Shown here: positions 1 to 64,000 of the stretch, in pieces
Position numbering within the stretch: the stretch's first letter is position 1
Layout: the number at the start of each line of letters is the position of its first letter
From: an uncultured bacterium
GTDB taxonomy: Bacteria; Chloroflexota; UBA5177; JANWHV01
Length of the DNA: 64,000 bases
Direction: 5' to 3'
NCBI GenBank assembly: GCA_963827235.1
Contig: CAWHAE010000009.1
Location: forward strand, 736,001 to 800,000
The notes under the pieces: model-generated
Seen by the model: the letters and a program-made list of their open reading frames with translations, nothing else
Databases searched by the model: none
What the model was told of the DNA's origin: nothing
Position numbers and translations under genes: made by a program

Positions 1-157
1 CCCTCTTGACGTGCCACCTGCGCCGCGTCCGCTCGACGGTCGGGCCACAGGCTATACTCACCATGTTGCATGGTGCTCCCGCCGGTGCGGACGGCAGGAC
101 AGCCGAGCCTGCCGGCGGGACTGGGTCGTGGGAGATAGAAAAGGCTGGGATACGCTG

Positions 158-655
158 ATGGAGAAAGCGAAGAGCATCGCGCTGTTGAACAAGGCAGTGG
201 CCGACGAGCTTCAGTCCGTTCACCAGTACATGTATTTCCACTTCCATTTGGCCGATCAGGGGTTCGGGCCGATCGCGCAGCTGTACAAGCGCATCGCCAT
301 ACAGGAAATGGGGCACATCGAGCTGCTGGCTGAGCGCGTGTTGTTCCTGAAGGGCGATGTGGAGATGGTCGCAGCCGGGCCGGTCGACCACATCTCGGAG
401 CCGGAGGCCATGCTCGCGAAGGGTCAGGCGATGGAGGAGCACGGCATCCAGTCGTATAACGCCGCCGCGCTCGACTGCGCCGCCAATGCCGATTCCGGCT
501 CCAAGCAGCTGTTCGAACAACTGCTGCGGGATGAAGAAGGCCACTACGATCAGTTCGAGAAGCAGGGCGACAACATCAAGCGGTTCGGTCCCAGCTATTT
601 GGCGCTGCAGTCGTTTGGTGGAGCAGCCGAGGGCGCGGCGACCACGGCGAGCTGA
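158..655 (+). CDS. bfr: bacterioferritin
   Basis: MEKAKSIALLNKAVADELQSVHQY...QEMGH...E...DEEGH: ferroxidase Glu/His pattern plus heme-ligand Met; ATG at 158 chosen over the ORF-track start at 11. Confidence 0.9.
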   Translation: MEKAKSIALLNKAVADELQSVHQYMYFHFHLADQGFGPIAQLYKRIAIQEMGHIELLAERVLFLKGDVEMVAAGPVDHISEPEAMLAKGQAMEEHGIQSYNAAALDCAANADSGSKQLFEQLLRDEEGHYDQFEKQGDNIKRFGPSYLALQSFGGAAEGAATTAS

Positions 656-670
656 TGGGGAGAGCAGGCG

Positions 671-1633
671 ATGAAGATAGGAGCATTCGCAGTCTTGCTG
701 GCCGACAGGCCGCTGGAGCAGGCGCTTGACTATCTCCAGTCGATGGGACTGGACATGGTGGAGATTGGTACCGGCGGTTATCCCGGCAACGCGCACGCCA
801 AGGCAGCGGAGCTGCTGGCCAACCCGGCCAAGCTGGCGACTTTCAAGCAGGCTATCGACTCTCGCGGCTTCCAGATCAGCGGCCTGTCCTGCCATGGCAA
901 CCCTCTGCATCCGCAGGCGAGCATCGCCGCCGCGCACCACGAGGACTTTCGCAACACCGTTCTGCTGGCTGAGCGGCTGGGTGTGCAGCGCGTGATCACC
1001 TTCTCGGGCTGCCCGGGTGACAGCGATCGGGCCCAGTATCCCAACTGGGTTACCTGCCCCTGGCCGGACGACTTCTCCGCCCTGGTGAAGTGGCAGTGGG
1101 AAGAGAAAGTCATTCCCTACTGGCGGGAGCAAGCGGAGTTCTGCCGCCAGCACGGCGTGCAGGTGGCACTGGAGATGCATCCGGGCTTCGTGGTCTACAG
1201 CGTGGAGACCATGTTACGCCTGCGCGATGCCGTGGGCGACCAGGTGGGCGCCAATCTCGATCCCAGTCACCTCTTCTGGCAAGGTGCGAATCCGATCGAA
1301 GCGGTGCGCGCGCTGGGTCCCGCTATCTACTACGTGCATGCCAAGGACACGGCGATCGATCAGTACAACACCGGACGCAACGGCGTGCTCGACACCAAGC
1401 CGTATCGCGACGAAGCCAATCGCTCCTGGATCTTTCGCACGGTAGGCTACGGGCACGACGCCAAGTTCTGGAAGGACTTCGTGAGCGCGCTACGCCTGGT
1501 GGGGTACGACTGGGTGCTCAGCATCGAGCACGAGGATAGCCTGATGTCGGTGCCCGAGGGCCTGAGCAAGGCGGTGGCCTTGCTCAAAGAAGCGGTGATC
1601 GCAGAGAAGCTAACCGGCATGTGGTGGGCCTGA
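671..1633 (+). CDS. sugar phosphate isomerase/epimerase (xylose-isomerase-like TIM barrel)
   Basis: LEMHP, NLDPSHL, HAKD and SIEHED metal-binding motifs. Confidence 0.85.
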   Translation: MKIGAFAVLLADRPLEQALDYLQSMGLDMVEIGTGGYPGNAHAKAAELLANPAKLATFKQAIDSRGFQISGLSCHGNPLHPQASIAAAHHEDFRNTVLLAERLGVQRVITFSGCPGDSDRAQYPNWVTCPWPDDFSALVKWQWEEKVIPYWREQAEFCRQHGVQVALEMHPGFVVYSVETMLRLRDAVGDQVGANLDPSHLFWQGANPIEAVRALGPAIYYVHAKDTAIDQYNTGRNGVLDTKPYRDEANRSWIFRTVGYGHDAKFWKDFVSALRLVGYDWVLSIEHEDSLMSVPEGLSKAVALLKEAVIAEKLTGMWWA

Positions 1634-1774
1634 GCCGTCCCTCTAGTCAGGCCAAGGTGGAACCTGCATGGGGCGGAGTGAACTCCGCGCTTGGTGGGCC
1701 CTGAGGCTCCCCACGATGAGTCGGTGGGCACCGTATCCGTGCGCTGCCAATACGGTTCCCGGAGTGGCTTGCCT

Positions 1775-2818
1775 TTAGGCAAGCCACTCGTCCATAGGCG
1801 TGGTCGATCGGACGACGTGCATGCCGGCTTTCTGAAAGCCGGCAAGCGCGGTTTCGGCTTGTTCGGTGAAATCGGTCAGGTAGCCGCCACGACCGTCCGG
1901 TACGACGACGCTGGACATGCAGTCCTGGAGGATATAGACTTTGCCGGATAGCGCCGGGTCCACCGCCCTGATCTCGTCCAGCAGATCCTCGAGCGTGCTC
2001 TTCACGCAGTGGCTGGCCGCCTCGCCGGCGACCACGATCGCATCTGCTGCCAGCAGCCGGGCGATGAACGGCCTGTTCTTCTCTGCCAGCGTGCCGCCGT
2101 CATGGCGCTGCAGCACCTCGGGGCGCAGGATGCTGTAGTTTTCGGTCAGCGGCTGATCGCCTTTCAACTCGATCCATGCCTGGGTCTGGCGGACGAAGGC
2201 ATGAAAGAGCTGCGCCTCCTGCACCACGCCGGCCAGCGTATGCCCCTCGCTGCCGAGCAGGCAATGGAACGGCCAGAGGTACAGCTCGTACTTGCCTTTC
2301 CGGGTGAGCGACTCGCAGTAGAACTGCACCTGCGCCTGGAGCCAGGCGAAGTCGCCGTCGCACAGCCAATCCGCGACAGCGGGATTCGGCCGCAGAGCGC
2401 CCGTGCGGAGGTCTTCAAGCCGCACCACAGTGTGCGCCGGCGGCAACGTGCCGCCGGCATCCAGCCAGAAGGCAGGAAAGAAGATCTGCTCGGCGAGGTG
2501 CGTGTCGAGGGTCGTGGTGATCGCCGTGATCGTGCCGAGATTGCGGTAGACGAACTCCGAGAGTCTCCGGCAATCCTCCATGGCGCCGTCACCGGAGCGG
2601 CCGCCGACGTAGAGGCTGCCTGCCGGAAAGCAGAAGTCCTTTTGTGCGTCGATGATCAGGAGATGCACGCGCTGGCGGTCCGTCGCGGCCGCGTCGATGC
2701 CGAACCGGCTCCGCCAGGCGATGGCCGCTTCCAGCAGGGCGGGCGGATCGGGCCGAAAGCTCCAGCTTCGCGCGTGTTCGGGGTCAAAGAACGGGGGCAC
2801 GGGCAGGGTAACCGGCAT
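1775..2818 (-). CDS. isochorismatase/nicotinamidase-like cysteine hydrolase
   Basis: IIDAQKDFC, TLDTH, WPFHC, KG and GEAASHCV (Asp-Lys-Cys triad). Confidence 0.8.
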   Translation of the reverse strand: MPVTLPVPPFFDPEHARSWSFRPDPPALLEAAIAWRSRFGIDAAATDRQRVHLLIIDAQKDFCFPAGSLYVGGRSGDGAMEDCRRLSEFVYRNLGTITAITTTLDTHLAEQIFFPAFWLDAGGTLPPAHTVVRLEDLRTGALRPNPAVADWLCDGDFAWLQAQVQFYCESLTRKGKYELYLWPFHCLLGSEGHTLAGVVQEAQLFHAFVRQTQAWIELKGDQPLTENYSILRPEVLQRHDGGTLAEKNRPFIARLLAADAIVVAGEAASHCVKSTLEDLLDEIRAVDPALSGKVYILQDCMSSVVVPDGRGGYLTDFTEQAETALAGFQKAGMHVVRSTTPMDEWLA

Positions 2819-3187
2819 GTGCGCGATCCTTTCTCACTGCTCGATAGTCGGACGGATGCCGGCGCGTGTCGGGGCTCGGGCCAATCCCCCGAAGGCGCTG
2901 TTTCCTCGCGCCGCTACGCGCATGGCGTGCCGGCCAGCATATCTGACATTATCCGCGCTTGCGACCCAGCGTGCTTTCCGATGCTCCGGGCGGTTGGAGC
3001 GAGCGGCCTCCCGGCGGGCGAAGCCGGCCGCTCCAGGGCGAGTGTAGGTCCATATAGAGAGCTATAGGGGGGCAGGGAAGGAGGCCGCTGCCATGCCCAC
3101 TTTCGCGGTATCCTTGCCACAGCACTCAACAGACCAAGGCCGACGATGTGGGACGCCCGAACGGCATAGCAAGGAGCTGTAGAGCAC

Positions 3188-4564
3188 ATGTCCGAGCAAA
3201 CCAAGTTCCTCCTGGACGAGTCGCGTATCCCCGAAGCCTGGTACAACATCACCCCCGACCTGCCCGTAGCGCAGCCCCCGCCTCTGCACCCGGGCACTGG
3301 CAAGCCTCTCGGTCCGGACGATCTGGCGCCGCTGTTTCCCATGGCTCTGATCATGCAGGAGGTGAGCGGGGAGCGCTTCATCGAGATCCCGGAAGCGGTG
3401 CGCGCTGCCTATCGCCTGTGGCGCCCTACCCCGCTGTATCGGGCTCACCGTCTCGAGCAAGCGCTCGACACGCCGGCCAAGATCTTCTACAAGTACGAAG
3501 GCGTCAGCCCGGCCGGCAGCCACAAGCCGAACACCGCGGTGCCGCAGGCCTACTACAACAAGGCCGCGGGCGTGAAGCGTATCTCTACCGAGACCGGCGC
3601 CGGCCAGTGGGGCAGCTCTCTGGCACTTGCCTGCGGCCTGTTCGGGCTGGAGTGCAAGGTGTACATGGTGCGCATCAGCTACGAGCAGAAGCCCTATCGT
3701 CGCTCTATGATGCAGACCTGGGGAGCGTCCGTGGTTGCCAGTCCCAGCGAAGATACACAAGCGGGCCGGAAGATCCGCGGCGAGCAGCCGGATTGCCTGG
3801 GCAGCCTCGGTATCGCGATCAGCGAGGCGGTGGAGGACGCCGCCTCGCGGGAAGACACCAAGTACTCGCTGGGCAGCGTGCTGAACCACGTCTTGCTGCA
3901 CCAAACCGTGATCGGCCTGGAAGCCATCGATCAGCTCGACATGGCCGGTGCCTACCCGGACGTAGTCATCGGCTGCGTAGGTGGGGGAAGCAATTTCGGC
4001 GGCATAGCCCTGCCGTTCGTGCGAGAGAAGCTGGCAGGCAAGTCCATTCGCATCGTGGCCGTGGAGCCGGCGGCGTGCCCGAGCTTGACGCGCGGCGTCT
4101 ACGCCTACGACTTCGGCGATACCGCCGGACTGGCGCCGATGGTAGCGATGCATACTCTGGGCCACAACTTCATGCCGGCAGGAATCCATTCCGGAGGCCT
4201 GCGATACCACGGCATGAGCCCCCTGATCAGCCACCTCTACAAGCTGAACCTGATCGAAGCCCGGGCCTATACCCAGCGTCCGTGTTTCGAGGCGGGGCTG
4301 CAGTTCGCGCGCACGGAAGGCATCGTGCCGGCGCCCGAGGCCACGCACGCGATCAAGGGCGCGGTCGACGAGGCTTTACGCTGCAAGGCGGAGGGCGTCT
4401 CGCGCACCATTCTCTTCAATCTCAGCGGTCACGGGCACTTCGACATGGCCGCCTGGGATTCCTATCTTTCCGGCGCGATGGTCGACTACGAGCTGCCCGA
4501 CGCCGAGATCGCGCGTGCGCTCAAGGACATCGAGCAGATGCCCAAGGTGCCGGTTACTGCATAG
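3188..4564 (+). CDS. trpB2: TrpB2-type (stand-alone) tryptophan synthase beta subunit
   Basis: GSHKPN (PLP lysine), [33 protein letters not shown]; AAGGAG RBS. Confidence 0.92.
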
Positions 4565-4579
4565 GTGCCGCCGGATACA

Positions 4580-4611
4580 GCGAGACCGCCGGAAGTTGCC
4601 GGCGGTCTCGC
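4580..4611. terminator. stem-loop between convergent genes
   Basis: GCGAGACCGCCGG-aagttg-CCGGCGGTCTCGC, perfect 13-bp stem. Confidence 0.6.
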
Positions 4612-4703
4612 GAGGCGCCTGGGCAATTCCACGTCCTTGCCGCCGGGTGCAAGAAGCGCGGCGGTTTCGCGGAGCACCGCCGGCGCTCCCTGGTCGCCGG
4701 CAG

Positions 4704-6041
4704 TTACTTCCCCAGCGGCAGTGTGACGGTAAAGAGGGCCCCGCCTCCGGGCGCGTTCACGGCGGTGATTCGCCCGTTATGCGCGTCGACGATCCAGCGC
4801 GCGATCGCCAGCCCAAGGCCCGAGCCTTTTCCGGTGCGGGCCTTGTCGGCGCGATAGAAGCGCTCGAATATGCGCGGCAGGTCTGCCGGGTCGATGCCCG
4901 GTCCGCTATCCCGTACCGCCAGCCGCACGCTGCCGCCATGCACCTCCGCGCCGACGACGACCTTGCCGCCCTCGGGCGTATACTTGAGCGCGTTGTCGAG
5001 CAGAATGAGCAGTAGCTGCCGCAGACGGCCTTCATCGCCCATGAGCTGTACACCCGGCGGGCAGCCGCCGGAGAGCGTAGATGTTGCGATCCTCGGCCAG
5101 CATGTCGACTGCTTCGACGCTGTCGTTCACGAGCCGTGTAAAGTCGACCGGCTGGCGCTCGACCGCGATGGCGCCGCTATCGGCACGCGCCAGCAAGCGA
5201 GAGGTTCTCCACCAGCCGGGTCAGGTGATTGTTCTGGTCGAGCGTCTGTTCGAGCGCGCGCTGTTGCTCGGCCACCGATTCTTCGGTGAGCCCGAGCTCG
5301 GCGGCCGTGCGCATGATAGCCAGCGGTGTACGCAGCTCGTGCGCCGCATCGGCGACGAAATCGCGCTGGCGCTTGAGCGAGACCTGGATGGGGGCCAGCG
5401 CGCGCCGGGCCAGCACCGCGCTGATACCGGCCGCCGCCACGATGCCCAGCACGCTCACGGCAAGCAGCCCTCGCAGCAGCGAGCTGAGGCTATCGAGATA
5501 GTTCTTCTCCGAGATGATCACCTGCACGGCGCCGATAATCTGCTGCGTGCCGTCGCCGAGGGGACACGATTGCCGGCCTGCTCTCGACCAGATAGGTCTG
5601 GTGGCCGCTGCTGACCGCCGTACAGCACTGGTCGGTACCGGTATCAAAGGCCCGCTGGGCAGAGGAGAGATTGAAGATCAGCGTCGGAGAGGTGTAGTCC
5701 AGACCGCGCGGGCCGGCCACGGCATAGTAGACGTCGTCCTGGCTGCTCTGGCTGCTGCAGTCCTGATGCGCTGCTTGCAGTGCGTCGGACGGAACGAACT
5801 GCCCGGTGAGCTCGAGCTCGAGCTCCCGCAGGCAGCGGGGAGGATTCGCGGCCCGGTAACGCAGCGTGTCCTGCAGCGACTGGTACAGTCTCTGTTGCGT
5901 CGTGAAGTACACCAGCGCGCCGGAGGCAAGCAGCAGGGCGAAGATGAGCGAAGCGGTCAGGGCCGCGAGGCGCCAGCCTACACGCCGAACGGATGCGGCG
6001 TCGGGATCAACCGGTGCGTTCTTTCGTCGAATCGCAAACAT
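4704..6041 (-). CDS. membrane sensor histidine kinase, split by about 3 frameshifts (sequencing errors or pseudogene)
   Basis: Two TM segments, H-box ADAAHELRTPL, N-box LLDNALKY, G-boxes DSGPGI and GSGLGL, spread over ORFs 5490-6041, 5177-5647 and 4704-5042. Confidence 0.85.
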
Positions 6042-6138
6042 TGAACGCTCCCTTCTCCTCGATCGTCACCCGTCTGCCGGGGCAGCCGTCCCGGGCCGAT
6101 CTCGCGAGCCTCCGTGCGCGCGGAGTGGTGCTCCGCCG

Positions 6139-6811
6139 TTAGGCCTTTATCTTGTACCCCACGCCGCGGACCGTCTGGATGAGCTGGTGCTCATACCCTT
6201 CATCCACGGCCTTGCGCAGACGCCGAATCGTGGCATCCACCACATTTGCGAACGAGCCGAATCCGTAGTCCCACACGCGCTCCATGATCATCGTGCGGCT
6301 CAACACCTGGCCCGGGGTGCCGCATGAGATACTCCAGCAGCGCGAACTCCTTCGGCGAGAGCGGTACGAGGTTCCCGGCACGGTAGACCTCGTGAGCCTG
6401 CCGGTCGAGCACGAGATCGCCGACTTCCAGGCGATCGTCGTCGGTACGACGCCCGTTTCGTCTGGTGATCGCACGCAGCCGAGCCAGGAGCTCTTCGAAC
6501 GCGAAGGGCTTCGTCAGGTAGTCGTCGGCACCGGCATCGAAGCCGCGAAGACGGTCACGCAGGGCGTCACGCGCGGTGAGAATCAGCACCGGAACCGTCG
6601 ACTGATCGGCACGCAGTTGGCGAACGATTTCCAAGCCGTCGATGCCGGGCAGCATGACGTCCACGATCAGCGCGTCATAGTTGCCGACCTGCGCACGCTC
6701 CAGGCCGTCATTGCCGTCGTAAGCCACGTCGACGGTATGGCGTTCCTGGGTGAGGCCGCGTCGCAGGAGGTCGGCCAGCGACTTATCGTCTTCCACAACT
6801 AGGGTGCGCAT
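6139..6811 (-). CDS. OmpR/PhoB-family response regulator, one frameshift near 6310
   Basis: MRTLVVEDD...DVMLP...GADDYLTKPF receiver; winged-helix end NVVDATIRRLRK...TVRGVGY in a second frame, with the shift in a CCCGGGG run. Confidence 0.9.
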
Positions 6812-6843
6812 GGCTTGAGATTCCTCCGGATTATTCTCTGCCG

Positions 6844-6957
6844 AGCATAACAAACCAATATGACCGTTGCATGACAACATTGTCATTGTCCTGTCATAAA
6901 TGGATCACCTTTGTGTCATTGAGAGGTCATAGGTTAGTCATCGACGGTACTTATGCT
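6844..6957. promoter_or_regulatory. divergent promoters with an OmpR/PhoB-type direct-repeat array
   Basis: + strand GTCAT at 6882, 6893, (ATCAC 6904), 6915, 6926, 6937, then 10 bp, TATGCT 6952-6957; - strand GTCAT at 6875-6871 and 6864-6860, then 10 bp, TATGCT 6849-6844. Confidence 0.8.
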
Positions 6958-7142
6958 AAAGAGGTACCGATAGGGATGCTGCACGCACGCCACCAAACCT
7001 CTGGCCCGGCGGCTCATGGCAGCATCCGGTGGGTTCAGCCACCGCCTGGATCGGGCGTCGGCCGGCGGCGTTTATCTCATTGACCGGCGAGCCGAGGCGC
7101 AGGGAAACTCAACTGAAAGGTTCACGAGAAAGGGCAGCACGT

Positions 7143-8243
7143 ATGGCCAGGGGATTGACATCGCTTGCCGCGGCCGCGCTGATCGTCGCGGGAGGCATCG
7201 GTGACCATATTCTGACAAGCAGTTCATCCAATCAGCCTGTGGCTGCATTGGCGTCCGTGGCTGCACAGCAGTCCGGCGCGCAAACCGCTGCGGTGACATC
7301 GCAGTCGCTCGACGCGGCGACGGAGCATGCTTTCTCGGTCGCCAGCCCCTCGGTCGTATTTGTGAACAATGTCGGCATCGGCAGCGGCTCGGGCGTGATC
7401 TACGACAAGACCGGCGACATCGTCACCAACGCCCACGTGGTCGAGAGCGCGCAGAGTCTCACGGTGACGCTCTCCACCGGGAAAACCTATTCAGCCCGCG
7501 TGGTCGGCAGTGATACCAAGGATGACCTGGCGGTCATCCACATCAACGCCTCCAACCTTCCGGCCGCGCATTTCGCCAGTGCCGGGTCGTTCCAAGTTGC
7601 CCAGATGGTCTTGGCAATCGGTAACCCCCTTGACCTCCAGCAGAGCGTGACGTTCGGCCTGATTAGCGCCCTTGACCGCACCGTCCTGGAATCTGCCAGC
7701 ACCGGCGCCTACCTCCCCGACGCGATACAGACCTCCGCGCCGATCAACCCCGGCAATTCCGGTGGTGCCCTTGTCACCCTTGATGGCTCGGTGGTGGGCA
7801 TTCCTACCCTGGAGGCCGTCGATCCGCAGAACAACAACGGCGGCGCCGCGCAGGGTATTGGATTCGCCGTGCCAAGCACGCGCATTACCGCTATCGCACA
7901 CCAGCTCGTCGCCTATGGCCGCGTCGTGCATTCCGGGCGGGCCTATCTCGGCGTGAGCTCGGCGGACAGCAGCAGCGCCAGCGGTTACTCAATGTTCGGC
8001 CAGCAGAGCACGGTGAGCGGTGCACTGGTGACCACGGTCGCCGACGGCAGTCCTGCCGCTCAGGCCGGCCTGCAGCAGTACGATGTAATCACGGCCGTGA
8101 ATGGCAAGACCATCAGCGGCAGCGATGACCTGCTGACGGCGCTCGCGCATGCCAAGCCAAACCAGACAATTACACTCAGCGTCAACCGCAATGGGCAGAG
8201 CCTGACCCTCAAGGTGAAGCTCGGCGAGCTGACAGTCTCATAA
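7143..8243 (+). CDS. htrA: HtrA/DegP-family serine protease with one PDZ domain
   Basis: TNAHVV, DDLAVI and INPGNSGG catalytic triad; C-terminal PDZ (AYLGV...GSPAAQAGL); N-terminal hydrophobic anchor. Confidence 0.92.
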   Translation: MARGLTSLAAAALIVAGGIGDHILTSSSSNQPVAALASVAAQQSGAQTAAVTSQSLDAATEHAFSVASPSVVFVNNVGIGSGSGVIYDKTGDIVTNAHVVESAQSLTVTLSTGKTYSARVVGSDTKDDLAVIHINASNLPAAHFASAGSFQVAQMVLAIGNPLDLQQSVTFGLISALDRTVLESASTGAYLPDAIQTSAPINPGNSGGALVTLDGSVVGIPTLEAVDPQNNNGGAAQGIGFAVPSTRITAIAHQLVAYGRVVHSGRAYLGVSSADSSSASGYSMFGQQSTVSGALVTTVADGSPAAQAGLQQYDVITAVNGKTISGSDDLLTALAHAKPNQTITLSVNRNGQSLTLKVKLGELTVS

Positions 8244-8318
8244 CCTGCATTCCACCCGCGGCGTCCGCGAGGCAAACCCCACCTTGCGCTTGCGGACGCC
8301 GCACTTCCTGAGAGATCC

Positions 8319-8356
8319 AAGGCTGCCGAGGTAACTCCCCCTCGGCAGCCTTTTTC
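8319..8356 (+). terminator. intrinsic terminator of htrA, preceded by a second hairpin at 8258-8302
   Basis: AAGGCTGCCGAG...CTCGGCAGCCTT stem followed by a T run. Confidence 0.8.
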
Positions 8357-8668
8357 TGTCTTGCGGTGCCGTGCCCTTCTCGACGGTCCGCGGCCTGGCT
8401 CGAGACGGCGCGGTATGGCCTGATCGGCCCGGCCGTGTTTTCCACAGGCACGTGCTACTCGCATTACACCCGGCGCGACGGAACCGGCTCCATGACTTTC
8501 TTCACTGCCGTGGAATTCGGTCATTTGCTACGCTTGCCGATGGGCACCCTGTTCTGCAGGCGAACGACTGAAACGGTGCCGGCCAGGCGTCACATCCCGG
8601 GCGACGGCGGTGCTTGGCGTAGAGAGATGCTACGACTCGGGGATCAGAGGATGCACGGGGAGGCTGCG

Positions 8669-9421
8669 TTGGCTACTGAGCTGATCATCGAGGCCAGGGG
8701 CCTCAAGAAGACATATGTCACCGGCACGCAGCGCGTAGATGCCCTGCGCGGCATCGATTTCGCGGTGCGCCGGGGCGAGATGGTCTCGATCATGGGCCCG
8801 AGCGGATGCGGCAAGACGACGCTGCTCAACTGCCTCTCCGGGCTGGACGATTTCGACGCAGGCGACGTGAAGATCGCCGGCACCTCGTTGCGAGATATGA
8901 GCGACAACCAGAAGACGGACTATCGCGCGCGCAAGATGGGCTTCGTCTTTCAGGTGTATAACCTGCTGCCCGTGCTCAGCGCGGTCGAGAACGTCGAGCT
9001 GCCGCTACTGGTCAGCGGTATGCATCCGAAGCTGGCACGCAAGAAGGCGCAGGCGGCGCTGGAGAACGTGCAGCTCGGCAGCTGGGCGAATCACCGGCCG
9101 GCCGAGCTGTCGGGCGGACAGCGACAGCGCGTGACGGTCGCCCGCTCGCTGGTGAACGAACCGGCAATCGTCTGGGCAGACGAGCCAACGGGCGCGCTCG
9201 ACTCGGAGGCGGCGGGAGGCATCATGGATCTGATGTGCGATCTCAACAAGCTAAACAGCCAGACCTTCGTGGTGGTGACGCACGCCCTCGAGGTCGGCGA
9301 GCGCGCCGACCGCATCGTGCGGATGCGCGACGGGCACATCGACGATGCCGGACTTGGCCGTGGCGCCGAGGGTATGGGCGACCTGATAGACGCGCACCAG
9401 GCCGCCGCGTCGGCATCATAG
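8669..9421 (+). CDS. ABC transporter ATP-binding protein (LolD/MacB-like)
   Basis: [26 protein letters not shown]; TTG start inferred from a GGGAGG RBS. Confidence 0.9.
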
Positions 9422-9433
9422 GAGGCCACGGTA

Positions 9434-12400
9434 ATGAAGTCCCTTTTCGGCATCCCTATGGATACCGTGATGGCCTGGATGCTGGCCATCTTCATCGTGG
9501 TCACGCTGGTGGTCGTCATCCTGGCCTTGTTCAATCCACTGTTTTTCAAGATGGGGCTGCGCAACATTCCACGCCGCCGGGCCCAGACCATCCTGATCAT
9601 TGTCGGCCTGATGCTGAGCACGGTGATCGTGACCAGCGCCTTCGGTACCGGCGACACGCTCAGCTATTCCATTCGATCGTCGGTGGTAAGCGGCATGGGC
9701 TATGTGGACGAAGCGGTCTTCCACGTCTCGGGCTATCCCAGCGCGGACCAGGTGAATGGGGTGGGACCGTTCTCGTCCGCGGTCGCTCGCAGCATCCAGG
9801 CCAACGTCGCCGCCAACCCTTCCGCCGCCGCTTCCGTGCCCGCGCTGATATCCGCGGCGCCGCTCCAGGATCTGACGACCGGGCAGACAAAGGCCGCCGG
9901 CCAGATCGCGGCGTTCCCCGCCGCCTACCCGGCCAAGTTCGGACCTCTGACCACGACGGACGGCTCCGTCGTCACGCTCGGGCAGCTGGCCGCGAACGAG
10001 GTCTACATCAACGCGAAGGCGGCCGACGATCTGGGCGCGCACTCCGGCGACCTCGTGGTCGTCTACTTTCGTGGCCGGCTGCTCAAATTTCACGTCCGAG
10101 CCGCGCTGAAGGACGAGAACCTCGCTTCCGGCGCGCTCTCCAGTGGGGGCGGACAGTACCTCCCCAGCCTGCTTCTGCCGCTCGATCGCCTGGCAGGCAT
10201 GGCGCCCAACACTATTCTGGTCTCCAACAAAGGCGATGCTACCAGTGGAGCAGACAAGACCGATGACGTGACCGATCCGCTGCGCGCCCTGCTTGCCAAG
10301 CCCGGGGAAGTGGCTGCCGTCCAGTCGATGCTGGTGAGCACGGCCGGCAAGACGCAGCTCAAGAAGCTGATCGACGACCCGGCGAACGCCGGGAGCAAGA
10401 GCAAGCTGGTCGCGCTGCAGCAAGAAGTCGCCCGTGTGGGCCAGAGCGATCGGCTAAAGAGTCTGCTGAGCAATCCTTCGGTGGTCGGAGCGCTCAAGAG
10501 CATCAAGGATCCAGGGATCAGTCGTCCCCTGAACGACGACCTGGCGGCAATCAGCGACTACTCGGTCCAGAATGTGAAGCAGGACGGGTTGACCGCAGCG
10601 GATCTGATCGGCAGCGTGTTCGTCTCTATCTTCATCGTGTTCGGGCTCTTCTCCATCGCGGCCGGCATCATGCTGATCTTCTTGATCTTCGTCATGCTTG
10701 CGGCAGAGCGGCGTGAGGAGATGGGGATGGCGCGCGCGGTGGGCACCAAGCGCAGGCATCTCATCCAGCAATTCCTCTTCGAAGGCTATGTCTACAACCT
10801 AGCGGCGGCGTTGGTCGGCATTGTGCTCGGCGTGCTCGTCGGGCTGGGTATGGTGCGCATCATGGCCTACCTGCTCGGGAGCTACGATTTCACGCTGATC
10901 GGGCACATCGAGCCACGCAGCTTGGTCGTGGCGTTCTGCCTTGGCGCCTTGGTGACGTTTCTTACGGTCGTCGTCTCCTCGTACCGGGTGAGCCGTCTCA
11001 ACATCGTGGCCGCCATCCGCGATCTGCCCGAAGATTTCGGCACGAACCGCACGGTCGGCGATGCCTGGAGGAGATCGCTGAAACGGCTGCCGCGGCGGCC
11101 GAGCCAGATGGTCATCCGCTCGCTGCTGACGGCCATCGTTCTGCTCATTACCGTCTCCATGGCGGCGAGAGGCTCAATTGTCGCGGCAGCACTGCTGCTG
11201 CTCCTGCTTGCTGGGACTTACTTCTGGCCGCTCGTGGTGGCCTTTATGGCCCGGGGCCCCGTGCTCGCCGTCGCGGGCGTGGTGCTCATCGTGATTGGAT
11301 TCAACACCAACCAGTACTCATGGTTCGGCATCGGCACCTCGCTGACCTTGATAGGGATCGCCATGCTCATCCGCTGGGGCCTCAGGCTGTCGGCACTGCG
11401 AGATGCTCTCGGCGACCGGGTCGGCTATACTCTGGCCGGCCTGCTGCTGATGATTTTCTGGCTCTTACCGTTCGATTTCCTGACCAGCCTGGGCCTGCCC
11501 AACTTCGACGGCGGCATCGAGATGTTCTTCATTTCGGGCATCTTGCTCGTCATGGGCGGCGTGTGGACGGTGATGTTCAACGCCGACCTGATCGCGACCG
11601 GCCTGCAACGACTGTTCAGCTGGAACGGTTCGCTGGCGCCGGTGATGAAGATGGCCGTGACGTATCCCATGCAGCAGAAGTTCCGCACCGGGTTGACGCT
11701 GGCCATGTTCGCCCTGGTGATATTCACCCTGATGGTGATGTCGGTGCTTACTCGCAGCGCTTCAGGCAGCCTGGTGCTGAACCGCGATGACGGCGGCTAT
11801 CAGATATACGGCGCGGTGAGCGTGCAGAATACCGGCACGAACAACGCGGCCGTCATTGCCGCCAACCGCTCTCTGAGCAAGGCAGTAGCAGCCAGCGGCG
11901 GTATCGGCGTGGTGAGTGTAGGGGTACGCCAGCCCGGCCAGCAGGATCAGTCGTGGTCTGCGTACCTGGCCAACGTGCTCGACGACGCGTATCTCTCCTC
12001 GACGCGGTTTACCCTGCACGATCGGGCTGCCGGCTTCATCTCCGACGCGGCGGTCTGGCAGAAGCTGCGCACGCAGCCCGGCTACGCGGTGGTCGACGCT
12101 TCGCTGACCGAGAGCTCCGGCGGCTTCGGCAACACCTTCACGATCAAGGGTCTGAAGTACAAGGACACGACGTTCAGCCCGCAGACGATCGAGATCCGGG
12201 ACAATCGTTCGGGCACGACTACTCGCCTGCAGGTGATCGGCGTGCTCGACGCCAATGCGTCGAACCTGGGCGACTTCACAAGCGGCATCTACACGGGCGA
12301 ACGCTCGTTCATCTCAGCCGGCCTGGCCTACGTGCAGCCTACCGAGTACGTGTATCGCACGGCGGCAGGTGCGGACGTGCACGCCACCGCGCTGCTGCTG

Positions 12401-12880
12401 GGCAAGACGTTCCTGCGAGAAGGCTTCGACGTCAAGGAGGCGCAGAAGGAGTTCAATACCAACCAGGCGTTTGGCATTGGCATCGACAATCTTCTGGAAG
12501 GCTTCATGGCCCTGGGCCTGATCGTCGGCATTGCCGCCCTCGGCGTGATCGCCTTCCGCTCGGTCGTCGAGCGGCGCCAGCAGATCGGCATGATGCGTGC
12601 CATCGGTTTCCGGAAAGGTATGGTGCGGACGAGCTTCCTGATCGAATCCAGCTTCGTGGCTATTCTGGGCACGTTTCTCGGCGTGGTTCTCGGCCTCTGG
12701 CTGGCAAGGAACCTGGTGGCCAGCATCGCCAAGGACAATTCCAGCGTTGTCTTCGTCGTGCCCTGGCTGCAGATCGTGGTGATCATCGTAGTCGCGTACG
12801 TCGCCTCCCTGATCACCACGTTCGTGCCCGCATGGCAGGCGTCGCGGGTCTATCCGGCGGAAGCCCTGCGCTACGAGTAG
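9434..12880 (+). CDS. FtsX/MacB-type ABC permease with two permease halves
   Basis: Two ERRxxxGMxRAxG motifs, many TM helices, C-terminal PAWQASRVYPAEALRYE. Confidence 0.88.
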   Translation: MKSLFGIPMDTVMAWMLAIFIVVTLVVVILALFNPLFFKMGLRNIPRRRAQTILIIVGLMLSTVIVTSAFGTGDTLSYSIRSSVVSGMGYVDEAVFHVSGYPSADQVNGVGPFSSAVARSIQANVAANPSAAASVPALISAAPLQDLTTGQTKAAGQIAAFPAAYPAKFGPLTTTDGSVVTLGQLAANEVYINAKAADDLGAHSGDLVVVYFRGRLLKFHVRAALKDENLASGALSSGGGQYLPSLLLPLDRLAGMAPNTILVSNKGDATSGADKTDDVTDPLRALLAKPGEVAAVQSMLVSTAGKTQLKKLIDDPANAGSKSKLVALQQEVARVGQSDRLKSLLSNPSVVGALKSIKDPGISRPLNDDLAAISDYSVQNVKQDGLTAADLIGSVFVSIFIVFGLFSIAAGIMLIFLIFVMLAAERREEMGMARAVGTKRRHLIQQFLFEGYVYNLAAALVGIVLGVLVGLGMVRIMAYLLGSYDFTLIGHIEPRSLVVAFCLGALVTFLTVVVSSYRVSRLNIVAAIRDLPEDFGTNRTVGDAWRRSLKRLPRRPSQMVIRSLLTAIVLLITVSMAARGSIVAAALLLLLLAGTYFWPLVVAFMARGPVLAVAGVVLIVIGFNTNQYSWFGIGTSLTLIGIAMLIRWGLRLSALRDALGDRVGYTLAGLLLMIFWLLPFDFLTSLGLPNFDGGIEMFFISGILLVMGGVWTVMFNADLIATGLQRLFSWNGSLAPVMKMAVTYPMQQKFRTGLTLAMFALVIFTLMVMSVLTRSASGSLVLNRDDGGYQIYGAVSVQNTGTNNAAVIAANRSLSKAVAASGGIGVVSVGVRQPGQQDQSWSAYLANVLDDAYLSSTRFTLHDRAAGFISDAAVWQKLRTQPGYAVVDASLTESSGGFGNTFTIKGLKYKDTTFSPQTIEIRDNRSGTTTRLQVIGVLDANASNLGDFTSGIYTGERSFISAGLAYVQPTEYVYRTAAGADVHATALLLGKTFLREGFDVKEAQKEFNTNQAFGIGIDNLLEGFMALGLIVGIAALGVIAFRSVVERRQQIGMMRAIGFRKGMVRTSFLIESSFVAILGTFLGVVLGLWLARNLVASIAKDNSSVVFVVPWLQIVVIIVVAYVASLITTFVPAWQASRVYPAEALRYE

Positions 12881-12899
12881 CAGTCCGCGGGCACTAACA

Positions 12900-12938
12900 C
12901 ACAAGACCTCCAGGCATTTGAGCCGGAGGTCTTGTGTT
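12900..12938. terminator. probable bidirectional terminator
   Basis: CACAAGACCTCC...GGAGGTCTTGTG stem between convergent genes. Confidence 0.7.
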
Positions 12939-12961
12939 GCTGTTGTCGCGCAACGTATAGG

Positions 12962-13384
12962 TCACGACTGCCGCGTCTTCTTCTCCTGCAGGCGCGCCCC
13001 GGTTGCGCGTTGAAAGGCGAGATCTTCGTTCAACCGGTAGTCGACGAGCGCCTTGATCAACAGTTGGTTGATGGAGCCCCGGCTGTTGAAGGCCTTGGTC
13101 CTCAACCACTCATAGAGCTCGTCGGTGAGATGCACGTTGAACTTCACGCTGCCGACCGTGGCAGCGGTCTGCTTGAGCACGAGCGGTGTCGTCGCGTCGT
13201 CCGACGCATCGTGCAGGGCCCTAATCGCTTTGAGCACCATGCTGTTCATACTGCAACGGTCGACAAATGCGCGGTAGCGAAGCCACTCATATTGCGCGGC
13301 CGGCAGCCGGCATTGCATGAACCTCGCTCCGTCCATGGCGGTAGGTGCTGCAACAGCCCGCTGAGTATCAATCATCTGCAACAC
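12962..13384 (-). CDS. hypothetical protein with two tandem ribbon-helix-helix (Arc-like) repeats
   Basis: RFMQCRLPAAQYEWLRYRAFVDRCSMNSMVLKAI and VKFNVHLTDELYEWLRTKAFNSRGSINQLLIKAL; AAGGAGG 8 nt before GTG at 13384. Confidence 0.65.
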   Translation of the reverse strand: MLQMIDTQRAVAAPTAMDGARFMQCRLPAAQYEWLRYRAFVDRCSMNSMVLKAIRALHDASDDATTPLVLKQTAATVGSVKFNVHLTDELYEWLRTKAFNSRGSINQLLIKALVDYRLNEDLAFQRATGARLQEKKTRQS

Positions 13385-13642
13385 GCGTGACGCCTCCTTG
13401 GTCATCCTCTTCATGACTCCAGATAGCCCCTCGGCATCTCGGCCGGGATATTCATCCCTACACATCTTGCTATCGGCAGCAGCGAGGCAAATCAGTAGAG
13501 CAATTTTCTCTTCAGGGCCAAACTCGTCGAACTGGACTGCAGAGAGAGGGTTTGCTACGATTGCCAGGATTGGGGCCACCCCGGCGCTGCTGGCCGGTAG
13601 GAGGCCGAGCGATCGACGGCGATCACCTGGAGGTCTGGAACG

Positions 13643-14914
13643 ATGACCCCGGTCGAAAAGGCTACCGCGCTCGATCAGAGCTCCGTGCTCGAGCTGGCTT
13701 TACGGCAGTTCGACGCCGCGGCCGACCATCTGCGGCTCGAGGCGCGTTACCGGCGCATCCTGCGCCAGTCGCGGCGCGAGCTGACCGTGACCTTCCCCGT
13801 GCGTATGCGCGACGATTCGTTCGCCATGTTCACCGGCTATCGCGTCCATCACAACATCGTGCGCGGCCCCGCATGCGGTGGCATTCGCTATCATCCGGAC
13901 CTCACCATCGACGCCGTGCGAGCGCTGGCTCTCTGGTCTACCTGGCGTGCTGCCCTGTTGCGCATACCATTCGGCGGCGCCTACGGCGGCGTGGTGTGCG
14001 ATCCGGCGTCCATGACGGAGGAGGAGCGCGAGAATCTGACCCGCCGCTTCACGACCGAGATCTCTATCCTGCTGGGGCCCGATCGCGACATCGCGTCGCC
14101 GGATCGCTCGACCGACGACCACGTGATGGGTTGGATGATGGACACCTACAGTATGCACCGGGGATTCTCCGTGCCGGCGGTCGTGACCGGAAAACCGGTC
14201 GCCATCGGCGGGTCGCGTGGATGGGCCGCTTCCAGCGGTCGGGGGACCGCGGTGCTGTGTCGCGAGCTCGCCAGACTGCGCGGGCTGGACGTGCAGAACA
14301 CGCGCGTTGCCCTGCAGGGCGCGGGGCCAATCGGCGCTTCGGCGGCGCGGGTGCTATTCGGTTGGGGTGCGCGGATCGTGGCGCTCGGCGACGGCCGGCA
14401 AGGCGTGTTCCAGAACAGCGGGCTGGAAGTGCCGGCCGTGCTGCGCTACTTCGACGAGCATGGATCGCTGCAGGGTTGCCCGTATGGATCGCCGGTAGCT
14501 GGCCCAACCCTGGCTCCAATGCCTTGCGACATCCTGGTGCTGAGCGGCTTCGAGCGCATCGACGAGCAAGCGGCGGCGGCGATGCAGGCAGGAGTGGTGG
14601 TAGAAGGAGCCTACGGCACGATCGCGCCGGAGATCGACCGCGTGCTCGAAGATCGGGGCATCGTGGTGATGCCCGACATACTCGGCGGATCCGGCGGTGC
14701 AGCGGCCTCCTACTTCGAATGGGTGCAGGATATCCAGGAGACGTTCTGGAGCGAGGACCAGATCAGCAGCCGGATCGAAGCGATGCTGCTGCGCGGGTTC
14801 GAGGACGTGTACGCGCTGCACCAGCGCGACGGCATCTCGCTGCGCCTTGCCGCTCACTGCCTGGCAGTCGGGCGCGTGGCCGAAGCGCACCGGCTGCGGG
14901 GACTCTATCCGTAG
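13643..14914 (+). CDS. Glu/Leu/Phe/Val dehydrogenase homolog lacking the conserved active-site lysines
   Basis: GYRVHHN, GGIRYHP, VVTGKP, PDILGGSGG, SYFEWVQD, RGLYP; conserved Lys replaced in GPAC-GG, TWR and GGAY-GG. Confidence 0.85.
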   Translation: MTPVEKATALDQSSVLELALRQFDAAADHLRLEARYRRILRQSRRELTVTFPVRMRDDSFAMFTGYRVHHNIVRGPACGGIRYHPDLTIDAVRALALWSTWRAALLRIPFGGAYGGVVCDPASMTEEERENLTRRFTTEISILLGPDRDIASPDRSTDDHVMGWMMDTYSMHRGFSVPAVVTGKPVAIGGSRGWAASSGRGTAVLCRELARLRGLDVQNTRVALQGAGPIGASAARVLFGWGARIVALGDGRQGVFQNSGLEVPAVLRYFDEHGSLQGCPYGSPVAGPTLAPMPCDILVLSGFERIDEQAAAAMQAGVVVEGAYGTIAPEIDRVLEDRGIVVMPDILGGSGGAAASYFEWVQDIQETFWSEDQISSRIEAMLLRGFEDVYALHQRDGISLRLAAHCLAVGRVAEAHRLRGLYP

Positions 14915-14916
14915 CC

Positions 14917-15192
14917 ATGGGCGTACAGGATTCCGGGCGATGGGTGCCGCTGACCTATTACTTGCGGTTGCAGCGCGGACGGCAACCGGCTGTCGAGATG
15001 ACCTTCCGGCAGGTCGAAGAGGTGCTTGGCGACGGCCTGCCGAAGCCGGCGCGCAAGCAGCCGGAGTGGTGGCGCAACGATGATGCCGTTCCCCAGGCCC
15101 GGGCCTGGATCGACGCCGGTTGGCGGGTGGATACCGTGGATCTACCGAACGAGCTCGTGACGTTCGTGCCGGCGGGCCTGGCGACGGCGTAG
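14917..15192 (+). CDS. small DUF7662-like domain protein
   Basis: PLTYYL...MTFRQVEEVLG.LP..A....WWRND...QARAWIDAGWRV..VDL....VTF pattern; starts 2 nt after the gdh-like stop. Confidence 0.65.
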   Translation: MGVQDSGRWVPLTYYLRLQRGRQPAVEMTFRQVEEVLGDGLPKPARKQPEWWRNDDAVPQARAWIDAGWRVDTVDLPNELVTFVPAGLATA

Positions 15193-15198
15193 TCGCCG

Positions 15199-15780
15199 CT
15201 ACGGGTACGGCTTTTCGCGACGCTCGAGCATGCCGATGAACCTGTCGATATGCGCCCGCCGCGTCTTGGCTCGTTTGATCATGTCAATTCTGCGGCATAT
15301 CGCGTACCGGTTGAGCTTGTTGAGCGACTCGAAGAACTCCCTGGCCACGGGATGGGCATCCAGCTCCTGCTGGACATCCTCGGGGACGGTCTGCGCGCTC
15401 TGCGACCTATAGGCGGCATCCCACCGGCCGTCGCTCTTGGCCCGCTCGACGGCGCGCATTCCGGCCGGCTTCATCCTGCCGGCGGCTTCGAGCTGCGCCA
15501 CCTTCTCCGTGTTGATCTTCGACCACGCGCTCTTGGGCCGGCGCGGTGTGAACCTCTGCACGTAGCAGGCGGCATCGTAGGTCTTGACCTGGCCGTCAAT
15601 CCAGCCGTAGCAGAGCGCGCCGTCGAGCGCCTCGGCGTAGGAGATAGTGGTAAGGCCGCCGTTCTTCTTGGCCAGCTTGATCCAGACGCCCTGGGTTTCG
15701 GCGTGGTGCTCGGCGAGCCAATCCTCCCATTCCTGTTGCGTGACACACAGCAGCACCGGCAGGTTGGCGAGCATCTCCAT
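15199..15780 (-). CDS. YdeI/OmpD-associated family protein
   Basis: WEDWLAEHH, ALCYGWIDG, FTPRRPKSAWS, GRMKPAG. Confidence 0.88.
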   Translation of the reverse strand: MEMLANLPVLLCVTQQEWEDWLAEHHAETQGVWIKLAKKNGGLTTISYAEALDGALCYGWIDGQVKTYDAACYVQRFTPRRPKSAWSKINTEKVAQLEAAGRMKPAGMRAVERAKSDGRWDAAYRSQSAQTVPEDVQQELDAHPVAREFFESLNKLNRYAICRRIDMIKRAKTRRAHIDRFIGMLERREKPYP

Positions 15781-15913
15781 ATATGCCAGAGTAGCACGCC
15801 ACACCGATATTCAAAGACCCTGATGCCCAAGGTCAGGGAGCCTGCCGGAGCCCTCTCACCCTTCAGACGGCGCGAATAGCCGCACGTGCCATGCTATGCA
15901 TGCTTACAAGCAC

Positions 15914-16390
15914 CTATACATCGAGAGGCTTGAGCAGGCGCACGAACGTTGGCTGATCGTAGCCGTCGTGGATGTGCTCGGCAATGATCCTGTAGCCGCG
16001 GTTCTGGAAGAAGCGAAGATTGCGCGGCAGAGCGAGACGCACGCCCACCACGACCGCGGCGTGCTCTTCGGCGCGGGCCCGGCGCTCCGCTTCGGCCATC
16101 AGGGCACTGCCGACACCGCGGCCCTGCATGTCGGCGCGGACCGCCAGGCGCCCGCAGTAGAGCGCCGGAGGATCGTCGATCGAGCGCAAGCGCGCCACGC
16201 CGACCACCTGCCCTTCCTGCTCCGCCACGACCACGGTGCCGGCGGCCATCGCCTCGAGCACGGTGTCGGCCGTCTCCTTGAAGACGCCGCTCGGTGGATC
16301 GAGCTGAGCCTGCTCCGCGAATGCCTCCTGGGTGAGGCGCAAAAGGCTCTCCGCTTCGTGCGCCTGTGCTACCCGGATTGTCAGACCCAT
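15914..16390 (-). CDS. GNAT acetyltransferase
   Basis: RLAVRADMQGRGVGSALM acetyl-CoA motif; NLRFFQNRGY. Confidence 0.85.
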   Translation of the reverse strand: MGLTIRVAQAHEAESLLRLTQEAFAEQAQLDPPSGVFKETADTVLEAMAAGTVVVAEQEGQVVGVARLRSIDDPPALYCGRLAVRADMQGRGVGSALMAEAERRARAEEHAAVVVGVRLALPRNLRFFQNRGYRIIAEHIHDGYDQPTFVRLLKPLDV

Positions 16391-16522
16391 CAGATGCTCG
16401 CAATACCCCTACGATGCGCGAGCGCATGGCCCACGACCCTGTGCCGCCGCTTGTAGTCTATCGCACTCTGGTCGCGCACGTGACCGCGCGGGCACGCACT
16501 CAGCGATCCAAGGCTGGCCGCC

Positions 16523-16702
16523 GACCGCATCCTGGCGACACGTCTGGGAACGGGGGCCACGGGCCTGATCGCGGATGGGACGTTCAGCCGCGTGGTGGCG
16601 CTGCAGGGTTCAGAAGTGACCAGCGTTTCCCTACGCGAGACCGTGGGCAAGCTGAATCTCGTCTCAGCACGGCATCCGATGGTCCGCGAGGCGCGACTGC
16701 TC
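16523..16702 (+). pseudogene. C-terminal remnant of 6-phosphofructokinase
   Basis: Frame from 16523 reads DRILATRLGTGATGLIADGTFSRVVALQGSEVTSVSLRETVGKLNLV, resembling the PfkA C-terminus; no N-terminal part present. Confidence 0.65.
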
Positions 16703-16860
16703 GACGGACCCGACCCCCGGCGTTGCTCTTCGATCACGGTGCTCGAGGACGGCCGCGGCCGGCCGATAGACCGCGCACCGGCCGGCCGCGGCCGTACTTC
16801 CATCCTCGGTTGGAGGCTCACTCAGTGTGAGCCGGAGATTGGGTTACGTCATGCCGGCTC

Positions 16861-17832
16861 TTACCAGGCGTATGCCTCGGGAGCGGCACCGCCCGGACCG
16901 GGGAAGATGCCGTCCAGGGTGGTAAGCGTCTCGGATGAGAGCTTCAGCTCCAGGGCGTGCAGAGCGCCGTCGAGCTGCGCCATCGTGCGCGGCCCGATGA
17001 TCGGCGCGGTGACCACGGGATTGCTGAGCAGCCAGGCCAGGGCCACGTCGGCCGGCGCCTCTCCCAGCTCGCGGCAGAAGCCCTCCCACTGCTCCAGCTT
17101 GCCCTGATTCTCTTCGATGCGCTTCTGGACCATCGGCGTAGAGCGGCGGCCCTCCTTGGCTTTCTGCAGCGCGCCGCCAAGGAAGCCCCCTCCGAGCGGG
17201 CTCCAGGGGATCAGGCCCATGCCGTACGCCTCGCAGGCGGGAATGACCTCGAGCTCGATCGTACGAGCGTCAAGGTTGTACAGGCTCTGCTCCGATACCA
17301 ACCCGAAGAAGTGCCGGTTCCGGGCCTGCTCGTTAGCCCGCGCGATGTGCCAGCCCGCGAAGTTGGAGCTGCCGACGTACAGAATCTTGCCCTGCTGCAC
17401 GAGCACGTCCATAGCCTGCCAGATCTCGTCCCACGGCGTGGCCCGATCGATGTGATGCATCTGGTAGATGTCGATATAGTCGGTCTGCATGCGCTTGAGA
17501 CTGGCATCGCAGGCGCGCCGGATATTCAGCGCCGAGAGGCGCGATTCATTCGGCCAATCGCCCATGTCGCCGTAGAGCTTGGTAGCCAGAACGGTCCGCT
17601 CGCGCCGCCCGCCGCCCTGGGCGAACCAGCGGCCGAGGATCTGCTCGGTGATCCCTTCGCCTTTCTTCCAGCCATAGACGTTGGCGGTGTCGAAGAAGTT
17701 GATTCCCAGGTCATGGGCGTGATCCATGATCGCGAAGCTGTCGGCCTCCTCGGAGAAAGGCCCGAAGTTCATGGTTCCGAGGCAGATCCTGCTGACTTTG
17801 AGGCCGGATCGGCCGAGCTGTACGTACTCCAT
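16861..17832 (-). CDS. aldo/keto reductase
   Basis: LGRSGLKVSRICLGTM, FFDTANVYG, LATK, YQMHH, IPWSPL, PIIGPR. Confidence 0.92.
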   Translation of the reverse strand: MEYVQLGRSGLKVSRICLGTMNFGPFSEEADSFAIMDHAHDLGINFFDTANVYGWKKGEGITEQILGRWFAQGGGRRERTVLATKLYGDMGDWPNESRLSALNIRRACDASLKRMQTDYIDIYQMHHIDRATPWDEIWQAMDVLVQQGKILYVGSSNFAGWHIARANEQARNRHFFGLVSEQSLYNLDARTIELEVIPACEAYGMGLIPWSPLGGGFLGGALQKAKEGRRSTPMVQKRIEENQGKLEQWEGFCRELGEAPADVALAWLLSNPVVTAPIIGPRTMAQLDGALHALELKLSSETLTTLDGIFPGPGGAAPEAYAW

Positions 17833-18302
17833 GCAGGTATTCTCCACTCGCTAGAAACGTCGTGTAGCGGGGCTGTCCGCGAAGGTGCGGGGCGCGAGCC
17901 GGCACGATCCCGGCCATTCCATGATCAAACGTACCACAGGGCAGCGCAGGGGCAGATGTCGGAATCTGATAGTCGGCCAGTCGGCTATCTCGGACAGACG
18001 TGGTTCATGTTCGTTTCAGGCTTGCTGGACTACAATACACGTGCAGGGTTTATGGAATGCCATGATCGGATTCCCTCAGTCCGATCGACCGTTCCTGACG
18101 GTTGCGTGTGAAGGGCGCCACAGTTCGTGCTTCACCCGGCGACCAGACCTGACGAGCAGGCCGCGATCTCGATGCGTGGGGCGTCTGTAGCGCGGACCTG
18201 ACGGGCTCGACCCAGGTTACGGCCACATTGCAAGACCAGAAGTTGGCGACGTCGCGATCCGCGACATTGGCGGAGCGCGATGAGTGTGGGGAGGAAGACA
18301 AA

Positions 18303-21300
18303 ATGCTAGAGCGAACTGCACGCCTCGTGCAAGCATGGCTGTTGGCCAGCCTCGCGTTTGCCCTGCTCGTGCCGGCGGCGACCGGTACCCCTATGGCCAG
18401 GGCCGGCTCCGGCAGCGCCGATATCGCCGACCGGTCGACGGTCGTCGACAGCGCAACCGGCCGGATCTATATCGTCTACGGCAACGTGCTGCACCTGGTA
18501 TCTACCGCTCAGGTGCTCTCGCTGCTGGGCATCCAGGCATCGTCCGTGGCTACGGCCGACAGCACGCAGCTGCAGCAGCTCCAACAGGGCGATCCCCTCA
18601 CGGTGCGGGCGTCCAACGGACAGATCGATCCACTCTCTCCGGTGGCGTCCGGCGCGGCCTCGCTCGTCCTGAGCACTGCAAGCGTGCCCGCCGGCGAGCC
18701 GTTCTCGGTGAAAGGCGCGGGGTTCGCGTCTTCCGAGTCCATCCAGATTTCGTTCGACTTTGGCCAGGTCACGCAGATGCTGACAGCGGATGCTACCGGC
18801 GCCTTCACCGGCACGTTCACCATGCCCGCCTCCGCAACGCCGCAGATTATTCGCGTCTTCGCCTTCGGCGAGTCGAGCAAGGCCATGGAAGTCGAGCCGA
18901 TCGCCGTGCTGGAGAAAGAAGGCTCGCCGCAGGTGACGGCGAGTGCCGGCAAGCTCTACCCCGGCGACGGCGTCGACGTGAAGGGATCCGGTTTCCAACC
19001 GTACGAAACGGTCTCCGTCGCTTTCTCCGCGGGCGGTGCTGCCGTACAGGCGACCGCGGACGTGCGGGGCGCCTTCACGGCGCCAAACGTCGTCTCGCCG
19101 TCGAACATTTCGACCGGCAGCCATAGCATCACCGCCGTCGGAACGACGAGCCACCGCACCGCCAAGGTCTGGATTACGATCGTCGCCCGGCCGAAAGCCG
19201 CTCTTGCCATCAGCCCGTCCCAGGTCAGGGCCGGCCAGCCGGTCACGATCAGCGGCAGCGGCTTCCAGGCCAACGAGGTGGTGCACGTGCAGATCGGCTC
19301 GGCGCAGCCGTTCGACCTTCGAGCCGACGGCAACGGCGCCGTGCCTGCTGTGCGGGTTACCATTCCCGACACCGCAGCGGTGGGAACGGTCACGATCAGC
19401 GCGACCGGGGCGACGTCGCTGCGCACCGGTTCCGTCACCCTCTCCATCCTGGCACCGCTGCCGGCCGACGGCTCGCTCATCCGCGATCTGTCTACCGGCA
19501 GAATCTACTTCGTCTGGGGCGGCGTGCGGCACTGGAGTGAAACGGCGGACGTGCGCGCAAGCCTTGGCTTCAACGGTAACGACGCGGTGAACATGCAGTC
19601 TTCGGTCGTCGCCACCATTCCGGCAGGGACCAACATGGGACAGACGCTCGTCGACGGTCTGGTGTTTCCGCTCATGCCCGTGGACAACCACGGCGGTTCG
19701 CTCCGGCTCTCGCAGCCGTCGGGCGCGCCTGGGCAATCGTTCACGATCAGCGGGTCGCACTTCGCCCACTACGAGGCCGTGCAGATCGCGTTCGCGGGCG
19801 CGACGCAGTCCGTCGGCGTCGACGGCAGCGGCGACTTCAGCGCCACCCTTACCGTGCCGGGTTCCGCGCAGCCGAGCACCGTGCTGCGCCTGGTGGCGCT
19901 GGGGCAGAGCAGCCATGTGTTTGCTGTGCAGCCGTTCAACGTGATCGGCGCGCCGGCAACGGCGACCATCGTAGCCCAGCCGCCGAGCGCGGCGCAGAAA
20001 TCACATGCGCTGGTGAACGGCGGCGGCTTCGCGTCGAACGAGCAGGTGGACCTGTTCCTGGGCCAGACCTACTCCGCTTCGCACGTGCAGGCAGACCCAA
20101 ACGGCAGTTTCACGGGAGGCAGCCTGCCGGTTCCGACGTCACTGAGTCCGGGTGCTCACAGTCTCATAGCTTACGGCCTGTCGAGCAAGCGATTCGCTCA
20201 GGCCACCGTGACCATCGTGCCGCCTTACTCCGGCCCTCCTGCGCTCACGGCAGATCGCACGAGCGCCAATCCGGGTAGCCTGGTGCAGCTCCGCGGCAGC
20301 AACTTCGCGCCGGGCGAGATCGTCCACGTGACCCTGGGCTCGAAGCTCCTCCTCTCCGTGCAGTGCACGTCCGGCGGCCGATTCGGCCCGGTGGGCGTCA
20401 CCATTCCCGTGACGACGCCCGCGGGCAGCTACGCGCTCACGGCCACGGGCACCACCTCGAGCGCCGGCGCCACGGTGACGATGGTCATCGTGGCCTTCAG
20501 TCCGTCGATCCACATCTCGCCGGTGTACGCCGTACCCGGCACGACCATCGCGGTCAGCGGGCAGGACTACGCGCCGGGCGAAGTCGTGACCCTGGCTCTG
20601 AATGGAGAGGCGCTGGCCACCAGTCCCTCTCAGATTAAGACGCGCTCGTCCGGGGCCTTCTCGGCGAGCTTCAAAGTGCCGGCCACGGCGCTTGCGGGCA
20701 CGAACACCGTGGCGGCAACCGGTGCCGCCAGCCGCGCCTCGGCTACGACGGCTCTCGCGGTGAGCCTGCCGGTGCAGTCCACGTGGTATTTCGCGGGCGG
20801 CAACACGGCGGCAGGCTACGACACGCAGATTGCGCTGCTCAATGCCGGCAGCGCGCCTGCCAACCTCACGTTCTCGTTCATGTTTACCGGCGGCAACCCC
20901 GTGCCGTATTCGATGGTGCTGAATCCGAACAGCAGAGCAACGGTCGACGTTGGCTCCATCGTGGGGCCGGGCCGCACCGTGTTCACCAAGCTGACTGCCG
21001 ATCGCGCGATCGGGGCGTCGGAGACGGTCTTCCGTAACGGCCAGGACTTTACCTCGACCACCGGCGCCAGCGCAGCACTCTACACGTGGTATCTTGCCGA
21101 GGGCTACACGGGCCTCAGCTTCCACGAGTACATTCACATCTTCAACCCGGGCACCGTCGAAGCCCACGCGGACGTGCGCTTGCTCCCGTTCAACGGCCGG
21201 CCCGCCACCTCGATCGTGGAGCCGGTTGCTCCGCAGACGGGAATGACCGTCGACGTCAACGCCATCGAGTCGGGCCTGTCGCTCTCGGCGATCGTCTCCA

Positions 21301-22031
21301 GCGATCGACCGGTGGTGGTCGATCGGTTGATGATCTTTGGCCCAGGCGGATACGGCGCTACCGAGCAGGTGGGTGCCTCCGCACCATCCAGCACCTGGCT
21401 GTTCGCCGAAGGCTCCACGCTCAACAACTTCGAAACCTACTATACGATTCTCAATCCGAGCAGCTCGCAGATGGCAGCCATCACGGCAACGTTCTTCGAC
21501 CAGGCAGGCAACGTGCTGGCGAACACCACCGTGCTCGTCAATCCGCTGCGGCGGGGTAATATCAAAGTCAACGACTTTGTACGCTCCAGCGGCATTGCCA
21601 CGATCCTCACGTCGAACATTCCCGTGGTGGCAGAGCGTCCGATCTACTTCGGATCGCCGAACTCATCCAGGGCCACGTCGGGTGGTAGCGACGTCTTCGG
21701 GCGCAACGGAGGCGGTGTGAGCTGGCTGTTCCCGGAGGGTAATACGAGTGGCGCATATAGGGAGTTCTTGCTGCTCCAGAATCCAAGCTCGCGGCAGGCG
21801 CCCGTGAGCGTCCGATTCTTCGAGACCAATGGGCAGACGGTCAACTACGGTCTGACCCTGCCGGCCAAGAGCCGGGCGACCGTCGACGTCTTGCGGGACG
21901 TTCCCGCCCTGCCGCCGGGATTGCACGGCGCGCTCGTCCGCTCGACGGGCGGCGTACCGATCATCGCCGAGCAGAGCATTTACAGCGACAACTTTACCAA
22001 GGGAGACGGCGAAGCAGGGATCTCGCAATGA
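18303..22031 (+). CDS. large secreted/surface protein with Ig-like repeats and four C-terminal W-x-(F/L)-x-(E/G)-G repeats (DUF5719-like)
   Basis: Signal peptide; 7 GxxF/YxxxExV/I units; TWYFAGG, TWYLAEG, TWLFAEG, SWLFPEG repeats. Confidence 0.8.
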   Translation: MLERTARLVQAWLLASLAFALLVPAATGTPMARAGSGSADIADRSTVVDSATGRIYIVYGNVLHLVSTAQVLSLLGIQASSVATADSTQLQQLQQGDPLTVRASNGQIDPLSPVASGAASLVLSTASVPAGEPFSVKGAGFASSESIQISFDFGQVTQMLTADATGAFTGTFTMPASATPQIIRVFAFGESSKAMEVEPIAVLEKEGSPQVTASAGKLYPGDGVDVKGSGFQPYETVSVAFSAGGAAVQATADVRGAFTAPNVVSPSNISTGSHSITAVGTTSHRTAKVWITIVARPKAALAISPSQVRAGQPVTISGSGFQANEVVHVQIGSAQPFDLRADGNGAVPAVRVTIPDTAAVGTVTISATGATSLRTGSVTLSILAPLPADGSLIRDLSTGRIYFVWGGVRHWSETADVRASLGFNGNDAVNMQSSVVATIPAGTNMGQTLVDGLVFPLMPVDNHGGSLRLSQPSGAPGQSFTISGSHFAHYEAVQIAFAGATQSVGVDGSGDFSATLTVPGSAQPSTVLRLVALGQSSHVFAVQPFNVIGAPATATIVAQPPSAAQKSHALVNGGGFASNEQVDLFLGQTYSASHVQADPNGSFTGGSLPVPTSLSPGAHSLIAYGLSSKRFAQATVTIVPPYSGPPALTADRTSANPGSLVQLRGSNFAPGEIVHVTLGSKLLLSVQCTSGGRFGPVGVTIPVTTPAGSYALTATGTTSSAGATVTMVIVAFSPSIHISPVYAVPGTTIAVSGQDYAPGEVVTLALNGEALATSPSQIKTRSSGAFSASFKVPATALAGTNTVAATGAASRASATTALAVSLPVQSTWYFAGGNTAAGYDTQIALLNAGSAPANLTFSFMFTGGNPVPYSMVLNPNSRATVDVGSIVGPGRTVFTKLTADRAIGASETVFRNGQDFTSTTGASAALYTWYLAEGYTGLSFHEYIHIFNPGTVEAHADVRLLPFNGRPATSIVEPVAPQTGMTVDVNAIESGLSLSAIVSSDRPVVVDRLMIFGPGGYGATEQVGASAPSSTWLFAEGSTLNNFETYYTILNPSSSQMAAITATFFDQAGNVLANTTVLVNPLRRGNIKVNDFVRSSGIATILTSNIPVVAERPIYFGSPNSSRATSGGSDVFGRNGGGVSWLFPEGNTSGAYREFLLLQNPSSRQAPVSVRFFETNGQTVNYGLTLPAKSRATVDVLRDVPALPPGLHGALVRSTGGVPIIAEQSIYSDNFTKGDGEAGISQ

Positions 22032-24997
22032 GCAGTGCACGGGAACGGAGACTCTATCGCGCGACTGCCGTCTGGCTGTGCTTGACCGTGCTCTGCGGAT
22101 TGCTCTGTACCAACCCCGCCGCGGACGCCGCCGCGCAGGCGGCGAATGCCACGGCGCCGGTGGTGTCCGTGACCACGAGCGAGACTGCAGGCCGCTACGA
22201 ACTGGGCCAGCCGATGTCCGTCACCGTCACGATAGGCAACCTCAGCTCGTCTGCCGGCACCTACAGCCGCTCCGAGTACCTGCAGGACTACTTTGGCAAC
22301 GCCACCACTGTCGTGTCCGACACTGTGACCCTGGCGGCGGGCGAGCGCCTTGCCGCCACGGTCCCGCTCTCGATCACGAGCTCGGGCTACTTCGAGTATC
22401 ACGTGGCGCTCACCGACCAGTCGACGCAGCAGCAAGTCACCGCGTTCGCGCCTATCGGCGTGCTGCGCACGGTGCCCGCGGGCGCTGCCGACCTGCAGTC
22501 GGCCTTCGGCATCAACGGCAATCTGACCGAAGCGTACGGCAGGGATGCTGCCGCCATGGCGAGCGCGGCGCAGTCCCTGTCTCGAGCAGGAGTGCGCTAC
22601 GATCGCGAAGAGCTGAACTGGAATCGCATCGAGCCGCGCGCGGACAGCGGCCAGTACGATTTCGCGGCGACCGACGCGGCGATCATCGCCGCGCACAACG
22701 CGGGCATCCAGGTCTTGGGGCTGGTCGATTACTGGGGAAACCTACCGCAACCCGACACCACCGTGACCATCACCGGCAGCTATACGATCACCGGCTGCAG
22801 CAGGACGCCGGCCTGTGCCTACACACCGGCGGGCAACGCGCTGTTTGCAGCCTACGCGGCAACGTTGGTGCGGCGCTACATGCCCGGGGGCACTCTTGCC
22901 ACCCAGGAGGGCTGGGGCACAGAGTACGGCATCGCGGATTGGGAAGTCTGGAACGAGCCGTCCACGCAATCGTTCTGGCGGCACGATCTCACGGACTATG
23001 CGGCTCTCTTCGGCAGCCTCTATAAGGCCGCCTCGTCGGCGATCAAGCAGGCGTACCCGGGCGCGAGCATCATGTACGACGAAAGCGGCACGGCCATCGA
23101 CGCGGCAGTCAAAGCGGCAGGCGGAGCGTCGCAGATCGTGAGCGTGCACAGCTACAGCGGCGGACTGGACCCGGACAGCGCGCTTAGCTCTCCGACCCTG
23201 CCTCGCGGCGGGCAGGGCACGGCGCCGGCGGCGATCGGCGGCATCGTGGCTAAGGGCTTGCCCGTCTGGATCACGGAGACCGGGTATGCCACCGATGGCA
23301 CCGTCACCGCGCGCCAGCAGGCCGAATACCTGGTGCGCTCGCTCGTGGACTTCCAGGCCCAGGGCGTGAAGAAGCTGTTCTGGTTCAAGTACCGCGAAGA
23401 CCAGGCGGGTGGTGACAACCTCTACGGCATCACGAGCCAGAACGGCTCCCTCAAACCCGCATACGTGGCCTACGCCACCATGGCCGAGCACCTGCAAGAC
23501 GCGACCTTCGCCGCCTCTGCCCAGATGGGCACGGCGGTCCGCGCCTACCTGTATAAGGCGTCCGACGGCTCCACGGAGGTCGTGCTGTGGAGCACCGCGG
23601 AAGACGGCACCGCGGAGATACCGGGCGGCAGCGGGATGAGCGCCGTCGACGACATGGACAATCCGATAGGGCAGACCACGACCACGGGGCTGGCGTTGCC
23701 GCTCACCGGCGACCCCGTGTTCCTCAACGTTCCGAGCGTGCCCGCGGCCCAGCTCAAGACGGTTCTGGAGAAAGCCACGATCGGCGGCATCAACCCGGTG
23801 GGCCCCATCGTGAGCCTGGCACCCGGGCTAAGCAACGGGCTGCCCAACCTGAACGTCACCGTCTCCGCGCGCACCGACGTGGCGATTTCCGGAACGGTGG
23901 CGATCAGCCTGCCGGTCGGTTGGGTGGCGCCGGTCACGAGCAAGCGCTTCCCGCTCTTGCAGCCCGGGCAATCCTCCTCGCTGAGCTTCCGTCTGAACGC
24001 GGAGCTCAATCACCCCGACGACCACATCGCGGTGACCGCTACCTCGACGAGCGGCATCACGAGTACCGACCGCATACCGGTGGCGCAGTACGCGCTGACC
24101 TACGGCCACCCGGCGATCGACGGCAGCCTGTCGACCTGGAGCATGGCATCGGAGCTGGACATGACCGAGCTGCGATCCGATCAAGTCGTGGGTATTCCCG
24201 GCTGGACGCCGCAGAACCTCTCGGCTCGCATGTACACCATGTGGGACGAGCAGTATTTCTACTTCGCGGCGGACGTGCGCGACGAGACCTTCGACTACGC
24301 ACCGATCGGCTTCAATATGTACAAAGGCGATTCCATTCAGTTCGGCTGGGGTATGGATCCGGATGCCTGGCTGCGCAACGCGGGGAAAGGCAGGAAGAAC
24401 CTGGCCGTGGGCCTGACGCACCAGGGAGCGGCGAACTTCCAGTACGATATCCTCGGCCCCTGGCCGGACGTGAAGCAGCAGATCAAGCCCGACCCCAGCA
24501 GCGGCGATCTGATCTACACGGTTGCCGTGCCGTGGAGCCGCCTTGCCGGCTATGTGCCGAAGGTCGGCGGCCAGCTTGCCTTTGACGCGATCGTCAACCA
24601 GAACGAACACGGCAGCCGCATCGGCTGGATTCAGATCACGCCCGGCATGGGCATCGGGTTCTATCCCACGGAGTTTCCTCTGTGGGCCATCATCGGCAAC
24701 AACCCCGTCGCCGGGCTGCGGCTGGGCGGGCTGATCGCCCCGAACCAGGGATCGATTACCTTCCCGCTGCCTGCGGCTCGCGGCCAGCTCGTGGTGCACA
24801 ACGGCGGCATGCGGTCGATCACGCTGCTGATCAACGGCCAGCAGCTCGTGCTGGGCGGCACGGGGACGGCGCTCAAGCCGGCTGGTGATACCAGCGTGGA
24901 CGTCTCGCAGTACGTACACGCCGGCACGAACACGGTGACCGCCACTGGCGCCGGCGTGACGCGAGCAGGCGCGGCGGTGCTATCGTTCTTCCAGTAG
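22028..24997 (+). CDS. secreted clan GH-A glycoside hydrolase (GH39/GH5-like) with accessory beta-sandwich and CBM9/DOMON-like domains
   Basis: WEVWNEP and VWITETG catalytic Glu motifs; WDEQYFYFAADVRD...GDSIQF module; ATGA overlap with the upstream gene. Confidence 0.78.
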   Translation: MSSARERRLYRATAVWLCLTVLCGLLCTNPAADAAAQAANATAPVVSVTTSETAGRYELGQPMSVTVTIGNLSSSAGTYSRSEYLQDYFGNATTVVSDTVTLAAGERLAATVPLSITSSGYFEYHVALTDQSTQQQVTAFAPIGVLRTVPAGAADLQSAFGINGNLTEAYGRDAAAMASAAQSLSRAGVRYDREELNWNRIEPRADSGQYDFAATDAAIIAAHNAGIQVLGLVDYWGNLPQPDTTVTITGSYTITGCSRTPACAYTPAGNALFAAYAATLVRRYMPGGTLATQEGWGTEYGIADWEVWNEPSTQSFWRHDLTDYAALFGSLYKAASSAIKQAYPGASIMYDESGTAIDAAVKAAGGASQIVSVHSYSGGLDPDSALSSPTLPRGGQGTAPAAIGGIVAKGLPVWITETGYATDGTVTARQQAEYLVRSLVDFQAQGVKKLFWFKYREDQAGGDNLYGITSQNGSLKPAYVAYATMAEHLQDATFAASAQMGTAVRAYLYKASDGSTEVVLWSTAEDGTAEIPGGSGMSAVDDMDNPIGQTTTTGLALPLTGDPVFLNVPSVPAAQLKTVLEKATIGGINPVGPIVSLAPGLSNGLPNLNVTVSARTDVAISGTVAISLPVGWVAPVTSKRFPLLQPGQSSSLSFRLNAELNHPDDHIAVTATSTSGITSTDRIPVAQYALTYGHPAIDGSLSTWSMASELDMTELRSDQVVGIPGWTPQNLSARMYTMWDEQYFYFAADVRDETFDYAPIGFNMYKGDSIQFGWGMDPDAWLRNAGKGRKNLAVGLTHQGAANFQYDILGPWPDVKQQIKPDPSSGDLIYTVAVPWSRLAGYVPKVGGQLAFDAIVNQNEHGSRIGWIQITPGMGIGFYPTEFPLWAIIGNNPVAGLRLGGLIAPNQGSITFPLPAARGQLVVHNGGMRSITLLINGQQLVLGGTGTALKPAGDTSVDVSQYVHAGTNTVTATGAGVTRAGAAVLSFFQ

Positions 24998-25114
24998 GAA
25001 TTGGTCGGCCCACGGCGCAGGCGGAGGCCCATCCGCCTGCGCCGAACGGGCAGATCCCGGCTGAACGGGCTCTATCTATCCAGCCGGCGGTGACACGAGG
25101 CGCGTGCCCCGGAC

Positions 25115-25855
25115 TCAGGCATATGCCTGCAGCGTGCCGTATCGGCACATGGCTCGCAGCTCGCAGACGTCACAGCGTGGGTGGCCGGCCTTGCAGATGA
25201 GCCGGCCATGTGTGATGAGATTGACGTGCAGCGGGTAGGCGCGCTCCGGGTCGATGGCCGCTTCCACCAGGCGTTGCACCGCCTCGGGGCTCGCCTTCGG
25301 TCCGGCGAAGCCGAATCGCCGGCTCACGCGGTGCACGTGCGTGTCTACCGGAAAGGCAGGCTTACCCAGACTGAACAGCAGCACACACGACGCTGTCTTG
25401 GGTCCGACGCCGGGCAGGGAAGTCAGCGCCGTGCGGGCTTCCTCCAGCGGCTGGTCGCGCAAGGCATCGAGGCTCAGCGATCCGTAGCGCTGCACCATGG
25501 TATCCAGGACGGCCTTGATCCGCGCCGCCTTCATATCGGCCAAACCGCCGGAGCGAATAGCGTCGGCGACGGCATCAGCCGGCGCCCGCCGGACATCCTC
25601 CCAGGTGGGAAGCCGCCGCCGCAAGGCGGCATAGGCGCGGCCGGAGTTGAGATCGGACGTGTGCTGCGAGAGAATTGTCTCGATCAGGCCGCCGAGCGGA
25701 TCGCCGTCGCACTGCTGCTCGGGCGTTCCGTAGAGGTGTGCCAGGGCCAGATCCACCGCCCGCACATGCGCAGGTGGGTCGGCCAGCAGCGCGTCCAGTG
25801 GCCCAACGTCCGCTTCCCGATCGACGGCACGCCGCGACGGCTCCGGCGATATCAC
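25115..25855 (-). CDS. endonuclease III-like HhH-GPD DNA glycosylase
   Basis: ILSQHT, LPGVGPKTA, FPVDTHVHRV, C-x6-C-x2-C-x5-C FeS motif; GTG start after AGAGGAG. Confidence 0.88.
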   Translation of the reverse strand: MISPEPSRRAVDREADVGPLDALLADPPAHVRAVDLALAHLYGTPEQQCDGDPLGGLIETILSQHTSDLNSGRAYAALRRRLPTWEDVRRAPADAVADAIRSGGLADMKAARIKAVLDTMVQRYGSLSLDALRDQPLEEARTALTSLPGVGPKTASCVLLFSLGKPAFPVDTHVHRVSRRFGFAGPKASPEAVQRLVEAAIDPERAYPLHVNLITHGRLICKAGHPRCDVCELRAMCRYGTLQAYA

Positions 25856-26040
25856 CCGGCGTGCTCCTCTAGCTGCGAGCCTCAACCGCACTGAATACAC
25901 GGCCTCTTCAGAACGGCCGGCCGTCTCCACGCGACGCCTTGGGCCATGATAGCAAACCGGCGATCTTCTGGGGCACGGCGCCGCCAAGCCCGGCAGCGAT
26001 CCGCCGGGCTTGGCCGTTGTGCGCCTCGTGCTCTTGTGGG

Positions 26041-27226
26041 CTACCGGGCCGAGGCAGCCGGTGCCAGACCTAGCCCGGCGCTGATGCGGTCGCCGAGCTC
26101 GGGGTCTATCTTGTGCCACAGACCCAGCGCCCGCTCGAGGATGACCCGGTTCGTCACCCCGCGCATGTGTCCGCAGATGTTGGCAACCAGGTGATCCTTG
26201 TCGGTCGCGGACAAGATCTTGCGATACAGTGTGCCGGCCTGGCCGAAATCGTCGTCCTCGGCCCGCAGCGAGTATGCCGTGCGCAGCATGTCGCCGGCGT
26301 CCACCGGCCACCCGGCATCGCCGCAGCGCCCGGGATCGGCCTGCGGTCCCCCGAAGCTGTTCGGCGCGTACACCGGCTGGCTTCCGCTATGCTGGTACTC
26401 CATGGCGCCGTCCGCGCTGTAGCTGTGCACCGGCGATAGCGGTCGATTGACCGGCAGTTGCGCGTAGTTGGGGCCGATGCGATAGCGATGCGTATATGGA
26501 AATCAGGGTCCTCGGCGGACATGGCCTTGGCTTCTGCGTCGGTGAAGTTGTCGATGCCCTGCTCGGTCTTGAAATGGTACTTCACCCACGAGCGCTCGAC
26601 GCGCGCGTTGACCCACAGGAAGGTGTGGCTGCCATAGCCGTTCATATGCCGCCAGGTGCGCAGCGCGCCCCGATCGCTCATCAGGAAGGTGACCTGGTGC
26701 ATCGCTTCCGGCGAGAGCGACCAGAAGTCCCACTGCATGGTGTTGTCGCGCAGGCCGGTGTCGGGCAGCCGCTTCTGCGAGTGGATGAAGTCGGAGAACC
26801 TCGAGGGGTCGCGCAGGAAGAAGATCGGCGTGTTGTTGCCGACCAGATCGTAGTTGCCCTCCTCCGTGTAGAACTTGAGCGCGAAGCCGCGTGGATCGCG
26901 CGCGGTATCCGCCGATCCTTGCTCGCCGGCCACGGTCGAGAAGCGCAGCAGCACCGGCGTGCGCTTACCCACCTGGTTGAGGAAGGCTGCCTTCGTCCAC
27001 TGGCTCGCGTCCCGCGTGACCTCGAAGTAGCCGAATGCACCGCTGCCCTTGGCGTGCACCACGCGCTCGGGCACACGCTCGCGGTTGAACTGTGCCATCT
27101 TCTGGATCAAGAAATGGTCGTGCAGCAGTAGGGGGCCGTTGGGCCCTATCGACAGGGAATGCTCGTCGCTGGGGAAGGGTTGCCCGCATCAGTGGTCGTA
27201 TTCGGTATATCGTGCTGATCGCTCAT
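26041..27226 (-). pseudogene. katA: monofunctional heme catalase with an internal deletion and frameshifts
   Basis: [32 protein letters not shown] present; after EDPDFH the sequence jumps out of frame to [10 protein letters not shown], omitting the segment with the proximal RxxSY heme ligand; extra indel near 27175. Confidence 0.85.
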
Positions 27227-27710
27227 TCCCCCTGTCTCCAGTCGTCGCTGCCCATGTGCTCTTGAAGGGGAGAGGATGTCACGGTTGTGCTGCCGTCATC
27301 CGAGACCGGGTCGCGCGCACAACCGGTTCAACTGTTGGTTGGTGGTCTCCTTCCCAGGCCGCTTGGGGGCCTGTTCCGCATGGCTGGGCAAGCCAGGCTG
27401 GAGCAGGCGCGACCGGCACGTGCATGGCGTGAAAGGCGTGCGGCTGCCACGTCTGCCGCTCAGCTTGCCGTTTCTGCATCCACTGTGTCTTTCCATAGTC
27501 CGGCGTAGCGTGCGTGCAGTCAAGCTCGACCCGCACCTCCGGTACGATGTGTGATACGCTCGCACGCAGCGCGCTCCGTGTGCGAACCGGAAGGCAAGCG
27601 GGCCCGGACGGGCGGCCGCGCGGCGCGATAGGACGAGACCTGGGACATTACGCATCACTCGACATAGGGAGCGGTGTTCGACGACGGCCTGCAGGGAGGA
27701 ATCACGCACG

Positions 27711-28475
27711 ATGCGGCAGAATGCGGTGAAGCGAAAGCTGGCGACAGGCGAGACGGTGCTGGGTTTATTTCTCGGCTCGGATAGCCCGGACCTGGTGGAG
27801 ATCTTTGCCTACGCGGGACTCGACTTCGTGATGATCGATGGAGAGCACGGCTCAATCGATCCGCATCACGCCGAGAATCTCGTGCGTGCGGCCGAGGCCA
27901 CGGGCATCACGCCGCTGGCGCGCGTGACGCAGCAGACACGGCAGACCATCCTGCGCTTCCTGGACACCGGTGTCCAGGGCGTGATGGTTCCCTGGTGCCA
28001 GACCGCGGCCGAAGCGCGGGACGCCGTTCAGGCGGTGAAATACTACCCGGAGGGCAATCGCGGACTGGCCGGGGCACGCGCCGCCGAGTTTGGCGTGCGC
28101 ACGTCGCTGCCTGACTACGTGGCCCAGGCCAACGCCGAGACCATGGTGATCGCGCAGATCGAGACCATCCAGACACTCGACGCGCTGCCGGAAATGTTGC
28201 AGGTGCCGGGAATCGACGTCTTTTTCATCGGCCCGACCGACCTATCCCAGTCCATGGGATATCCCGGGTGCACGCACGAACCGGCGGTGCAGGCGGTGAT
28301 CGAGCGCGCCATCGCGCAGATTCTCGCCGCCGGGAGACATGCCGGCATCCAGAACCGCGATGCGGAGGATCTCAAGCGCAATCGCGATCAGGGCGTGCAG
28401 TTCCTCAGTGCCGCCTCCTACGGGCTCTTCGCCCGCGCCGTGCGCGACTTCGTCGCCTCTGCCAGGGAGCCGTGA
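27711..28475 (+). CDS. HpcH/HpaI aldolase family protein
   Basis: DFVMIDGEHG, LDTGVQGVMVP, YYPEGNRG, QIET, FIGPTDLS. Confidence 0.9.
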   Translation: MRQNAVKRKLATGETVLGLFLGSDSPDLVEIFAYAGLDFVMIDGEHGSIDPHHAENLVRAAEATGITPLARVTQQTRQTILRFLDTGVQGVMVPWCQTAAEARDAVQAVKYYPEGNRGLAGARAAEFGVRTSLPDYVAQANAETMVIAQIETIQTLDALPEMLQVPGIDVFFIGPTDLSQSMGYPGCTHEPAVQAVIERAIAQILAAGRHAGIQNRDAEDLKRNRDQGVQFLSAASYGLFARAVRDFVASAREP

Positions 28476-28487
28476 CCGCCCGCGGCG

Positions 28488-30899
28488 TCATTTGCTCCAG
28501 TAGTCGGCGATCTTGGCGTCGGCCACTACGGGAACGAGCTTGATGAGCTTGCCGCCAGCCTTCACCATCTCGTGTTCCACGATCTTGCAGACCGCTTCTG
28601 CTTGATCCTCCCGGGCCTCCACCACGATCTCGTCGTGCACGGTGTTCACGACCCGCGCGTCGTAGCCCTGCAGGGCCTCGTTCAAGCCGATCAGGGCCAG
28701 CTTGGTCATATCTGCGTTCGTACCCTGGATCGGCGAGTTCTTGCCCTGCCGCTCGATGCTTGACCGTTTCTTGTTGTACTCGGGATCGTCGCGGTCTATG
28801 GGCGCGTAGTAGCGTTTGCGGCCGAGTATGGTGACACTGAAGCCCTTGCGTACCGCCTCTTTGCCCGCCTTGTCCAGCCAGCGCTGGATGCCCGCGTAGG
28901 CCTTGAAGTACTGGTCGATCAGGCGCCGCGCCTCCTCGGTGGAGACGCCGAGCTGCACGCCCAGCGCGGCGGGACCCCGGCCGTAAGCCAGCCCGAAGTT
29001 GATCACCTTGGCGGCGCTGCGCTGCTTCTTGTCGACCAGGTCGGGCGGCACCTGGAACATCTGGCTCGCGGTCAAGCGGTGCAGGTCTCCGCCGGACTGG
29101 AAGGCTTCGACGAAGGCGGGGTCCTCGCTGAGCTGCGCCAGGATGCGGAGCTCGGCCTGGCTGTAGTCGCAGGTGATCAGCTTGTAGCCGGGCGCCGGCA
29201 CGAAGCAGCCGCGGAAATCGCTGGTGGCCGGAATCTGCTGGATATTTGGATTGGTGCAGGAGAAGCGGCCTGTATCGGCGCCGAGCTGGTTGAAGTCGGG
29301 ATGGATGCGCCCGGTCTTGGGATGGATCAGCTCGAGGAACTTCTCACCGAAGGCGGAGAGCGTCTTCTCGAAGCCTCGATACTCCAGCAGCTTCTTGATG
29401 GCTGGGTGATCGTACTTCAGGAGCGTCGCTTCCATGGTGTCCGGCAGATCGATCCCCATGCGCGCGAACGTCTCCAGAAGCTGCGCATTGCTGTTCAAAT
29501 TGATCGCCGGTCCGCCGAACAACGACTGCTGGGGCACGGCATCGGCGATCAGCAGGCCGAGCTCGTCGGCACAGCGGTCCCGTTCCGCCTGGGAGGCGAC
29601 GATGATGTTGTGCCAGCGATCCTTGTCGATCAAACAGCCGGCCAGCTCCATCTCGCCGACCGCGATCAGCGTCTTGAATTCGAGGGCGGCGATGTTCACC
29701 ACGGATTCGCGGCGCAGCGCGTCTCGCTGCTGCTGGTAGATGGTGAACAGCACCAGCGCGTCTCGCGCGGCGTAGCGAAGCTGCTCCTCCGAGTATTCGC
29801 CGGTCTTGCCGACGAAGCTCGACCGTATCGCCTTGTCGAGCGCGATTCCGGCGTACTTCTGCGCCAGGGCGGCCAGGCCGATGCTGCGGCTGATGCCGGC
29901 GGTGAGCACGCGCTCGGCAAGCATGGTGTCGTAGATGCGACGCGTGGTGATACCCACCTGACTGCGCAACATCTTGTAGTCGAACTTGGCATTCTGCATC
30001 AGCTTGAGCGTGCGATCGTCTTCGAGAATGCGGCGCAGCGGGCGTGGATCGACCTTTCGCGCGTCGACCAGGTAAGCGCGGTCGGGCGTCGCTACCTGGA
30101 CCAGGAGCAGCGTGTCATCGACAAATGGATCGAGTCCGGTTGCCTCGGTGTCCACGGCCACGATGGGCTCGCCCGAGAGTGCAGCCACCACCTCCGCCAG
30201 CCGGGAGGGCTCGGTGATCAGCTCGAACTCGGCATTGACCGTCGCGGCACTGCCCGTATCGGGCCCGCTCTCCACGTCGAACAGCGCTCCAGCGTCATCC
30301 ACCGTGACGACGTGAACGGAGGGCGCGGGCACCGATCCTGCCGCTTCGGCGGTATTGTTCTGCCCGGGCACCGATTGTTCCTCGACGAGGACGGGAGGCT
30401 CCACGCTCAGCTCCGGCAGGTCGGCGAGCGCCAGCGCAGAGGCCTTCTTAGCATGGCCATTGCCGCGGCCGTTGCCGTTGCTCGTGCGCTTGCTTGAGAT
30501 AGGCTCCTCTTGCGCTTCGAAGGCGTCGCGCCGTGGCGCAGCCGATGCATTCGCGCCGCGCTCCGGCCTCGCCGTGCTGCTTTGGGAAGGCTGCTCTACG
30601 ACAAGCTGATCCGCCATGGGTGCAATGGCAAGGCGGGCAAGGGCAAGTGCCTCGATCACGACGCGGTTCGGCACCTTGTAGACCATGCTCTCGAACGCGT
30701 CATCGGGCGGGCGCTCCCCGCAGATCGGGCATGAAGGCAAATCCGGGTTGAAGGCAAGCTCGCAACAGACGCACGGCAGGTACCGCTTCAGGCGCGCTCC
30801 GCACAGGCAGCAGGAAACGGCTTGGCCGAATGGCAGGGTGTCCGGCAGGGCGGTCACCGTGAGACAAATCGGACAGGTGACCTTGCCGGGAACGATCAT
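28488..30899 (-). CDS. family A DNA polymerase (3'-5' exonuclease + polymerase, no 5'-3' exonuclease) with an N-terminal Cys-rich zinc-finger region
   Basis: Exo DTEATG, NAKFD, YAARDA; Pol motif A DYSQAELR, motif B RSAAKVINFGLAYG, motif C VHDE; N-terminal CPIC..CCLC..CVCC..CPIC. Confidence 0.9.
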   Translation of the reverse strand: MIVPGKVTCPICLTVTALPDTLPFGQAVSCCLCGARLKRYLPCVCCELAFNPDLPSCPICGERPPDDAFESMVYKVPNRVVIEALALARLAIAPMADQLVVEQPSQSSTARPERGANASAAPRRDAFEAQEEPISSKRTSNGNGRGNGHAKKASALALADLPELSVEPPVLVEEQSVPGQNNTAEAAGSVPAPSVHVVTVDDAGALFDVESGPDTGSAATVNAEFELITEPSRLAEVVAALSGEPIVAVDTEATGLDPFVDDTLLLVQVATPDRAYLVDARKVDPRPLRRILEDDRTLKLMQNAKFDYKMLRSQVGITTRRIYDTMLAERVLTAGISRSIGLAALAQKYAGIALDKAIRSSFVGKTGEYSEEQLRYAARDALVLFTIYQQQRDALRRESVVNIAALEFKTLIAVGEMELAGCLIDKDRWHNIIVASQAERDRCADELGLLIADAVPQQSLFGGPAINLNSNAQLLETFARMGIDLPDTMEATLLKYDHPAIKKLLEYRGFEKTLSAFGEKFLELIHPKTGRIHPDFNQLGADTGRFSCTNPNIQQIPATSDFRGCFVPAPGYKLITCDYSQAELRILAQLSEDPAFVEAFQSGGDLHRLTASQMFQVPPDLVDKKQRSAAKVINFGLAYGRGPAALGVQLGVSTEEARRLIDQYFKAYAGIQRWLDKAGKEAVRKGFSVTILGRKRYYAPIDRDDPEYNKKRSSIERQGKNSPIQGTNADMTKLALIGLNEALQGYDARVVNTVHDEIVVEAREDQAEAVCKIVEHEMVKAGGKLIKLVPVVADAKIADYWSK

Positions 30900-31140
30900 G
30901 ATGGTCGAGGCTCCTCGGGGCATAGCAGCCGGGTCACGCCGACCCGAGCGTCCGCACAACACATTGTACGGGCAAACGCGGAACCCGTGGGTGGACTTCT
31001 CCCCCGTCGCGGCAGTCGCCGGGACATTTTCCTCGGGCCTCTTTTCCTGTCGCCGGGTGCCGGACGAGCTTGCATGGTCACCTCCGGATACTTCGCCACG
31101 GCTCCTCGACTGCGCGGCGTGGCGGCGGGCTCGGCGCCCA

Positions 31141-32493
31141 TCAGGTTCTCATCCGCAGGTAGCTCTGGTAGCGCCGCGCAGCTATCGTGCCGGACTCTAC
31201 TGCCGCCTTGATCGCACAGCCGGGCTCCTGGCGATGGCTGCAGGCAGGACCGAACCGGCAGCGGCCGACCAGCGGCTCCATCTCGCGGAATACTCCCGCC
31301 AGGGCGGCGCCCGGGAGGTCCCAGAGACCGAATTCGCGCATGCCCGGCGTATCGATCAGGCCGCCGCCCCCATCCAGGGGAAAGAGCTCCAGATGGGTGG
31401 TCGTGTGCTTTCCTTTGTTCGTGGCGCGGCTTACCTCGGCCACGCGGAGGCCGAGGCCCGGCTGGATGGCGTTCAGCAAACTCGTCTTGCCCACGCCGGA
31501 CGGTCCCACCAGCACAGAGATACGGCCCGACAACTGCTCCTTGAACTGTTGCAGGCCGTCGCCGTGCACGGTGCTGGTGAGCATCACTGGGTAGCCGAGG
31601 TCGCGAAATACCGCTACCTCCGCCAGCAGATCCGCTGAGACGCCCAGATCATGCTTGTTCAAGCAGATCACTGCCGGCACGCCCCACCATTCGGCAGCCG
31701 CCAGGTAGCGGTCCAGCACTTCCCATTTCGGCTCGGGGTGCGCGACGGCCAGAACGGCGAGTACCTGGTCGAGGTTGGCTACGATCACCTGCTCCAGCGG
31801 CTTGGCACCTGCCGCGCGCCGCGAAAGCTTGTTCTTGCGCGGCAGCACGGCGGTGATCAGCCCTTCCTCATTGCCGCGTTCCACGAAGCGGACGAGGTCG
31901 CCGATGGCCACGGGATCTACCTGCTTGATCTCTTTCACCTCCATCACCCGATGGCGAAGCGACGTGGGATCGGCGATCGGATAGACGAGTTGCTTGCGCA
32001 AGGCGCTGGAAACGGCGCACTCTACCAGGCGCCCGCCGGCATCGACCTGATAGCGCCCCAGGGACTTGCGGCACACCGTGCCGGTGCTCGAGAACGGCTG
32101 CTCATGCCGGCGTGACGCCGCCGCATCCGTCGCCGCGCCGTCCGGAATGAGATCCGGCTCCCCACTCGCATGCAATGGGCCCGCGGCCGGACGGGAGAGT
32201 GCTGGCGGCTGGGGCCGGCCGGCGGGCGCGCCTGGACTATCGTCCTCGACGCTACCTGAGCGTGGCGTGTGCGTACCGGACGGGGCACGAGCCGCGACGC
32301 TATTCGGATTCACCGGGCGTCCATGCCTGTTCTTCAGCGGCCGTGGCCTGCCCATGGCCCTTAACTGGCGGCGCAGGCTGCCTGTTCCATAGTCTTCCAG
32401 GTCCTGCTCGTATTCCGCGTAATCATCGGTCTCGGACGAGGTTTCTTTGTCGAAATCGTCGAGCTCTACAGAGTCGCCGGTCAACGAACGCAT
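31141..32493 (-). CDS. rsgA: ribosome small subunit-dependent GTPase RsgA with a long N-terminal extension
   Basis: NKHD, GPSGVGKTS, GKHTTT, DTPG and Zn site CRFGPACSHRQEPGC; start codon uncertain. Confidence 0.88.
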   Translation of the reverse strand: MRSLTGDSVELDDFDKETSSETDDYAEYEQDLEDYGTGSLRRQLRAMGRPRPLKNRHGRPVNPNSVAARAPSGTHTPRSGSVEDDSPGAPAGRPQPPALSRPAAGPLHASGEPDLIPDGAATDAAASRRHEQPFSSTGTVCRKSLGRYQVDAGGRLVECAVSSALRKQLVYPIADPTSLRHRVMEVKEIKQVDPVAIGDLVRFVERGNEEGLITAVLPRKNKLSRRAAGAKPLEQVIVANLDQVLAVLAVAHPEPKWEVLDRYLAAAEWWGVPAVICLNKHDLGVSADLLAEVAVFRDLGYPVMLTSTVHGDGLQQFKEQLSGRISVLVGPSGVGKTSLLNAIQPGLGLRVAEVSRATNKGKHTTTHLELFPLDGGGGLIDTPGMREFGLWDLPGAALAGVFREMEPLVGRCRFGPACSHRQEPGCAIKAAVESGTIAARRYQSYLRMRT

Positions 32494-32738
32494 CGGTTCT
32501 CTTTCTGAATACCCTGGTGCTTGGGCCCGGTTCGCCCAAATGGCAGCGCGTGCAGGCTGGGTGAGCATGGCCGGCTCGCGGAAGGTGAGCGGACGCGCGG
32601 AACCGCGGGCAGAAGGGCGCCGTTGCCGCGATCTCGGATGCCCGGCGGATGTCTAGCAGGCGATCGCGCCAGGCAGCCGCCGCGTCTGCGGTAGCACGGT
32701 CCTGTGCGACGCTGGGCAGGCAGAGCCAAGCCGGGGAA

Positions 32739-32822
32739 TCAGAAGGAGAGGGTCTCCATCTCGGCAGGCGCACCTTGCCGGCGCGCGAAGCGCGCGGCAC
32801 GGCCATGACGAAGAGCTGTCAT
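32739..32822 (-). CDS. putative 27-aa leader peptide upstream of rsgA (MTALRHGRAARFARRQGAPAEMETLSF)
   Basis: AAAGGAGG 7 nt before the ATG; directly downstream of a sigma70-like promoter. Confidence 0.5.
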   Translation of the reverse strand: MTALRHGRAARFARRQGAPAEMETLSF

Positions 32823-32858
32823 CAGGGCGCCTCCTTTCGAATCCACGAAACAGCACTA

Positions 32859-32887
32859 ACCCTAACATGTGCGCGTGTGTCCCGCAA
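32859..32887 (-). promoter_or_regulatory. sigma70-type promoter for the leader peptide and rsgA
   Basis: TTGCGG-17 bp-TAGGGT with extended -10 TG. Confidence 0.45.
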
Positions 32888-33056
32888 TACCGGGCAGCGT
32901 CGCGAGGTGTATACCGCGTTACACTCCGGGCAATTGCCGCCTGCCCGCACGGTGCCTCCTGCTCCACTCGACGTTGCCGGCAAGCGAGGTCGGCGGCACG
33001 CAGGGGCCGGCGCGCCGGGAATCGATGCTCCTCTGAACAACCTGCGCGGCAAACTC

Positions 33057-33083
33057 TTGACACGTTAGGTGCCCGCCTATAAT
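33057..33083 (+). promoter_or_regulatory. sigma70-type promoter of the peptide ABC operon
   Basis: Consensus TTGACA and TATAAT, but the spacer is only 15 bp. Confidence 0.5.
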
Positions 33084-33242
33084 CTGGCTATATCTCCCGA
33101 GAAGCTGGGGCCCACAATGCTGGGGCGCCCCGGCACGCGCATGCGCCGCGCAAGGTGTCGAAGAAGCCGCCCCAATCAATCGTGCAACTAGGCCGGACCC
33201 GCCTAGTGAGCTTCTATGTCGACACAGGAGAGGAGACCCGTC

Positions 33243-34832
33243 ATGCAACGCGCCCCGCTCATCCATGATCCGCGCCTTACTCGAAGCCAGTTCTTGCGTC
33301 TGACCGCCGCCGGAACGGCCGGGGCAATGCTGGCCGGCACGTCCGTTGCCACGGCATACGGCCGTTCCGCAGCGGCACCGGTGCGTGGCGGCACGATACG
33401 TCTTGGCCAGCTCGGCGATGTGAAGTCCTTCGACGGTCCTATGATCTCGGACAACAACTCGATCTGGACCATGCTGCTCATCTACGACCAGCTCACTCGG
33501 CCGACTCCCGATGGCCTTAACGTCGAGCCAAGCCTGGCCACCGGGTGGGAGATCTCCGCGGACGGCAAGACGTACACGTTCCACTTGCGACACGGCGTGA
33601 CCTTCCACGACGGCAGCCCGATGACCGCCGCCGACGTCAAGTTCTCGGTGGAACGCGCCGTGAATATCAAGGGCAGCCAGTGGTCGTTTCTCTTCACCGG
33701 CTTCAAGGGCATGGAGGTCGTCGACACGTACACCGTGCGCGCCCATCTCTCCGAGCCGCGAGCGCCCTTCCTCTCCGACGTCGCCCTCTTCGCCACGTCG
33801 ATCCTGCCCGAGAAGCTGGTTACCAGCCAGGGAGAGCGCTTCTTTCAGAATCCCGTGGGCACGGGTCCATTCATGTTCAAGTCGTGGACCAAGGGCAGCC
33901 AGCTCGTTTTCTCGCGCAACCCGCATCACTTCCGCGCGCCCATGCCTTACGTCGACGAGATTCAGCAGATGGTGGTCGGCGACGACAACACACGTGTGCT
34001 GCAGGTGACGAGCGGCGAGCTGGATATCGCGCTCTTCGTGCCGCCTGCCCAGGCGGCGGCGATCAAGAGCAATCCGAGCGTCGTGCTGCACCAGGACAAT
34101 TTCCTGGACTCCAACTTCATTGTGCTGCAGAACACGTCTCCACATCTCAGCGACAAGCTGGTCCGGCAAGCCATGAACTACGCCATCGACAAGGACGTGA
34201 TCATCAAGCGTCTTCTCTTTGGCTACGGGCAGCCCAGCGGCCAGGCTATGCCCGACATGTTCGGCTACAGCCCGTCGGTCCAGCCGTACCCGTATGACCT
34301 CGCCAAGGCAAAATCCCTGATGGCGAAATCCAAGTATCCCTCGGGGTTCGGCATCACCATGCTGGTCGACCAGGCGACGGAGCAGGCGGACAAGCCGCTG
34401 GCGGAGTTCGTCCAGGAACAGCTCAAGGAGATCGGCGTCGCCGTCACCATCCAGGTTCTCGACGACGCCACGCTGCTGGCCAAGACGCAAAGCACCAACT
34501 ACGAGATGGCAAAAGGGTACATGACCAGCGATATCGTCGATCCCGACGAGCTGATGAGCTTTGCCATCGTCCCCCACGGCGGGACCAACGCCATCTGGAC
34601 CTACTATCAGAATTCTCTGGTGGACAAGCTGGCGGCGCAGGCCGCGGCCATAACCGATCGCGCTAAGCGGCAGAAGCTTTACGATCAGGTCAACACCATA
34701 CATCACGACGACGCGCCGATGATCTTCCTCTATCGCCAACCCAGTCTCAGCGCGACCAGCAACAAGCTTCAGGGCTTCAAAGTGCTTCCGACCGGCAACT
34801 ATCGCCTGGAAGAGTGCTGGTTCTCTTCCTAG
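33243..34832 (+). CDS. peptide/nickel ABC substrate-binding protein (family 5), Tat-like signal
   Basis: LTRSQFL signal, TYTFHLRHGVTFHDG, PVGTGPF, VRQAMNYAID. Confidence 0.9.
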   Translation: MQRAPLIHDPRLTRSQFLRLTAAGTAGAMLAGTSVATAYGRSAAAPVRGGTIRLGQLGDVKSFDGPMISDNNSIWTMLLIYDQLTRPTPDGLNVEPSLATGWEISADGKTYTFHLRHGVTFHDGSPMTAADVKFSVERAVNIKGSQWSFLFTGFKGMEVVDTYTVRAHLSEPRAPFLSDVALFATSILPEKLVTSQGERFFQNPVGTGPFMFKSWTKGSQLVFSRNPHHFRAPMPYVDEIQQMVVGDDNTRVLQVTSGELDIALFVPPAQAAAIKSNPSVVLHQDNFLDSNFIVLQNTSPHLSDKLVRQAMNYAIDKDVIIKRLLFGYGQPSGQAMPDMFGYSPSVQPYPYDLAKAKSLMAKSKYPSGFGITMLVDQATEQADKPLAEFVQEQLKEIGVAVTIQVLDDATLLAKTQSTNYEMAKGYMTSDIVDPDELMSFAIVPHGGTNAIWTYYQNSLVDKLAAQAAAITDRAKRQKLYDQVNTIHHDDAPMIFLYRQPSLSATSNKLQGFKVLPTGNYRLEECWFSS

Positions 34833-34844
34833 CGAGTAGCAAGC

Positions 34845-34877
34845 GCCATGGGCGAGCGCCGCCCGGTCGCCCATGGC
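34845..34877 (+). other. intercistronic stem-loop after the SBP gene (likely mRNA stabiliser)
   Basis: GCCATGGGCGA...TCGCCCATGGC, 11-bp stem. Confidence 0.5.
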
Positions 34878-35045
34878 CTGAGCCCAGTGAGACAGCGTCA
34901 GGCAAGATTTCAGCATGGAGCCCTATATCTGCCGTGGAGACGTATCGCATCTATTCGCCCGCTTGCATGCCGGCGGACGCCGTGCGCTCCTGCGGACGGG
35001 CGGTAAGTTCCGTCATATTTCCGGCAGCGCGGGGAGAGGAGGGGC

Positions 35046-35981
35046 ATGGCGACGATCGTCTTGCGGCGGGTCCTGCAGCTGATCCCTGTCTTCTTCGGAC
35101 TCTCTATCACCATCTTCCTGCTCATTCACCTGATCCCCGGCGACCCGGCCCAGGTGATGCTCTCGTTCCGCGCCACGCCGGAGGCGATTGCCGCTCTGCA
35201 CAAAGCCTGGCATCTGGATAGTCCGCTGCCGCTGCAGTACTGGTACTTCATGCGCCGGCTCTTCGTGGGCGATCTCGGTACTTCCGTACAGTATCAAGTG
35301 CCGGTCAGCGACTTGCTCGCCTCCCGGGTGCAGGAGACCCTGCTGCTGGCTCTGCTCAGCATGCTCGTGAGCCTGGTCCTGGCCGTCCCGCTCGCCGCCC
35401 TGGCGGCGGTGAACATGAACCGGTGGCCGGACCTGCTCATCCGCGTCGTCACCGTGCTCGGCTTTGCCATGCCGTCCTTCTGGATTGCCTTGCTACTCGA
35501 GCTGCTGCTGGGTAGCAAGTGGCGGATCTTTCCCGTGGCGGGCTACGGCACGACCATGGCGGACCACCTCTATCACCTGGCGCTGCCCGCTATCGTCGTG
35601 GCGCTCTCGGTGTTCCCGCTCATCCTGCGCACGCTTCGGGCCGGCATACTCGAAGTCCTGCACATGGAGTACGTGCGCACTGCGCGGGCGAAGGGTCTTG
35701 CCAGGCACACCGTCCTGTACAAGCACGTGTTTCGCAATGCGCTCATTCCCACTATTGCCGTGGTGGGCGTGAACATGGGCTTTCTGCTGGGAGGCACCGT
35801 GATCATCGAGACGGTGTTTGGCCTCCCCGGCGTCGGCGCCCTCCTGATCGGCGGTATCAACGAACGCGACTATCCGCTGGTGCAGGCAGGCGCCCTCGTG
35901 CTTGCCCTGATCTTCGTCCTGGTAAATTTGCTGACCGATATCGTGTACATCTTCGTCGATCCGAGGATTCATCCGCGCTGA
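35046..35981 (+). CDS. peptide ABC permease (DppB/OppB-like)
   Basis: IPGDP, GDLGTS, YVRTARAKG, RDYPLVQ, DPRI. Confidence 0.92.
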   Translation: MATIVLRRVLQLIPVFFGLSITIFLLIHLIPGDPAQVMLSFRATPEAIAALHKAWHLDSPLPLQYWYFMRRLFVGDLGTSVQYQVPVSDLLASRVQETLLLALLSMLVSLVLAVPLAALAAVNMNRWPDLLIRVVTVLGFAMPSFWIALLLELLLGSKWRIFPVAGYGTTMADHLYHLALPAIVVALSVFPLILRTLRAGILEVLHMEYVRTARAKGLARHTVLYKHVFRNALIPTIAVVGVNMGFLLGGTVIIETVFGLPGVGALLIGGINERDYPLVQAGALVLALIFVLVNLLTDIVYIFVDPRIHPR

Positions 35982-36017
35982 TCGACCACGTGCTCAGACC
36001 ACGGAAAGTGCGCAGGC

Positions 36018-36920
36018 ATGGAAGCATCCGCCCTCAACCCGCCGAATCTGCCGAACACGCTGGCCGGCGAGCCCTTGCTCGTCGCGGCACCTCGCCAGGC
36101 AGCACTACTCTCGCGGCTGCGACGGTATCGCACCCTTGCCGTGGGTCTGGGTCTGGTGCTGGCATTGGTGCTCATGGCGATCTTCGGTCCGCTGCTGATG
36201 CCGTACGATCCCACAGTCGGCGACATCATGAACAGTCTGGCCGCGCCCTCGCACGCGCACCTCCTGGGCACGGACTACGAGGGACGCGACATGCTTGCGC
36301 GCGTGCTCTCGGGCGCGCGGGTCGCTCTCGGCGTGAGCGTGACCACGGTGATCATCTCGTTGATCGTCGGCAGCCTGCTGGGCATGTTCGCGGCCTACGC
36401 GGGCGGTGTGGTGGGCGCCGCGATCATGCGCATCCTCGATATCGTGATCTCGTTCCCCTACGTCGTTCTGGTCATCGCCGTGCTGGCCGTGCTCGGTCCA
36501 GGCATGCTCAGCGTGGGCGTTGCCATCGCTGCCGTGGACTGGACGACCTACGGGCGCATCATGTATGGCCAAGTGCTCAGCGTTCGGGAGCGCGAGTACG
36601 TCGAAGCATGCAAGGCGACCGGCATGGCGCCGTCGCGCATCCTGCTGCGGCACATACTCCCCAACGTATGGACGCCCGCGCTCGTCTACGCCACGCTCGA
36701 CATCACCCAGGTCATTCTGCTCATGTCTGCTCTGAGCTTCCTTGGCCTTGGCGTGCAGCCACCCAACTCCGATTGGGGTACTATGGTCTCCGACGGGCGA
36801 GCGTATATCTATTCGGCATGGTGGATCAGCACCTTCCCTGGCATCGCGATCATGATCACGGGCAGCTGTTTCGCCATCCTGGGCGACGGCCTGGCCGAAG
36901 CGCTGGACAACCGGCGCTGA
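36018..36920 (+). CDS. peptide ABC permease (DppC/OppC-like)
   Basis: HLLGTDYEGRD, EYVEAC, RHILPN, LSFLGLGVQPP. Confidence 0.92.
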   Translation: MEASALNPPNLPNTLAGEPLLVAAPRQAALLSRLRRYRTLAVGLGLVLALVLMAIFGPLLMPYDPTVGDIMNSLAAPSHAHLLGTDYEGRDMLARVLSGARVALGVSVTTVIISLIVGSLLGMFAAYAGGVVGAAIMRILDIVISFPYVVLVIAVLAVLGPGMLSVGVAIAAVDWTTYGRIMYGQVLSVREREYVEACKATGMAPSRILLRHILPNVWTPALVYATLDITQVILLMSALSFLGLGVQPPNSDWGTMVSDGRAYIYSAWWISTFPGIAIMITGSCFAILGDGLAEALDNRR

Positions 36921-37023
36921 ATGAGTGCTCCCATTCCGGCATAGCCGGCGGCCCACGGTCCCAACCGCGTGGCAGCGTGCGGCGGCATGCCCGAGAGATC
37001 CGGCCGCGGCCGGTTGGAAAGAG

Positions 37024-38454
37024 ATGATGCGTATGCATGACACATCGGCGACCACCCAGGCACTCGACGAATTCATCGTGGAGTCGATGGCGCAGGGAAA
37101 TACCCCGGGCCTGGCAATCAGCGTAGTCAGGGGCGGCACCACCGTGTTCCAGCGCGGATACGGCGTGGCCGATTGCGATACGGGCCGGCCGATGAGCGAG
37201 CGGACCGCGGTGGTCATCGGTTCGACCACCAAAGCCTTTACCTGTGCCGCGCTCCTGCAGCTCGTCGAGGCCGGCAAGCTGCGGCTCGACGATCCCGTGC
37301 AACAGCATATCCCCTCGTTCCGCGTGCGCGACGAGGACGCCTCCGCGCGCATGACCATCCGCCAGGTGGTGACTCATAACGCCGGCTTGCCGCCCACCGT
37401 CTCGGACAACGGCCGCTTCCTGTTCAACGACTACGACGCGCCGGATGCCACGGCTCGATACATAGCGGATCTCGCTTCGGCCGATTTGATCGCGCCGCTG
37501 GGCAGTACCTGGGTGTACGCCAACGACGGCTTCAGCATCGCCGGGCGCATCGTCGAGATCGTCTCGGGAAGGTCCTACGAAGAGTACGTGCAGCGCGACA
37601 TTCTTGGCCCGTTGGGCGTTACGGAGTCGGGATTCAGCACGGAGCTGCCGCCGGGCATCGATCTGGCGACGGCACATGACTATGATGCCGACGGCCGGCA
37701 CTATACGTCGTTCTTCCCGCATAACCGGGCCGGGGCGGCGGCGGGCTCCACGCTCGTGATGTCAGCACGCGACGCTGGCCGCTGGCTGCAGGCGATCCTC
37801 GACCGCGGCCGCGTGGGAACGCGGCAGCTCCTCTCGGAGGAGAGCTTCGCCGAGCTCGTGCGGCCGCAGGTGAGCATCCCCAAGAGCGTGCGTGGCAGCA
37901 GCGGCGCCGATCGGCGCTATGCACTCGGCTGGATGGCCGGCCAGACGGGCGGCATCGATACTCTCAGCCACGGCGGATCGACGATCACCATGGGCTCGTA
38001 CTTCATCGTCGCTCCCGACGAGCGGCTGGCCGTGGCCGTGGTGGCAAACAGCGGCACGACAGTATCCGACATCGTGGCCGAGGCGGCAGTGCGACTCTTC
38101 ACCGGCGGCGCGCCGGCGCGCCGCTTCCCGGCGGTGGATCGCTCATTCGTGCCTGATCGCACGCTGTGGCCGCGCTTTGCCGGCGTCTACGTGGCGCACA
38201 TCCTGCAGAATGACGTGCCCGGCCCCTTGCCTATCAAATACGAGGAGGGGCGCCTGTTTGCCACCACCTACCCCGGCGACGCGCGGCGCCGGCCCGGCAA
38301 TATCTACGCCTACCCACTGAGCGACGGCGAGTTCGTGCTGTTTGGCCGCGGGCGCACGGGCTGGCCCGCCACCTTCGCGATCAAGAACGGGGTCGTGGAA
38401 GCCACCTGGCACGAGGTGCCCATTGTCAAGCAAGAAGGTGTTTCGCAGGCATGA
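37024..38454 (+). CDS. serine hydrolase, beta-lactamase/D-peptidase (AmpC-like) family
   Basis: SxxK (STTK), YxN (YAN), HGG; no signal peptide; start is one of several nearby ATGs. Confidence 0.85.
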   Translation: MMRMHDTSATTQALDEFIVESMAQGNTPGLAISVVRGGTTVFQRGYGVADCDTGRPMSERTAVVIGSTTKAFTCAALLQLVEAGKLRLDDPVQQHIPSFRVRDEDASARMTIRQVVTHNAGLPPTVSDNGRFLFNDYDAPDATARYIADLASADLIAPLGSTWVYANDGFSIAGRIVEIVSGRSYEEYVQRDILGPLGVTESGFSTELPPGIDLATAHDYDADGRHYTSFFPHNRAGAAAGSTLVMSARDAGRWLQAILDRGRVGTRQLLSEESFAELVRPQVSIPKSVRGSSGADRRYALGWMAGQTGGIDTLSHGGSTITMGSYFIVAPDERLAVAVVANSGTTVSDIVAEAAVRLFTGGAPARRFPAVDRSFVPDRTLWPRFAGVYVAHILQNDVPGPLPIKYEEGRLFATTYPGDARRRPGNIYAYPLSDGEFVLFGRGRTGWPATFAIKNGVVEATWHEVPIVKQEGVSQA

Positions 38455-39281
38455 GCACGCAAGCTGCGGACCGGCAATCGCCGGAGTTTCTGGTCCGAGA
38501 AGTAGAGCGCACGTATTACGACTATCGCTTCGCCTGGGAGGGCGAGCGCGAAGAGATTCGCGTCTATGAGGATGCCACGCTCCGGGTGTTGCCGGTGCCG
38601 GTCTATGGCTGGCACGCGCTCATCGAGAATGCCAGGATCGATGCCCGCCATGCTGGTGCGCGGATCGCCGCGCTGGAGCGAGAAGCGAGTGAGGGCGGTC
38701 GGCCTGTGCAGTGGGTGTTCGGCGACACGCCCGAGCCCCCGGATCTGGCGCAGCGGCTGGAAGCACTCGGCCTGCAGCGCAGCATCCATTGGGATGGCCT
38801 CGCCCTGACCGATCTCACGGTCGAGCTCCCTGTCGATCCGGCGATACGGATCGAGCAGGTCTCGGCGGAGAATGCCGGGGAGTACGTCGACGTCTACGCG
38901 CCGAGCACGCCGGAAATGCGCGAGGCACGCCTGGCTGCCGTGCACCGCTACTTGCAGTTCTCCAGGCCCGAGGCGCTGGCGTACCTGGCTCGACTGGATG
39001 GAGCAGCGGCCGGCGCGGTGGTGCTGCGCATCGAGCCCGGCGGCGTGGCGTATCTCCGCAACGCAATCACGCGGCCGGAGTTTCGCAGCCGCGGAGTCTA
39101 TCTGGCGATGATCGCGCATCGGCTGCGCCTGGCGAGGGAGGCCGGCTGCCAGGCCATGGTCGTGCAGGCGCAAACGCACACGTCGTCGCCTATCCTGCGC
39201 AAGCGAGGCTTCCAGCGCGTCTGCGGATTCTATGCCTACTCCCGCCCGGAACAGCCTGCCGATGCGGCCGGCCGCTCTTGA
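38451..39281 (+). CDS. GNAT acetyltransferase (tandem paralog 1)
   Basis: AYLRNAITRPEFRSRGVY...SSPILRKRGF. Confidence 0.82.
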   Translation: MSTQAADRQSPEFLVREVERTYYDYRFAWEGEREEIRVYEDATLRVLPVPVYGWHALIENARIDARHAGARIAALEREASEGGRPVQWVFGDTPEPPDLAQRLEALGLQRSIHWDGLALTDLTVELPVDPAIRIEQVSAENAGEYVDVYAPSTPEMREARLAAVHRYLQFSRPEALAYLARLDGAAAGAVVLRIEPGGVAYLRNAITRPEFRSRGVYLAMIAHRLRLAREAGCQAMVVQAQTHTSSPILRKRGFQRVCGFYAYSRPEQPADAAGRS

Positions 39282-39314
39282 GGGGAGGCGCTCGAGAGTG
39301 ATAGCCTGAGCAGC

Positions 39315-40115
39315 ATGTGTGCGACTCAATACTCCCAGGAGTTCCTCGCTTCCGAAGTGGAGCGGACATCCTGCAGTTACTCGCTTGCCTGGGAAGGCGA
39401 GGAAGAGCACCTGCACGACATGGGTGACGCGGTCATTCGCGTGCTGCCCGGCCGGCCTTACGGGGCGGGAGCGATCGTGCAGTGGATCAATCTCGATCCG
39501 GGCCGGGCGGACGAGCGCCTCGCGATTTTGGAGCGCGATGCTGAGACGCTCGGTGGACCGGTGCGCTGGACTTTCGGCGACCATCCGTCGCCGCCGGACC
39601 TGGCATCGCGCCTGGAAGCGCGCGGTCTGCGCCGCATCATCCACTGGGATGGGTTAGCGCTCACCGATCTTCGCGCGGAGCTCCCCGTCAATCCCGAGGT
39701 ACGCATAGAGCCGCTGTCGGACGAAAACGTTGAGGAGTGGGCAGCGGCTCGCGAGCCCGTCGATCCGGAGCGGCGCCGCCAGAGGATCGCGGCGGCGACC
39801 CGCTATCTGCGGAACGAGCGCCGCCAGGTGCGCCACTTCCTCGGCCGTCTCGATGGGCGGATCGCGGGCTTCGTCGTCCTTCGTATAGAGCCGAACGGCG
39901 TGGCCTACCTGCGCAATGCGATCACCGTGCCGGGGTTTCGCAACCGTGGACTCTATCTGACCCTGCTCGCTCACCGGTTGCGCGTTGCCAGGGAAGCCGG
40001 CTGCGAGGTCGCCGTCGTGGCAGCACAGGTACAGTCTTCGTCGCCAATACTGTGCAAGCGGGGCTTCGTGCGTGTGTGCGGCTTCAATGGCTATGCGCGA
40101 GCAGCGGAAACGTGA
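39315..40115 (+). CDS. GNAT acetyltransferase (tandem paralog 2)
   Basis: AYLRNAITVPGFRNRGLY...SSPILCKRGF; colinear with the previous gene. Confidence 0.82.
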   Translation: MCATQYSQEFLASEVERTSCSYSLAWEGEEEHLHDMGDAVIRVLPGRPYGAGAIVQWINLDPGRADERLAILERDAETLGGPVRWTFGDHPSPPDLASRLEARGLRRIIHWDGLALTDLRAELPVNPEVRIEPLSDENVEEWAAAREPVDPERRRQRIAAATRYLRNERRQVRHFLGRLDGRIAGFVVLRIEPNGVAYLRNAITVPGFRNRGLYLTLLAHRLRVAREAGCEVAVVAAQVQSSSPILCKRGFVRVCGFNGYARAAET

Positions 40116-40131
40116 GGAGCAGGGGACGGAA

Positions 40132-41289
40132 ATGGCGGCACAGCTTAACCATATCGAAGGGGCGCTGCGCGATAGGCTCGAGCAGTTCCTGGCCGATCTT
40201 CGCCTGCTGACCGGGATCGACTGTGGTACGGCCAACAGGGACGGCGTCAACCGCGTCGGCGCCTGGGTGCGGGCGCGCTGCGAAGCGAACGCCTGGACGA
40301 CGCACCTCCACCCACGTTCCGTGGGCGGCGACATCGTGGAGGCGCGAGTGGCGGGCGCGGGTCGGGCGAGGATTCTCCTGCTCGCGCACATGGACACGGT
40401 CTACCAGGATGGCGTAGCTGCCGCGCGCCCGATGCGCATCGACGGCAACAAGATCGTCGGCCCCGGCACCGCGGACATGAAGGCGGGCCTGCTGGCCGCC
40501 ATCTACGCCGTCGAAGCACTGGAGTTGCTGCAGGTGCGGCCGTTCGGCGAGCTGGTGTTGCTGTTCACCGCGGACGAGGAGATCGGATCCCCGGAGAGCA
40601 GCGAGCTGATCGAAGCAACCGCGACGAGCTGTACCGCGGCCCTTGTCCTGGAGCCGGCGCGCCTGTCGGGCGCGCTCGTGGCGGCCCGCAAAGGGGTCGT
40701 CGACTATCAGATCGACGTGCGCGGCCGTGCCGCCCATTCCGGAGTCGAGCCCGAGAAGGGTCGCAGCGCGATCGTGGAGCTTGCGCACAAGATCGTGGCC
40801 TTGCAGGCGCTAAACGGCGTCGTTCCCGGCGGCATCGTGAACGTGGGCATCGTCAGCGGCGGCAATGCCCTGAACGTCGTGCCCGAGACCGCTACCGCGC
40901 GCTTTCAGATGCGCGCCCCCGACCCGGTGGGCCTGGAAGAGGTCGACCGCAGGATCCACGAGATCGCGGACAGCGTCGTAGTGCCGGATACGAGCACGAC
41001 GCTCACGGTGCACCACGGCCATCCACCGATGGCCAGGACCGCCGCCATCGAGCGGCTCGTGGCCATGGCGCAGGAGGTGGCGCACGGGCTCGGTTTCGAC
41101 ATAGAGGCCGTGGCCACCGGCGGTGCCTCGGACGCGTGTACCGTGGCCCACGCCAACGTGCCGGTCCTGGATGGACTTGGCCCGATAGGCGGGAACGCAC
41201 ACAGCGCCGATGAATGGCTGGCAGCGGACTCCATAGTGCCGAGAACCGCCCTGCTGGCAGGGCTGATCGCGCGCATAGCCGAGGGCTGA
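40132..41289 (+). CDS. M20 metallopeptidase (carboxypeptidase G2-like)
   Basis: AHMDTV, GPGTADMKAG, DEEIGS, GGASDA, GNAHSADE. Confidence 0.9.
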   Translation: MAAQLNHIEGALRDRLEQFLADLRLLTGIDCGTANRDGVNRVGAWVRARCEANAWTTHLHPRSVGGDIVEARVAGAGRARILLLAHMDTVYQDGVAAARPMRIDGNKIVGPGTADMKAGLLAAIYAVEALELLQVRPFGELVLLFTADEEIGSPESSELIEATATSCTAALVLEPARLSGALVAARKGVVDYQIDVRGRAAHSGVEPEKGRSAIVELAHKIVALQALNGVVPGGIVNVGIVSGGNALNVVPETATARFQMRAPDPVGLEEVDRRIHEIADSVVVPDTSTTLTVHHGHPPMARTAAIERLVAMAQEVAHGLGFDIEAVATGGASDACTVAHANVPVLDGLGPIGGNAHSADEWLAADSIVPRTALLAGLIARIAEG

Positions 41290-41329
41290 GCGAAGGCCGT
41301 CTACGGTCACTATCGTGGCATGCCGTGGA

Positions 41330-41374
41330 TTTAACACGCTCTTAAGGACTCCGGGAGGCGTCGCGGCGTACACT
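41330..41374 (+). promoter_or_regulatory. TTAA direct-repeat pair (11-bp pitch) and possible -10
   Basis: TTAA at 41331 and 41342 in a GC-rich background; TACACT at 41369. Confidence 0.4.
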
Positions 41375-41610
41375 GCGAGTGCGGGCCTGCCGCGTGCCCC
41401 CGAGCAAGGCGACAGGCGACGGCGCTTTCAGCACCTGAAGGCAGGCCGGATCGCCGGATCATGGCGTGCCGCCTGCGCGCCGGACTTACCGCGCGTTCTC
41501 CACGCAGCGCGAGTGGCGGTGCCTCCTGGCATCGCCACTCGCGTCCGCGGCCGGCACGGAGAGCTCGGCTCTGCTCTTCGGGCATGCGACGACTAGTGAA
41601 AGTGACGTTC

Positions 41611-42966
41611 ATGCAACAGGATTTATTGTCCGTCGAGGAAGTGGTTAGCCATGACGACACCAACGAGCACCGGTTCTATCCCTTTGTCATGCCGGCCGAT
41701 GCCACGTCTCTGCACTTGTCCTTCGAAGTAGCTCCGCGGCAGGTCGGCAGCTACGATCAGGCCATTGGCGTGTATCTGCACGATCCATCCGGCTTCCGGG
41801 GATCTCCCGGCCGCACGGACGCACCGCCGCGGCTGGGAGTGGGGAGCGCTACGCCGGGATTCGTGCCCGGCCCGCTCACACCTGGTACCTGGCAGGCCGA
41901 GGTGAGCCTGGGCTATGTTCTGGGAGGATCGCCCTGCACTTACCGGCTGCACGTCTGGCTCGACGACGATCCGGATGTCGGGATGCTCCCGTCGCCATGC
42001 TCTCTGCCTCTGGCCATACCAAACTTGGGACCCGGCTGGTACGCCGGCGACCTGCACATGCATACCCACCACTCCGACGGCCGGTGGTCGGCTGCCGATC
42101 TCTGGCGGGCGGTACGGGAACGCAACCTGGATTTCTTCGTGCTGACCGATCACAACACGCTGGCCGGGCACGCCGAGGTGGCTGCTCTGGCTGGGGGGGA
42201 TACCTTGCCCATCCCCGGCATCGAGGTGACGACGCTGCACGGGCACCTGCTGGCACTCGGCGTGGAAACGTGGATCGACTGGCGGGTCGGGTGGAATGGG
42301 CGGACCATCGACGACGTGGTCCGCGACGTGCACGCCAACGGCGGCGTGGCGATCATCGCCCACCCGGCTGCAGGCGCCAGTCCGGGCTGCCACGGCTGCC
42401 GGTGGGACCTGTTGGACGTCGACATGCGCGCGATCGATGGCGTGGAGGCATGGAATAACGGCTGGCCGGTAGACGACGACAACGAGCGCAATCTGCTCAT
42501 GTACGATGGCTGGCTTGGCCGTGGCTTTCGCGTACCGATCACCGGCGGCAGCGACGATCACGGCGACCTGCCCTCATTTGTACCCGGTGCCCCGACCACC
42601 TACGTGTATGCGACCGAGCTGAGCCGGGCCGGAATCCTGGATGGCATCAGGGCAGGGCACACGATGGTGAGCAGCGGACCTGCCATGCGTGCCTCGGCGA
42701 GCGCCGGTTCCACGGCCGGGCTGCCCGGCGACACCCTGCCGGCAGGCGAGCCGCTCCGCATAGACGCCCGCGTCACACACGTGACCGTACCCGCCTCGCT
42801 CCGCATCGTCGGGAGCGCGGGGCCCCTGGCGGCCGCGACCATCGATGGGGAAGGGGCCTGCTACTATGCTGCCGACAAGGCGGCCGCCGGCTGGTATCGT
42901 GCGGAGCTGCGGGCCGTGCATCGACAAGAGATGCTGGCCGTGACCAGTCCCTTCTTCGTGCGCTAG
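41611..42966 (+). CDS. PHP-domain (CehA/McbA-family) metallohydrolase
   Basis: GDLHMHTHHSDG, LTDHN, GIEVT, IAHP, EAWN, GGSDDH. Confidence 0.85.
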   Translation: MQQDLLSVEEVVSHDDTNEHRFYPFVMPADATSLHLSFEVAPRQVGSYDQAIGVYLHDPSGFRGSPGRTDAPPRLGVGSATPGFVPGPLTPGTWQAEVSLGYVLGGSPCTYRLHVWLDDDPDVGMLPSPCSLPLAIPNLGPGWYAGDLHMHTHHSDGRWSAADLWRAVRERNLDFFVLTDHNTLAGHAEVAALAGGDTLPIPGIEVTTLHGHLLALGVETWIDWRVGWNGRTIDDVVRDVHANGGVAIIAHPAAGASPGCHGCRWDLLDVDMRAIDGVEAWNNGWPVDDDNERNLLMYDGWLGRGFRVPITGGSDDHGDLPSFVPGAPTTYVYATELSRAGILDGIRAGHTMVSSGPAMRASASAGSTAGLPGDTLPAGEPLRIDARVTHVTVPASLRIVGSAGPLAAATIDGEGACYYAADKAAAGWYRAELRAVHRQEMLAVTSPFFVR

Positions 42967-43006
42967 GCACGCTGCCGGGAGCGCGTCGGGCCGAGCCTCG
43001 ATGCCT

Positions 43007-43061
43007 CTTAACGTACTCCTTACACAAGCTTAATCGAGGCTTAAGGGACCGATGCTACTGT
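43007..43061 (+). promoter_or_regulatory. CTTAA direct-repeat array and extended -10
   Basis: CTTAA at 43007, 43029, 43040 plus CTTAC at 43019; TGcTACTGT with the hexamer at 43056. Confidence 0.5.
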
Positions 43062-43269
43062 AGCTGGGGGATCCAGGGGTCGGAATCCCCCGCCACACCC
43101 GGCACATTGGTCGGCTACGGGATGCTTGCCGGCGACGGCACTTCCAGCTCGCCGCGGCTCTGCGATGTGCCGGCGCCCTCGACCGGCGCACGACGATCAC
43201 TCGTGGACGGGGTGGCGGCACGCCGGTTGCCGCCGTGTGCGGTCTGCCGCAGTAAGGAGAGTATCAGGG

Positions 43270-44618
43270 ATGGCCGATCTCAAGACACGTGGATCTCGCC
43301 TTCGGCTGGGTATCGCCGCCGTAGCATTGCCTGTCGCGGTGCTCGTATCATCGGTGCCGCCGCTGCAAGCGGCGTCCTCCCCGATCGTCATCGAGTTCTG
43401 GAATCCCACGAGCCCGGGACCGGGGAGCGTATCGGGCAACGCCATCAAGTACCTGGTCGATACCTTCAACAAGACCCATCCCGGCATCCTGGTCAAAGCC
43501 GACTACACGCCGACCGACAACAACTACGTGAAGTACACTACGGCCCTTACCTCCGGCAGCCCGCCGGATGCCATCATGACCTACGACTACTATCCGATGC
43601 CGATCTGGGCGGCGGATCACCTCATCCAACCTCTAGACAGCTACATTGCGCAGTATCACTTCAAGCTGCAGACCTACTTCGCCAATGTCTATGCCGGCAT
43701 GCGGTTCAACGGCCACATCTATGGCCTGCCGCAGCAGGTGGACGAGCCGTTGCTGGCGTGGAACAAGACGATGTTCAAGCAGGCAGGCCTCAACCCCGAC
43801 GTGCCGCCGCGGACCACGGATCAGCTCCTTCAGTACGCCATGAAGCTCACCAAGGTACAGAACGGGCAGATCACGCAGCTCGGCATGGCGCCCTCGGACT
43901 CGCAAGGCGACAGCGAGTGGATCTACTACTTCGGCGGCGGGCTCTTCGACCCGGCGAGCAAACAGATCACCGCCAATGCGGCGGCAAACATCAGCGCCTA
44001 CACGTGGCTGAAGAAGTTCTACGATGCGCTGGGCGGCTACGACAAGATCACTGCCTGGTACCAGGCCGCCAGCAAGGCGAACGATCCCTTCGTGTTGGGC
44101 AAGCAGGCCATGGAGCTGATGGGCGAATACCAGCCGTCGTACATGCCGATCCAGGCGCCCAACTGAAGTACGGGGTAGCGCCCGTTCCCACCGGACCGGG
44201 CGTTGCCTACGACAGTGTCACCGTGGCACCGGCCGGGAACTTCTTCGTGCTGCCCAACAACGCATCTCACCCCAAGGAAGCGCTGGAGTTCCTCACCTGG
44301 ATGGCCTCGCCGTTCGCAGTGAACTACTGGTGCGTCGTGGAAGGCAATCTCCCGCCTTCGGCCGGCGACGCCTTCGGGTCGGCCTTCTGGAACGCGGCAC
44401 CTAAGCTCCGCCCCTGGATTTCGGCGCTCAAGCAGGCAAAGACGGTTGCCGCCGTGCCTGCCATCTCCACCTTCAACTTTCTGTACAACACGCTGAACAC
44501 GGTCAGCCAGGAGATCCTCTACGGGCGGGTCTCGCCTTCGCAGGGTTTGAATCAGCTGCAGTCGGAAACGACGCAGAACGAGCGCCAGTTCACCTCGACA
44601 CATCCCGGGTGGCAGTGA
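43270..44618 (+). CDS. carbohydrate-type (CUT1) ABC substrate-binding protein, frameshift near 44162
   Basis: Signal peptide, FNKTHPGI, GHIYGLP, WNKTMFKQAGL; continues as LKYGVAPVP in the next frame. Confidence 0.85.
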
Positions 44619-44727
44619 AAGCCTTGCCCCGCGCTCGTTGCGCCCTTCGCCGCGACGGCCGCGGGGCGGCGCACTTTCCATGCGACCCGGGCGCCGCGTC
44701 TGAGCAGCGGCGAAGGATGATGTCGGC

Positions 44728-45608
44728 ATGTTGAGAAGCAGAGCTGCCAAGCGCAGGCTGAACGTGGCACTGTTCCTCGGCCCTGGGTCGATTGGTGTGC
44801 TGGCCTTCACCGTCTATCCCGTGATGGCTTCCCTGTACTACAGCTTCACGAATACAGTCTTGGCATGCCGCCGGTATGGATCGGTACCGCCAACTGGTCG
44901 GCGATGTTCAGCGATCCGCTCTTCGGCACCGCCCTGGGCAACACACATCTACTACACGGTGTGCGCCGTGCCGCTGCAGTTGGTCGATGGCGCTGCTCGT
45001 GGCGCTGACGCTGAACACCAAGCTGTTCGCTCGCGGCGTCTTCCGCACGGTAATCTATCTGCCCACCCTCGTACCCAGCGTGGCGAACGCCATTCTCTGG
45101 CTCGCCCTGTTTGATCCATTCGGCGGCCTGATCGACCGCATTCTCGGCGATGCTGCACCTGCCTCAGCCGCTCTGGCTTCAGTCGCCCACCGCGGCGATG
45201 CCGGCGCTCATACTGATGAGCACCTGGGGTACTGGGGGCACGATCGTGATTTTGCTCGCCGGTTTGCAGGACGTGCCGAAACACCTCTACGAACAGGGCA
45301 TGATCGATGGCGCGGGGGCGTTCCGGCTCTTCTGGCACGTCACGCTGCCCATCATCTCGCCGATCGTGCTGTTCAACGCGATCACCGGCATCATAGGCTC
45401 CATGCAGACGTTCGCCGAGCCGTACCTGATGACCCAGGGTGGCCCCATGAATGCAACGCTCCTCTACTCGCTCTATCTGTTCCAGAATGCCTTTCAGTAC
45501 CTCAACATGGGATACGCCTCGACCCTTGCCTGGTTCCTGTTCGCCATGATCTTCCTGCTTACTTTGCTCGCCCTGTGGGTATCAAGACGACTCGTCTATT
45601 ACCGTTGA
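44728..45608 (+). CDS. carbohydrate ABC permease, several frameshifts
   Basis: YPVMASLYYSFT, FRTVIYLP, LAGLQDVP..LYE...IDGA EAA loop, spread over three frames. Confidence 0.82.
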
Positions 45609-45727
45609 AACCAAGTGACGCCGGGATGCACATGTCGTGAAGTCGAACGGATGCCCCAGGAGTCGTGCTCGGCAACCCGCCGCGGCGGGTGCGCCGACTT
45701 GACGCGATCTGAGCTTGGGACGGGTTC

Positions 45728-46612
45728 ATGAGCTACGGGAGTGACGTTCAGGCGGCGGTGCTGGGTCGCTCTAGAAGCGGTCCTCGCAGGAGCCGCCGGC
45801 TGCGGCGGAGCCTGCTCACGGCGCTTGCCGTTCTTGCCTGTGCGCCGTTCGTGATTCCGCTGCTATGGATGGTGAGCGCCTCGCTCCTGCCCGAGGCAGA
45901 CGTGACGGCGGGCCTGGCACTGATTCCATATCCGCCGCAATGGCACAACTATCCGGACGCTCTGCAGTTCTTCCCTGCTTACCACTATCTGCTCAATACT
46001 CTGCAGATCGCCGTGCCTGCCACGCTGGGCACCGTGCTCAGCACATCCTGGATCGCCTACGGCTTCGCGAATCTGCAGTGGAAAGGCAGAGAGCCGGCGT
46101 TCCTCGTCGTGCTCGGACTGATGATGATCCCCAGCTGGGTGACGCTGATACCCCTGTACGTGGTCTTCGTCAAGATTCACTGGGTAAACACCTATCTACC
46201 GCTCATCGTGCCGAGCTGGTTCGGCGCCGGCTCGTTCTACATCTTCCTGTTCCGGCAGTTCTTTCTGCGCCAGCCAGCCGAGCTACTCGACGCCGCGCGC
46301 ATAGACGGCGCGTCCGAGCCGCGCATCTACTGGCAGATCGTGCTGCCGCTGGCCAAGCCCGCCGTGGCCGTAGCCGCGCTGTTCGCCCTGGTCGGCAACT
46401 GGACGGACTTCCTTGGCCCGCTCATCTATCTCAACGATCCGTCGAAGTACACGCTGATGCTCGGGCTCGCCTCCTACAAGGACGAGCACATGACCTTTCT
46501 CAACCTCATGATGGCCGCCAGCGCCACGGTCATCGCGCCCATCTTCATCCTGTTTCTCTTCATGCAGCGCTTCTTCCGCGAAGGTCTGCAGCTCACCGGG
46601 CTCGTCGCCTGA
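45728..46612 (+). CDS. carbohydrate ABC permease
   Basis: FLFRQFF...ELLDAARIDGA...LPLAKP, WTDFLGPLIYL. Confidence 0.92.
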   Translation: MSYGSDVQAAVLGRSRSGPRRSRRLRRSLLTALAVLACAPFVIPLLWMVSASLLPEADVTAGLALIPYPPQWHNYPDALQFFPAYHYLLNTLQIAVPATLGTVLSTSWIAYGFANLQWKGREPAFLVVLGLMMIPSWVTLIPLYVVFVKIHWVNTYLPLIVPSWFGAGSFYIFLFRQFFLRQPAELLDAARIDGASEPRIYWQIVLPLAKPAVAVAALFALVGNWTDFLGPLIYLNDPSKYTLMLGLASYKDEHMTFLNLMMAASATVIAPIFILFLFMQRFFREGLQLTGLVA

Positions 46613-46693
46613 GCACGCGACCCGATTCTTCGGCGCGATACCGGCGCGTCTATATGCGTCCTGCATGGGTCCGGGCGATGCTATAGTACGCGA

Positions 46694-47218
46694 ATGGGCG
46701 TGGGCATTCGGGACTACCGCAGCGGCGATCGCGCGCAGATCGTGGCGCTCTTCGAGCGGTTCTACGACGACCTGATCGTCCTCGATCACGAGCAGAGACT
46801 TCGCCGCCTGGCCGGGTACGGCGAGTTCATCGCGGACAAGACGGTCGCCGTGGTAGAGCAGCGGAACGGCGCGTTCTACGTCGCGGTCGACGGAGAGACG
46901 ATCGCCGGTTTCGTGGTCGGCGTCGTCCTCGAGCAGGACGAGGAGCAGTGGCTCGGCGTCATTCCGTCGCTCGTGGGCCGCATCACGGAGCTGTACGTCG
47001 ACGCAGCCTACCGCCGGCGGGGGCTGGCCACGCGGCTCATGCGTCTTGCCGAAAGCTACCTCGCCCGTCGCCGCTGCGACGCCGTCCGTGTGGAAGTCTT
47101 CGTGCCGAACGTGCCTGCCCGCATGCTGTACGCCGCGCTCGGCTACGTGGAGCGCGATATCGAGCTGTTCAAGCGCCTGCGACCGCCGGACGCACCCGGC
47201 GATCAGGTGCGAGCGTGA
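46694..47218 (+). CDS. GNAT acetyltransferase
   Basis: ELYVDAAYRRRGLATRLM; N..A..LYAALGY. Confidence 0.85.
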   Translation: MGVGIRDYRSGDRAQIVALFERFYDDLIVLDHEQRLRRLAGYGEFIADKTVAVVEQRNGAFYVAVDGETIAGFVVGVVLEQDEEQWLGVIPSLVGRITELYVDAAYRRRGLATRLMRLAESYLARRRCDAVRVEVFVPNVPARMLYAALGYVERDIELFKRLRPPDAPGDQVRA

Positions 47219-47261
47219 GCAGTCGGCGGCGCGGTGACGCGCATGCGCGGCACCGGCAGCG

Positions 47262-48629
47262 TCAATCTCCCAGGTTGACGATCAAGCACCTGCCGCAGAG
47301 CGGCACTCCGCCCCAGAGCGCGTATCGATGATCCAGCCCGTAGACACGCGGGTGGCCGCGGGAGTAGAAGGCTGCCCGAGCGGTGGTCCCATACGATTGG
47401 GCGACGAGGTACGTGGGCGTCGGTCCATTGTAGGGTGCGGTGCTCAGGATCTCGGTGACCTCCTTCCCCAGGGGCGGGCCGCTCGTGGTCGGGTCGACCA
47501 GGCCCTGCACGATGCAGCTGTCCACCGGCACCAGCGCTTCGCCCGCCACCAGGGAACCGGCAACCACACCGGCCGGGAGCGCGCTGCCCAGGAAGATGTC
47601 GGTGGTGACGATCAGCACGGCCGTCCGCGGGCGCCGGCGCGGCGCCAGGGCGTCGACCAGCCGCCCGCCCAGGATGCCGCAGGCGACGGCTGCCGAGAGA
47701 TACGCCGGCAGCGTCCAGTGCTCCATGCCGTTGACGAGTAGAAAGAAGGCAAAGGTACCCAGCCCGCTGAGGCCGAGCGCGATCAGCATGGTATCGCCGC
47801 GGCGCAATCCGAACGCGAGCGCGGCCAGGATGCCCACGCCAAAGACCACAAGCCCGAACGGCATGACGATACCTGCCTGCACGCCCAGAGGTATGCCTGA
47901 ATCTGATCCCAGAGAGCCATGCCGCTCGGCGCCTGGGCCTGTCCATGCGCGAGCTGGAACGACATCGTGACCCAGCCGTGCGTGGCATTCCAGAGCACAT
48001 TGGGCGCGAAGACCAGGGCGGCAACAGCCGCGGCGGCATACGGTGCCGGGCGACCGAGCCACCAGCGGCCGCGTGCCGTGGCCAGCATGGCCAGGAGAAT
48101 CGCCGGCAGGAGCAGCACGACCGTGTACTTACTCTCCAGACCGCAGCCAAACGCCAGCCCGCACAGCACCCATTCCCGATAGCGGCTCCCGGCCAGGGCG
48201 CGTTGCAGCGCGGCCAGCGTAGCCGCCCACCAGAACAAGGCCAGCCCGTCCGGCGTGGCCAGGGCACTCCTGGCGACGAAGGGCGGTCCGACGAGCACGA
48301 GCAATGCTACCAGCATGCCGCCGGACCGGCCGCCGGCGCGGCTTCCGAGGTCGTAGGCGAGCGCCACCAGAGCGATGCCGAATACCGCCCACCAGAAGCG
48401 CACCCAGAACTCCGAGGGGCTCCACAGGAGGGTGCTGCTACGGATCAGCCAGGCAATCCGGGGGGTGATCGTAGTAGCCGAACGCCAGATGCCGCGACCA
48501 GTCCCAGTAGTACGCCTCATCGGGCATCAGTCCGAAGGCACCTATCCAGGTGAGGCGCGACACGGCAGTAACGGCCAGCAATGCCGGGACCGGCCGCCGC
48601 GTGACGATCGTGCTGAGACGAGAGACCAT
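47262..48629 (-). CDS. ArnT/PMT-family (GT39/GT83-like) membrane glycosyltransferase, 2 frameshifts
   Basis: PDEAYYWDWSRHLAFGYYDHPP, TPDG, GLESKYT, PNVLWNA over three frames. Confidence 0.82.
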
Positions 48630-48855
48630 GGCACCGACGCGATCCCCCCGATTTCTCGAGACCGGCTCCGCGGCGCGCACGATGCATCGCCCGCTTGCGC
48701 TATACCAACTGTATCTATTCCTTCCCGCCAGCGGCAGCTCGTGTGCTATGCTGGGAGGCGAACGAGCCATGCCGCTCATGCATTCGCGGTCGGGCTCTAT
48801 CCGGCGATGCTTCGACACAGGGGTCTACTGATGGGCAGTATGTTGGCACGGACAA

Positions 48856-49238
48856 GCGAATCCGACCTCCGAAGCAGATCTCAACCTGGCAGCGGGCAAG
48901 GGCTGGTCCTATGCCCACGCCGGCGTAAGGAGTACGTGGTGCTTGATCCGTCCGGCCTGTATATGCGAGTGCCTCTGCGCGCCTGGCATCTGGTCGACGG
49001 GGAGTATCTGGAAGCGGTCGTGGCTGCCGAAGGTATCTGGTGGAGCCGGGAGCTTCCCCTGGGCATCGGCTTTCACGACGAGCAGGCAGCGGTATTCGAT
49101 CGCGCCGGCCGGCGCCAACTGCGGGAGGGTGAGATCTCAACCCACGTGGCTCGGCAGGAGGCCGGGGTGGCGGAGCTGCGGCGCCGCCTCGAGGAGCTCG
49201 AGCGGCGACAGGCTGCGCGTGTGGAGGCGAGCCGGTAG
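48856..49238 (+). pseudogene. 3' remnant of a Uma2 (DUF820) family endonuclease
   Basis: ANPTSEADL..GKGWSYAHAGV / EYVVLDP motif (with a 1-nt shift), coiled-coil tail; N-terminus missing. Confidence 0.6.
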
Positions 49239-49373
49239 CGCCGGTACCGTGGGCAGCCAAGCTTGTATGCTGGATTGCGGCAAGCCGCGGCTACTCGTAC
49301 CTTCTTGACGCACCGTCATCCACGGTATCGTCCCAGGCAGAAACGAGCGGTTGGGAAGCAAGAATAGCCAAGC

Positions 49374-51287
49374 ATGAGCCAACAGAACACCGGCGCTCAA
49401 GAGCGGGTGCCTGCCACCCAGCGGCCGGCGGTGAGCACGACGGCGCCGGGGAGTCTGCCGGCGGAGGCGCTTCGCGATCGCGCCGGCGCTCAGCGCTGGC
49501 AGTTGCGGCACGACAACGAGACCGATCCCCTGGGTCCGGCGCCGGGACAGGCAGTAGAAGTGCGGGCATCGTCGGGCGAGCGCCTGCCCGTGGGCCGGGC
49601 CTCCATCTTCTTTACCGTCGACGGCTCGAAACCGGCCATCGACTCCGCCGCCGTGCCGATGCGTCGCGCCGCGGTCGATTGGGACCGCGACGCCGGCTTC
49701 CTGACGCGCTGGCTCGGCATACTGCCGGCGCAGCCGGCCGGTACGATCGTACGCTACCGCATCGGCGCCTGGCGCCACGCCGGGGCCGGGTCCACCGCCG
49801 AGCCGGACTGGTGGGCCCAGGATGGGCAGGGATTCTGGTACAAGCACGCAGGCGACGCCGGCATCACCACGTTTGCCTACCGGGTGGAGACCGGCGAAGA
49901 AGCGTGTCCCGACTGGGCGCGCGATGCCGTGATCTACCAGATCTTTCTTGACCGCTTTCACCCGGGCACCACGGACGGAGCGTTTGCGGACAAGGCCGGC
50001 CCGCACGCCCTGCACGGCGGCACACTGGAGGGCGTGCGGCGAGCGCTCCCCTACCTGGAGGATCTCGGCATCACCTGCATCTGGCTCTCTCCCTTCTGCG
50101 CTTCCCCGTCGTATCACCGGTATGATGCCGCCGATCTCTACACCGTCGACCCCAATCTCGGCACGAACGAAGACATGCGCCGGCTCACCGGCGACGCCCA
50201 CGCCCGCGGCATGCGCGTGATGATGGATTTTGTGCCGGCGCATTGCTCGCGTCTGCACCCGGCCTTCGTGGAGGCGCAAAAGGACCGGTCGGCCGCCACC
50301 GCGAGCTGGTTCTATTTCACGGAGTGGCCTCGCGGCTACCGCTGCTTCCTCGATAGGTCGCCGTCGCTCCCCTCCTTCAACGGCGACGACGAGGGCGCTC
50401 GCCGATACCTGATTCATAATGCCCTGTACTGGGCCGGTGATTACGGCGTCGATGCGTTTCGTCTCGACCATGCCATCGGCTTGAGCATGGATTTCTGGGT
50501 CGCCTTCCGCGATGCCACGCGGTCCGCGCGGCCGGACATCTTCACGGTGGGAGAGGCGACCGACACGCCGGACAGCCTGCGCCGGTACCGCGGACGCCTG
50601 GATGCGATACTCGACTTTCCACTTGCTGCCATGCTCAGGGAGACCTTCAGCGGACCGGCCGGCGATGTGGCGGCTCTCGACGGCTTTCTCACCGCGTATC
50701 TCCAGTATCTGGCCGGTGGCCCGGCCGGCGTCGGATTCCTCGACAACCACGACATGAACCGCTTCCTCTTCCTGGCCAATGGAGACGTCGAGCGGCTCAA
50801 GGTCGCGGCACTCTGCCTGTTCACGCTGCCGGCCACGCCCGTCATCTACTACGGCACGGAGATCGCTCTGCCGCAGCTGCACGACATAGCGGCGCCCGGC
50901 TCGACCGGCGACGCGGAGGTGCGCACCGACATGCCGTGGAGCAAAGACCGCTGGAATCTCGGCGTCCACGCGAGCTTCCGCGACCTGGTCGCTCTGCGCC
51001 GCCGCTCCGAAGCGCTGCGGCGAGGGGCATGGCAATCCGCCTACGTGGGAGAAGAAACGCGGACATATGTCTATCGCCGAACCATTGTCGGCGATCCCCG
51101 CGCCGAGATGCTGATCGCCTTCAACATCGGCGATCGGCGGAGCGCGGCACCGCTCGGCACTGCCGGGCCATATCGGGTTGTCTACGCCACGCGCGACGCC
51201 GCAGCCGTGCGGCTGGACCAGGCTGCCGGCTCCGTGACACTGCCCCCCGTCTGCGGAGCAGTCCTGTCGGCCGCGACCATATCCTGA
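49374..51287 (+). CDS. GH13 alpha-amylase family (neopullulanase/cyclomaltodextrinase-like)
   Basis: YQIFLDRF, HRYD, DFVPAH, FRLDHA, VGEA, FLDNHD, IYYGTE. Confidence 0.9.
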   Translation: MSQQNTGAQERVPATQRPAVSTTAPGSLPAEALRDRAGAQRWQLRHDNETDPLGPAPGQAVEVRASSGERLPVGRASIFFTVDGSKPAIDSAAVPMRRAAVDWDRDAGFLTRWLGILPAQPAGTIVRYRIGAWRHAGAGSTAEPDWWAQDGQGFWYKHAGDAGITTFAYRVETGEEACPDWARDAVIYQIFLDRFHPGTTDGAFADKAGPHALHGGTLEGVRRALPYLEDLGITCIWLSPFCASPSYHRYDAADLYTVDPNLGTNEDMRRLTGDAHARGMRVMMDFVPAHCSRLHPAFVEAQKDRSAATASWFYFTEWPRGYRCFLDRSPSLPSFNGDDEGARRYLIHNALYWAGDYGVDAFRLDHAIGLSMDFWVAFRDATRSARPDIFTVGEATDTPDSLRRYRGRLDAILDFPLAAMLRETFSGPAGDVAALDGFLTAYLQYLAGGPAGVGFLDNHDMNRFLFLANGDVERLKVAALCLFTLPATPVIYYGTEIALPQLHDIAAPGSTGDAEVRTDMPWSKDRWNLGVHASFRDLVALRRRSEALRRGAWQSAYVGEETRTYVYRRTIVGDPRAEMLIAFNIGDRRSAAPLGTAGPYRVVYATRDAAAVRLDQAAGSVTLPPVCGAVLSAATIS

Positions 51288-51335
51288 CACGGCAGGCATG
51301 AGGTCCGGCTGAGCGGCCGACCGGCGCGGCCGTCC

Positions 51336-51389
51336 ATCATCTAACTGTCATTTTTGGGTCATAAGCCGATCATCGTGATGGCCTATGCT
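51336..51389 (+). promoter_or_regulatory. OmpR/PhoB-type repeat array and -10 of the apbE operon
   Basis: ATCAT 51336, GTCAT 51347, GTCAT 51358, ATCAT 51369, 10-bp gap, TATGCT 51384-51389. Confidence 0.75.
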
Positions 51390-51469
51390 GAAGTCGTGCC
51401 GATGCAGGGGAGAAACGCCCGGTCAGGCGACCTGCATCGGCCCGGCAAAGCACTCATCAGGAGAAATCG

Positions 51470-51868
51470 ATGATTACGGCAGCGGAACAGACCGTGCGGT
51501 CCGGCTCGGGCATGAGATCGGCTCTGCCGCCGAACGCCGGCGCGGTGAGGGCGCCGGCCCGCGCGAGTGGTGTCTCGGAGCAGCAGCAGCGCAAGAGCCA
51601 GGCCCTGCAGCGGTTGCCCGGACTGAAGCAGAGTATTATCCTGGCCAGCATGGCGGCATTCAGCGTTTTCAGCCTGCTGGTCGGCAGTCATCAGATCGGC
51701 AGCAGCGCAACGGCGTCGTCCAGGCTGAGCGGATCCGTCACGCAGGCGCAATCGAGCCAGAGTCAGCAACCGGGGGACTCAGGCTACTTCAGTCAGAATC
51801 AAGGAGGCTATAGCTTTGGCTCAGGCGGTTCATCCCAGGCGCCGGTTGCCGGATCCGGAACCTCCTGA
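51470..51868 (+). CDS. small single-TM protein with a Ser/Gly/Gln-rich tail (candidate flavinylation substrate)
   Basis: AGGAG RBS; basic N-region, one hydrophobic helix, low-complexity tail ending PVAGSGTS. Confidence 0.7.
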   Translation: MITAAEQTVRSGSGMRSALPPNAGAVRAPARASGVSEQQQRKSQALQRLPGLKQSIILASMAAFSVFSLLVGSHQIGSSATASSRLSGSVTQAQSSQSQQPGDSGYFSQNQGGYSFGSGGSSQAPVAGSGTS

Positions 51869-51887
51869 CCTAGCCGTCCCTCCGGGG

Positions 51888-52829
51888 ATGCAGCGTGAGC
51901 GCTTCCATGCCATGGGCACGACGGTGTCGCTCTTGCTGCCCGAGCAGCGGGCACACGATGGGAAGCGGGCCGTGCAGGCCCTCTTCGCAGAGTGGGAGGA
52001 GACGCTCAGCCGCTTTCGACCCGACAGCGAGTTGTCGCGCCTCAACGGCCAGGCCGGCCGGCCGGTGGCGGTGAGCCCTCTGCTCTACCACGTCTTGCAG
52101 ACGGCCCTCTCGGCGGCTGAGTCGACGGAGGGTGCCTACGATCCCTCGATGCTGTACCAGATCGCCGACCTGGGATACGACCGCACCTTCGACGAGCTCA
52201 TGGCAACCACGGGCGACGGTGCTGGCCCGTCTGGTCGAGCGTCCGCTGGGGAGAGTCCGGCGCGACCGCGCGCCGGCTGGCGGCAGATCAAGCTGGATCG
52301 GGAGCGCGGCGAGGTTACCCTTCCCGAAGGCGTGGGCGTGGACTTCGGCGGGATCGCCAAGGGATTGGCGGTGGACGAGTCGCTGGTCCGGCTCCGCCTG
52401 ATCGGCATCGAGGCGGCCATGGTGAACGCCGGCGGCGATCTTGCCGTGCGCGGACTGCCTCCTCGACTCGACTGTTGGCCCGTCGTGGTGCAGGGCATCG
52501 ACCGGGCGTGGACCATTCCCTTGCGCAACGGCGCGATCGCGACCTCCGGCATCGCCCGCAGGCACTGGCTTCAAGGGAATGCCGAGCGGCATCACTTGCT
52601 CGATCCCGGTACCGGGATGCCGGCGAGGAGCGGGCTGTGGGCCGTATCGGCCGTGGCAGGAGTTTGCGGTCAGGCCGAGGTAGCCGCGAAGACGGCGTTC
52701 ATTCGCGGGCCGGCCAGCGGCCGCCGGTTCCTCGAGATGCACGGTCTTGCCGGGCTGCTGGTGCAGAGCAATGGCGACTGGATCGTGGCCGGCAACCTGG
52801 TGTTGACAGAGCTGCAGGACAATAGCTGA
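51888..52829 (+). CDS. apbE: FAD:protein FMN transferase
   Basis: AMGT, LSRFRPDSELSRLN, DFGGIAKG, NAGGD, ATSG, HHLLDPGTG; no signal peptide or lipobox seen. Confidence 0.92.
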   Translation: MQRERFHAMGTTVSLLLPEQRAHDGKRAVQALFAEWEETLSRFRPDSELSRLNGQAGRPVAVSPLLYHVLQTALSAAESTEGAYDPSMLYQIADLGYDRTFDELMATTGDGAGPSGRASAGESPARPRAGWRQIKLDRERGEVTLPEGVGVDFGGIAKGLAVDESLVRLRLIGIEAAMVNAGGDLAVRGLPPRLDCWPVVVQGIDRAWTIPLRNGAIATSGIARRHWLQGNAERHHLLDPGTGMPARSGLWAVSAVAGVCGQAEVAAKTAFIRGPASGRRFLEMHGLAGLLVQSNGDWIVAGNLVLTELQDNS

Positions 52830-52900
52830 CTGCCGGTCCCGCGGAGATTACCGCGCCCGCTGCCGGTCGCGCGGATCGCTAGACGCTGAAGGTAGGGATC

Positions 52901-53521
52901 GTGACTGACTGGAACCAGGTGACATGGACCGTGGCCCGCGCCGGAGGCATGACCGCGTATGCGCTGGTCACCACGTCGGTCGTGCTGGGTCTCGCGCTCT
53001 CTATGCGCTGGCAGCGCCCAAGCTGGCCGCGCCTGATCACCAATGAGCTGCACTCGTTTGTGACCCTGCTCAGCCTGGTGTTCGTGGCCGTGCACGTCGG
53101 GGCCGTGTGGATCGATCCCTATCTGAAGTTTGGCTGGAACGAGGTGTTCATACCCTTTGCCAGTCACTATCGTCCGCTCTGGACGGCCCTCGGCATCGTG
53201 GGCCTCTACTTGCTGCTCGCGGTGCGAATCAGCACGCAGATCCGGCCCTGGATCGGGCAGACATGGTGGAGGCGGCTGCATGGCCTGGCCTTCGTCGTGT
53301 TTGCCTTCACCACCGTGCACGGCATGACCGCGGGCAGCGACGCGCGGACGCCCTGGGCGATCGCGATCTACTGCGCCGCGCTGCTGTTGGTCGGCGGGCT
53401 CCTGCAGGTGCGCCTCTTGACCCCGATCGGCGCGCGCGGCCGGACCTACCCGGGGCTGGCGGTCGTGGCACTGCTCTTCACTCTGGGCTGCGTGCTGTGG
53501 ACGTTGACCGCGCCGCTCTGA
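52901..53521 (+). CDS. ferric-reductase-like/MsrQ-like transmembrane cytochrome b
   Basis: About 6 TM helices; four candidate heme His (ELH, AVH, WRRLH, TVH). Confidence 0.85.
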   Translation: MTDWNQVTWTVARAGGMTAYALVTTSVVLGLALSMRWQRPSWPRLITNELHSFVTLLSLVFVAVHVGAVWIDPYLKFGWNEVFIPFASHYRPLWTALGIVGLYLLLAVRISTQIRPWIGQTWWRRLHGLAFVVFAFTTVHGMTAGSDARTPWAIAIYCAALLLVGGLLQVRLLTPIGARGRTYPGLAVVALLFTLGCVLWTLTAPL

Positions 53522-53597
53522 TGCCTCGCGACTCCGGGCGACGGGCTAGGAGGCCGGAGAGGGCGCGGCACCGGCGGCTACGTCCGCCCGGTACCGG

Positions 53598-54425
53598 TCA
53601 TCCGGCGTGCGTCAAGTCGATCGGCTCACCGATCCGTGGGATGAGCACCTCGCCGCGCCCGCCCAGCTTGCGATAAGTCTCGGCAAAGAGCGCAGGATCG
53701 AGCGTCGCCTCGTCGCCCGCCGTGTTGACTGCCCACAGGTAGTGGTGCATGGGAATGACCACGCGGGCACCTAGCTGCCAGGCCAGCATGGCCGCTTCGT
53801 GTGCGTTCATGTTGCCGCCGACGCCGTTGATGCATATGCTTGCCACGTCGAAGCGGCGCTGCTTGAGCAGGCGCAGGCGCACGTCGTACTCCGTGTCTCC
53901 CGAGTGATAGATGGTCACGCCCTGCGCGGTCAGCACGATACCCATCGCGTCGGGCGTCTCCCATCCCAGCGAGTCTGTCACGTGGCGCGCGGGCACGTGT
54001 GCGATCGTGGCGTCCTTGACAGGCACGGACTGGCCCTCGGAAAGCGCGATTACGCGGCTGCGAGGCACGCCCCAGCCCAGGGCACGGGACATCGCCGAGG
54101 GCGGCATGACGAAGCGAGTCCCGGCGCTATGTTGGGCGATGAGCGGAATCGTGCCGGGGTCCAGGTGGTCCTCGTGCCAGTGCGAGGAGACTACCACGTC
54201 GGGCCGGGCCTCTTCAGGGGCAATGGGCGCCGGGAAGGCGCGTGCCTGGTCGAAAATACGGGCGACGCTGTCGGAGAGGTATGGATCCACGTAGATCTGT
54301 GTGCCGTCCGGTGTCTTGAAGACGAAGCCGGAACCGCCCAGCCACCACGCGGTCACATGCCCTTGGGGCACGGCATACTCGGCAATGCGCCCGACCAACC
54401 CGCGCTGCTCGCCCGCCACGTTCAT
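53598..54425 (-). CDS. MBL-fold metallohydrolase (UlaG-like)
   Basis: WLGGSGF, VDPYLS, SHWHEDHLD, YHSGDT, IPMHH. Confidence 0.85.
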   Translation of the reverse strand: MNVAGEQRGLVGRIAEYAVPQGHVTAWWLGGSGFVFKTPDGTQIYVDPYLSDSVARIFDQARAFPAPIAPEEARPDVVVSSHWHEDHLDPGTIPLIAQHSAGTRFVMPPSAMSRALGWGVPRSRVIALSEGQSVPVKDATIAHVPARHVTDSLGWETPDAMGIVLTAQGVTIYHSGDTEYDVRLRLLKQRRFDVASICINGVGGNMNAHEAAMLAWQLGARVVIPMHHYLWAVNTAGDEATLDPALFAETYRKLGGRGEVLIPRIGEPIDLTHAG

Positions 54426-54654
54426 CGTTGTTCCCCTTTCCATAACATCACGGTTACTCCCGACATGCTAGCTCACGCTTCCCGGCCGCGACAAGCCGGG
54501 CTGTTGACCTGCCTGGCTATCGTGGTTCTCTGGTGGGCGACAGGGACGTACCGCCGCGCCGTAGCGTGACTCGTCGGCCTGCGCCAGGCGGCTGGCTTCT
54601 CCAGACGCGACGGACTGCCGTGTTTCTCGAGAGACTGAGCTCAGTGCGCTGCAT

Positions 54655-55380
54655 TCAGCGCCAGCGGGCCGCCAGCCACTCGGCATGCGGCATGCCGCTC
54701 TGCAATATTGCCTGCGCCACGCGATCCGCGTCGATGGGCAGGCGTCGCAGCTCGGCGCTGAGGCGCCCTGCCTCGTGCTCGACGATCGCGTACTCGGCCC
54801 AGGGCAAATGATGCGTGCCTTCCACGGTCACCTCGAAAGGCAGCCCGACGCTTCCCGGGTTGAGCAGCAGCGCCTGCCGGTAGCGCCGGACGAACGGGAC
54901 GTGGGTGTGGCCTCCGGCCATCACCAGAGCGCCGTGTCCCGCCAGCATGCGTGCAAGTACATTGTCCGGCGTAGCGGGAAAGATGTCGGCGATGTTGCTG
55001 CGCGGCGATCCGTGGAAGCAGAGCATCGAGGCATGGTCGTCCAGCGAGAGGGTGATCGTGGACCGGAAGCTACGAAGCAAAGCCAGATCCTCCGCGCTGA
55101 GCCGAGATGCGCACCAGCCATCTATCTCAACCCAGCGGCGCCCTTCCTCGTCGAGCGGCACGCTCCGCACCTGACGGACGGCGTCGGCGTCGGTATTGCC
55201 CAGTACGCACGGGCAGGCCAGCTCGCGCAGTCGCAGCATCACCTCGTGGGGTTGGGGCCCACCGGCAGCTACGTCGCCCAGGCACACGACCTCTTCGACC
55301 CCTGCGCGTGCGAGGTCGGCGAGCACCGCCTCCAGGGAAATCAGATTCCCATGGATGTCGGAGATGACGGCCACGCGCAC
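54655..55380 (-). CDS. calcineurin-like metallophosphoesterase
   Basis: SDIHGN, LGDV, GNTD, FHGSP, GHTH, NPGSVG. Confidence 0.9.
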   Translation of the reverse strand: MRVAVISDIHGNLISLEAVLADLARAGVEEVVCLGDVAAGGPQPHEVMLRLRELACPCVLGNTDADAVRQVRSVPLDEEGRRWVEIDGWCASRLSAEDLALLRSFRSTITLSLDDHASMLCFHGSPRSNIADIFPATPDNVLARMLAGHGALVMAGGHTHVPFVRRYRQALLLNPGSVGLPFEVTVEGTHHLPWAEYAIVEHEAGRLSAELRRLPIDADRVAQAILQSGMPHAEWLAARWR

Positions 55381-55408
55381 GTTCAGTACCTCCCGGCGAC
55401 CGCGACGA

Positions 55409-56266
55409 TCATGTCGAAACGGCCGTGCGCGGCTCCGGATCGCCGGCTGGCTCGGATAGTCCGGCACCGCTCTCGATCAACCTGGTCAGCCGCTTGATGA
55501 AACGGGCTGCCGGCGCGCCGTCGATGACGTCGTGGTCCATGGCGAGGGTCAGGCAGAGGTAGTCGCGCGTCTCGATGTGCTCGGCGGCCAGGACCGGCCT
55601 GTTGCTGACGCCTCCCACGATCAACGTGAGTGTGTGGGCCATGGGCGCCACGCCCCATCCCGCGCCGCGACCGAACATGCTCATAGCCGTGAACCCCACG
55701 GTCCCGGTGAGGCGCTTGCGGCGGAACGGATCGCGCACCGCCCACTGCCAGACTAGGCGCCGCGCTGCGCCCGGGAGCAGCAGCCAGCTCGAGAGCAGGC
55801 GCCCAACCTGCGGCCGCAGCCACCGCGGTAGAGTGCGTACGGCCACGGTATCCGGATCGTCGTCCTGAGCCCTCTGCAGCTCCTGCTGGATCTGTGACAA
55901 CGTCTTTGTGTTGGCAGCCCGCAGGACCGTGGGCATGGGCATCTTCAACCCGTGCACGTCCCGTTCCACCATGATGCCGAGGTCGACCTCCGCGAAGTGC
56001 ACCAGCCGGCGCCGGCCAAGCCGGTAGGCGTGCATCGCCTTATCCTCGTCCACCGCGCGCGCCAGGCAGTAGATGAGAAAGCCGGTGAGCGAAAGCGGCG
56101 AGCCCGTGCGGGCGCGGTAGGCTCTGACGGCGGCGCGGCACGAGGTGACGTCCACCTCGGCCAGGGCGTACATCATGTGCCGCCGGCGATTGAGCTCCAT
56201 CCAGTCGATTGCCTGACGCCGAAGCGGCAGAAACGGTACCGTGGAATGGTCGGGCTGCGGAGGCAT
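55409..56266 (-). CDS. stand-alone 2-oxo-acid dehydrogenase E2-like acyltransferase catalytic domain
   Basis: EVDVT, DHDVIDGAPAARF (HxxxDG); no lipoyl or E3-binding domain. Confidence 0.82.
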   Translation of the reverse strand: MPPQPDHSTVPFLPLRRQAIDWMELNRRRHMMYALAEVDVTSCRAAVRAYRARTGSPLSLTGFLIYCLARAVDEDKAMHAYRLGRRRLVHFAEVDLGIMVERDVHGLKMPMPTVLRAANTKTLSQIQQELQRAQDDDPDTVAVRTLPRWLRPQVGRLLSSWLLLPGAARRLVWQWAVRDPFRRKRLTGTVGFTAMSMFGRGAGWGVAPMAHTLTLIVGGVSNRPVLAAEHIETRDYLCLTLAMDHDVIDGAPAARFIKRLTRLIESGAGLSEPAGDPEPRTAVST

Positions 56267-56454
56267 GGGCAGTGCTTTCTTGCTTGCCGGCAGAGCCCGG
56301 CAACGGGTGTCGGACCTGATGCCGCGCGCAGGCATCATGCGTAGGGTACCAGCGCGGCGGGCCGAGCGGGCATCGGATTGGGCATGAGACACGGCTCGCA
56401 CGAGGTCCGTTCGACGTGCTTGACGGCAGGCGCTGCCGTCCGGAGGGCCCGGTT

Positions 56455-56888
56455 ATGGCTGTTCCCGTTCTCGAGCTCGAGGAGCTGTGCAAGCGCTATG
56501 GGGACGTGCAGGCACTGGAGGACCTGAGCTTCCAGGTGAGAGCCGGTGAGCTGTTCGGCTTCGTCGGCAGCAATGGCGCCGGCAAGACCACCGTGATGTG
56601 AGTCTGCCGATCGTCGCCGGCTTTCTCCTGACCTACGCCGCCATCGCCTCGCCGTACGCGTGGTGGATACAGTTGCTCTCCTTCCTGCCGCCCCTGGCGC
56701 CGGTGCTGATACCGGCGCGACTGGCTCTGGGAGCCATCTCGTGGTGGGAGATGCCCGTCGCCCTGCTGATCACGGGTGCTGCCGTGTACGGTATGGCACG
56801 CCTGGCGGCTCGGATCTACTCCCCGGCACTGGTCTGCGGCGGCGGCCGGCTGGGCTGGGGCGAAGCGCTCCGTCTGCGCAACGGCTGA
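56455..56888 (+). pseudogene. deletion remnant joining the 5' end of an ABC ATPase to the 3' end of an ABC-2 permease
   Basis: MAVPVLELEELCKRYG...GSNGAGKTT stops at 56601; followed directly by LSFLPPLAPVLIPAR...AARIY permease tail. Confidence 0.8.
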
Positions 56889-56925
56889 CGCGGACGCCAT
56901 CCTGCCCCGGACGCGGGCTGGAGTA

Positions 56926-56954
56926 TTGACGTCCGCCTGCCGCCGTTGTACTAT
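56926..56954 (+). promoter_or_regulatory. sigma70 promoter of the padR operon
   Basis: TTGACG-17 bp-TACTAT; AT-rich stretch just downstream may be the operator. Confidence 0.6.
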
Positions 56955-57004
56955 TACGTAATGCGATATAGCGATAAGTGTACTAGCAGTCGGGACGTTG
57001 GGAG

Positions 57005-57322
57005 ATGAGCGTCGAGTCGCCAGACCTGGGAAGATTCACGGAGCCGTCGCTCTTCATCCTGGTCAGCTTGGCGTCGGGTCCGAAGCATGGCTACGCGATG
57101 ATGGATGACATCGAGAGCTTCGCAGCAGTACGTCTGGGAGCTGGGACTCTCTACGGGGCACTCGCGCGCCTGGAAGGCCGTGGCTGGGTGGAGGCACTGC
57201 CGTCCGAGGATCGGCGGCGGCCGTATCGTCTGACGCGAGCCGGGGCAGATGTGCTTGAAGCGAAGCTGTCCGGGCTCGACGCCTGTGTGGCGCTGGGACG
57301 CCGCCGTCTGGCGGCGTCATGA
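57005..57322 (+). CDS. PadR-family transcriptional regulator
   Basis: [34 protein letters not shown]. Confidence 0.9.
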
Positions 57323-57888
57323 GACGGTTGCTTGTCCTGCTTTATCCCCGTACGTGGCGGCAGCGCTATGCCGCTGAGTTTCTTGCCCTGCTCGAGCAGG
57401 AGGCGCTGACACCTGGAGAGCTCCTCGATATCGTGCGTGGTGCCCTCGACGCACATCGACTGCACCTCGCGCAGCGATCCCAGGCCGTTCACACCGGCGT
57501 TGCATCGGGCATCAGCCGTCGTAAATCACGAGAACGAAGGGAGTGGCAGGTGGATCGGGAACGTGACGCTATGCGGTGCTCGTTCTGCGGAAAGAGCCAG
57601 AACCAGGTCAGCCGGCTCATCGCGGGTCCCCACGTCTATGTCTGCGACGAATGCGTCGGCCGGTGTAACCAAATACTGGCGGACTATGGGGCCAAGCCGC
57701 CCGCAGCCGCTCGTCATCGCGCGTGGCGACGATGGCGAGCGAGAGCCTGGCACGCCTGCCGCGGTGTCTTGAGACTGCCGGGCAGCATACTGTTGGATCG
57801 AGGATGGACACGCTACGGCCGGACGCAGGCGCTCGCCCTGGCCGGGATAGTGGTCGAGGATCCGCGCCAAGTGCCCGCCAAGCGGTGA
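57319..57888 (+). CDS. PadR-partner-like protein fused to a ClpX-type C4 zinc finger
   Basis: [15 protein letters not shown]-terminus; [27 protein letters not shown]; ATGA overlap with padR. Confidence 0.75.
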
Positions 57889-57927
57889 CCGGTGCCCATG
57901 GCCTCCCTGGCTAGCTGAGCGTCACCA

Positions 57928-58713
57928 TCAGGGCCAGCGTGGAGGGATCGAGGGCTCCACGACCTGCAGCATGCCGTGTACCGTCTGCCCCGAAAGCACG
58001 TGCACCGCGGGGTTAGCGACGGTGATGCCGGGTACGGGGTCGTAGAGATTGAAGGAGGCGTCCGTGTCGGGCCCTCCCAGCGAGGTGACCGTGACCGGAA
58101 TGCCGCCGGATCGTCCCTGGGCAATGCTGATCTGTACCGCTTCCACCGATGCGCTGATGCCGCCCACGAACATGCTGATCGGCACCTGCGCCGTGGCCGT
58201 GCCCAGCGAGATGGACAGAGTGCCAGTGGGAGAGACCTGCCCGTCTGCCTGGTTACCCGTCACCTGGATCTGCACCATCTCACGCGCCTTCACCGCGAGG
58301 GAGCCAGATCCGGGTGTCTGCGCGTCGAGGGTACAGACATTCTGGTAGTAGGATGTCTTGCCCTTGTAGCCTCGGGGCAACTCCCCTGGATCAATGAAGA
58401 CTCGCTCCCGGGTGACGGTGTAGCTGGCCAGGCTGGCTACCTGGAAGTCGGCGCTGCCATTGGTGATGCTGGCCGTGACAGTCCCGTCGACCGGGGAAAC
58501 GAAGGATTCCGTGGCGCTCGCCGTGCTGCCCGGCGTGGCGCGACCCAGGTCGAGGCTGGGAAGCTGATCCCAGGGGTTCAGACTGCAGGCCGTCGTCGTA
58601 TCGCCGCTTGACGCGGTGGCCCCGGCAGGCGCGACAAGCGGCGCCATCGTCAGGTTGCCCGCAATGAGGAGACCAAGGATCAGGCATGTGACGCTGCCGT
58701 CTCGGAGATTCAT
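57928..58713 (-). CDS. secreted hypothetical protein (beta-rich, possibly 3'-truncated)
   Basis: Signal-peptide-like N-terminus; Thr/Ser/Gly-rich beta-strand pattern. Confidence 0.6.
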   Translation of the reverse strand: MNLRDGSVTCLILGLLIAGNLTMAPLVAPAGATASSGDTTTACSLNPWDQLPSLDLGRATPGSTASATESFVSPVDGTVTASITNGSADFQVASLASYTVTRERVFIDPGELPRGYKGKTSYYQNVCTLDAQTPGSGSLAVKAREMVQIQVTGNQADGQVSPTGTLSISLGTATAQVPISMFVGGISASVEAVQISIAQGRSGGIPVTVTSLGGPDTDASFNLYDPVPGITVANPAVHVLSGQTVHGMLQVVEPSIPPRWP

Positions 58714-58827
58714 CTGGCATCACTTTTCCACTCGATGCACGGAGTTCGGTTACACGTGCACATCGACGAGCAATTGGCGCTGAATCGTTTTTCGTGCTTC
58801 GCGACTTGAGTGTGTGCTTGCGTCGCG

Positions 58828-59784
58828 CTAGTTGCCGCCGGAGCGGCCCTGAATGGCGTTGAAACCGCCCGGTCCAAATGCCCGCACCACGCCGATATTG
58901 CCTGTAACTCCCGCTTCCACCAGCGCATCGCCGCCCGCCTTGGTGATGGCCAGGTAGCCGGCTTGCGCATGCGCGGCGAGCTCGGCTTCCAACTGCGAGC
59001 TATTGCCTTCAATGTCGAGTGCTCCACCCGTGCTGCTGACGCCCAGCGTGGCGACGTTGGTACCGGCGCTGTTTTTCACGTCGACGGCCCCGCCGGTGCT
59101 CGAGGCTCCGAGGTTCACGAGTACATGCCCATTGCCATCGTGCAGGGTGACGGCGCCGGGACCGCCCGGTGAGACAATGCCGATACCGAGCGCAACCTTG
59201 TTGTTCGTGCCGCTGAACTGCAAGGACATCGGCGATCCCTGCTGTGCCTGCAGTCTACCCTGCGCATTTTGCGCGTAGACAACGACCGATCCAGTGGTCC
59301 CGTTCGCCCGCAGGCCCACGCCGACCGTCTCCTGTCCGGAGTCGGGCGCAAGCTGCAGATTGCCGCCGCCCCCGCCGACATTCGAGTCGCCAAGCGAGAC
59401 GACGGCAGGTCCATTGACTCCACCATGGCGCACGGTGAGATACGGGAGACCGTTGTACGTGTCCATAGTGACGACCCCCCCGGATCCCGCGAAGTAGGTC
59501 AGGCCGCTCCCGTCGACCTGCAGGATTGTCACCCCGTTGTTGCCCAGCACTTTGAACGGTCCCTTGACGGTCAGGCCAGACGCCGTGGACGGCGCGGACG
59601 AGGCGGCGGTCAGGCCAAGCACGAACATGAGCACACCGCCGGTACCGGCTGCGGCCAGCAGGCGGGCCAAGCGGCCGCGCCGCGAGGCCCCGTGGAGCAC
59701 CTGCACCTGCCTCTGTGTCTGTTCCAGCTCAGCTGCAAGGCTCTGGAGTTGTCGCTCGAGCCCGGCAATCTGTTCGTCGCTCAC
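58828..59784 (-). CDS. hypothetical protein: coiled coil, TM/signal segment, Gly-rich beta-repeat region
   Basis: LERQLQSLAAELEQTQ, hydrophobic helix, repeats such as GGAVDV/GGALDI. Confidence 0.7.
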   Translation of the reverse strand: MSDEQIAGLERQLQSLAAELEQTQRQVQVLHGASRRGRLARLLAAAGTGGVLMFVLGLTAASSAPSTASGLTVKGPFKVLGNNGVTILQVDGSGLTYFAGSGGVVTMDTYNGLPYLTVRHGGVNGPAVVSLGDSNVGGGGGNLQLAPDSGQETVGVGLRANGTTGSVVVYAQNAQGRLQAQQGSPMSLQFSGTNNKVALGIGIVSPGGPGAVTLHDGNGHVLVNLGASSTGGAVDVKNSAGTNVATLGVSSTGGALDIEGNSSQLEAELAAHAQAGYLAITKAGGDALVEAGVTGNIGVVRAFGPGGFNAIQGRSGGN

Positions 59785-60108
59785 ATTCTTCTCGCTTTCC
59801 TGTGGCGCGGGTCCACTATCGGCGCCGCTTTCAGCTCATTCCGGCGGCTCGGCTTCATCTTCACGTGTGGCCAAGGCTGCAATGACGCCTGTGTGTGCAT
59901 CACGGTCAAGGTCTGGCGAGACCATCATTGGACCGGAGCCTCCATTCTCGCCACTCTCGGCGAGAGATGCTGGAGAACAGCATGCCTTTCGGGCTCAGCC
60001 TGACTCGTGACGGCTGCCCGTTCCCTGCCGCTGTGGAAAGGGCGTTTGCTACGCGTGCTGCGTGCGGCAGTTCGACAGCGCCTGCGCGACCATCGGAGCA
60101 CGCAGAGC

Positions 60109-60951
60109 CTACTGAATTGTGAATGTGGCCTGCGCCACGGTGTTGCTGACCACCACCACGTGCACCACCCCGGCCATACCGCTCGGCACTATCCAGCTAT
60201 AGGCGAAGTTGCCGTCCGCGCCGGCTTTCTTGGGTCCGAGCACCTGCTGGCTGCCGGACGGATAAGTAATCACCACAGTCAGCATGGCGTTTGGCGTCGT
60301 GGTGATCAGCGCCGTCTCCTGACTGCCCGACGCAACCGAGGAAGAGAAGAGCTTCAGGGTCGTCTTGCCGCTGCCGGCCGCGGTGGCGCCGCTCCCGGCG
60401 CTCCCGGTGCCACCGCCCGATCCGAAAGCCGGCGGTGTCGATGCGGCTTTGGGCACGCTGGTGATCACGCTGGCATTGCCGAGCATCAGCATGTCTGCCT
60501 TCTTCTGGTTCTCCTTCAGCGACAGCTTGAACTGGCTGCTCTGCCCGAAGGGCAAAGTCAGGGTCGTCGCGGCCTGACCGGCCGTCTTGCTGATATTCTT
60601 TACTACCCGGCCGTCGACCGTCACGACGAGCGTTGCCCCACCCGACGTGTCGCTGAAGCCGTCGGCAATACCCACGGCCACCGTAAAGGCGGCGTAGCCC
60701 GGATAGGCGCGCGGGGCGATAGTGACGTAGGCGCCGGTCGTGCCCATCAGGATGGCGTGCGCGTAGTTCTCGCCGGCAATCGTCTTGTTGGTCCAGTTGG
60801 ACACGCCGGAGAAATCCGCCATGTCCGAGGTCTGGAGATACCGCGGGCCCGACGCCAGCGCCGGGTGACTCGGGCCGAACAGGGTGGAGAGCGTCGCCAC
60901 CAGGGCGATAACCAGGGCGATCAGACCGGCCGGCTTTCTCTTACGGGACAT
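60109..60951 (-). CDS. secreted hypothetical protein (two beta-sandwich modules, first NPCBM-like)
   Basis: AAAGGA RBS; MSRKRK signal peptide; Y..FTVAVGIADG...V.VDG; Gly/Ala linker. Confidence 0.65.
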   Translation of the reverse strand: MSRKRKPAGLIALVIALVATLSTLFGPSHPALASGPRYLQTSDMADFSGVSNWTNKTIAGENYAHAILMGTTGAYVTIAPRAYPGYAAFTVAVGIADGFSDTSGGATLVVTVDGRVVKNISKTAGQAATTLTLPFGQSSQFKLSLKENQKKADMLMLGNASVITSVPKAASTPPAFGSGGGTGSAGSGATAAGSGKTTLKLFSSSVASGSQETALITTTPNAMLTVVITYPSGSQQVLGPKKAGADGNFAYSWIVPSGMAGVVHVVVVSNTVAQATFTIQ

Positions 60952-61142
60952 GGTGGTTTCCTTTCGACGTCTACTTGCTCGGGAGCGGGATGCGTGATCT
61001 ATCCGTAGCGAAACCCACTCGTTCTTCCTGGCCTCGTATGTTCGCGGTTGTCGGCTGTGGTTCGAGTCTGTGCCTTCCCTCATCGCCGAGCCATGACGTT
61101 TGGTCACCGAAGAGTCACCGGCTGCCGGTAAGAGGGTGAACA

Positions 61143-62042
61143 TCAGTTGATAACCAGGTATTGCAGCCTGATCGCCGAGCGAGCCGGGGCGCTGGCGCCG
61201 ATCACGAATTGAGCTGCACTCCGTGCCGCGATCCAGATCCGCTGGGCGTCACCAGGATCATCCAGCAGGACAAGCAGAATCAGGCTATCAGCCCCGGCCG
61301 CCGCGGCCGATACGGTCAGCATGCGCTCACCTTTTGGGAGGCAAACCTCCCCAATTGCGCAGCCATGCAGCCGTATGCGCCCCTCGACGTCCAGCGCAAT
61401 CCCGGTCGGACCCGTAGCCCGCGCACGCACGCCGATGCCCCGGGTGCTGCACCCGTCCACGGCGCAGCCGCTGGCGCTCCTGGCAACCAGGCTGTCGCCG
61501 GACGTGCTGGTGGCGTACACACCGTCACCGTCGCCCCCCTCGGCGAAGACAGCGGCCGGCCGCGGGGCCTGGCCGTTGCCCAGGGCAGCACCTCCCACCG
61601 CGTGGAGGCCGGTGCCCAGCGCGCTTTGCGCGTAGACGCCATTTGCCGGACCGAGGCTCATCGCCGTGACGCCGGCGCCACGCTCACTCAATGCGCTCAG
61701 CCCATCGCCTTCGCCGAAGCTCCGGCAGTAGGCGCCGGTGCCCTGGACGCTGGCGGCATAGAGGCCGTAGCCCTCGACACTGAAGGCGCGAAGATCGCTG
61801 CCGTCCTTCGCCGGCACGACTGCCGGCGTGGTACGGTCTCTCTCGCCCGTCGCAATGGGCGGCAGCTGCACGCCGGTGCCCTGTGTGCCGGCCGGGTTGG
61901 AAAGCAGCCCGCGCAGCGTGTGTACTTCGCGCCGCAGCCTGTCCACCTCGCGTCGCAGCCCGTTGGTCTCGCGCTGATGGCGCTGCTGTACCTGCCGGTG
62001 TTGCCGTGCGAGCGCCGCCTCTCTCGAATCGCCTACGTCCAT
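61143..62042 (-). CDS. hypothetical protein: coiled coil, (G-V-x-A-x-S) repeat solenoid, C-terminal beta domain
   Basis: LRREVDRLRREV; about 10 GVYAxS-like repeats; ends LQYLVIN. Confidence 0.65.
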   Translation of the reverse strand: MDVGDSREAALARQHRQVQQRHQRETNGLRREVDRLRREVHTLRGLLSNPAGTQGTGVQLPPIATGERDRTTPAVVPAKDGSDLRAFSVEGYGLYAASVQGTGAYCRSFGEGDGLSALSERGAGVTAMSLGPANGVYAQSALGTGLHAVGGAALGNGQAPRPAAVFAEGGDGDGVYATSTSGDSLVARSASGCAVDGCSTRGIGVRARATGPTGIALDVEGRIRLHGCAIGEVCLPKGERMLTVSAAAAGADSLILLVLLDDPGDAQRIWIAARSAAQFVIGASAPARSAIRLQYLVIN

Positions 62043-62249
62043 TGGACCGCCCACCCGTGGCATACTCTATTCAGACTCGACCGGTGCCGTCGTTCCCCGA
62101 GGTTCGCATGTCGATTGTTCTCCCAGTCTGCTCCTTCACCCATCACCGCACCACGACGTCTGCTCACCGAGCACTCACCTTCCGGCGGTGAGCGGTCCTA
62201 CGATCGGGAGGGGAACCTCTTCTCTCGTTGCGAAAAGGCACGACCGCGC

Positions 62250-64000
62250 ATGATGGCTGATCCACCGCCGGCCAATGCTCAATTCGGCGCCCTCCTCAAG
62301 CGCTATCGTCTGGCGGCCGGACTGACCCAGGAAGACTTGGCGGAGCGCGCCGGTATCAGTGCTCGCGCGGTGAGCGATCTGGAACGGGATGGTAGCCGTA
62401 CACCGCGGCCAGACACGCTGGCCTTCCTTGCCCAGGCGCTGGGTCTGAGCGCGATGGAGCGAGCCGGCTTCATTGCGGCCGCACACCCCGAGGCGGGTGC
62501 TCCCACCACGCCGATTGCCGCGCCAGTCAGGGTCCTACCGTGGGCCGGCGTCCTGCCGGCACCGCCTTCACCGCTCGTTGGGCGCGATCAGGATGTCGCG
62601 ACTGTCGTCGCGCTGTTCGAGCGAGCTGACGTTCGCATGGCGACGCTCACCGGACCAGGCGGAGTCGGCAAGACGCGCTTGGCCCTGGCGGTGGCAGCGT
62701 CTCTCGCAAGCGCCGGCGAGCCGGTGTGTTGGGTGGACCTCTCGGCCCTGCGTGAAGCCGGCCTGCTGGGGTTTGCCGTGGCCCAGGCATTGGGCGTGCA
62801 GCCGGTGGGAACACGGCCGGTAGTGACGCTCCTGATGCACCACCTGCACAGCAGTCGGCTGATGCTGGTACTCGACAATTTCGAGCACGTGCTCCCCGCT
62901 GCCACGGTGCTCTCCACGCTGCTGGAAGGTTGCCCACACCTACGTATCATCGTGACGAGCCGCGCCCGGCTGCGCCTGCGCGCCGAGATCGATGTGCTGG
63001 TGCGACCGCTGCCTGTACCCGGCGCGGACCGCCTCCTGGCACCGGCCGAGCTGGCCAACGTGCCCTCGGTGCAGCTGTTTCTGGGCCGTGCCCAGGCCGT
63101 GGCGTCCGACGTGCGCCTGACGGCTGCTACCGGGCCGGTCATTGCCGAGATTTGCCGGCGGTTGGATGGTCTGCCCCTTGCGTTGGAGCTTGCGGCGGCA
63201 CGATCCCGGTTGCTGCCGCCGCAGGCCCTGCTGGCGCGCCTCGCCAGCAGGCTTGGGATACTGGTCGGCGGGGCGAACGATCTGCCGGCCCGCCAGCAGA
63301 CGCTGCGCGCGACCCTCGAATGGAGCGACGAGTTGCTTGGCGCGGAGGAGCGCCGGCTGTTTCGCCGGCTCGCCGTGTTTGCAGGCGGATGGACGCTGCA
63401 GGCGGCGGAGGCGGTGTGCGGCGGGGCCGGGATGGGTGATGTGCTCGGCGCGATGAGCACATTGCTTGACCAGAGCCTGATCCAGCGCCGTGACGCATCG
63501 GCCGATGAGCCGCGATACGACATGCTGCAGACGGTGCGCGAGTACGCACTCGAGCAGTTGGTTATCGGCGGGGAGCTGCCGGCGGTTCACCGGGCTCATG
63601 CCGCGTATTTCTTGTCCTTGCTTGCAGGCGCGGAGCAGGGGCTGATCGGTGCGGACCAAGCTGCATGGCTGAAGCTGCTCGAGCGCGAGCAGGAAAACCT
63701 TCGCACCGTGCTGGTATGGTCGCTGGAGACGCGGGAGCCCCGTGCCGGGCATGCGCCCGGCGTGCCGAGCGAATCGCGACCAGAGCCGCTCGAGATTGGA
63801 ATGCGTCTGGCAGGCGCGATCTGGCGGTTCTGGCATGTGCGCGGCCAGGTGACCGAAGGCCGTGCCTGGCTGAGCCGGCTCCTGGCCCGGCCGCTCGCAT
63901 TGCGTGATGCCGAAGAGGCCGCGCTGCGCGCCAAGGTGCTCGCAGCCGCCGCTGCGCTCGCCACGGAGCAGGGGGACCATACGGGTGCCGCCGACCTTGC
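62250..64000 (+). CDS. XRE-HTH + NB-ARC/STAND ATPase regulator, runs off the window end (absent from the ORF track)
   Basis: Read by hand: FGALLKRYRLAAGLTQEDLAERAGISARAVSDLER; LVGR; TGPGGVGKTRLA; LVLDNFEHV; LDGLPLALELAAAR. Confidence 0.9.
   Translation, partial: MMADPPPANAQFGALLKRYRLAAGLTQEDLAERAGISARAVSDLERDGSRTPRPDTLAFLAQALGLSAMERAGFIAAAHPEAGAPTTPIAAPVRVLPWAGVLPAPPSPLVGRDQDVATVVALFERADVRMATLTGPGGVGKTRLALAVAASLASAGEPVCWVDLSALREAGLLGFAVAQALGVQPVGTRPVVTLLMHHLHSSRLMLVLDNFEHVLPAATVLSTLLEGCPHLRIIVTSRARLRLRAEIDVLVRPLPVPGADRLLAPAELANVPSVQLFLGRAQAVASDVRLTAATGPVIAEICRRLDGLPLALELAAARSRLLPPQALLARLASRLGILVGGANDLPARQQTLRATLEWSDELLGAEERRLFRRLAVFAGGWTLQAAEAVCGGAGMGDVLGAMSTLLDQSLIQRRDASADEPRYDMLQTVREYALEQLVIGGELPAVHRAHAAYFLSLLAGAEQGLIGADQAAWLKLLEREQENLRTVLVWSLETREPRAGHAPGVPSESRPEPLEIGMRLAGAIWRFWHVRGQVTEGRAWLSRLLARPLALRDAEEAALRAKVLAAAAALATEQGDHTGAADL

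Follow-up and report, generated by a model that had tools for sequence, protein, structure and literature searches.

At Pho boxes, the direct repeats of about 11-bp pitch that are bound by PhoB replace the -35 element and stop 10 bp before the -10 (class II activation). Envelope-stress regulators of other systems are linked to HtrA-type proteases, as in the pairs CpxR-degP, CiaR-htrA and MprA-pepD. In E. coli, the CusR box has the core TGACAAnnTTGTCAT and is described as lying between divergent operons (PMC11195947), and CusSR and HprSR are reported to induce msrPQ (PMC9302797). For CutR, the motif TAWATAAA is given (PMC12802291). MsrQ-like flavinylation-associated gene clusters, in which apbE occurs together with a gene for a PF01794-type membrane heme protein, were described by Meheust et al. 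(2021, eLife, PMC8238504), the available text of which gives regulation for PepSY-like clusters only (Fur repression) and none for MsrQ-like clusters.

Here, we analysed a stretch of 64,000 nucleotides (the window) from an uncultured Chloroflexota-like bacterium, in which a two-component system, an htrA gene and a distant apbE operon are preceded by arrays of RTCAY units. We consider it probable, from sequence comparisons, that these arrays are sites of a CusR-like regulator that activates envelope and redox genes.

Three promoters share one repeat architecture

We found that the three promoters have a single architecture, as the preliminary description had reported, with an 11-bp pitch, a 10-bp gap and the hexamer TATGCT (Table 1). 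The units had all been read as (G/A)TCAT, which holds for five of the six before htrA, all GTCAT, but not for the third. A -35/-10 consensus scan returned no -35 partner for any of the three hexamers. From the hexamers we infer the transcription starts given in Table 1, and the conserved GTACCGAT (6964-6971) and GTGCCGAT (51396-51403) begin at the predicted htrA and apbE-operon starts, respectively. The 5' leader hairpin of the latter operon shows one compensatory pair change in the related genome G002, an energy that is unexceptional (z = -1.28) and no match to an Rfam family.

Table 1. Features of the regulator-htrA junction and of the apbE operon (window positions)
Feature	Position	Strand	Description
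Sensor histidine kinase	4704..6041	-	HisKA + HATPase_c; two-TM type with extracytoplasmic domain
Response regulator	6139..6811	-	OmpR family, CusR/CopR-like clade; Response_reg + Trans_reg_C; start codon 6811-6809
Regulator/kinase putative -10	6844..6849	-	TATGCT (AGCATA on + strand), 10 bp from proximal unit (gap 6850-6859); predicted start near 6837
Regulator-facing array	6860..6875	-	two GTCAT units, 11-bp pitch; on + strand ATGAC at 6860-6864 and 6871-6875
Junction palindrome	6871..6886	.	ATGACAACATTGTCAT; leftward and rightward arrays meet in phase
htrA array	6882..6941	+	six units, 11-bp pitch: GTCAT 6882, GTCAT 6893, ATCAC 6904, GTCAT 6915, GTCAT 6926, GTCAT 6937; gap 6942-6951 (10 bp)
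htrA putative -10	6952..6957	+	TATGCT; predicted start near 6964
HtrA/DegP-type serine protease	7029..8243	+	Trypsin_2 + PDZ; N-terminal membrane anchor
apbE-operon array	51336..51373	+	four units, 11-bp pitch: ATCAT 51336, GTCAT 51347, GTCAT 51358, ATCAT 51369; gap 51374-51383 (10 bp)
apbE-operon putative -10	51384..51389	+	TATGCT; predicted start near 51396
5' leader hairpin	51398..51441	+	arms GCCGATGCAGG and CCTGCATCGGC
Small protein, 132 aa	51470..51868	+	hydrophobic anchor (by eye), Ser/Gly/Gln-rich linker, C-terminus ...AGSGTS
ApbE-family FAD:protein FMN transferase	51885..52829	+	PF02424, 181 bits
MsrQ-like/ferric-reductase-type membrane heme-b protein, 206 aa	52901..53521	+	assigned from homologues

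The exact architecture is far beyond chance. RTCAT-N6-RTCAT-N10-TATGCT occurs three times in the window, against a mean of 0.00 and a maximum of 0 across 100 dinucleotide-preserving shuffles of it, and no others occur on either strand of the complete 7,984,468-bp genome, which holds in total 38 RTCAT-N6-RTCAT pairs and 1547 TATGCT hexamers. Rows of three successive RTCAY units are found 19 times at N6 versus 0-3 times at any of the other spacings between N2 and N11, with 0-1 for the reversed word. Upon relaxing the search to RTCAY-N6-RTCAY-Nx-TANNNT, we observe 17 matches in the genome at x = 10 versus 0-2 for any other x between 5 and 15 (one of the 17 lies within a gene and one within the htrA array).

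Genes at the arrays

The domains and family scores of the regulator bear out its earlier assignment to the OmpR/PhoB family. Its top-scoring family is the heavy-metal (CusR/CopR) subfamily TIGR01387 (249.8 bits, below the cut-off of 279.2), with the PhoB family among the high scorers (208 bits), it shares 46% identity with E. coli CusR over the full length, and by sequence it is most like CusR/CopR/HprR. A 1-bp insertion near 6311 splits the regulator frame between the receiver-linker and recognition-helix parts, three more (near 5079, 5195 and 5555) break the kinase frame, and full-length proteins cannot be made from the pair as assembled. Because of these four frame-breaking insertions, the autoactivation proposed earlier may not apply to the genome as assembled. 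Both genes are intact in the related genomes G001 (224 aa and 456 aa) and G002 (kinase of 434 aa). The kinase sensor domain matched no family; it has four cysteines in the genome under study (G000) and in G001, which are absent in G002. In G003 and G004, a paralogous regulator has an identical recognition helix and divergent arrays of its own, and G000 encodes an intact regulator paralogue (C16:661302-661967; 61-73%) with two helix differences. Since paralogous regulators have identical or near-identical recognition helices, the arrays are not assignable to one protein.

The htrA gene call is upheld by its domains, and the likely start codon is ATG 7140. In the distant operon, the 132-aa protein, which has no Pfam family, may be a substrate of ApbE; of the 11 apbE loci examined, 8 show a C-terminal SG[TAGL]S. 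The apbE call stands, whereas the gene previously termed cytochrome b is better described as ferric-reductase/MsrQ-like, as judged from homologues: the only Pfam match of the protein itself is a weak one to PF01292, below cut-off, while homologues at 54-73% identity carry PF01794, as does its best Atlas cluster (score 0.90).

Conservation and wider predicted regulon

When comparing relatives, which are not independent samples, we observe that in the htrA promoters of G000, G001, G002 and G004 (alignment A1) the -10 is invariant and the columns of the units vary little or not at all, unlike the spacers, and that in the apbE promoters of G000, G001 and G002 both the units and the -10 are invariant, again with varying spacers. 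The regulator promoter keeps its two units, the 10-bp gap and the -10 in G001, G002 and G004, and the junction palindrome has the counterparts ATGACAATCTTGTCAT in G001 and ATGACAGTCTTGTCAT in G002; the suggested linkage of motif and genes is thus retained before the orthologues of htrA, the regulator gene and apbE in genomes of the same genus. G002 carries htrA, the regulator and kinase genes and the small protein-apbE-MsrQ-like operon side by side within 5.9 kb, with a separate array for each, so that gene order, which had been thought uninformative, does show the association. Regulator and htrA are divergent neighbours at 10 of 19 htrA loci other than the window's own, including other families of the class, and in G004 regulator, kinase and htrA all run in one direction. 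In the genus, regulators with the recognition helix ANVVDATIRRLRK go with GTCAT units; at the class level, the regulators next to htrA have SNVVDTYIHYLRD, and the units are CTCAT/TCACAT-like with pitch and gap unchanged, indicating that motif and recognition helix change together. Upstream of apbE, a scan requiring at least three units found no array at 10 of 15 loci, among them every locus outside the genus.

In four same-genus genomes, RTCAY-N6-RTCAY-N10-TANNNT has 15, 7, 7 and 10 matches (backwards control: 1, 0, 0 and 0), and the genes that recur after the sites across genomes are those for DUF5666, ferric-reductase, FMN_bind-ApbE, TauE and Rieske proteins and for the regulators themselves. 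The 17 matches in the genome under study precede two HtrA genes, two ApbE genes, two FMN_bind + ferric-reductase (MsrQ-like) operons and genes for Rieske/sulfocyanin and DUF5666 proteins, for a GT-C glycosyltransferase and for an HlyD-like protein; at these sites we saw neither a copper pump nor a multicopper oxidase. The shared architecture of the three promoters first put forward as a candidate regulon is real, but the three do not exhaust it, with about 15 or more promoters genome-wide. Overall, a regulon that ties the two-component system to HtrA and a flavinylation module is supported by shared architecture and conservation, and the prediction of an envelope-stress/redox regulon is well supported. 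Through the three promoters in the window and about a dozen elsewhere in the genome, it would tie protein-quality-control proteases to outward-facing flavin/heme electron-transfer genes in this uncultured bacterium. Our guess from the gene content is that the inducing signal is an oxidative, metal or folding stress of the envelope.

Proposed mechanism and alternative explanations

We propose that the phosphorylated regulator encoded beside htrA, an OmpR/PhoB-family protein of the CusR/CopR/HprR-like clade, binds the RTCAY repeats, as the paralogue with the same recognition helix in relatives probably does too, and that its dimers would sit head-to-tail on units spaced 11 bp apart. The two promoter-proximal units would occupy the -35 position, and because they stand in that place, 10 bp before the -10, the regulator could recruit RNA polymerase to promoters that have no -35, as PhoB does at Pho boxes. 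Its own operon would be activated via two units, the small protein-apbE-MsrQ-like operon via four and htrA via six, the last possibly with cooperative, graded occupancy, and about a dozen more promoters of exported or membrane proteins would also be acted on. The outcome would be a joint envelope response of HtrA quality control and outward flavin/heme electron delivery. Both the binding of the arrays and activation rather than repression are what we infer from the promoter sequences.

It is unlikely, though far from fanciful, that the arrays are real sites served in this genome only by a paralogous system, whether the intact regulator and kinase encoded at C16:660000-662000 or a further CusR-like regulator, with the htrA-adjacent pair being recently inactivated pseudogenes. 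Five 1-bp insertions, four of them frame-breaking, fall within 1.24 kb (window 5079-6311), other long syntenic genes (1257, 1001, 841, 512 and 467 aa) have no frame breaks, an orphan kinase paralogue lies within the C12 redox cluster, and paralogues exist with a recognition helix that is identical (G003, G004) or near-identical (C16 of G000). However, stop codons are absent and the G000 branch shows hardly any excess of substitutions, with residue changes unique to G000 and G001 numbering 2 and 1 in the regulator and 21 and 11 in the kinase. The five changes comprise insertions only, with no deletion among them, a pattern at least as like local consensus error as decay, and the DNA-binding part of the regulator is identical to that of G001 at 55 of 56 residues and fully identical to that of G002. 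Repression by the same regulator, which would occlude the region from -35 to -23 until a signal removes it, strikes us as improbable. The sites do overlap the core promoter, and some OmpR-family regulators are reported to repress from such positions, with CutR at htrB as a precedent (PMC12802291). At the window's promoters there is no -35 element to occlude, and the arrays run upstream, away from the promoter, for up to six units. Also, 17 promoters have a constant 10 bp between the units and the -10, which is the geometry of PhoB-type activation.

We give very little credence to the arrays serving as Pho boxes for a PhoB orthologue from another locus, with their genes in a phosphate-starvation regulon, even though the arrays resemble the E. 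coli Pho box in their TGTCAT unit and 10-bp gap and PhoB is among the high-scoring families of the regulator. In front of the pstSCAB-phoU cluster of this genome (C10:492273-496878) are four units of TTAAC type rather than RTCAY, spaced at 11-bp pitch, and the same repeat stands before a metallophosphoesterase, a Tat-signal enzyme and a binding protein. Because pstS carries these other repeats, the arrays are not a Pho regulon, and that reading, already contradicted by sequence, was rejected. The targets had been held not to be phosphate genes, and indeed none of the RTCAY sites lies before pst/pho genes or any other recognisable phosphate gene. A non-regulatory origin of the repeats, whether by chance, as a mobile-element remnant or as a replication iteron, has a negligible probability and was also rejected: nothing was found in its favour, the shuffle and spacing controls speak against it, the repeats are kept at orthologous promoters despite diverged spacers, they lie at a constant distance from a -10-like hexamer, and the arrays are oriented toward genes.

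Comparison with known systems

Regulation by a CusR-like activator, the reading we prefer, has partial counterparts in several described systems. With PhoB, the window shares the measured repeat pitch and -10 gap and, by prediction, autoregulation, but the regulon is another, the pst promoter of this organism uses the TTAAC-type repeat and a family other than PhoB scores best for the regulator. CssRS and CutRS (Streptomyces, Bacillus), CpxAR-degP, CiaRH-htrA and MprAB-pepD likewise place a membrane kinase and an OmpR-family regulator beside HtrA-type protease genes, the control of which is predicted here, and autoregulation is a further shared feature, predicted for the window system. The CutR motif as published is unlike RTCAY, and in the accessible descriptions of CssRS, CutRS and their kin we found no link to ApbE or MsrQ-like modules. 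The window operon pairs apbE with a PF01794-type protein, as do the MsrQ-like flavinylation clusters in their published description, but it lacks an FMN_bind gene and in its place encodes an anchored small protein with SGxS at its end.

Of the known boxes, that of CusR comes closest and not, as the earlier comparison had it, the Pho box. The CusR-box core is matched at 6872-6886 within the junction palindrome, and the E. coli cusR-cusC spacer reads ATGAC-N6-GTCAT-N6-GTCAC, with the same 11-bp pitch. The position agrees too, since the box described for CusSR and the palindrome of the window each separate the operon of the regulator from a divergently oriented target. The MsrQ reported to be induced by CusSR/HprSR and the product of the third gene in the apbE operon are members of one membrane-protein family. 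The window differs in having direct-repeat arrays of two to six units that abut the -10 rather than a single palindrome, in its predicted targets, which are HtrA proteases and ApbE/FMN_bind/ferric-reductase modules, in a regulator below the TIGR01387 cut-off and a kinase sensor domain that matches no CusS model, and in its host, a Chloroflexota-like lineage. CusSR and its sister system HprSR/YedVW cross-talk through boxes common to both, and by analogy two regulators with one recognition helix may share boxes here.

Repeat arrays with a common promoter layout

We find that three promoters of the window, those of htrA, of the divergent regulator and kinase genes, and of the small protein-apbE-MsrQ-like operon 44 kb away, share one design, in which a pentamer RTCAY (mostly GTCAT or ATCAT) recurs at an 11-bp pitch and ends 10 bp before a putative -10 hexamer TATGCT. 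The source assembly comprises 7.98 Mb in 21 contigs (65% G+C, 95.9% complete, 9% contamination). Direct reading of the sequence confirms what the preliminary description had given for the two-unit minus-strand array, with its -10 at 6849-6844, and for the four-unit array at 51336, including their 10-bp gap and TATGCT. It had also described six (G/A)TCAT units toward htrA, for which the pitch, the gap and the hexamer stand, but only five of the six are GTCAT, the third being ATCAC. The two divergent arrays keep a common phase, and where they join they form the palindrome ATGACAACATTGTCAT at 6871-6886. A consensus -35/-10 scan returned no -35 partner for any of the three hexamers, and direct repeats of 11-bp pitch with their proximal end 10 bp from the -10 constitute the PhoB-type (class II) promoter layout.

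Across both strands of the genome, RTCAT-N6-RTCAT-N10-TATGCT matches three times, precisely at the three promoters for which it had been proposed, with 3 occurrences in the window versus 0.00 expected (100 shuffles). Three RTCAY units in a row are found 19 times in the genome at N6 spacing, versus 0-3 times at each other spacing from N2 to N11, and a reversed-word control gives 0-1 such rows. Furthermore, RTCAY-N6-RTCAY-Nx-TANNNT has 17 matches at x = 10 versus 0-2 at each remaining x in the range 5-15. A distance of 10 bp to a -10-like hexamer is thus the rule throughout the genome and not a coincidence of three sites.

We also observe that both long predicted leaders begin with GTRCCGAT, 6 nt past TATGCT (6964-6971 and 51396-51403), and that GTRCC at the leader start is kept in the same-genus relatives G001, G002 and G004. 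Each leader folds as a 5' hairpin, with a compensatory change in the apbE leader of G002; the fold energies are unexceptional (z = -1.71 and -1.28), and Rfam at a permissive threshold gave 0 matches in both promoter and leader regions.

Table. Features in the window and sites elsewhere in the genome under study (C9, C10, C12, C14 and C16 are its contigs)
Feature	Location	Strand	Basis or remark
Sensor kinase (HisKA + HATPase_c)	4704-6041	-	Pfam
Regulator (Response_reg + Trans_reg_C)	6139-6811	-	Pfam
Regulator/kinase putative -10 TATGCT	6849-6844	-	10-bp gap from proximal unit
Regulator-side array, two GTCAT units	6875-6871 and 6864-6860	-	direct reading
htrA array	units start 6882, 6893, 6904, 6915, 6926, 6937	+	direct reading
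htrA putative -10 TATGCT	6952-6957	+	10-bp gap after last unit
apbE-operon array ATCAT/GTCAT/GTCAT/ATCAT	51336-51373	+	direct reading
apbE-operon putative -10 TATGCT	51384-51389	+	10-bp gap; then small ORF, apbE, membrane protein
Small protein	window 51470-51868; loci L030, L031, L032, L033, L035, L036, L037		directly upstream of apbE
Second HtrA	C14		downstream of site; Pfam
Second ApbE	C16		downstream of site; Pfam
Two Ferric_reduct/FAD_binding_8/NAD_binding_1 + FMN_bind operons, SGAT sites	C12		Pfam and translations
Rieske + sulfocyanin operon	C12		divergent from one C12 ferric-reductase operon; Pfam
DoxX-Rieske fusion	C12		downstream of site; Pfam
DUF5666 protein and two other secreted repeat proteins			downstream of sites; Pfam/translations
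PMT_2/YkcB_C glycosyltransferase			downstream of site; Pfam
1469-aa HlyD-like protein			downstream of site; Pfam/translation
Peptidase_C39_2 protein; ABC ATPase; receiver-only protein; TauE; small uncharacterised proteins			downstream of sites
TTAAC-type repeats	C10:497040-497320; C9:447405-447430; C9:1156241-1156252; C16:479999-480024		all outside the window

Conservation of the arrays in relatives

Synteny is complete in G001 (trpB-like gene, kinase, regulator, divergent htrA), with apbE 48 kb on. The htrA array recurs with six units in G001, five to six in G002 and three to four in G004, the units and TATGCT being invariant and the spacers diverged; the two regulator-side units with N10 and a -10 recur in the same three genomes, and the apbE array in G001 and G002. 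In G002, a single 5853-bp contig carries htrA (minus strand), an array, the intact regulator and kinase, an array, the small protein, apbE and the MsrQ-like gene. The proposed association of the two-component system, htrA and apbE is therefore retained in related genomes, with all three units contiguous in G002, where the order on the contig shows the link outright, contrary to the earlier remark that gene order alone would not reveal the regulon.

Beyond the genus, eight more loci of the class have an orthologue of the regulator (52-60% identity) divergently beside htrA. Counting all relatives, a regulator match was found within 10 of 19 non-own htrA loci, whose flanks extended 1.5 kb only or ended at contig ends. 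By eye, the class-level htrA spacers contain CTCAT, TCTCAT or TCACAT-like units at 11-bp pitch, several with a 10-bp gap followed by CATGCT or CATGTT. The recognition helix, which is the DNA-contacting helix of the regulator, is SNVVDTYIHYLRD in the class-level htrA-adjacent regulators versus ANVVDATIRRLRK in those of the genus; motif and helix appear to change together among these kin, which are not independent of each other, as would be expected if the neighbouring regulator were the binder. At a threshold of at least three units, arrays lie upstream of htrA in 6 of 20 loci, the genome's own included, and beyond the genus only in L017 and L018; the unit of those other families is diverged. 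No array of at least three units was found upstream of apbE outside the genus, and 10 of 15 apbE loci are without an array. An HtrA homology search of the contig collection returned distant relatives only (33-43% identity; Firmicutes, Acidobacteriota, Acidimicrobiia, Dehalococcoidales and others), with no close kin among the matches.

The regulator, its kinase and sister systems

The first reading-frame piece of the regulator carries the receiver domain (PF00072, 103.7 bits, residues 4-112). A frameshift splits its Trans_reg_C domain (PF00486), of which the first piece covers profile positions 3-22 and the second 23-77 (61.5 bits); in G001 the domain is unbroken. The best family of the intact G001 regulator is TIGR01387, the heavy-metal CusR/CopR/CzcR/SilR subfamily (249.8 bits, below the cut-off of 279.2), followed by RppA (227.2, cut-off 250), CusR (PRK09836; 220.3, cut-off 420), PhoB and HprR, and the regulator is 46% identical to E. 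coli CusR. The kinase scores 191.2 bits against TIGR01386, below the cut-off of 292.55, with only cytoplasmic residues 222-441 aligning; Pfam and TIGRFAM-type profile searches matched no family to its sensor domain and found no CusS/CopS-type metal-binding sensor.

The regulator has no single uninterrupted frame in the genome under study, with a 1-bp insertion near 6311 relative to G001. This is one of five single-base insertions (near 5079, 5195, 5555, 6075 and 6311), four of which disrupt a reading frame (that of the kinase three times, that of the regulator once), and in the comparison with G001 none of the other long syntenic genes of the window is split. Residue changes unique to the genome under study, G001 and G002 number 2, 1 and 19 in the regulator and 21, 11 and 105 in the kinase; the pair contains no stop codon and almost no surplus substitution on the branch of the genome under study. 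With five insertions, no deletion and no decay, a local consensus error is no worse an explanation than inactivation in the very recent past. A further multi-frame match, between a 156-aa G001 ORF and 13278-13737, runs across the junction of two real genes, and we took this ORF to be spurious.

Sister regulators are further candidate binders. A paralogous regulator in the same-genus genomes G003 and G004 (66% identical) stands divergent to DoxX-Rieske with back-to-back arrays and has exactly the recognition helix of the htrA-linked regulator. The genome under study contains an intact paralogue pair at C16:660000-662000 (61-73% identity, two helix differences), an orphan kinase paralogue inside the C12 redox cluster, and a 112-aa regulator fragment at C16:868361-868750, which is 86-95% identical to the regulator of the window and consists of the DNA-binding half only. 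Since the paralogues share the same or nearly the same helix, the arrays are best viewed as shared sites of a small family of sister systems, as for CusR/HprR. The 112-aa fragment is convergent with a 124-aa anchored Ser/Gly-rich protein, which is preceded by a three-unit array, N10 and TATGCG (L001:2338-3197, corresponding to C16:867838-868750).

Size and content of the predicted regulon

Among the 17 strict matches (RTCAY-N6-RTCAY-N10-TANNNT), one is internal to the htrA array, one is inside a gene and the rest are upstream of genes; the looser NTCAY-N6-NTCAY-N10-TANNNT yields 27. The predicted regulon is thus larger than the three promoters first described. The strict pattern occurs 15, 7, 7 and 10 times in the four same-genus genomes versus 1, 0, 0 and 0 for a backwards control. 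Downstream genes in the relatives were compared at 30 loci of these 39 matches, nine matches in G001 and G004 being without a locus, and those recurring among the 30 are DUF5666 (G001, G002), ferric reductase (G003, G004), FMN_bind-ApbE (G001), Rieske...FMN_bind (G004), TauE (G001) and the regulators themselves. The HtrA of the window matches Trypsin_2 (98.4 bits) and PDZ_2 (69.5 bits), and scores 264.8 bits against TIGR02037, below the cut-off of 416.2. Overall, the predicted regulon comprises exported proteases, flavin transferases, heme, flavin, Rieske and copper electron carriers, and envelope glycosylation and export, and this content points to an envelope response of protein quality control and electron supply to the outside.

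Four sites within 6.4 kb make up a second hub of the regulon (L089; C16:776500-788500), where they precede a receiver-only protein, a second ApbE, a 735-aa secreted repeat protein and an ABC ATPase. Downstream of htrA in the window and in the same direction (8366-12880) are a MacB-type ABC ATPase and a 1148-aa FtsX-family permease, neither of which has a match of at least 60% in the syntenic G001 stretch.

The apbE operon and its small protein

The operon had been called an apbE-cytochrome b operon, of which the first element holds (PF02424, 181.4 bits) and the second is more probably MsrQ-like, of heme-b type by its homologues. The 206-aa membrane protein reaches no Pfam cut-off and does not match PF01794 directly. 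Its homologues at 54-73% identity, many of them from Chloroflexi/Chloroflexota or Ktedonobacteraceae records, match PF01794 and bear the name ferric or iron reductase in the source databases, and its nearest Atlas cluster is also PF01794 (0.90), which argues for an MsrQ-like heme-b membrane protein. The C12 ferric-reductase proteins match PF01794 directly; BLASTP of the 206-aa protein against a C12 ferric-reductase protein is not significant (E = 1.2). In the 'MsrQ-like' clusters associated with flavinylation (Meheust et al. 2021, PMC8238504), a membrane protein of this type is the membrane component, but, unlike those clusters, the window operon is without a Pfam match to an FMN_bind (PF04205) substrate with [S/T]GA[S/T]. 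FMN_bind is present in both C12 operons, with SGAT in the translations.

In 8 of 11 apbE loci (L029-L039), a small protein of 92-148 aa is encoded directly upstream of apbE, and one of the other three loci is without upstream sequence. This protein has no domain and consists of a hydrophobic stretch (one membrane helix, by eye), a Ser/Gly/Gln-rich tail and a C-terminal SG[T/A/G/L]S, ending with SGTS in the window and SGAS in G002; the eight C-termini are AGSGTS, AGSGTS, AGSGAS, MGSGGS, TQSGLS, TSSGGS, TSSGGS and TSSGAS. ApbE targets a [S/T]GA[S/T]-like motif, and unstructured C-terminal extensions bearing the motif are described on FMN_red proteins (PMC11334425). Given the resemblance of its SGxS terminus to the ApbE motif and the motif-bearing tails of FMN_red, the small protein is a candidate domain-less ApbE substrate, which we offer as a lead. 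It could serve as a flavin-carrying tether that accepts electrons at the MsrQ-like heme protein and hands them to targets beyond the membrane. The joint reading, an envelope protein-repair or redox response in which HtrA is co-induced with flavin and heme conduits and the small protein is a flavin on a leash, we regard as speculative and rather unlikely as a whole. If it were true, MsrQ-like flavinylated systems would gain a role, in stress repair and not iron uptake, and a first regulator, and the small protein would be the smallest natural flavinylation substrate.

Phosphate, copper and disulfide signals

The RTCAY arrays are not found mainly at pst/pho genes, as a PhoB orthologue encoded elsewhere would have it, and this result favours the earlier reading. 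The sole pstSCAB-phoU cluster of the genome (C10:492273-496878) has four TTAAC-type units upstream at 11-bp pitch. This TTAAC-type repeat is also found ahead of genes for a metallophosphoesterase, a Tat-signal enzyme and a binding protein, and no RTCAY site is present at pstS or the other candidates. A Pho regulon is thus rejected as the reading of the RTCAY arrays, and the TTAAC-type repeat is probably the true Pho box of the organism. Two-unit TTAAC-type pairs are also seen inside the window, at ~41331-41347 and ~43028-43044 (C9:777331, 777345 and 779044).

Copper sensing is suggested by the likeness of the regulator to CusR, and genes for an HlyD/CusB-like fusion protein, an ABC ATPase and sulfocyanin, a copper protein, do follow sites. 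We did not adopt this reading because the sensor matches no CusS model and there is no copper pump among the targets, with no P-type ATPase, RND pump or multicopper oxidase downstream of any site examined in the genome. CutS-like disulfide sensing (PMC12802291), suggested by four extracytoplasmic cysteines in the kinases of the genome under study and of G001, was likewise not adopted, since the kinase of G002 has none.

Proposed mechanism and comparison with known systems

The sequence shows the architecture, its statistics and conservation, the gene families and the match to the CusR box; from these we infer that the regulator binds, in which direction it regulates, and starts near 6964 (+), 6837 (-) and 51396 (+). 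In the proposed mechanism, the phosphorylated regulator would bind the 11-bp units head-to-tail. The two proximal units would cover roughly -38 to -23 and stand in for a -35, as PhoB does. Additional units farther upstream (six at htrA, four at apbE) may allow occupancy to be cooperative and graded, and positive autoregulation would come from the leftward pair. This mechanism itself would be expected by a specialist; the unexpected parts are the regulon content and the small SGxS-ended protein.

MsrQ-like flavinylated systems are widespread and, to our knowledge, have no established function. They number 1797 clusters in 1468 genomes, and the passages of the survey that concern regulation state only Fur repression of PepSY-like clusters and describe no regulator of MsrQ-like ones (Meheust et al. 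2021, PMC8238504). A literature search of titles, abstracts and passages gave no description of a system that controls HtrA from direct repeats of TGTCAT. Here, MsrQ-like systems, two apbE genes and two HtrA proteases are all preceded by one conserved promoter design, and the likely regulator adjoins. This provides a hypothesis for the function of the MsrQ-like module, an envelope stress response, and a defined motif with which regulons may be predicted in this uncultured, Chloroflexota-like lineage.

The closest known counterpart is the CusR box AAAATGACAAnnTTGTCATTTT, which lies between the divergent cusRS and cusCFBA and whose core TGACAAnnTTGTCAT is present at pcoE too (PMC11195947). The window (6872-6886) and G001 match this core exactly, and G002 departs from it at one position. 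The CusR-box-like site (6871-6886) likewise occupies the spacer that separates the regulator operon from a divergent one, that of htrA. The cusR-cusC spacer of E. coli MG1655 (L124:3505-3535) reads ATGAC-N6-GTCAT-N6-GTCAC, with the same 11-bp pitch as the window arrays; its third unit, GTCAC, is 11 bp nearer cusC and beyond the published palindrome. Additionally, hiuH-msrPQ is induced by CusSR and its sister HprSR (PMC9302797), a precedent for tying this regulator clade to MsrQ-type proteins. A CusR-type half-site would thus be used here as PhoB-like tandem arrays, which bears on how OmpR-family regulators re-use one recognition helix at promoters of different grammar.
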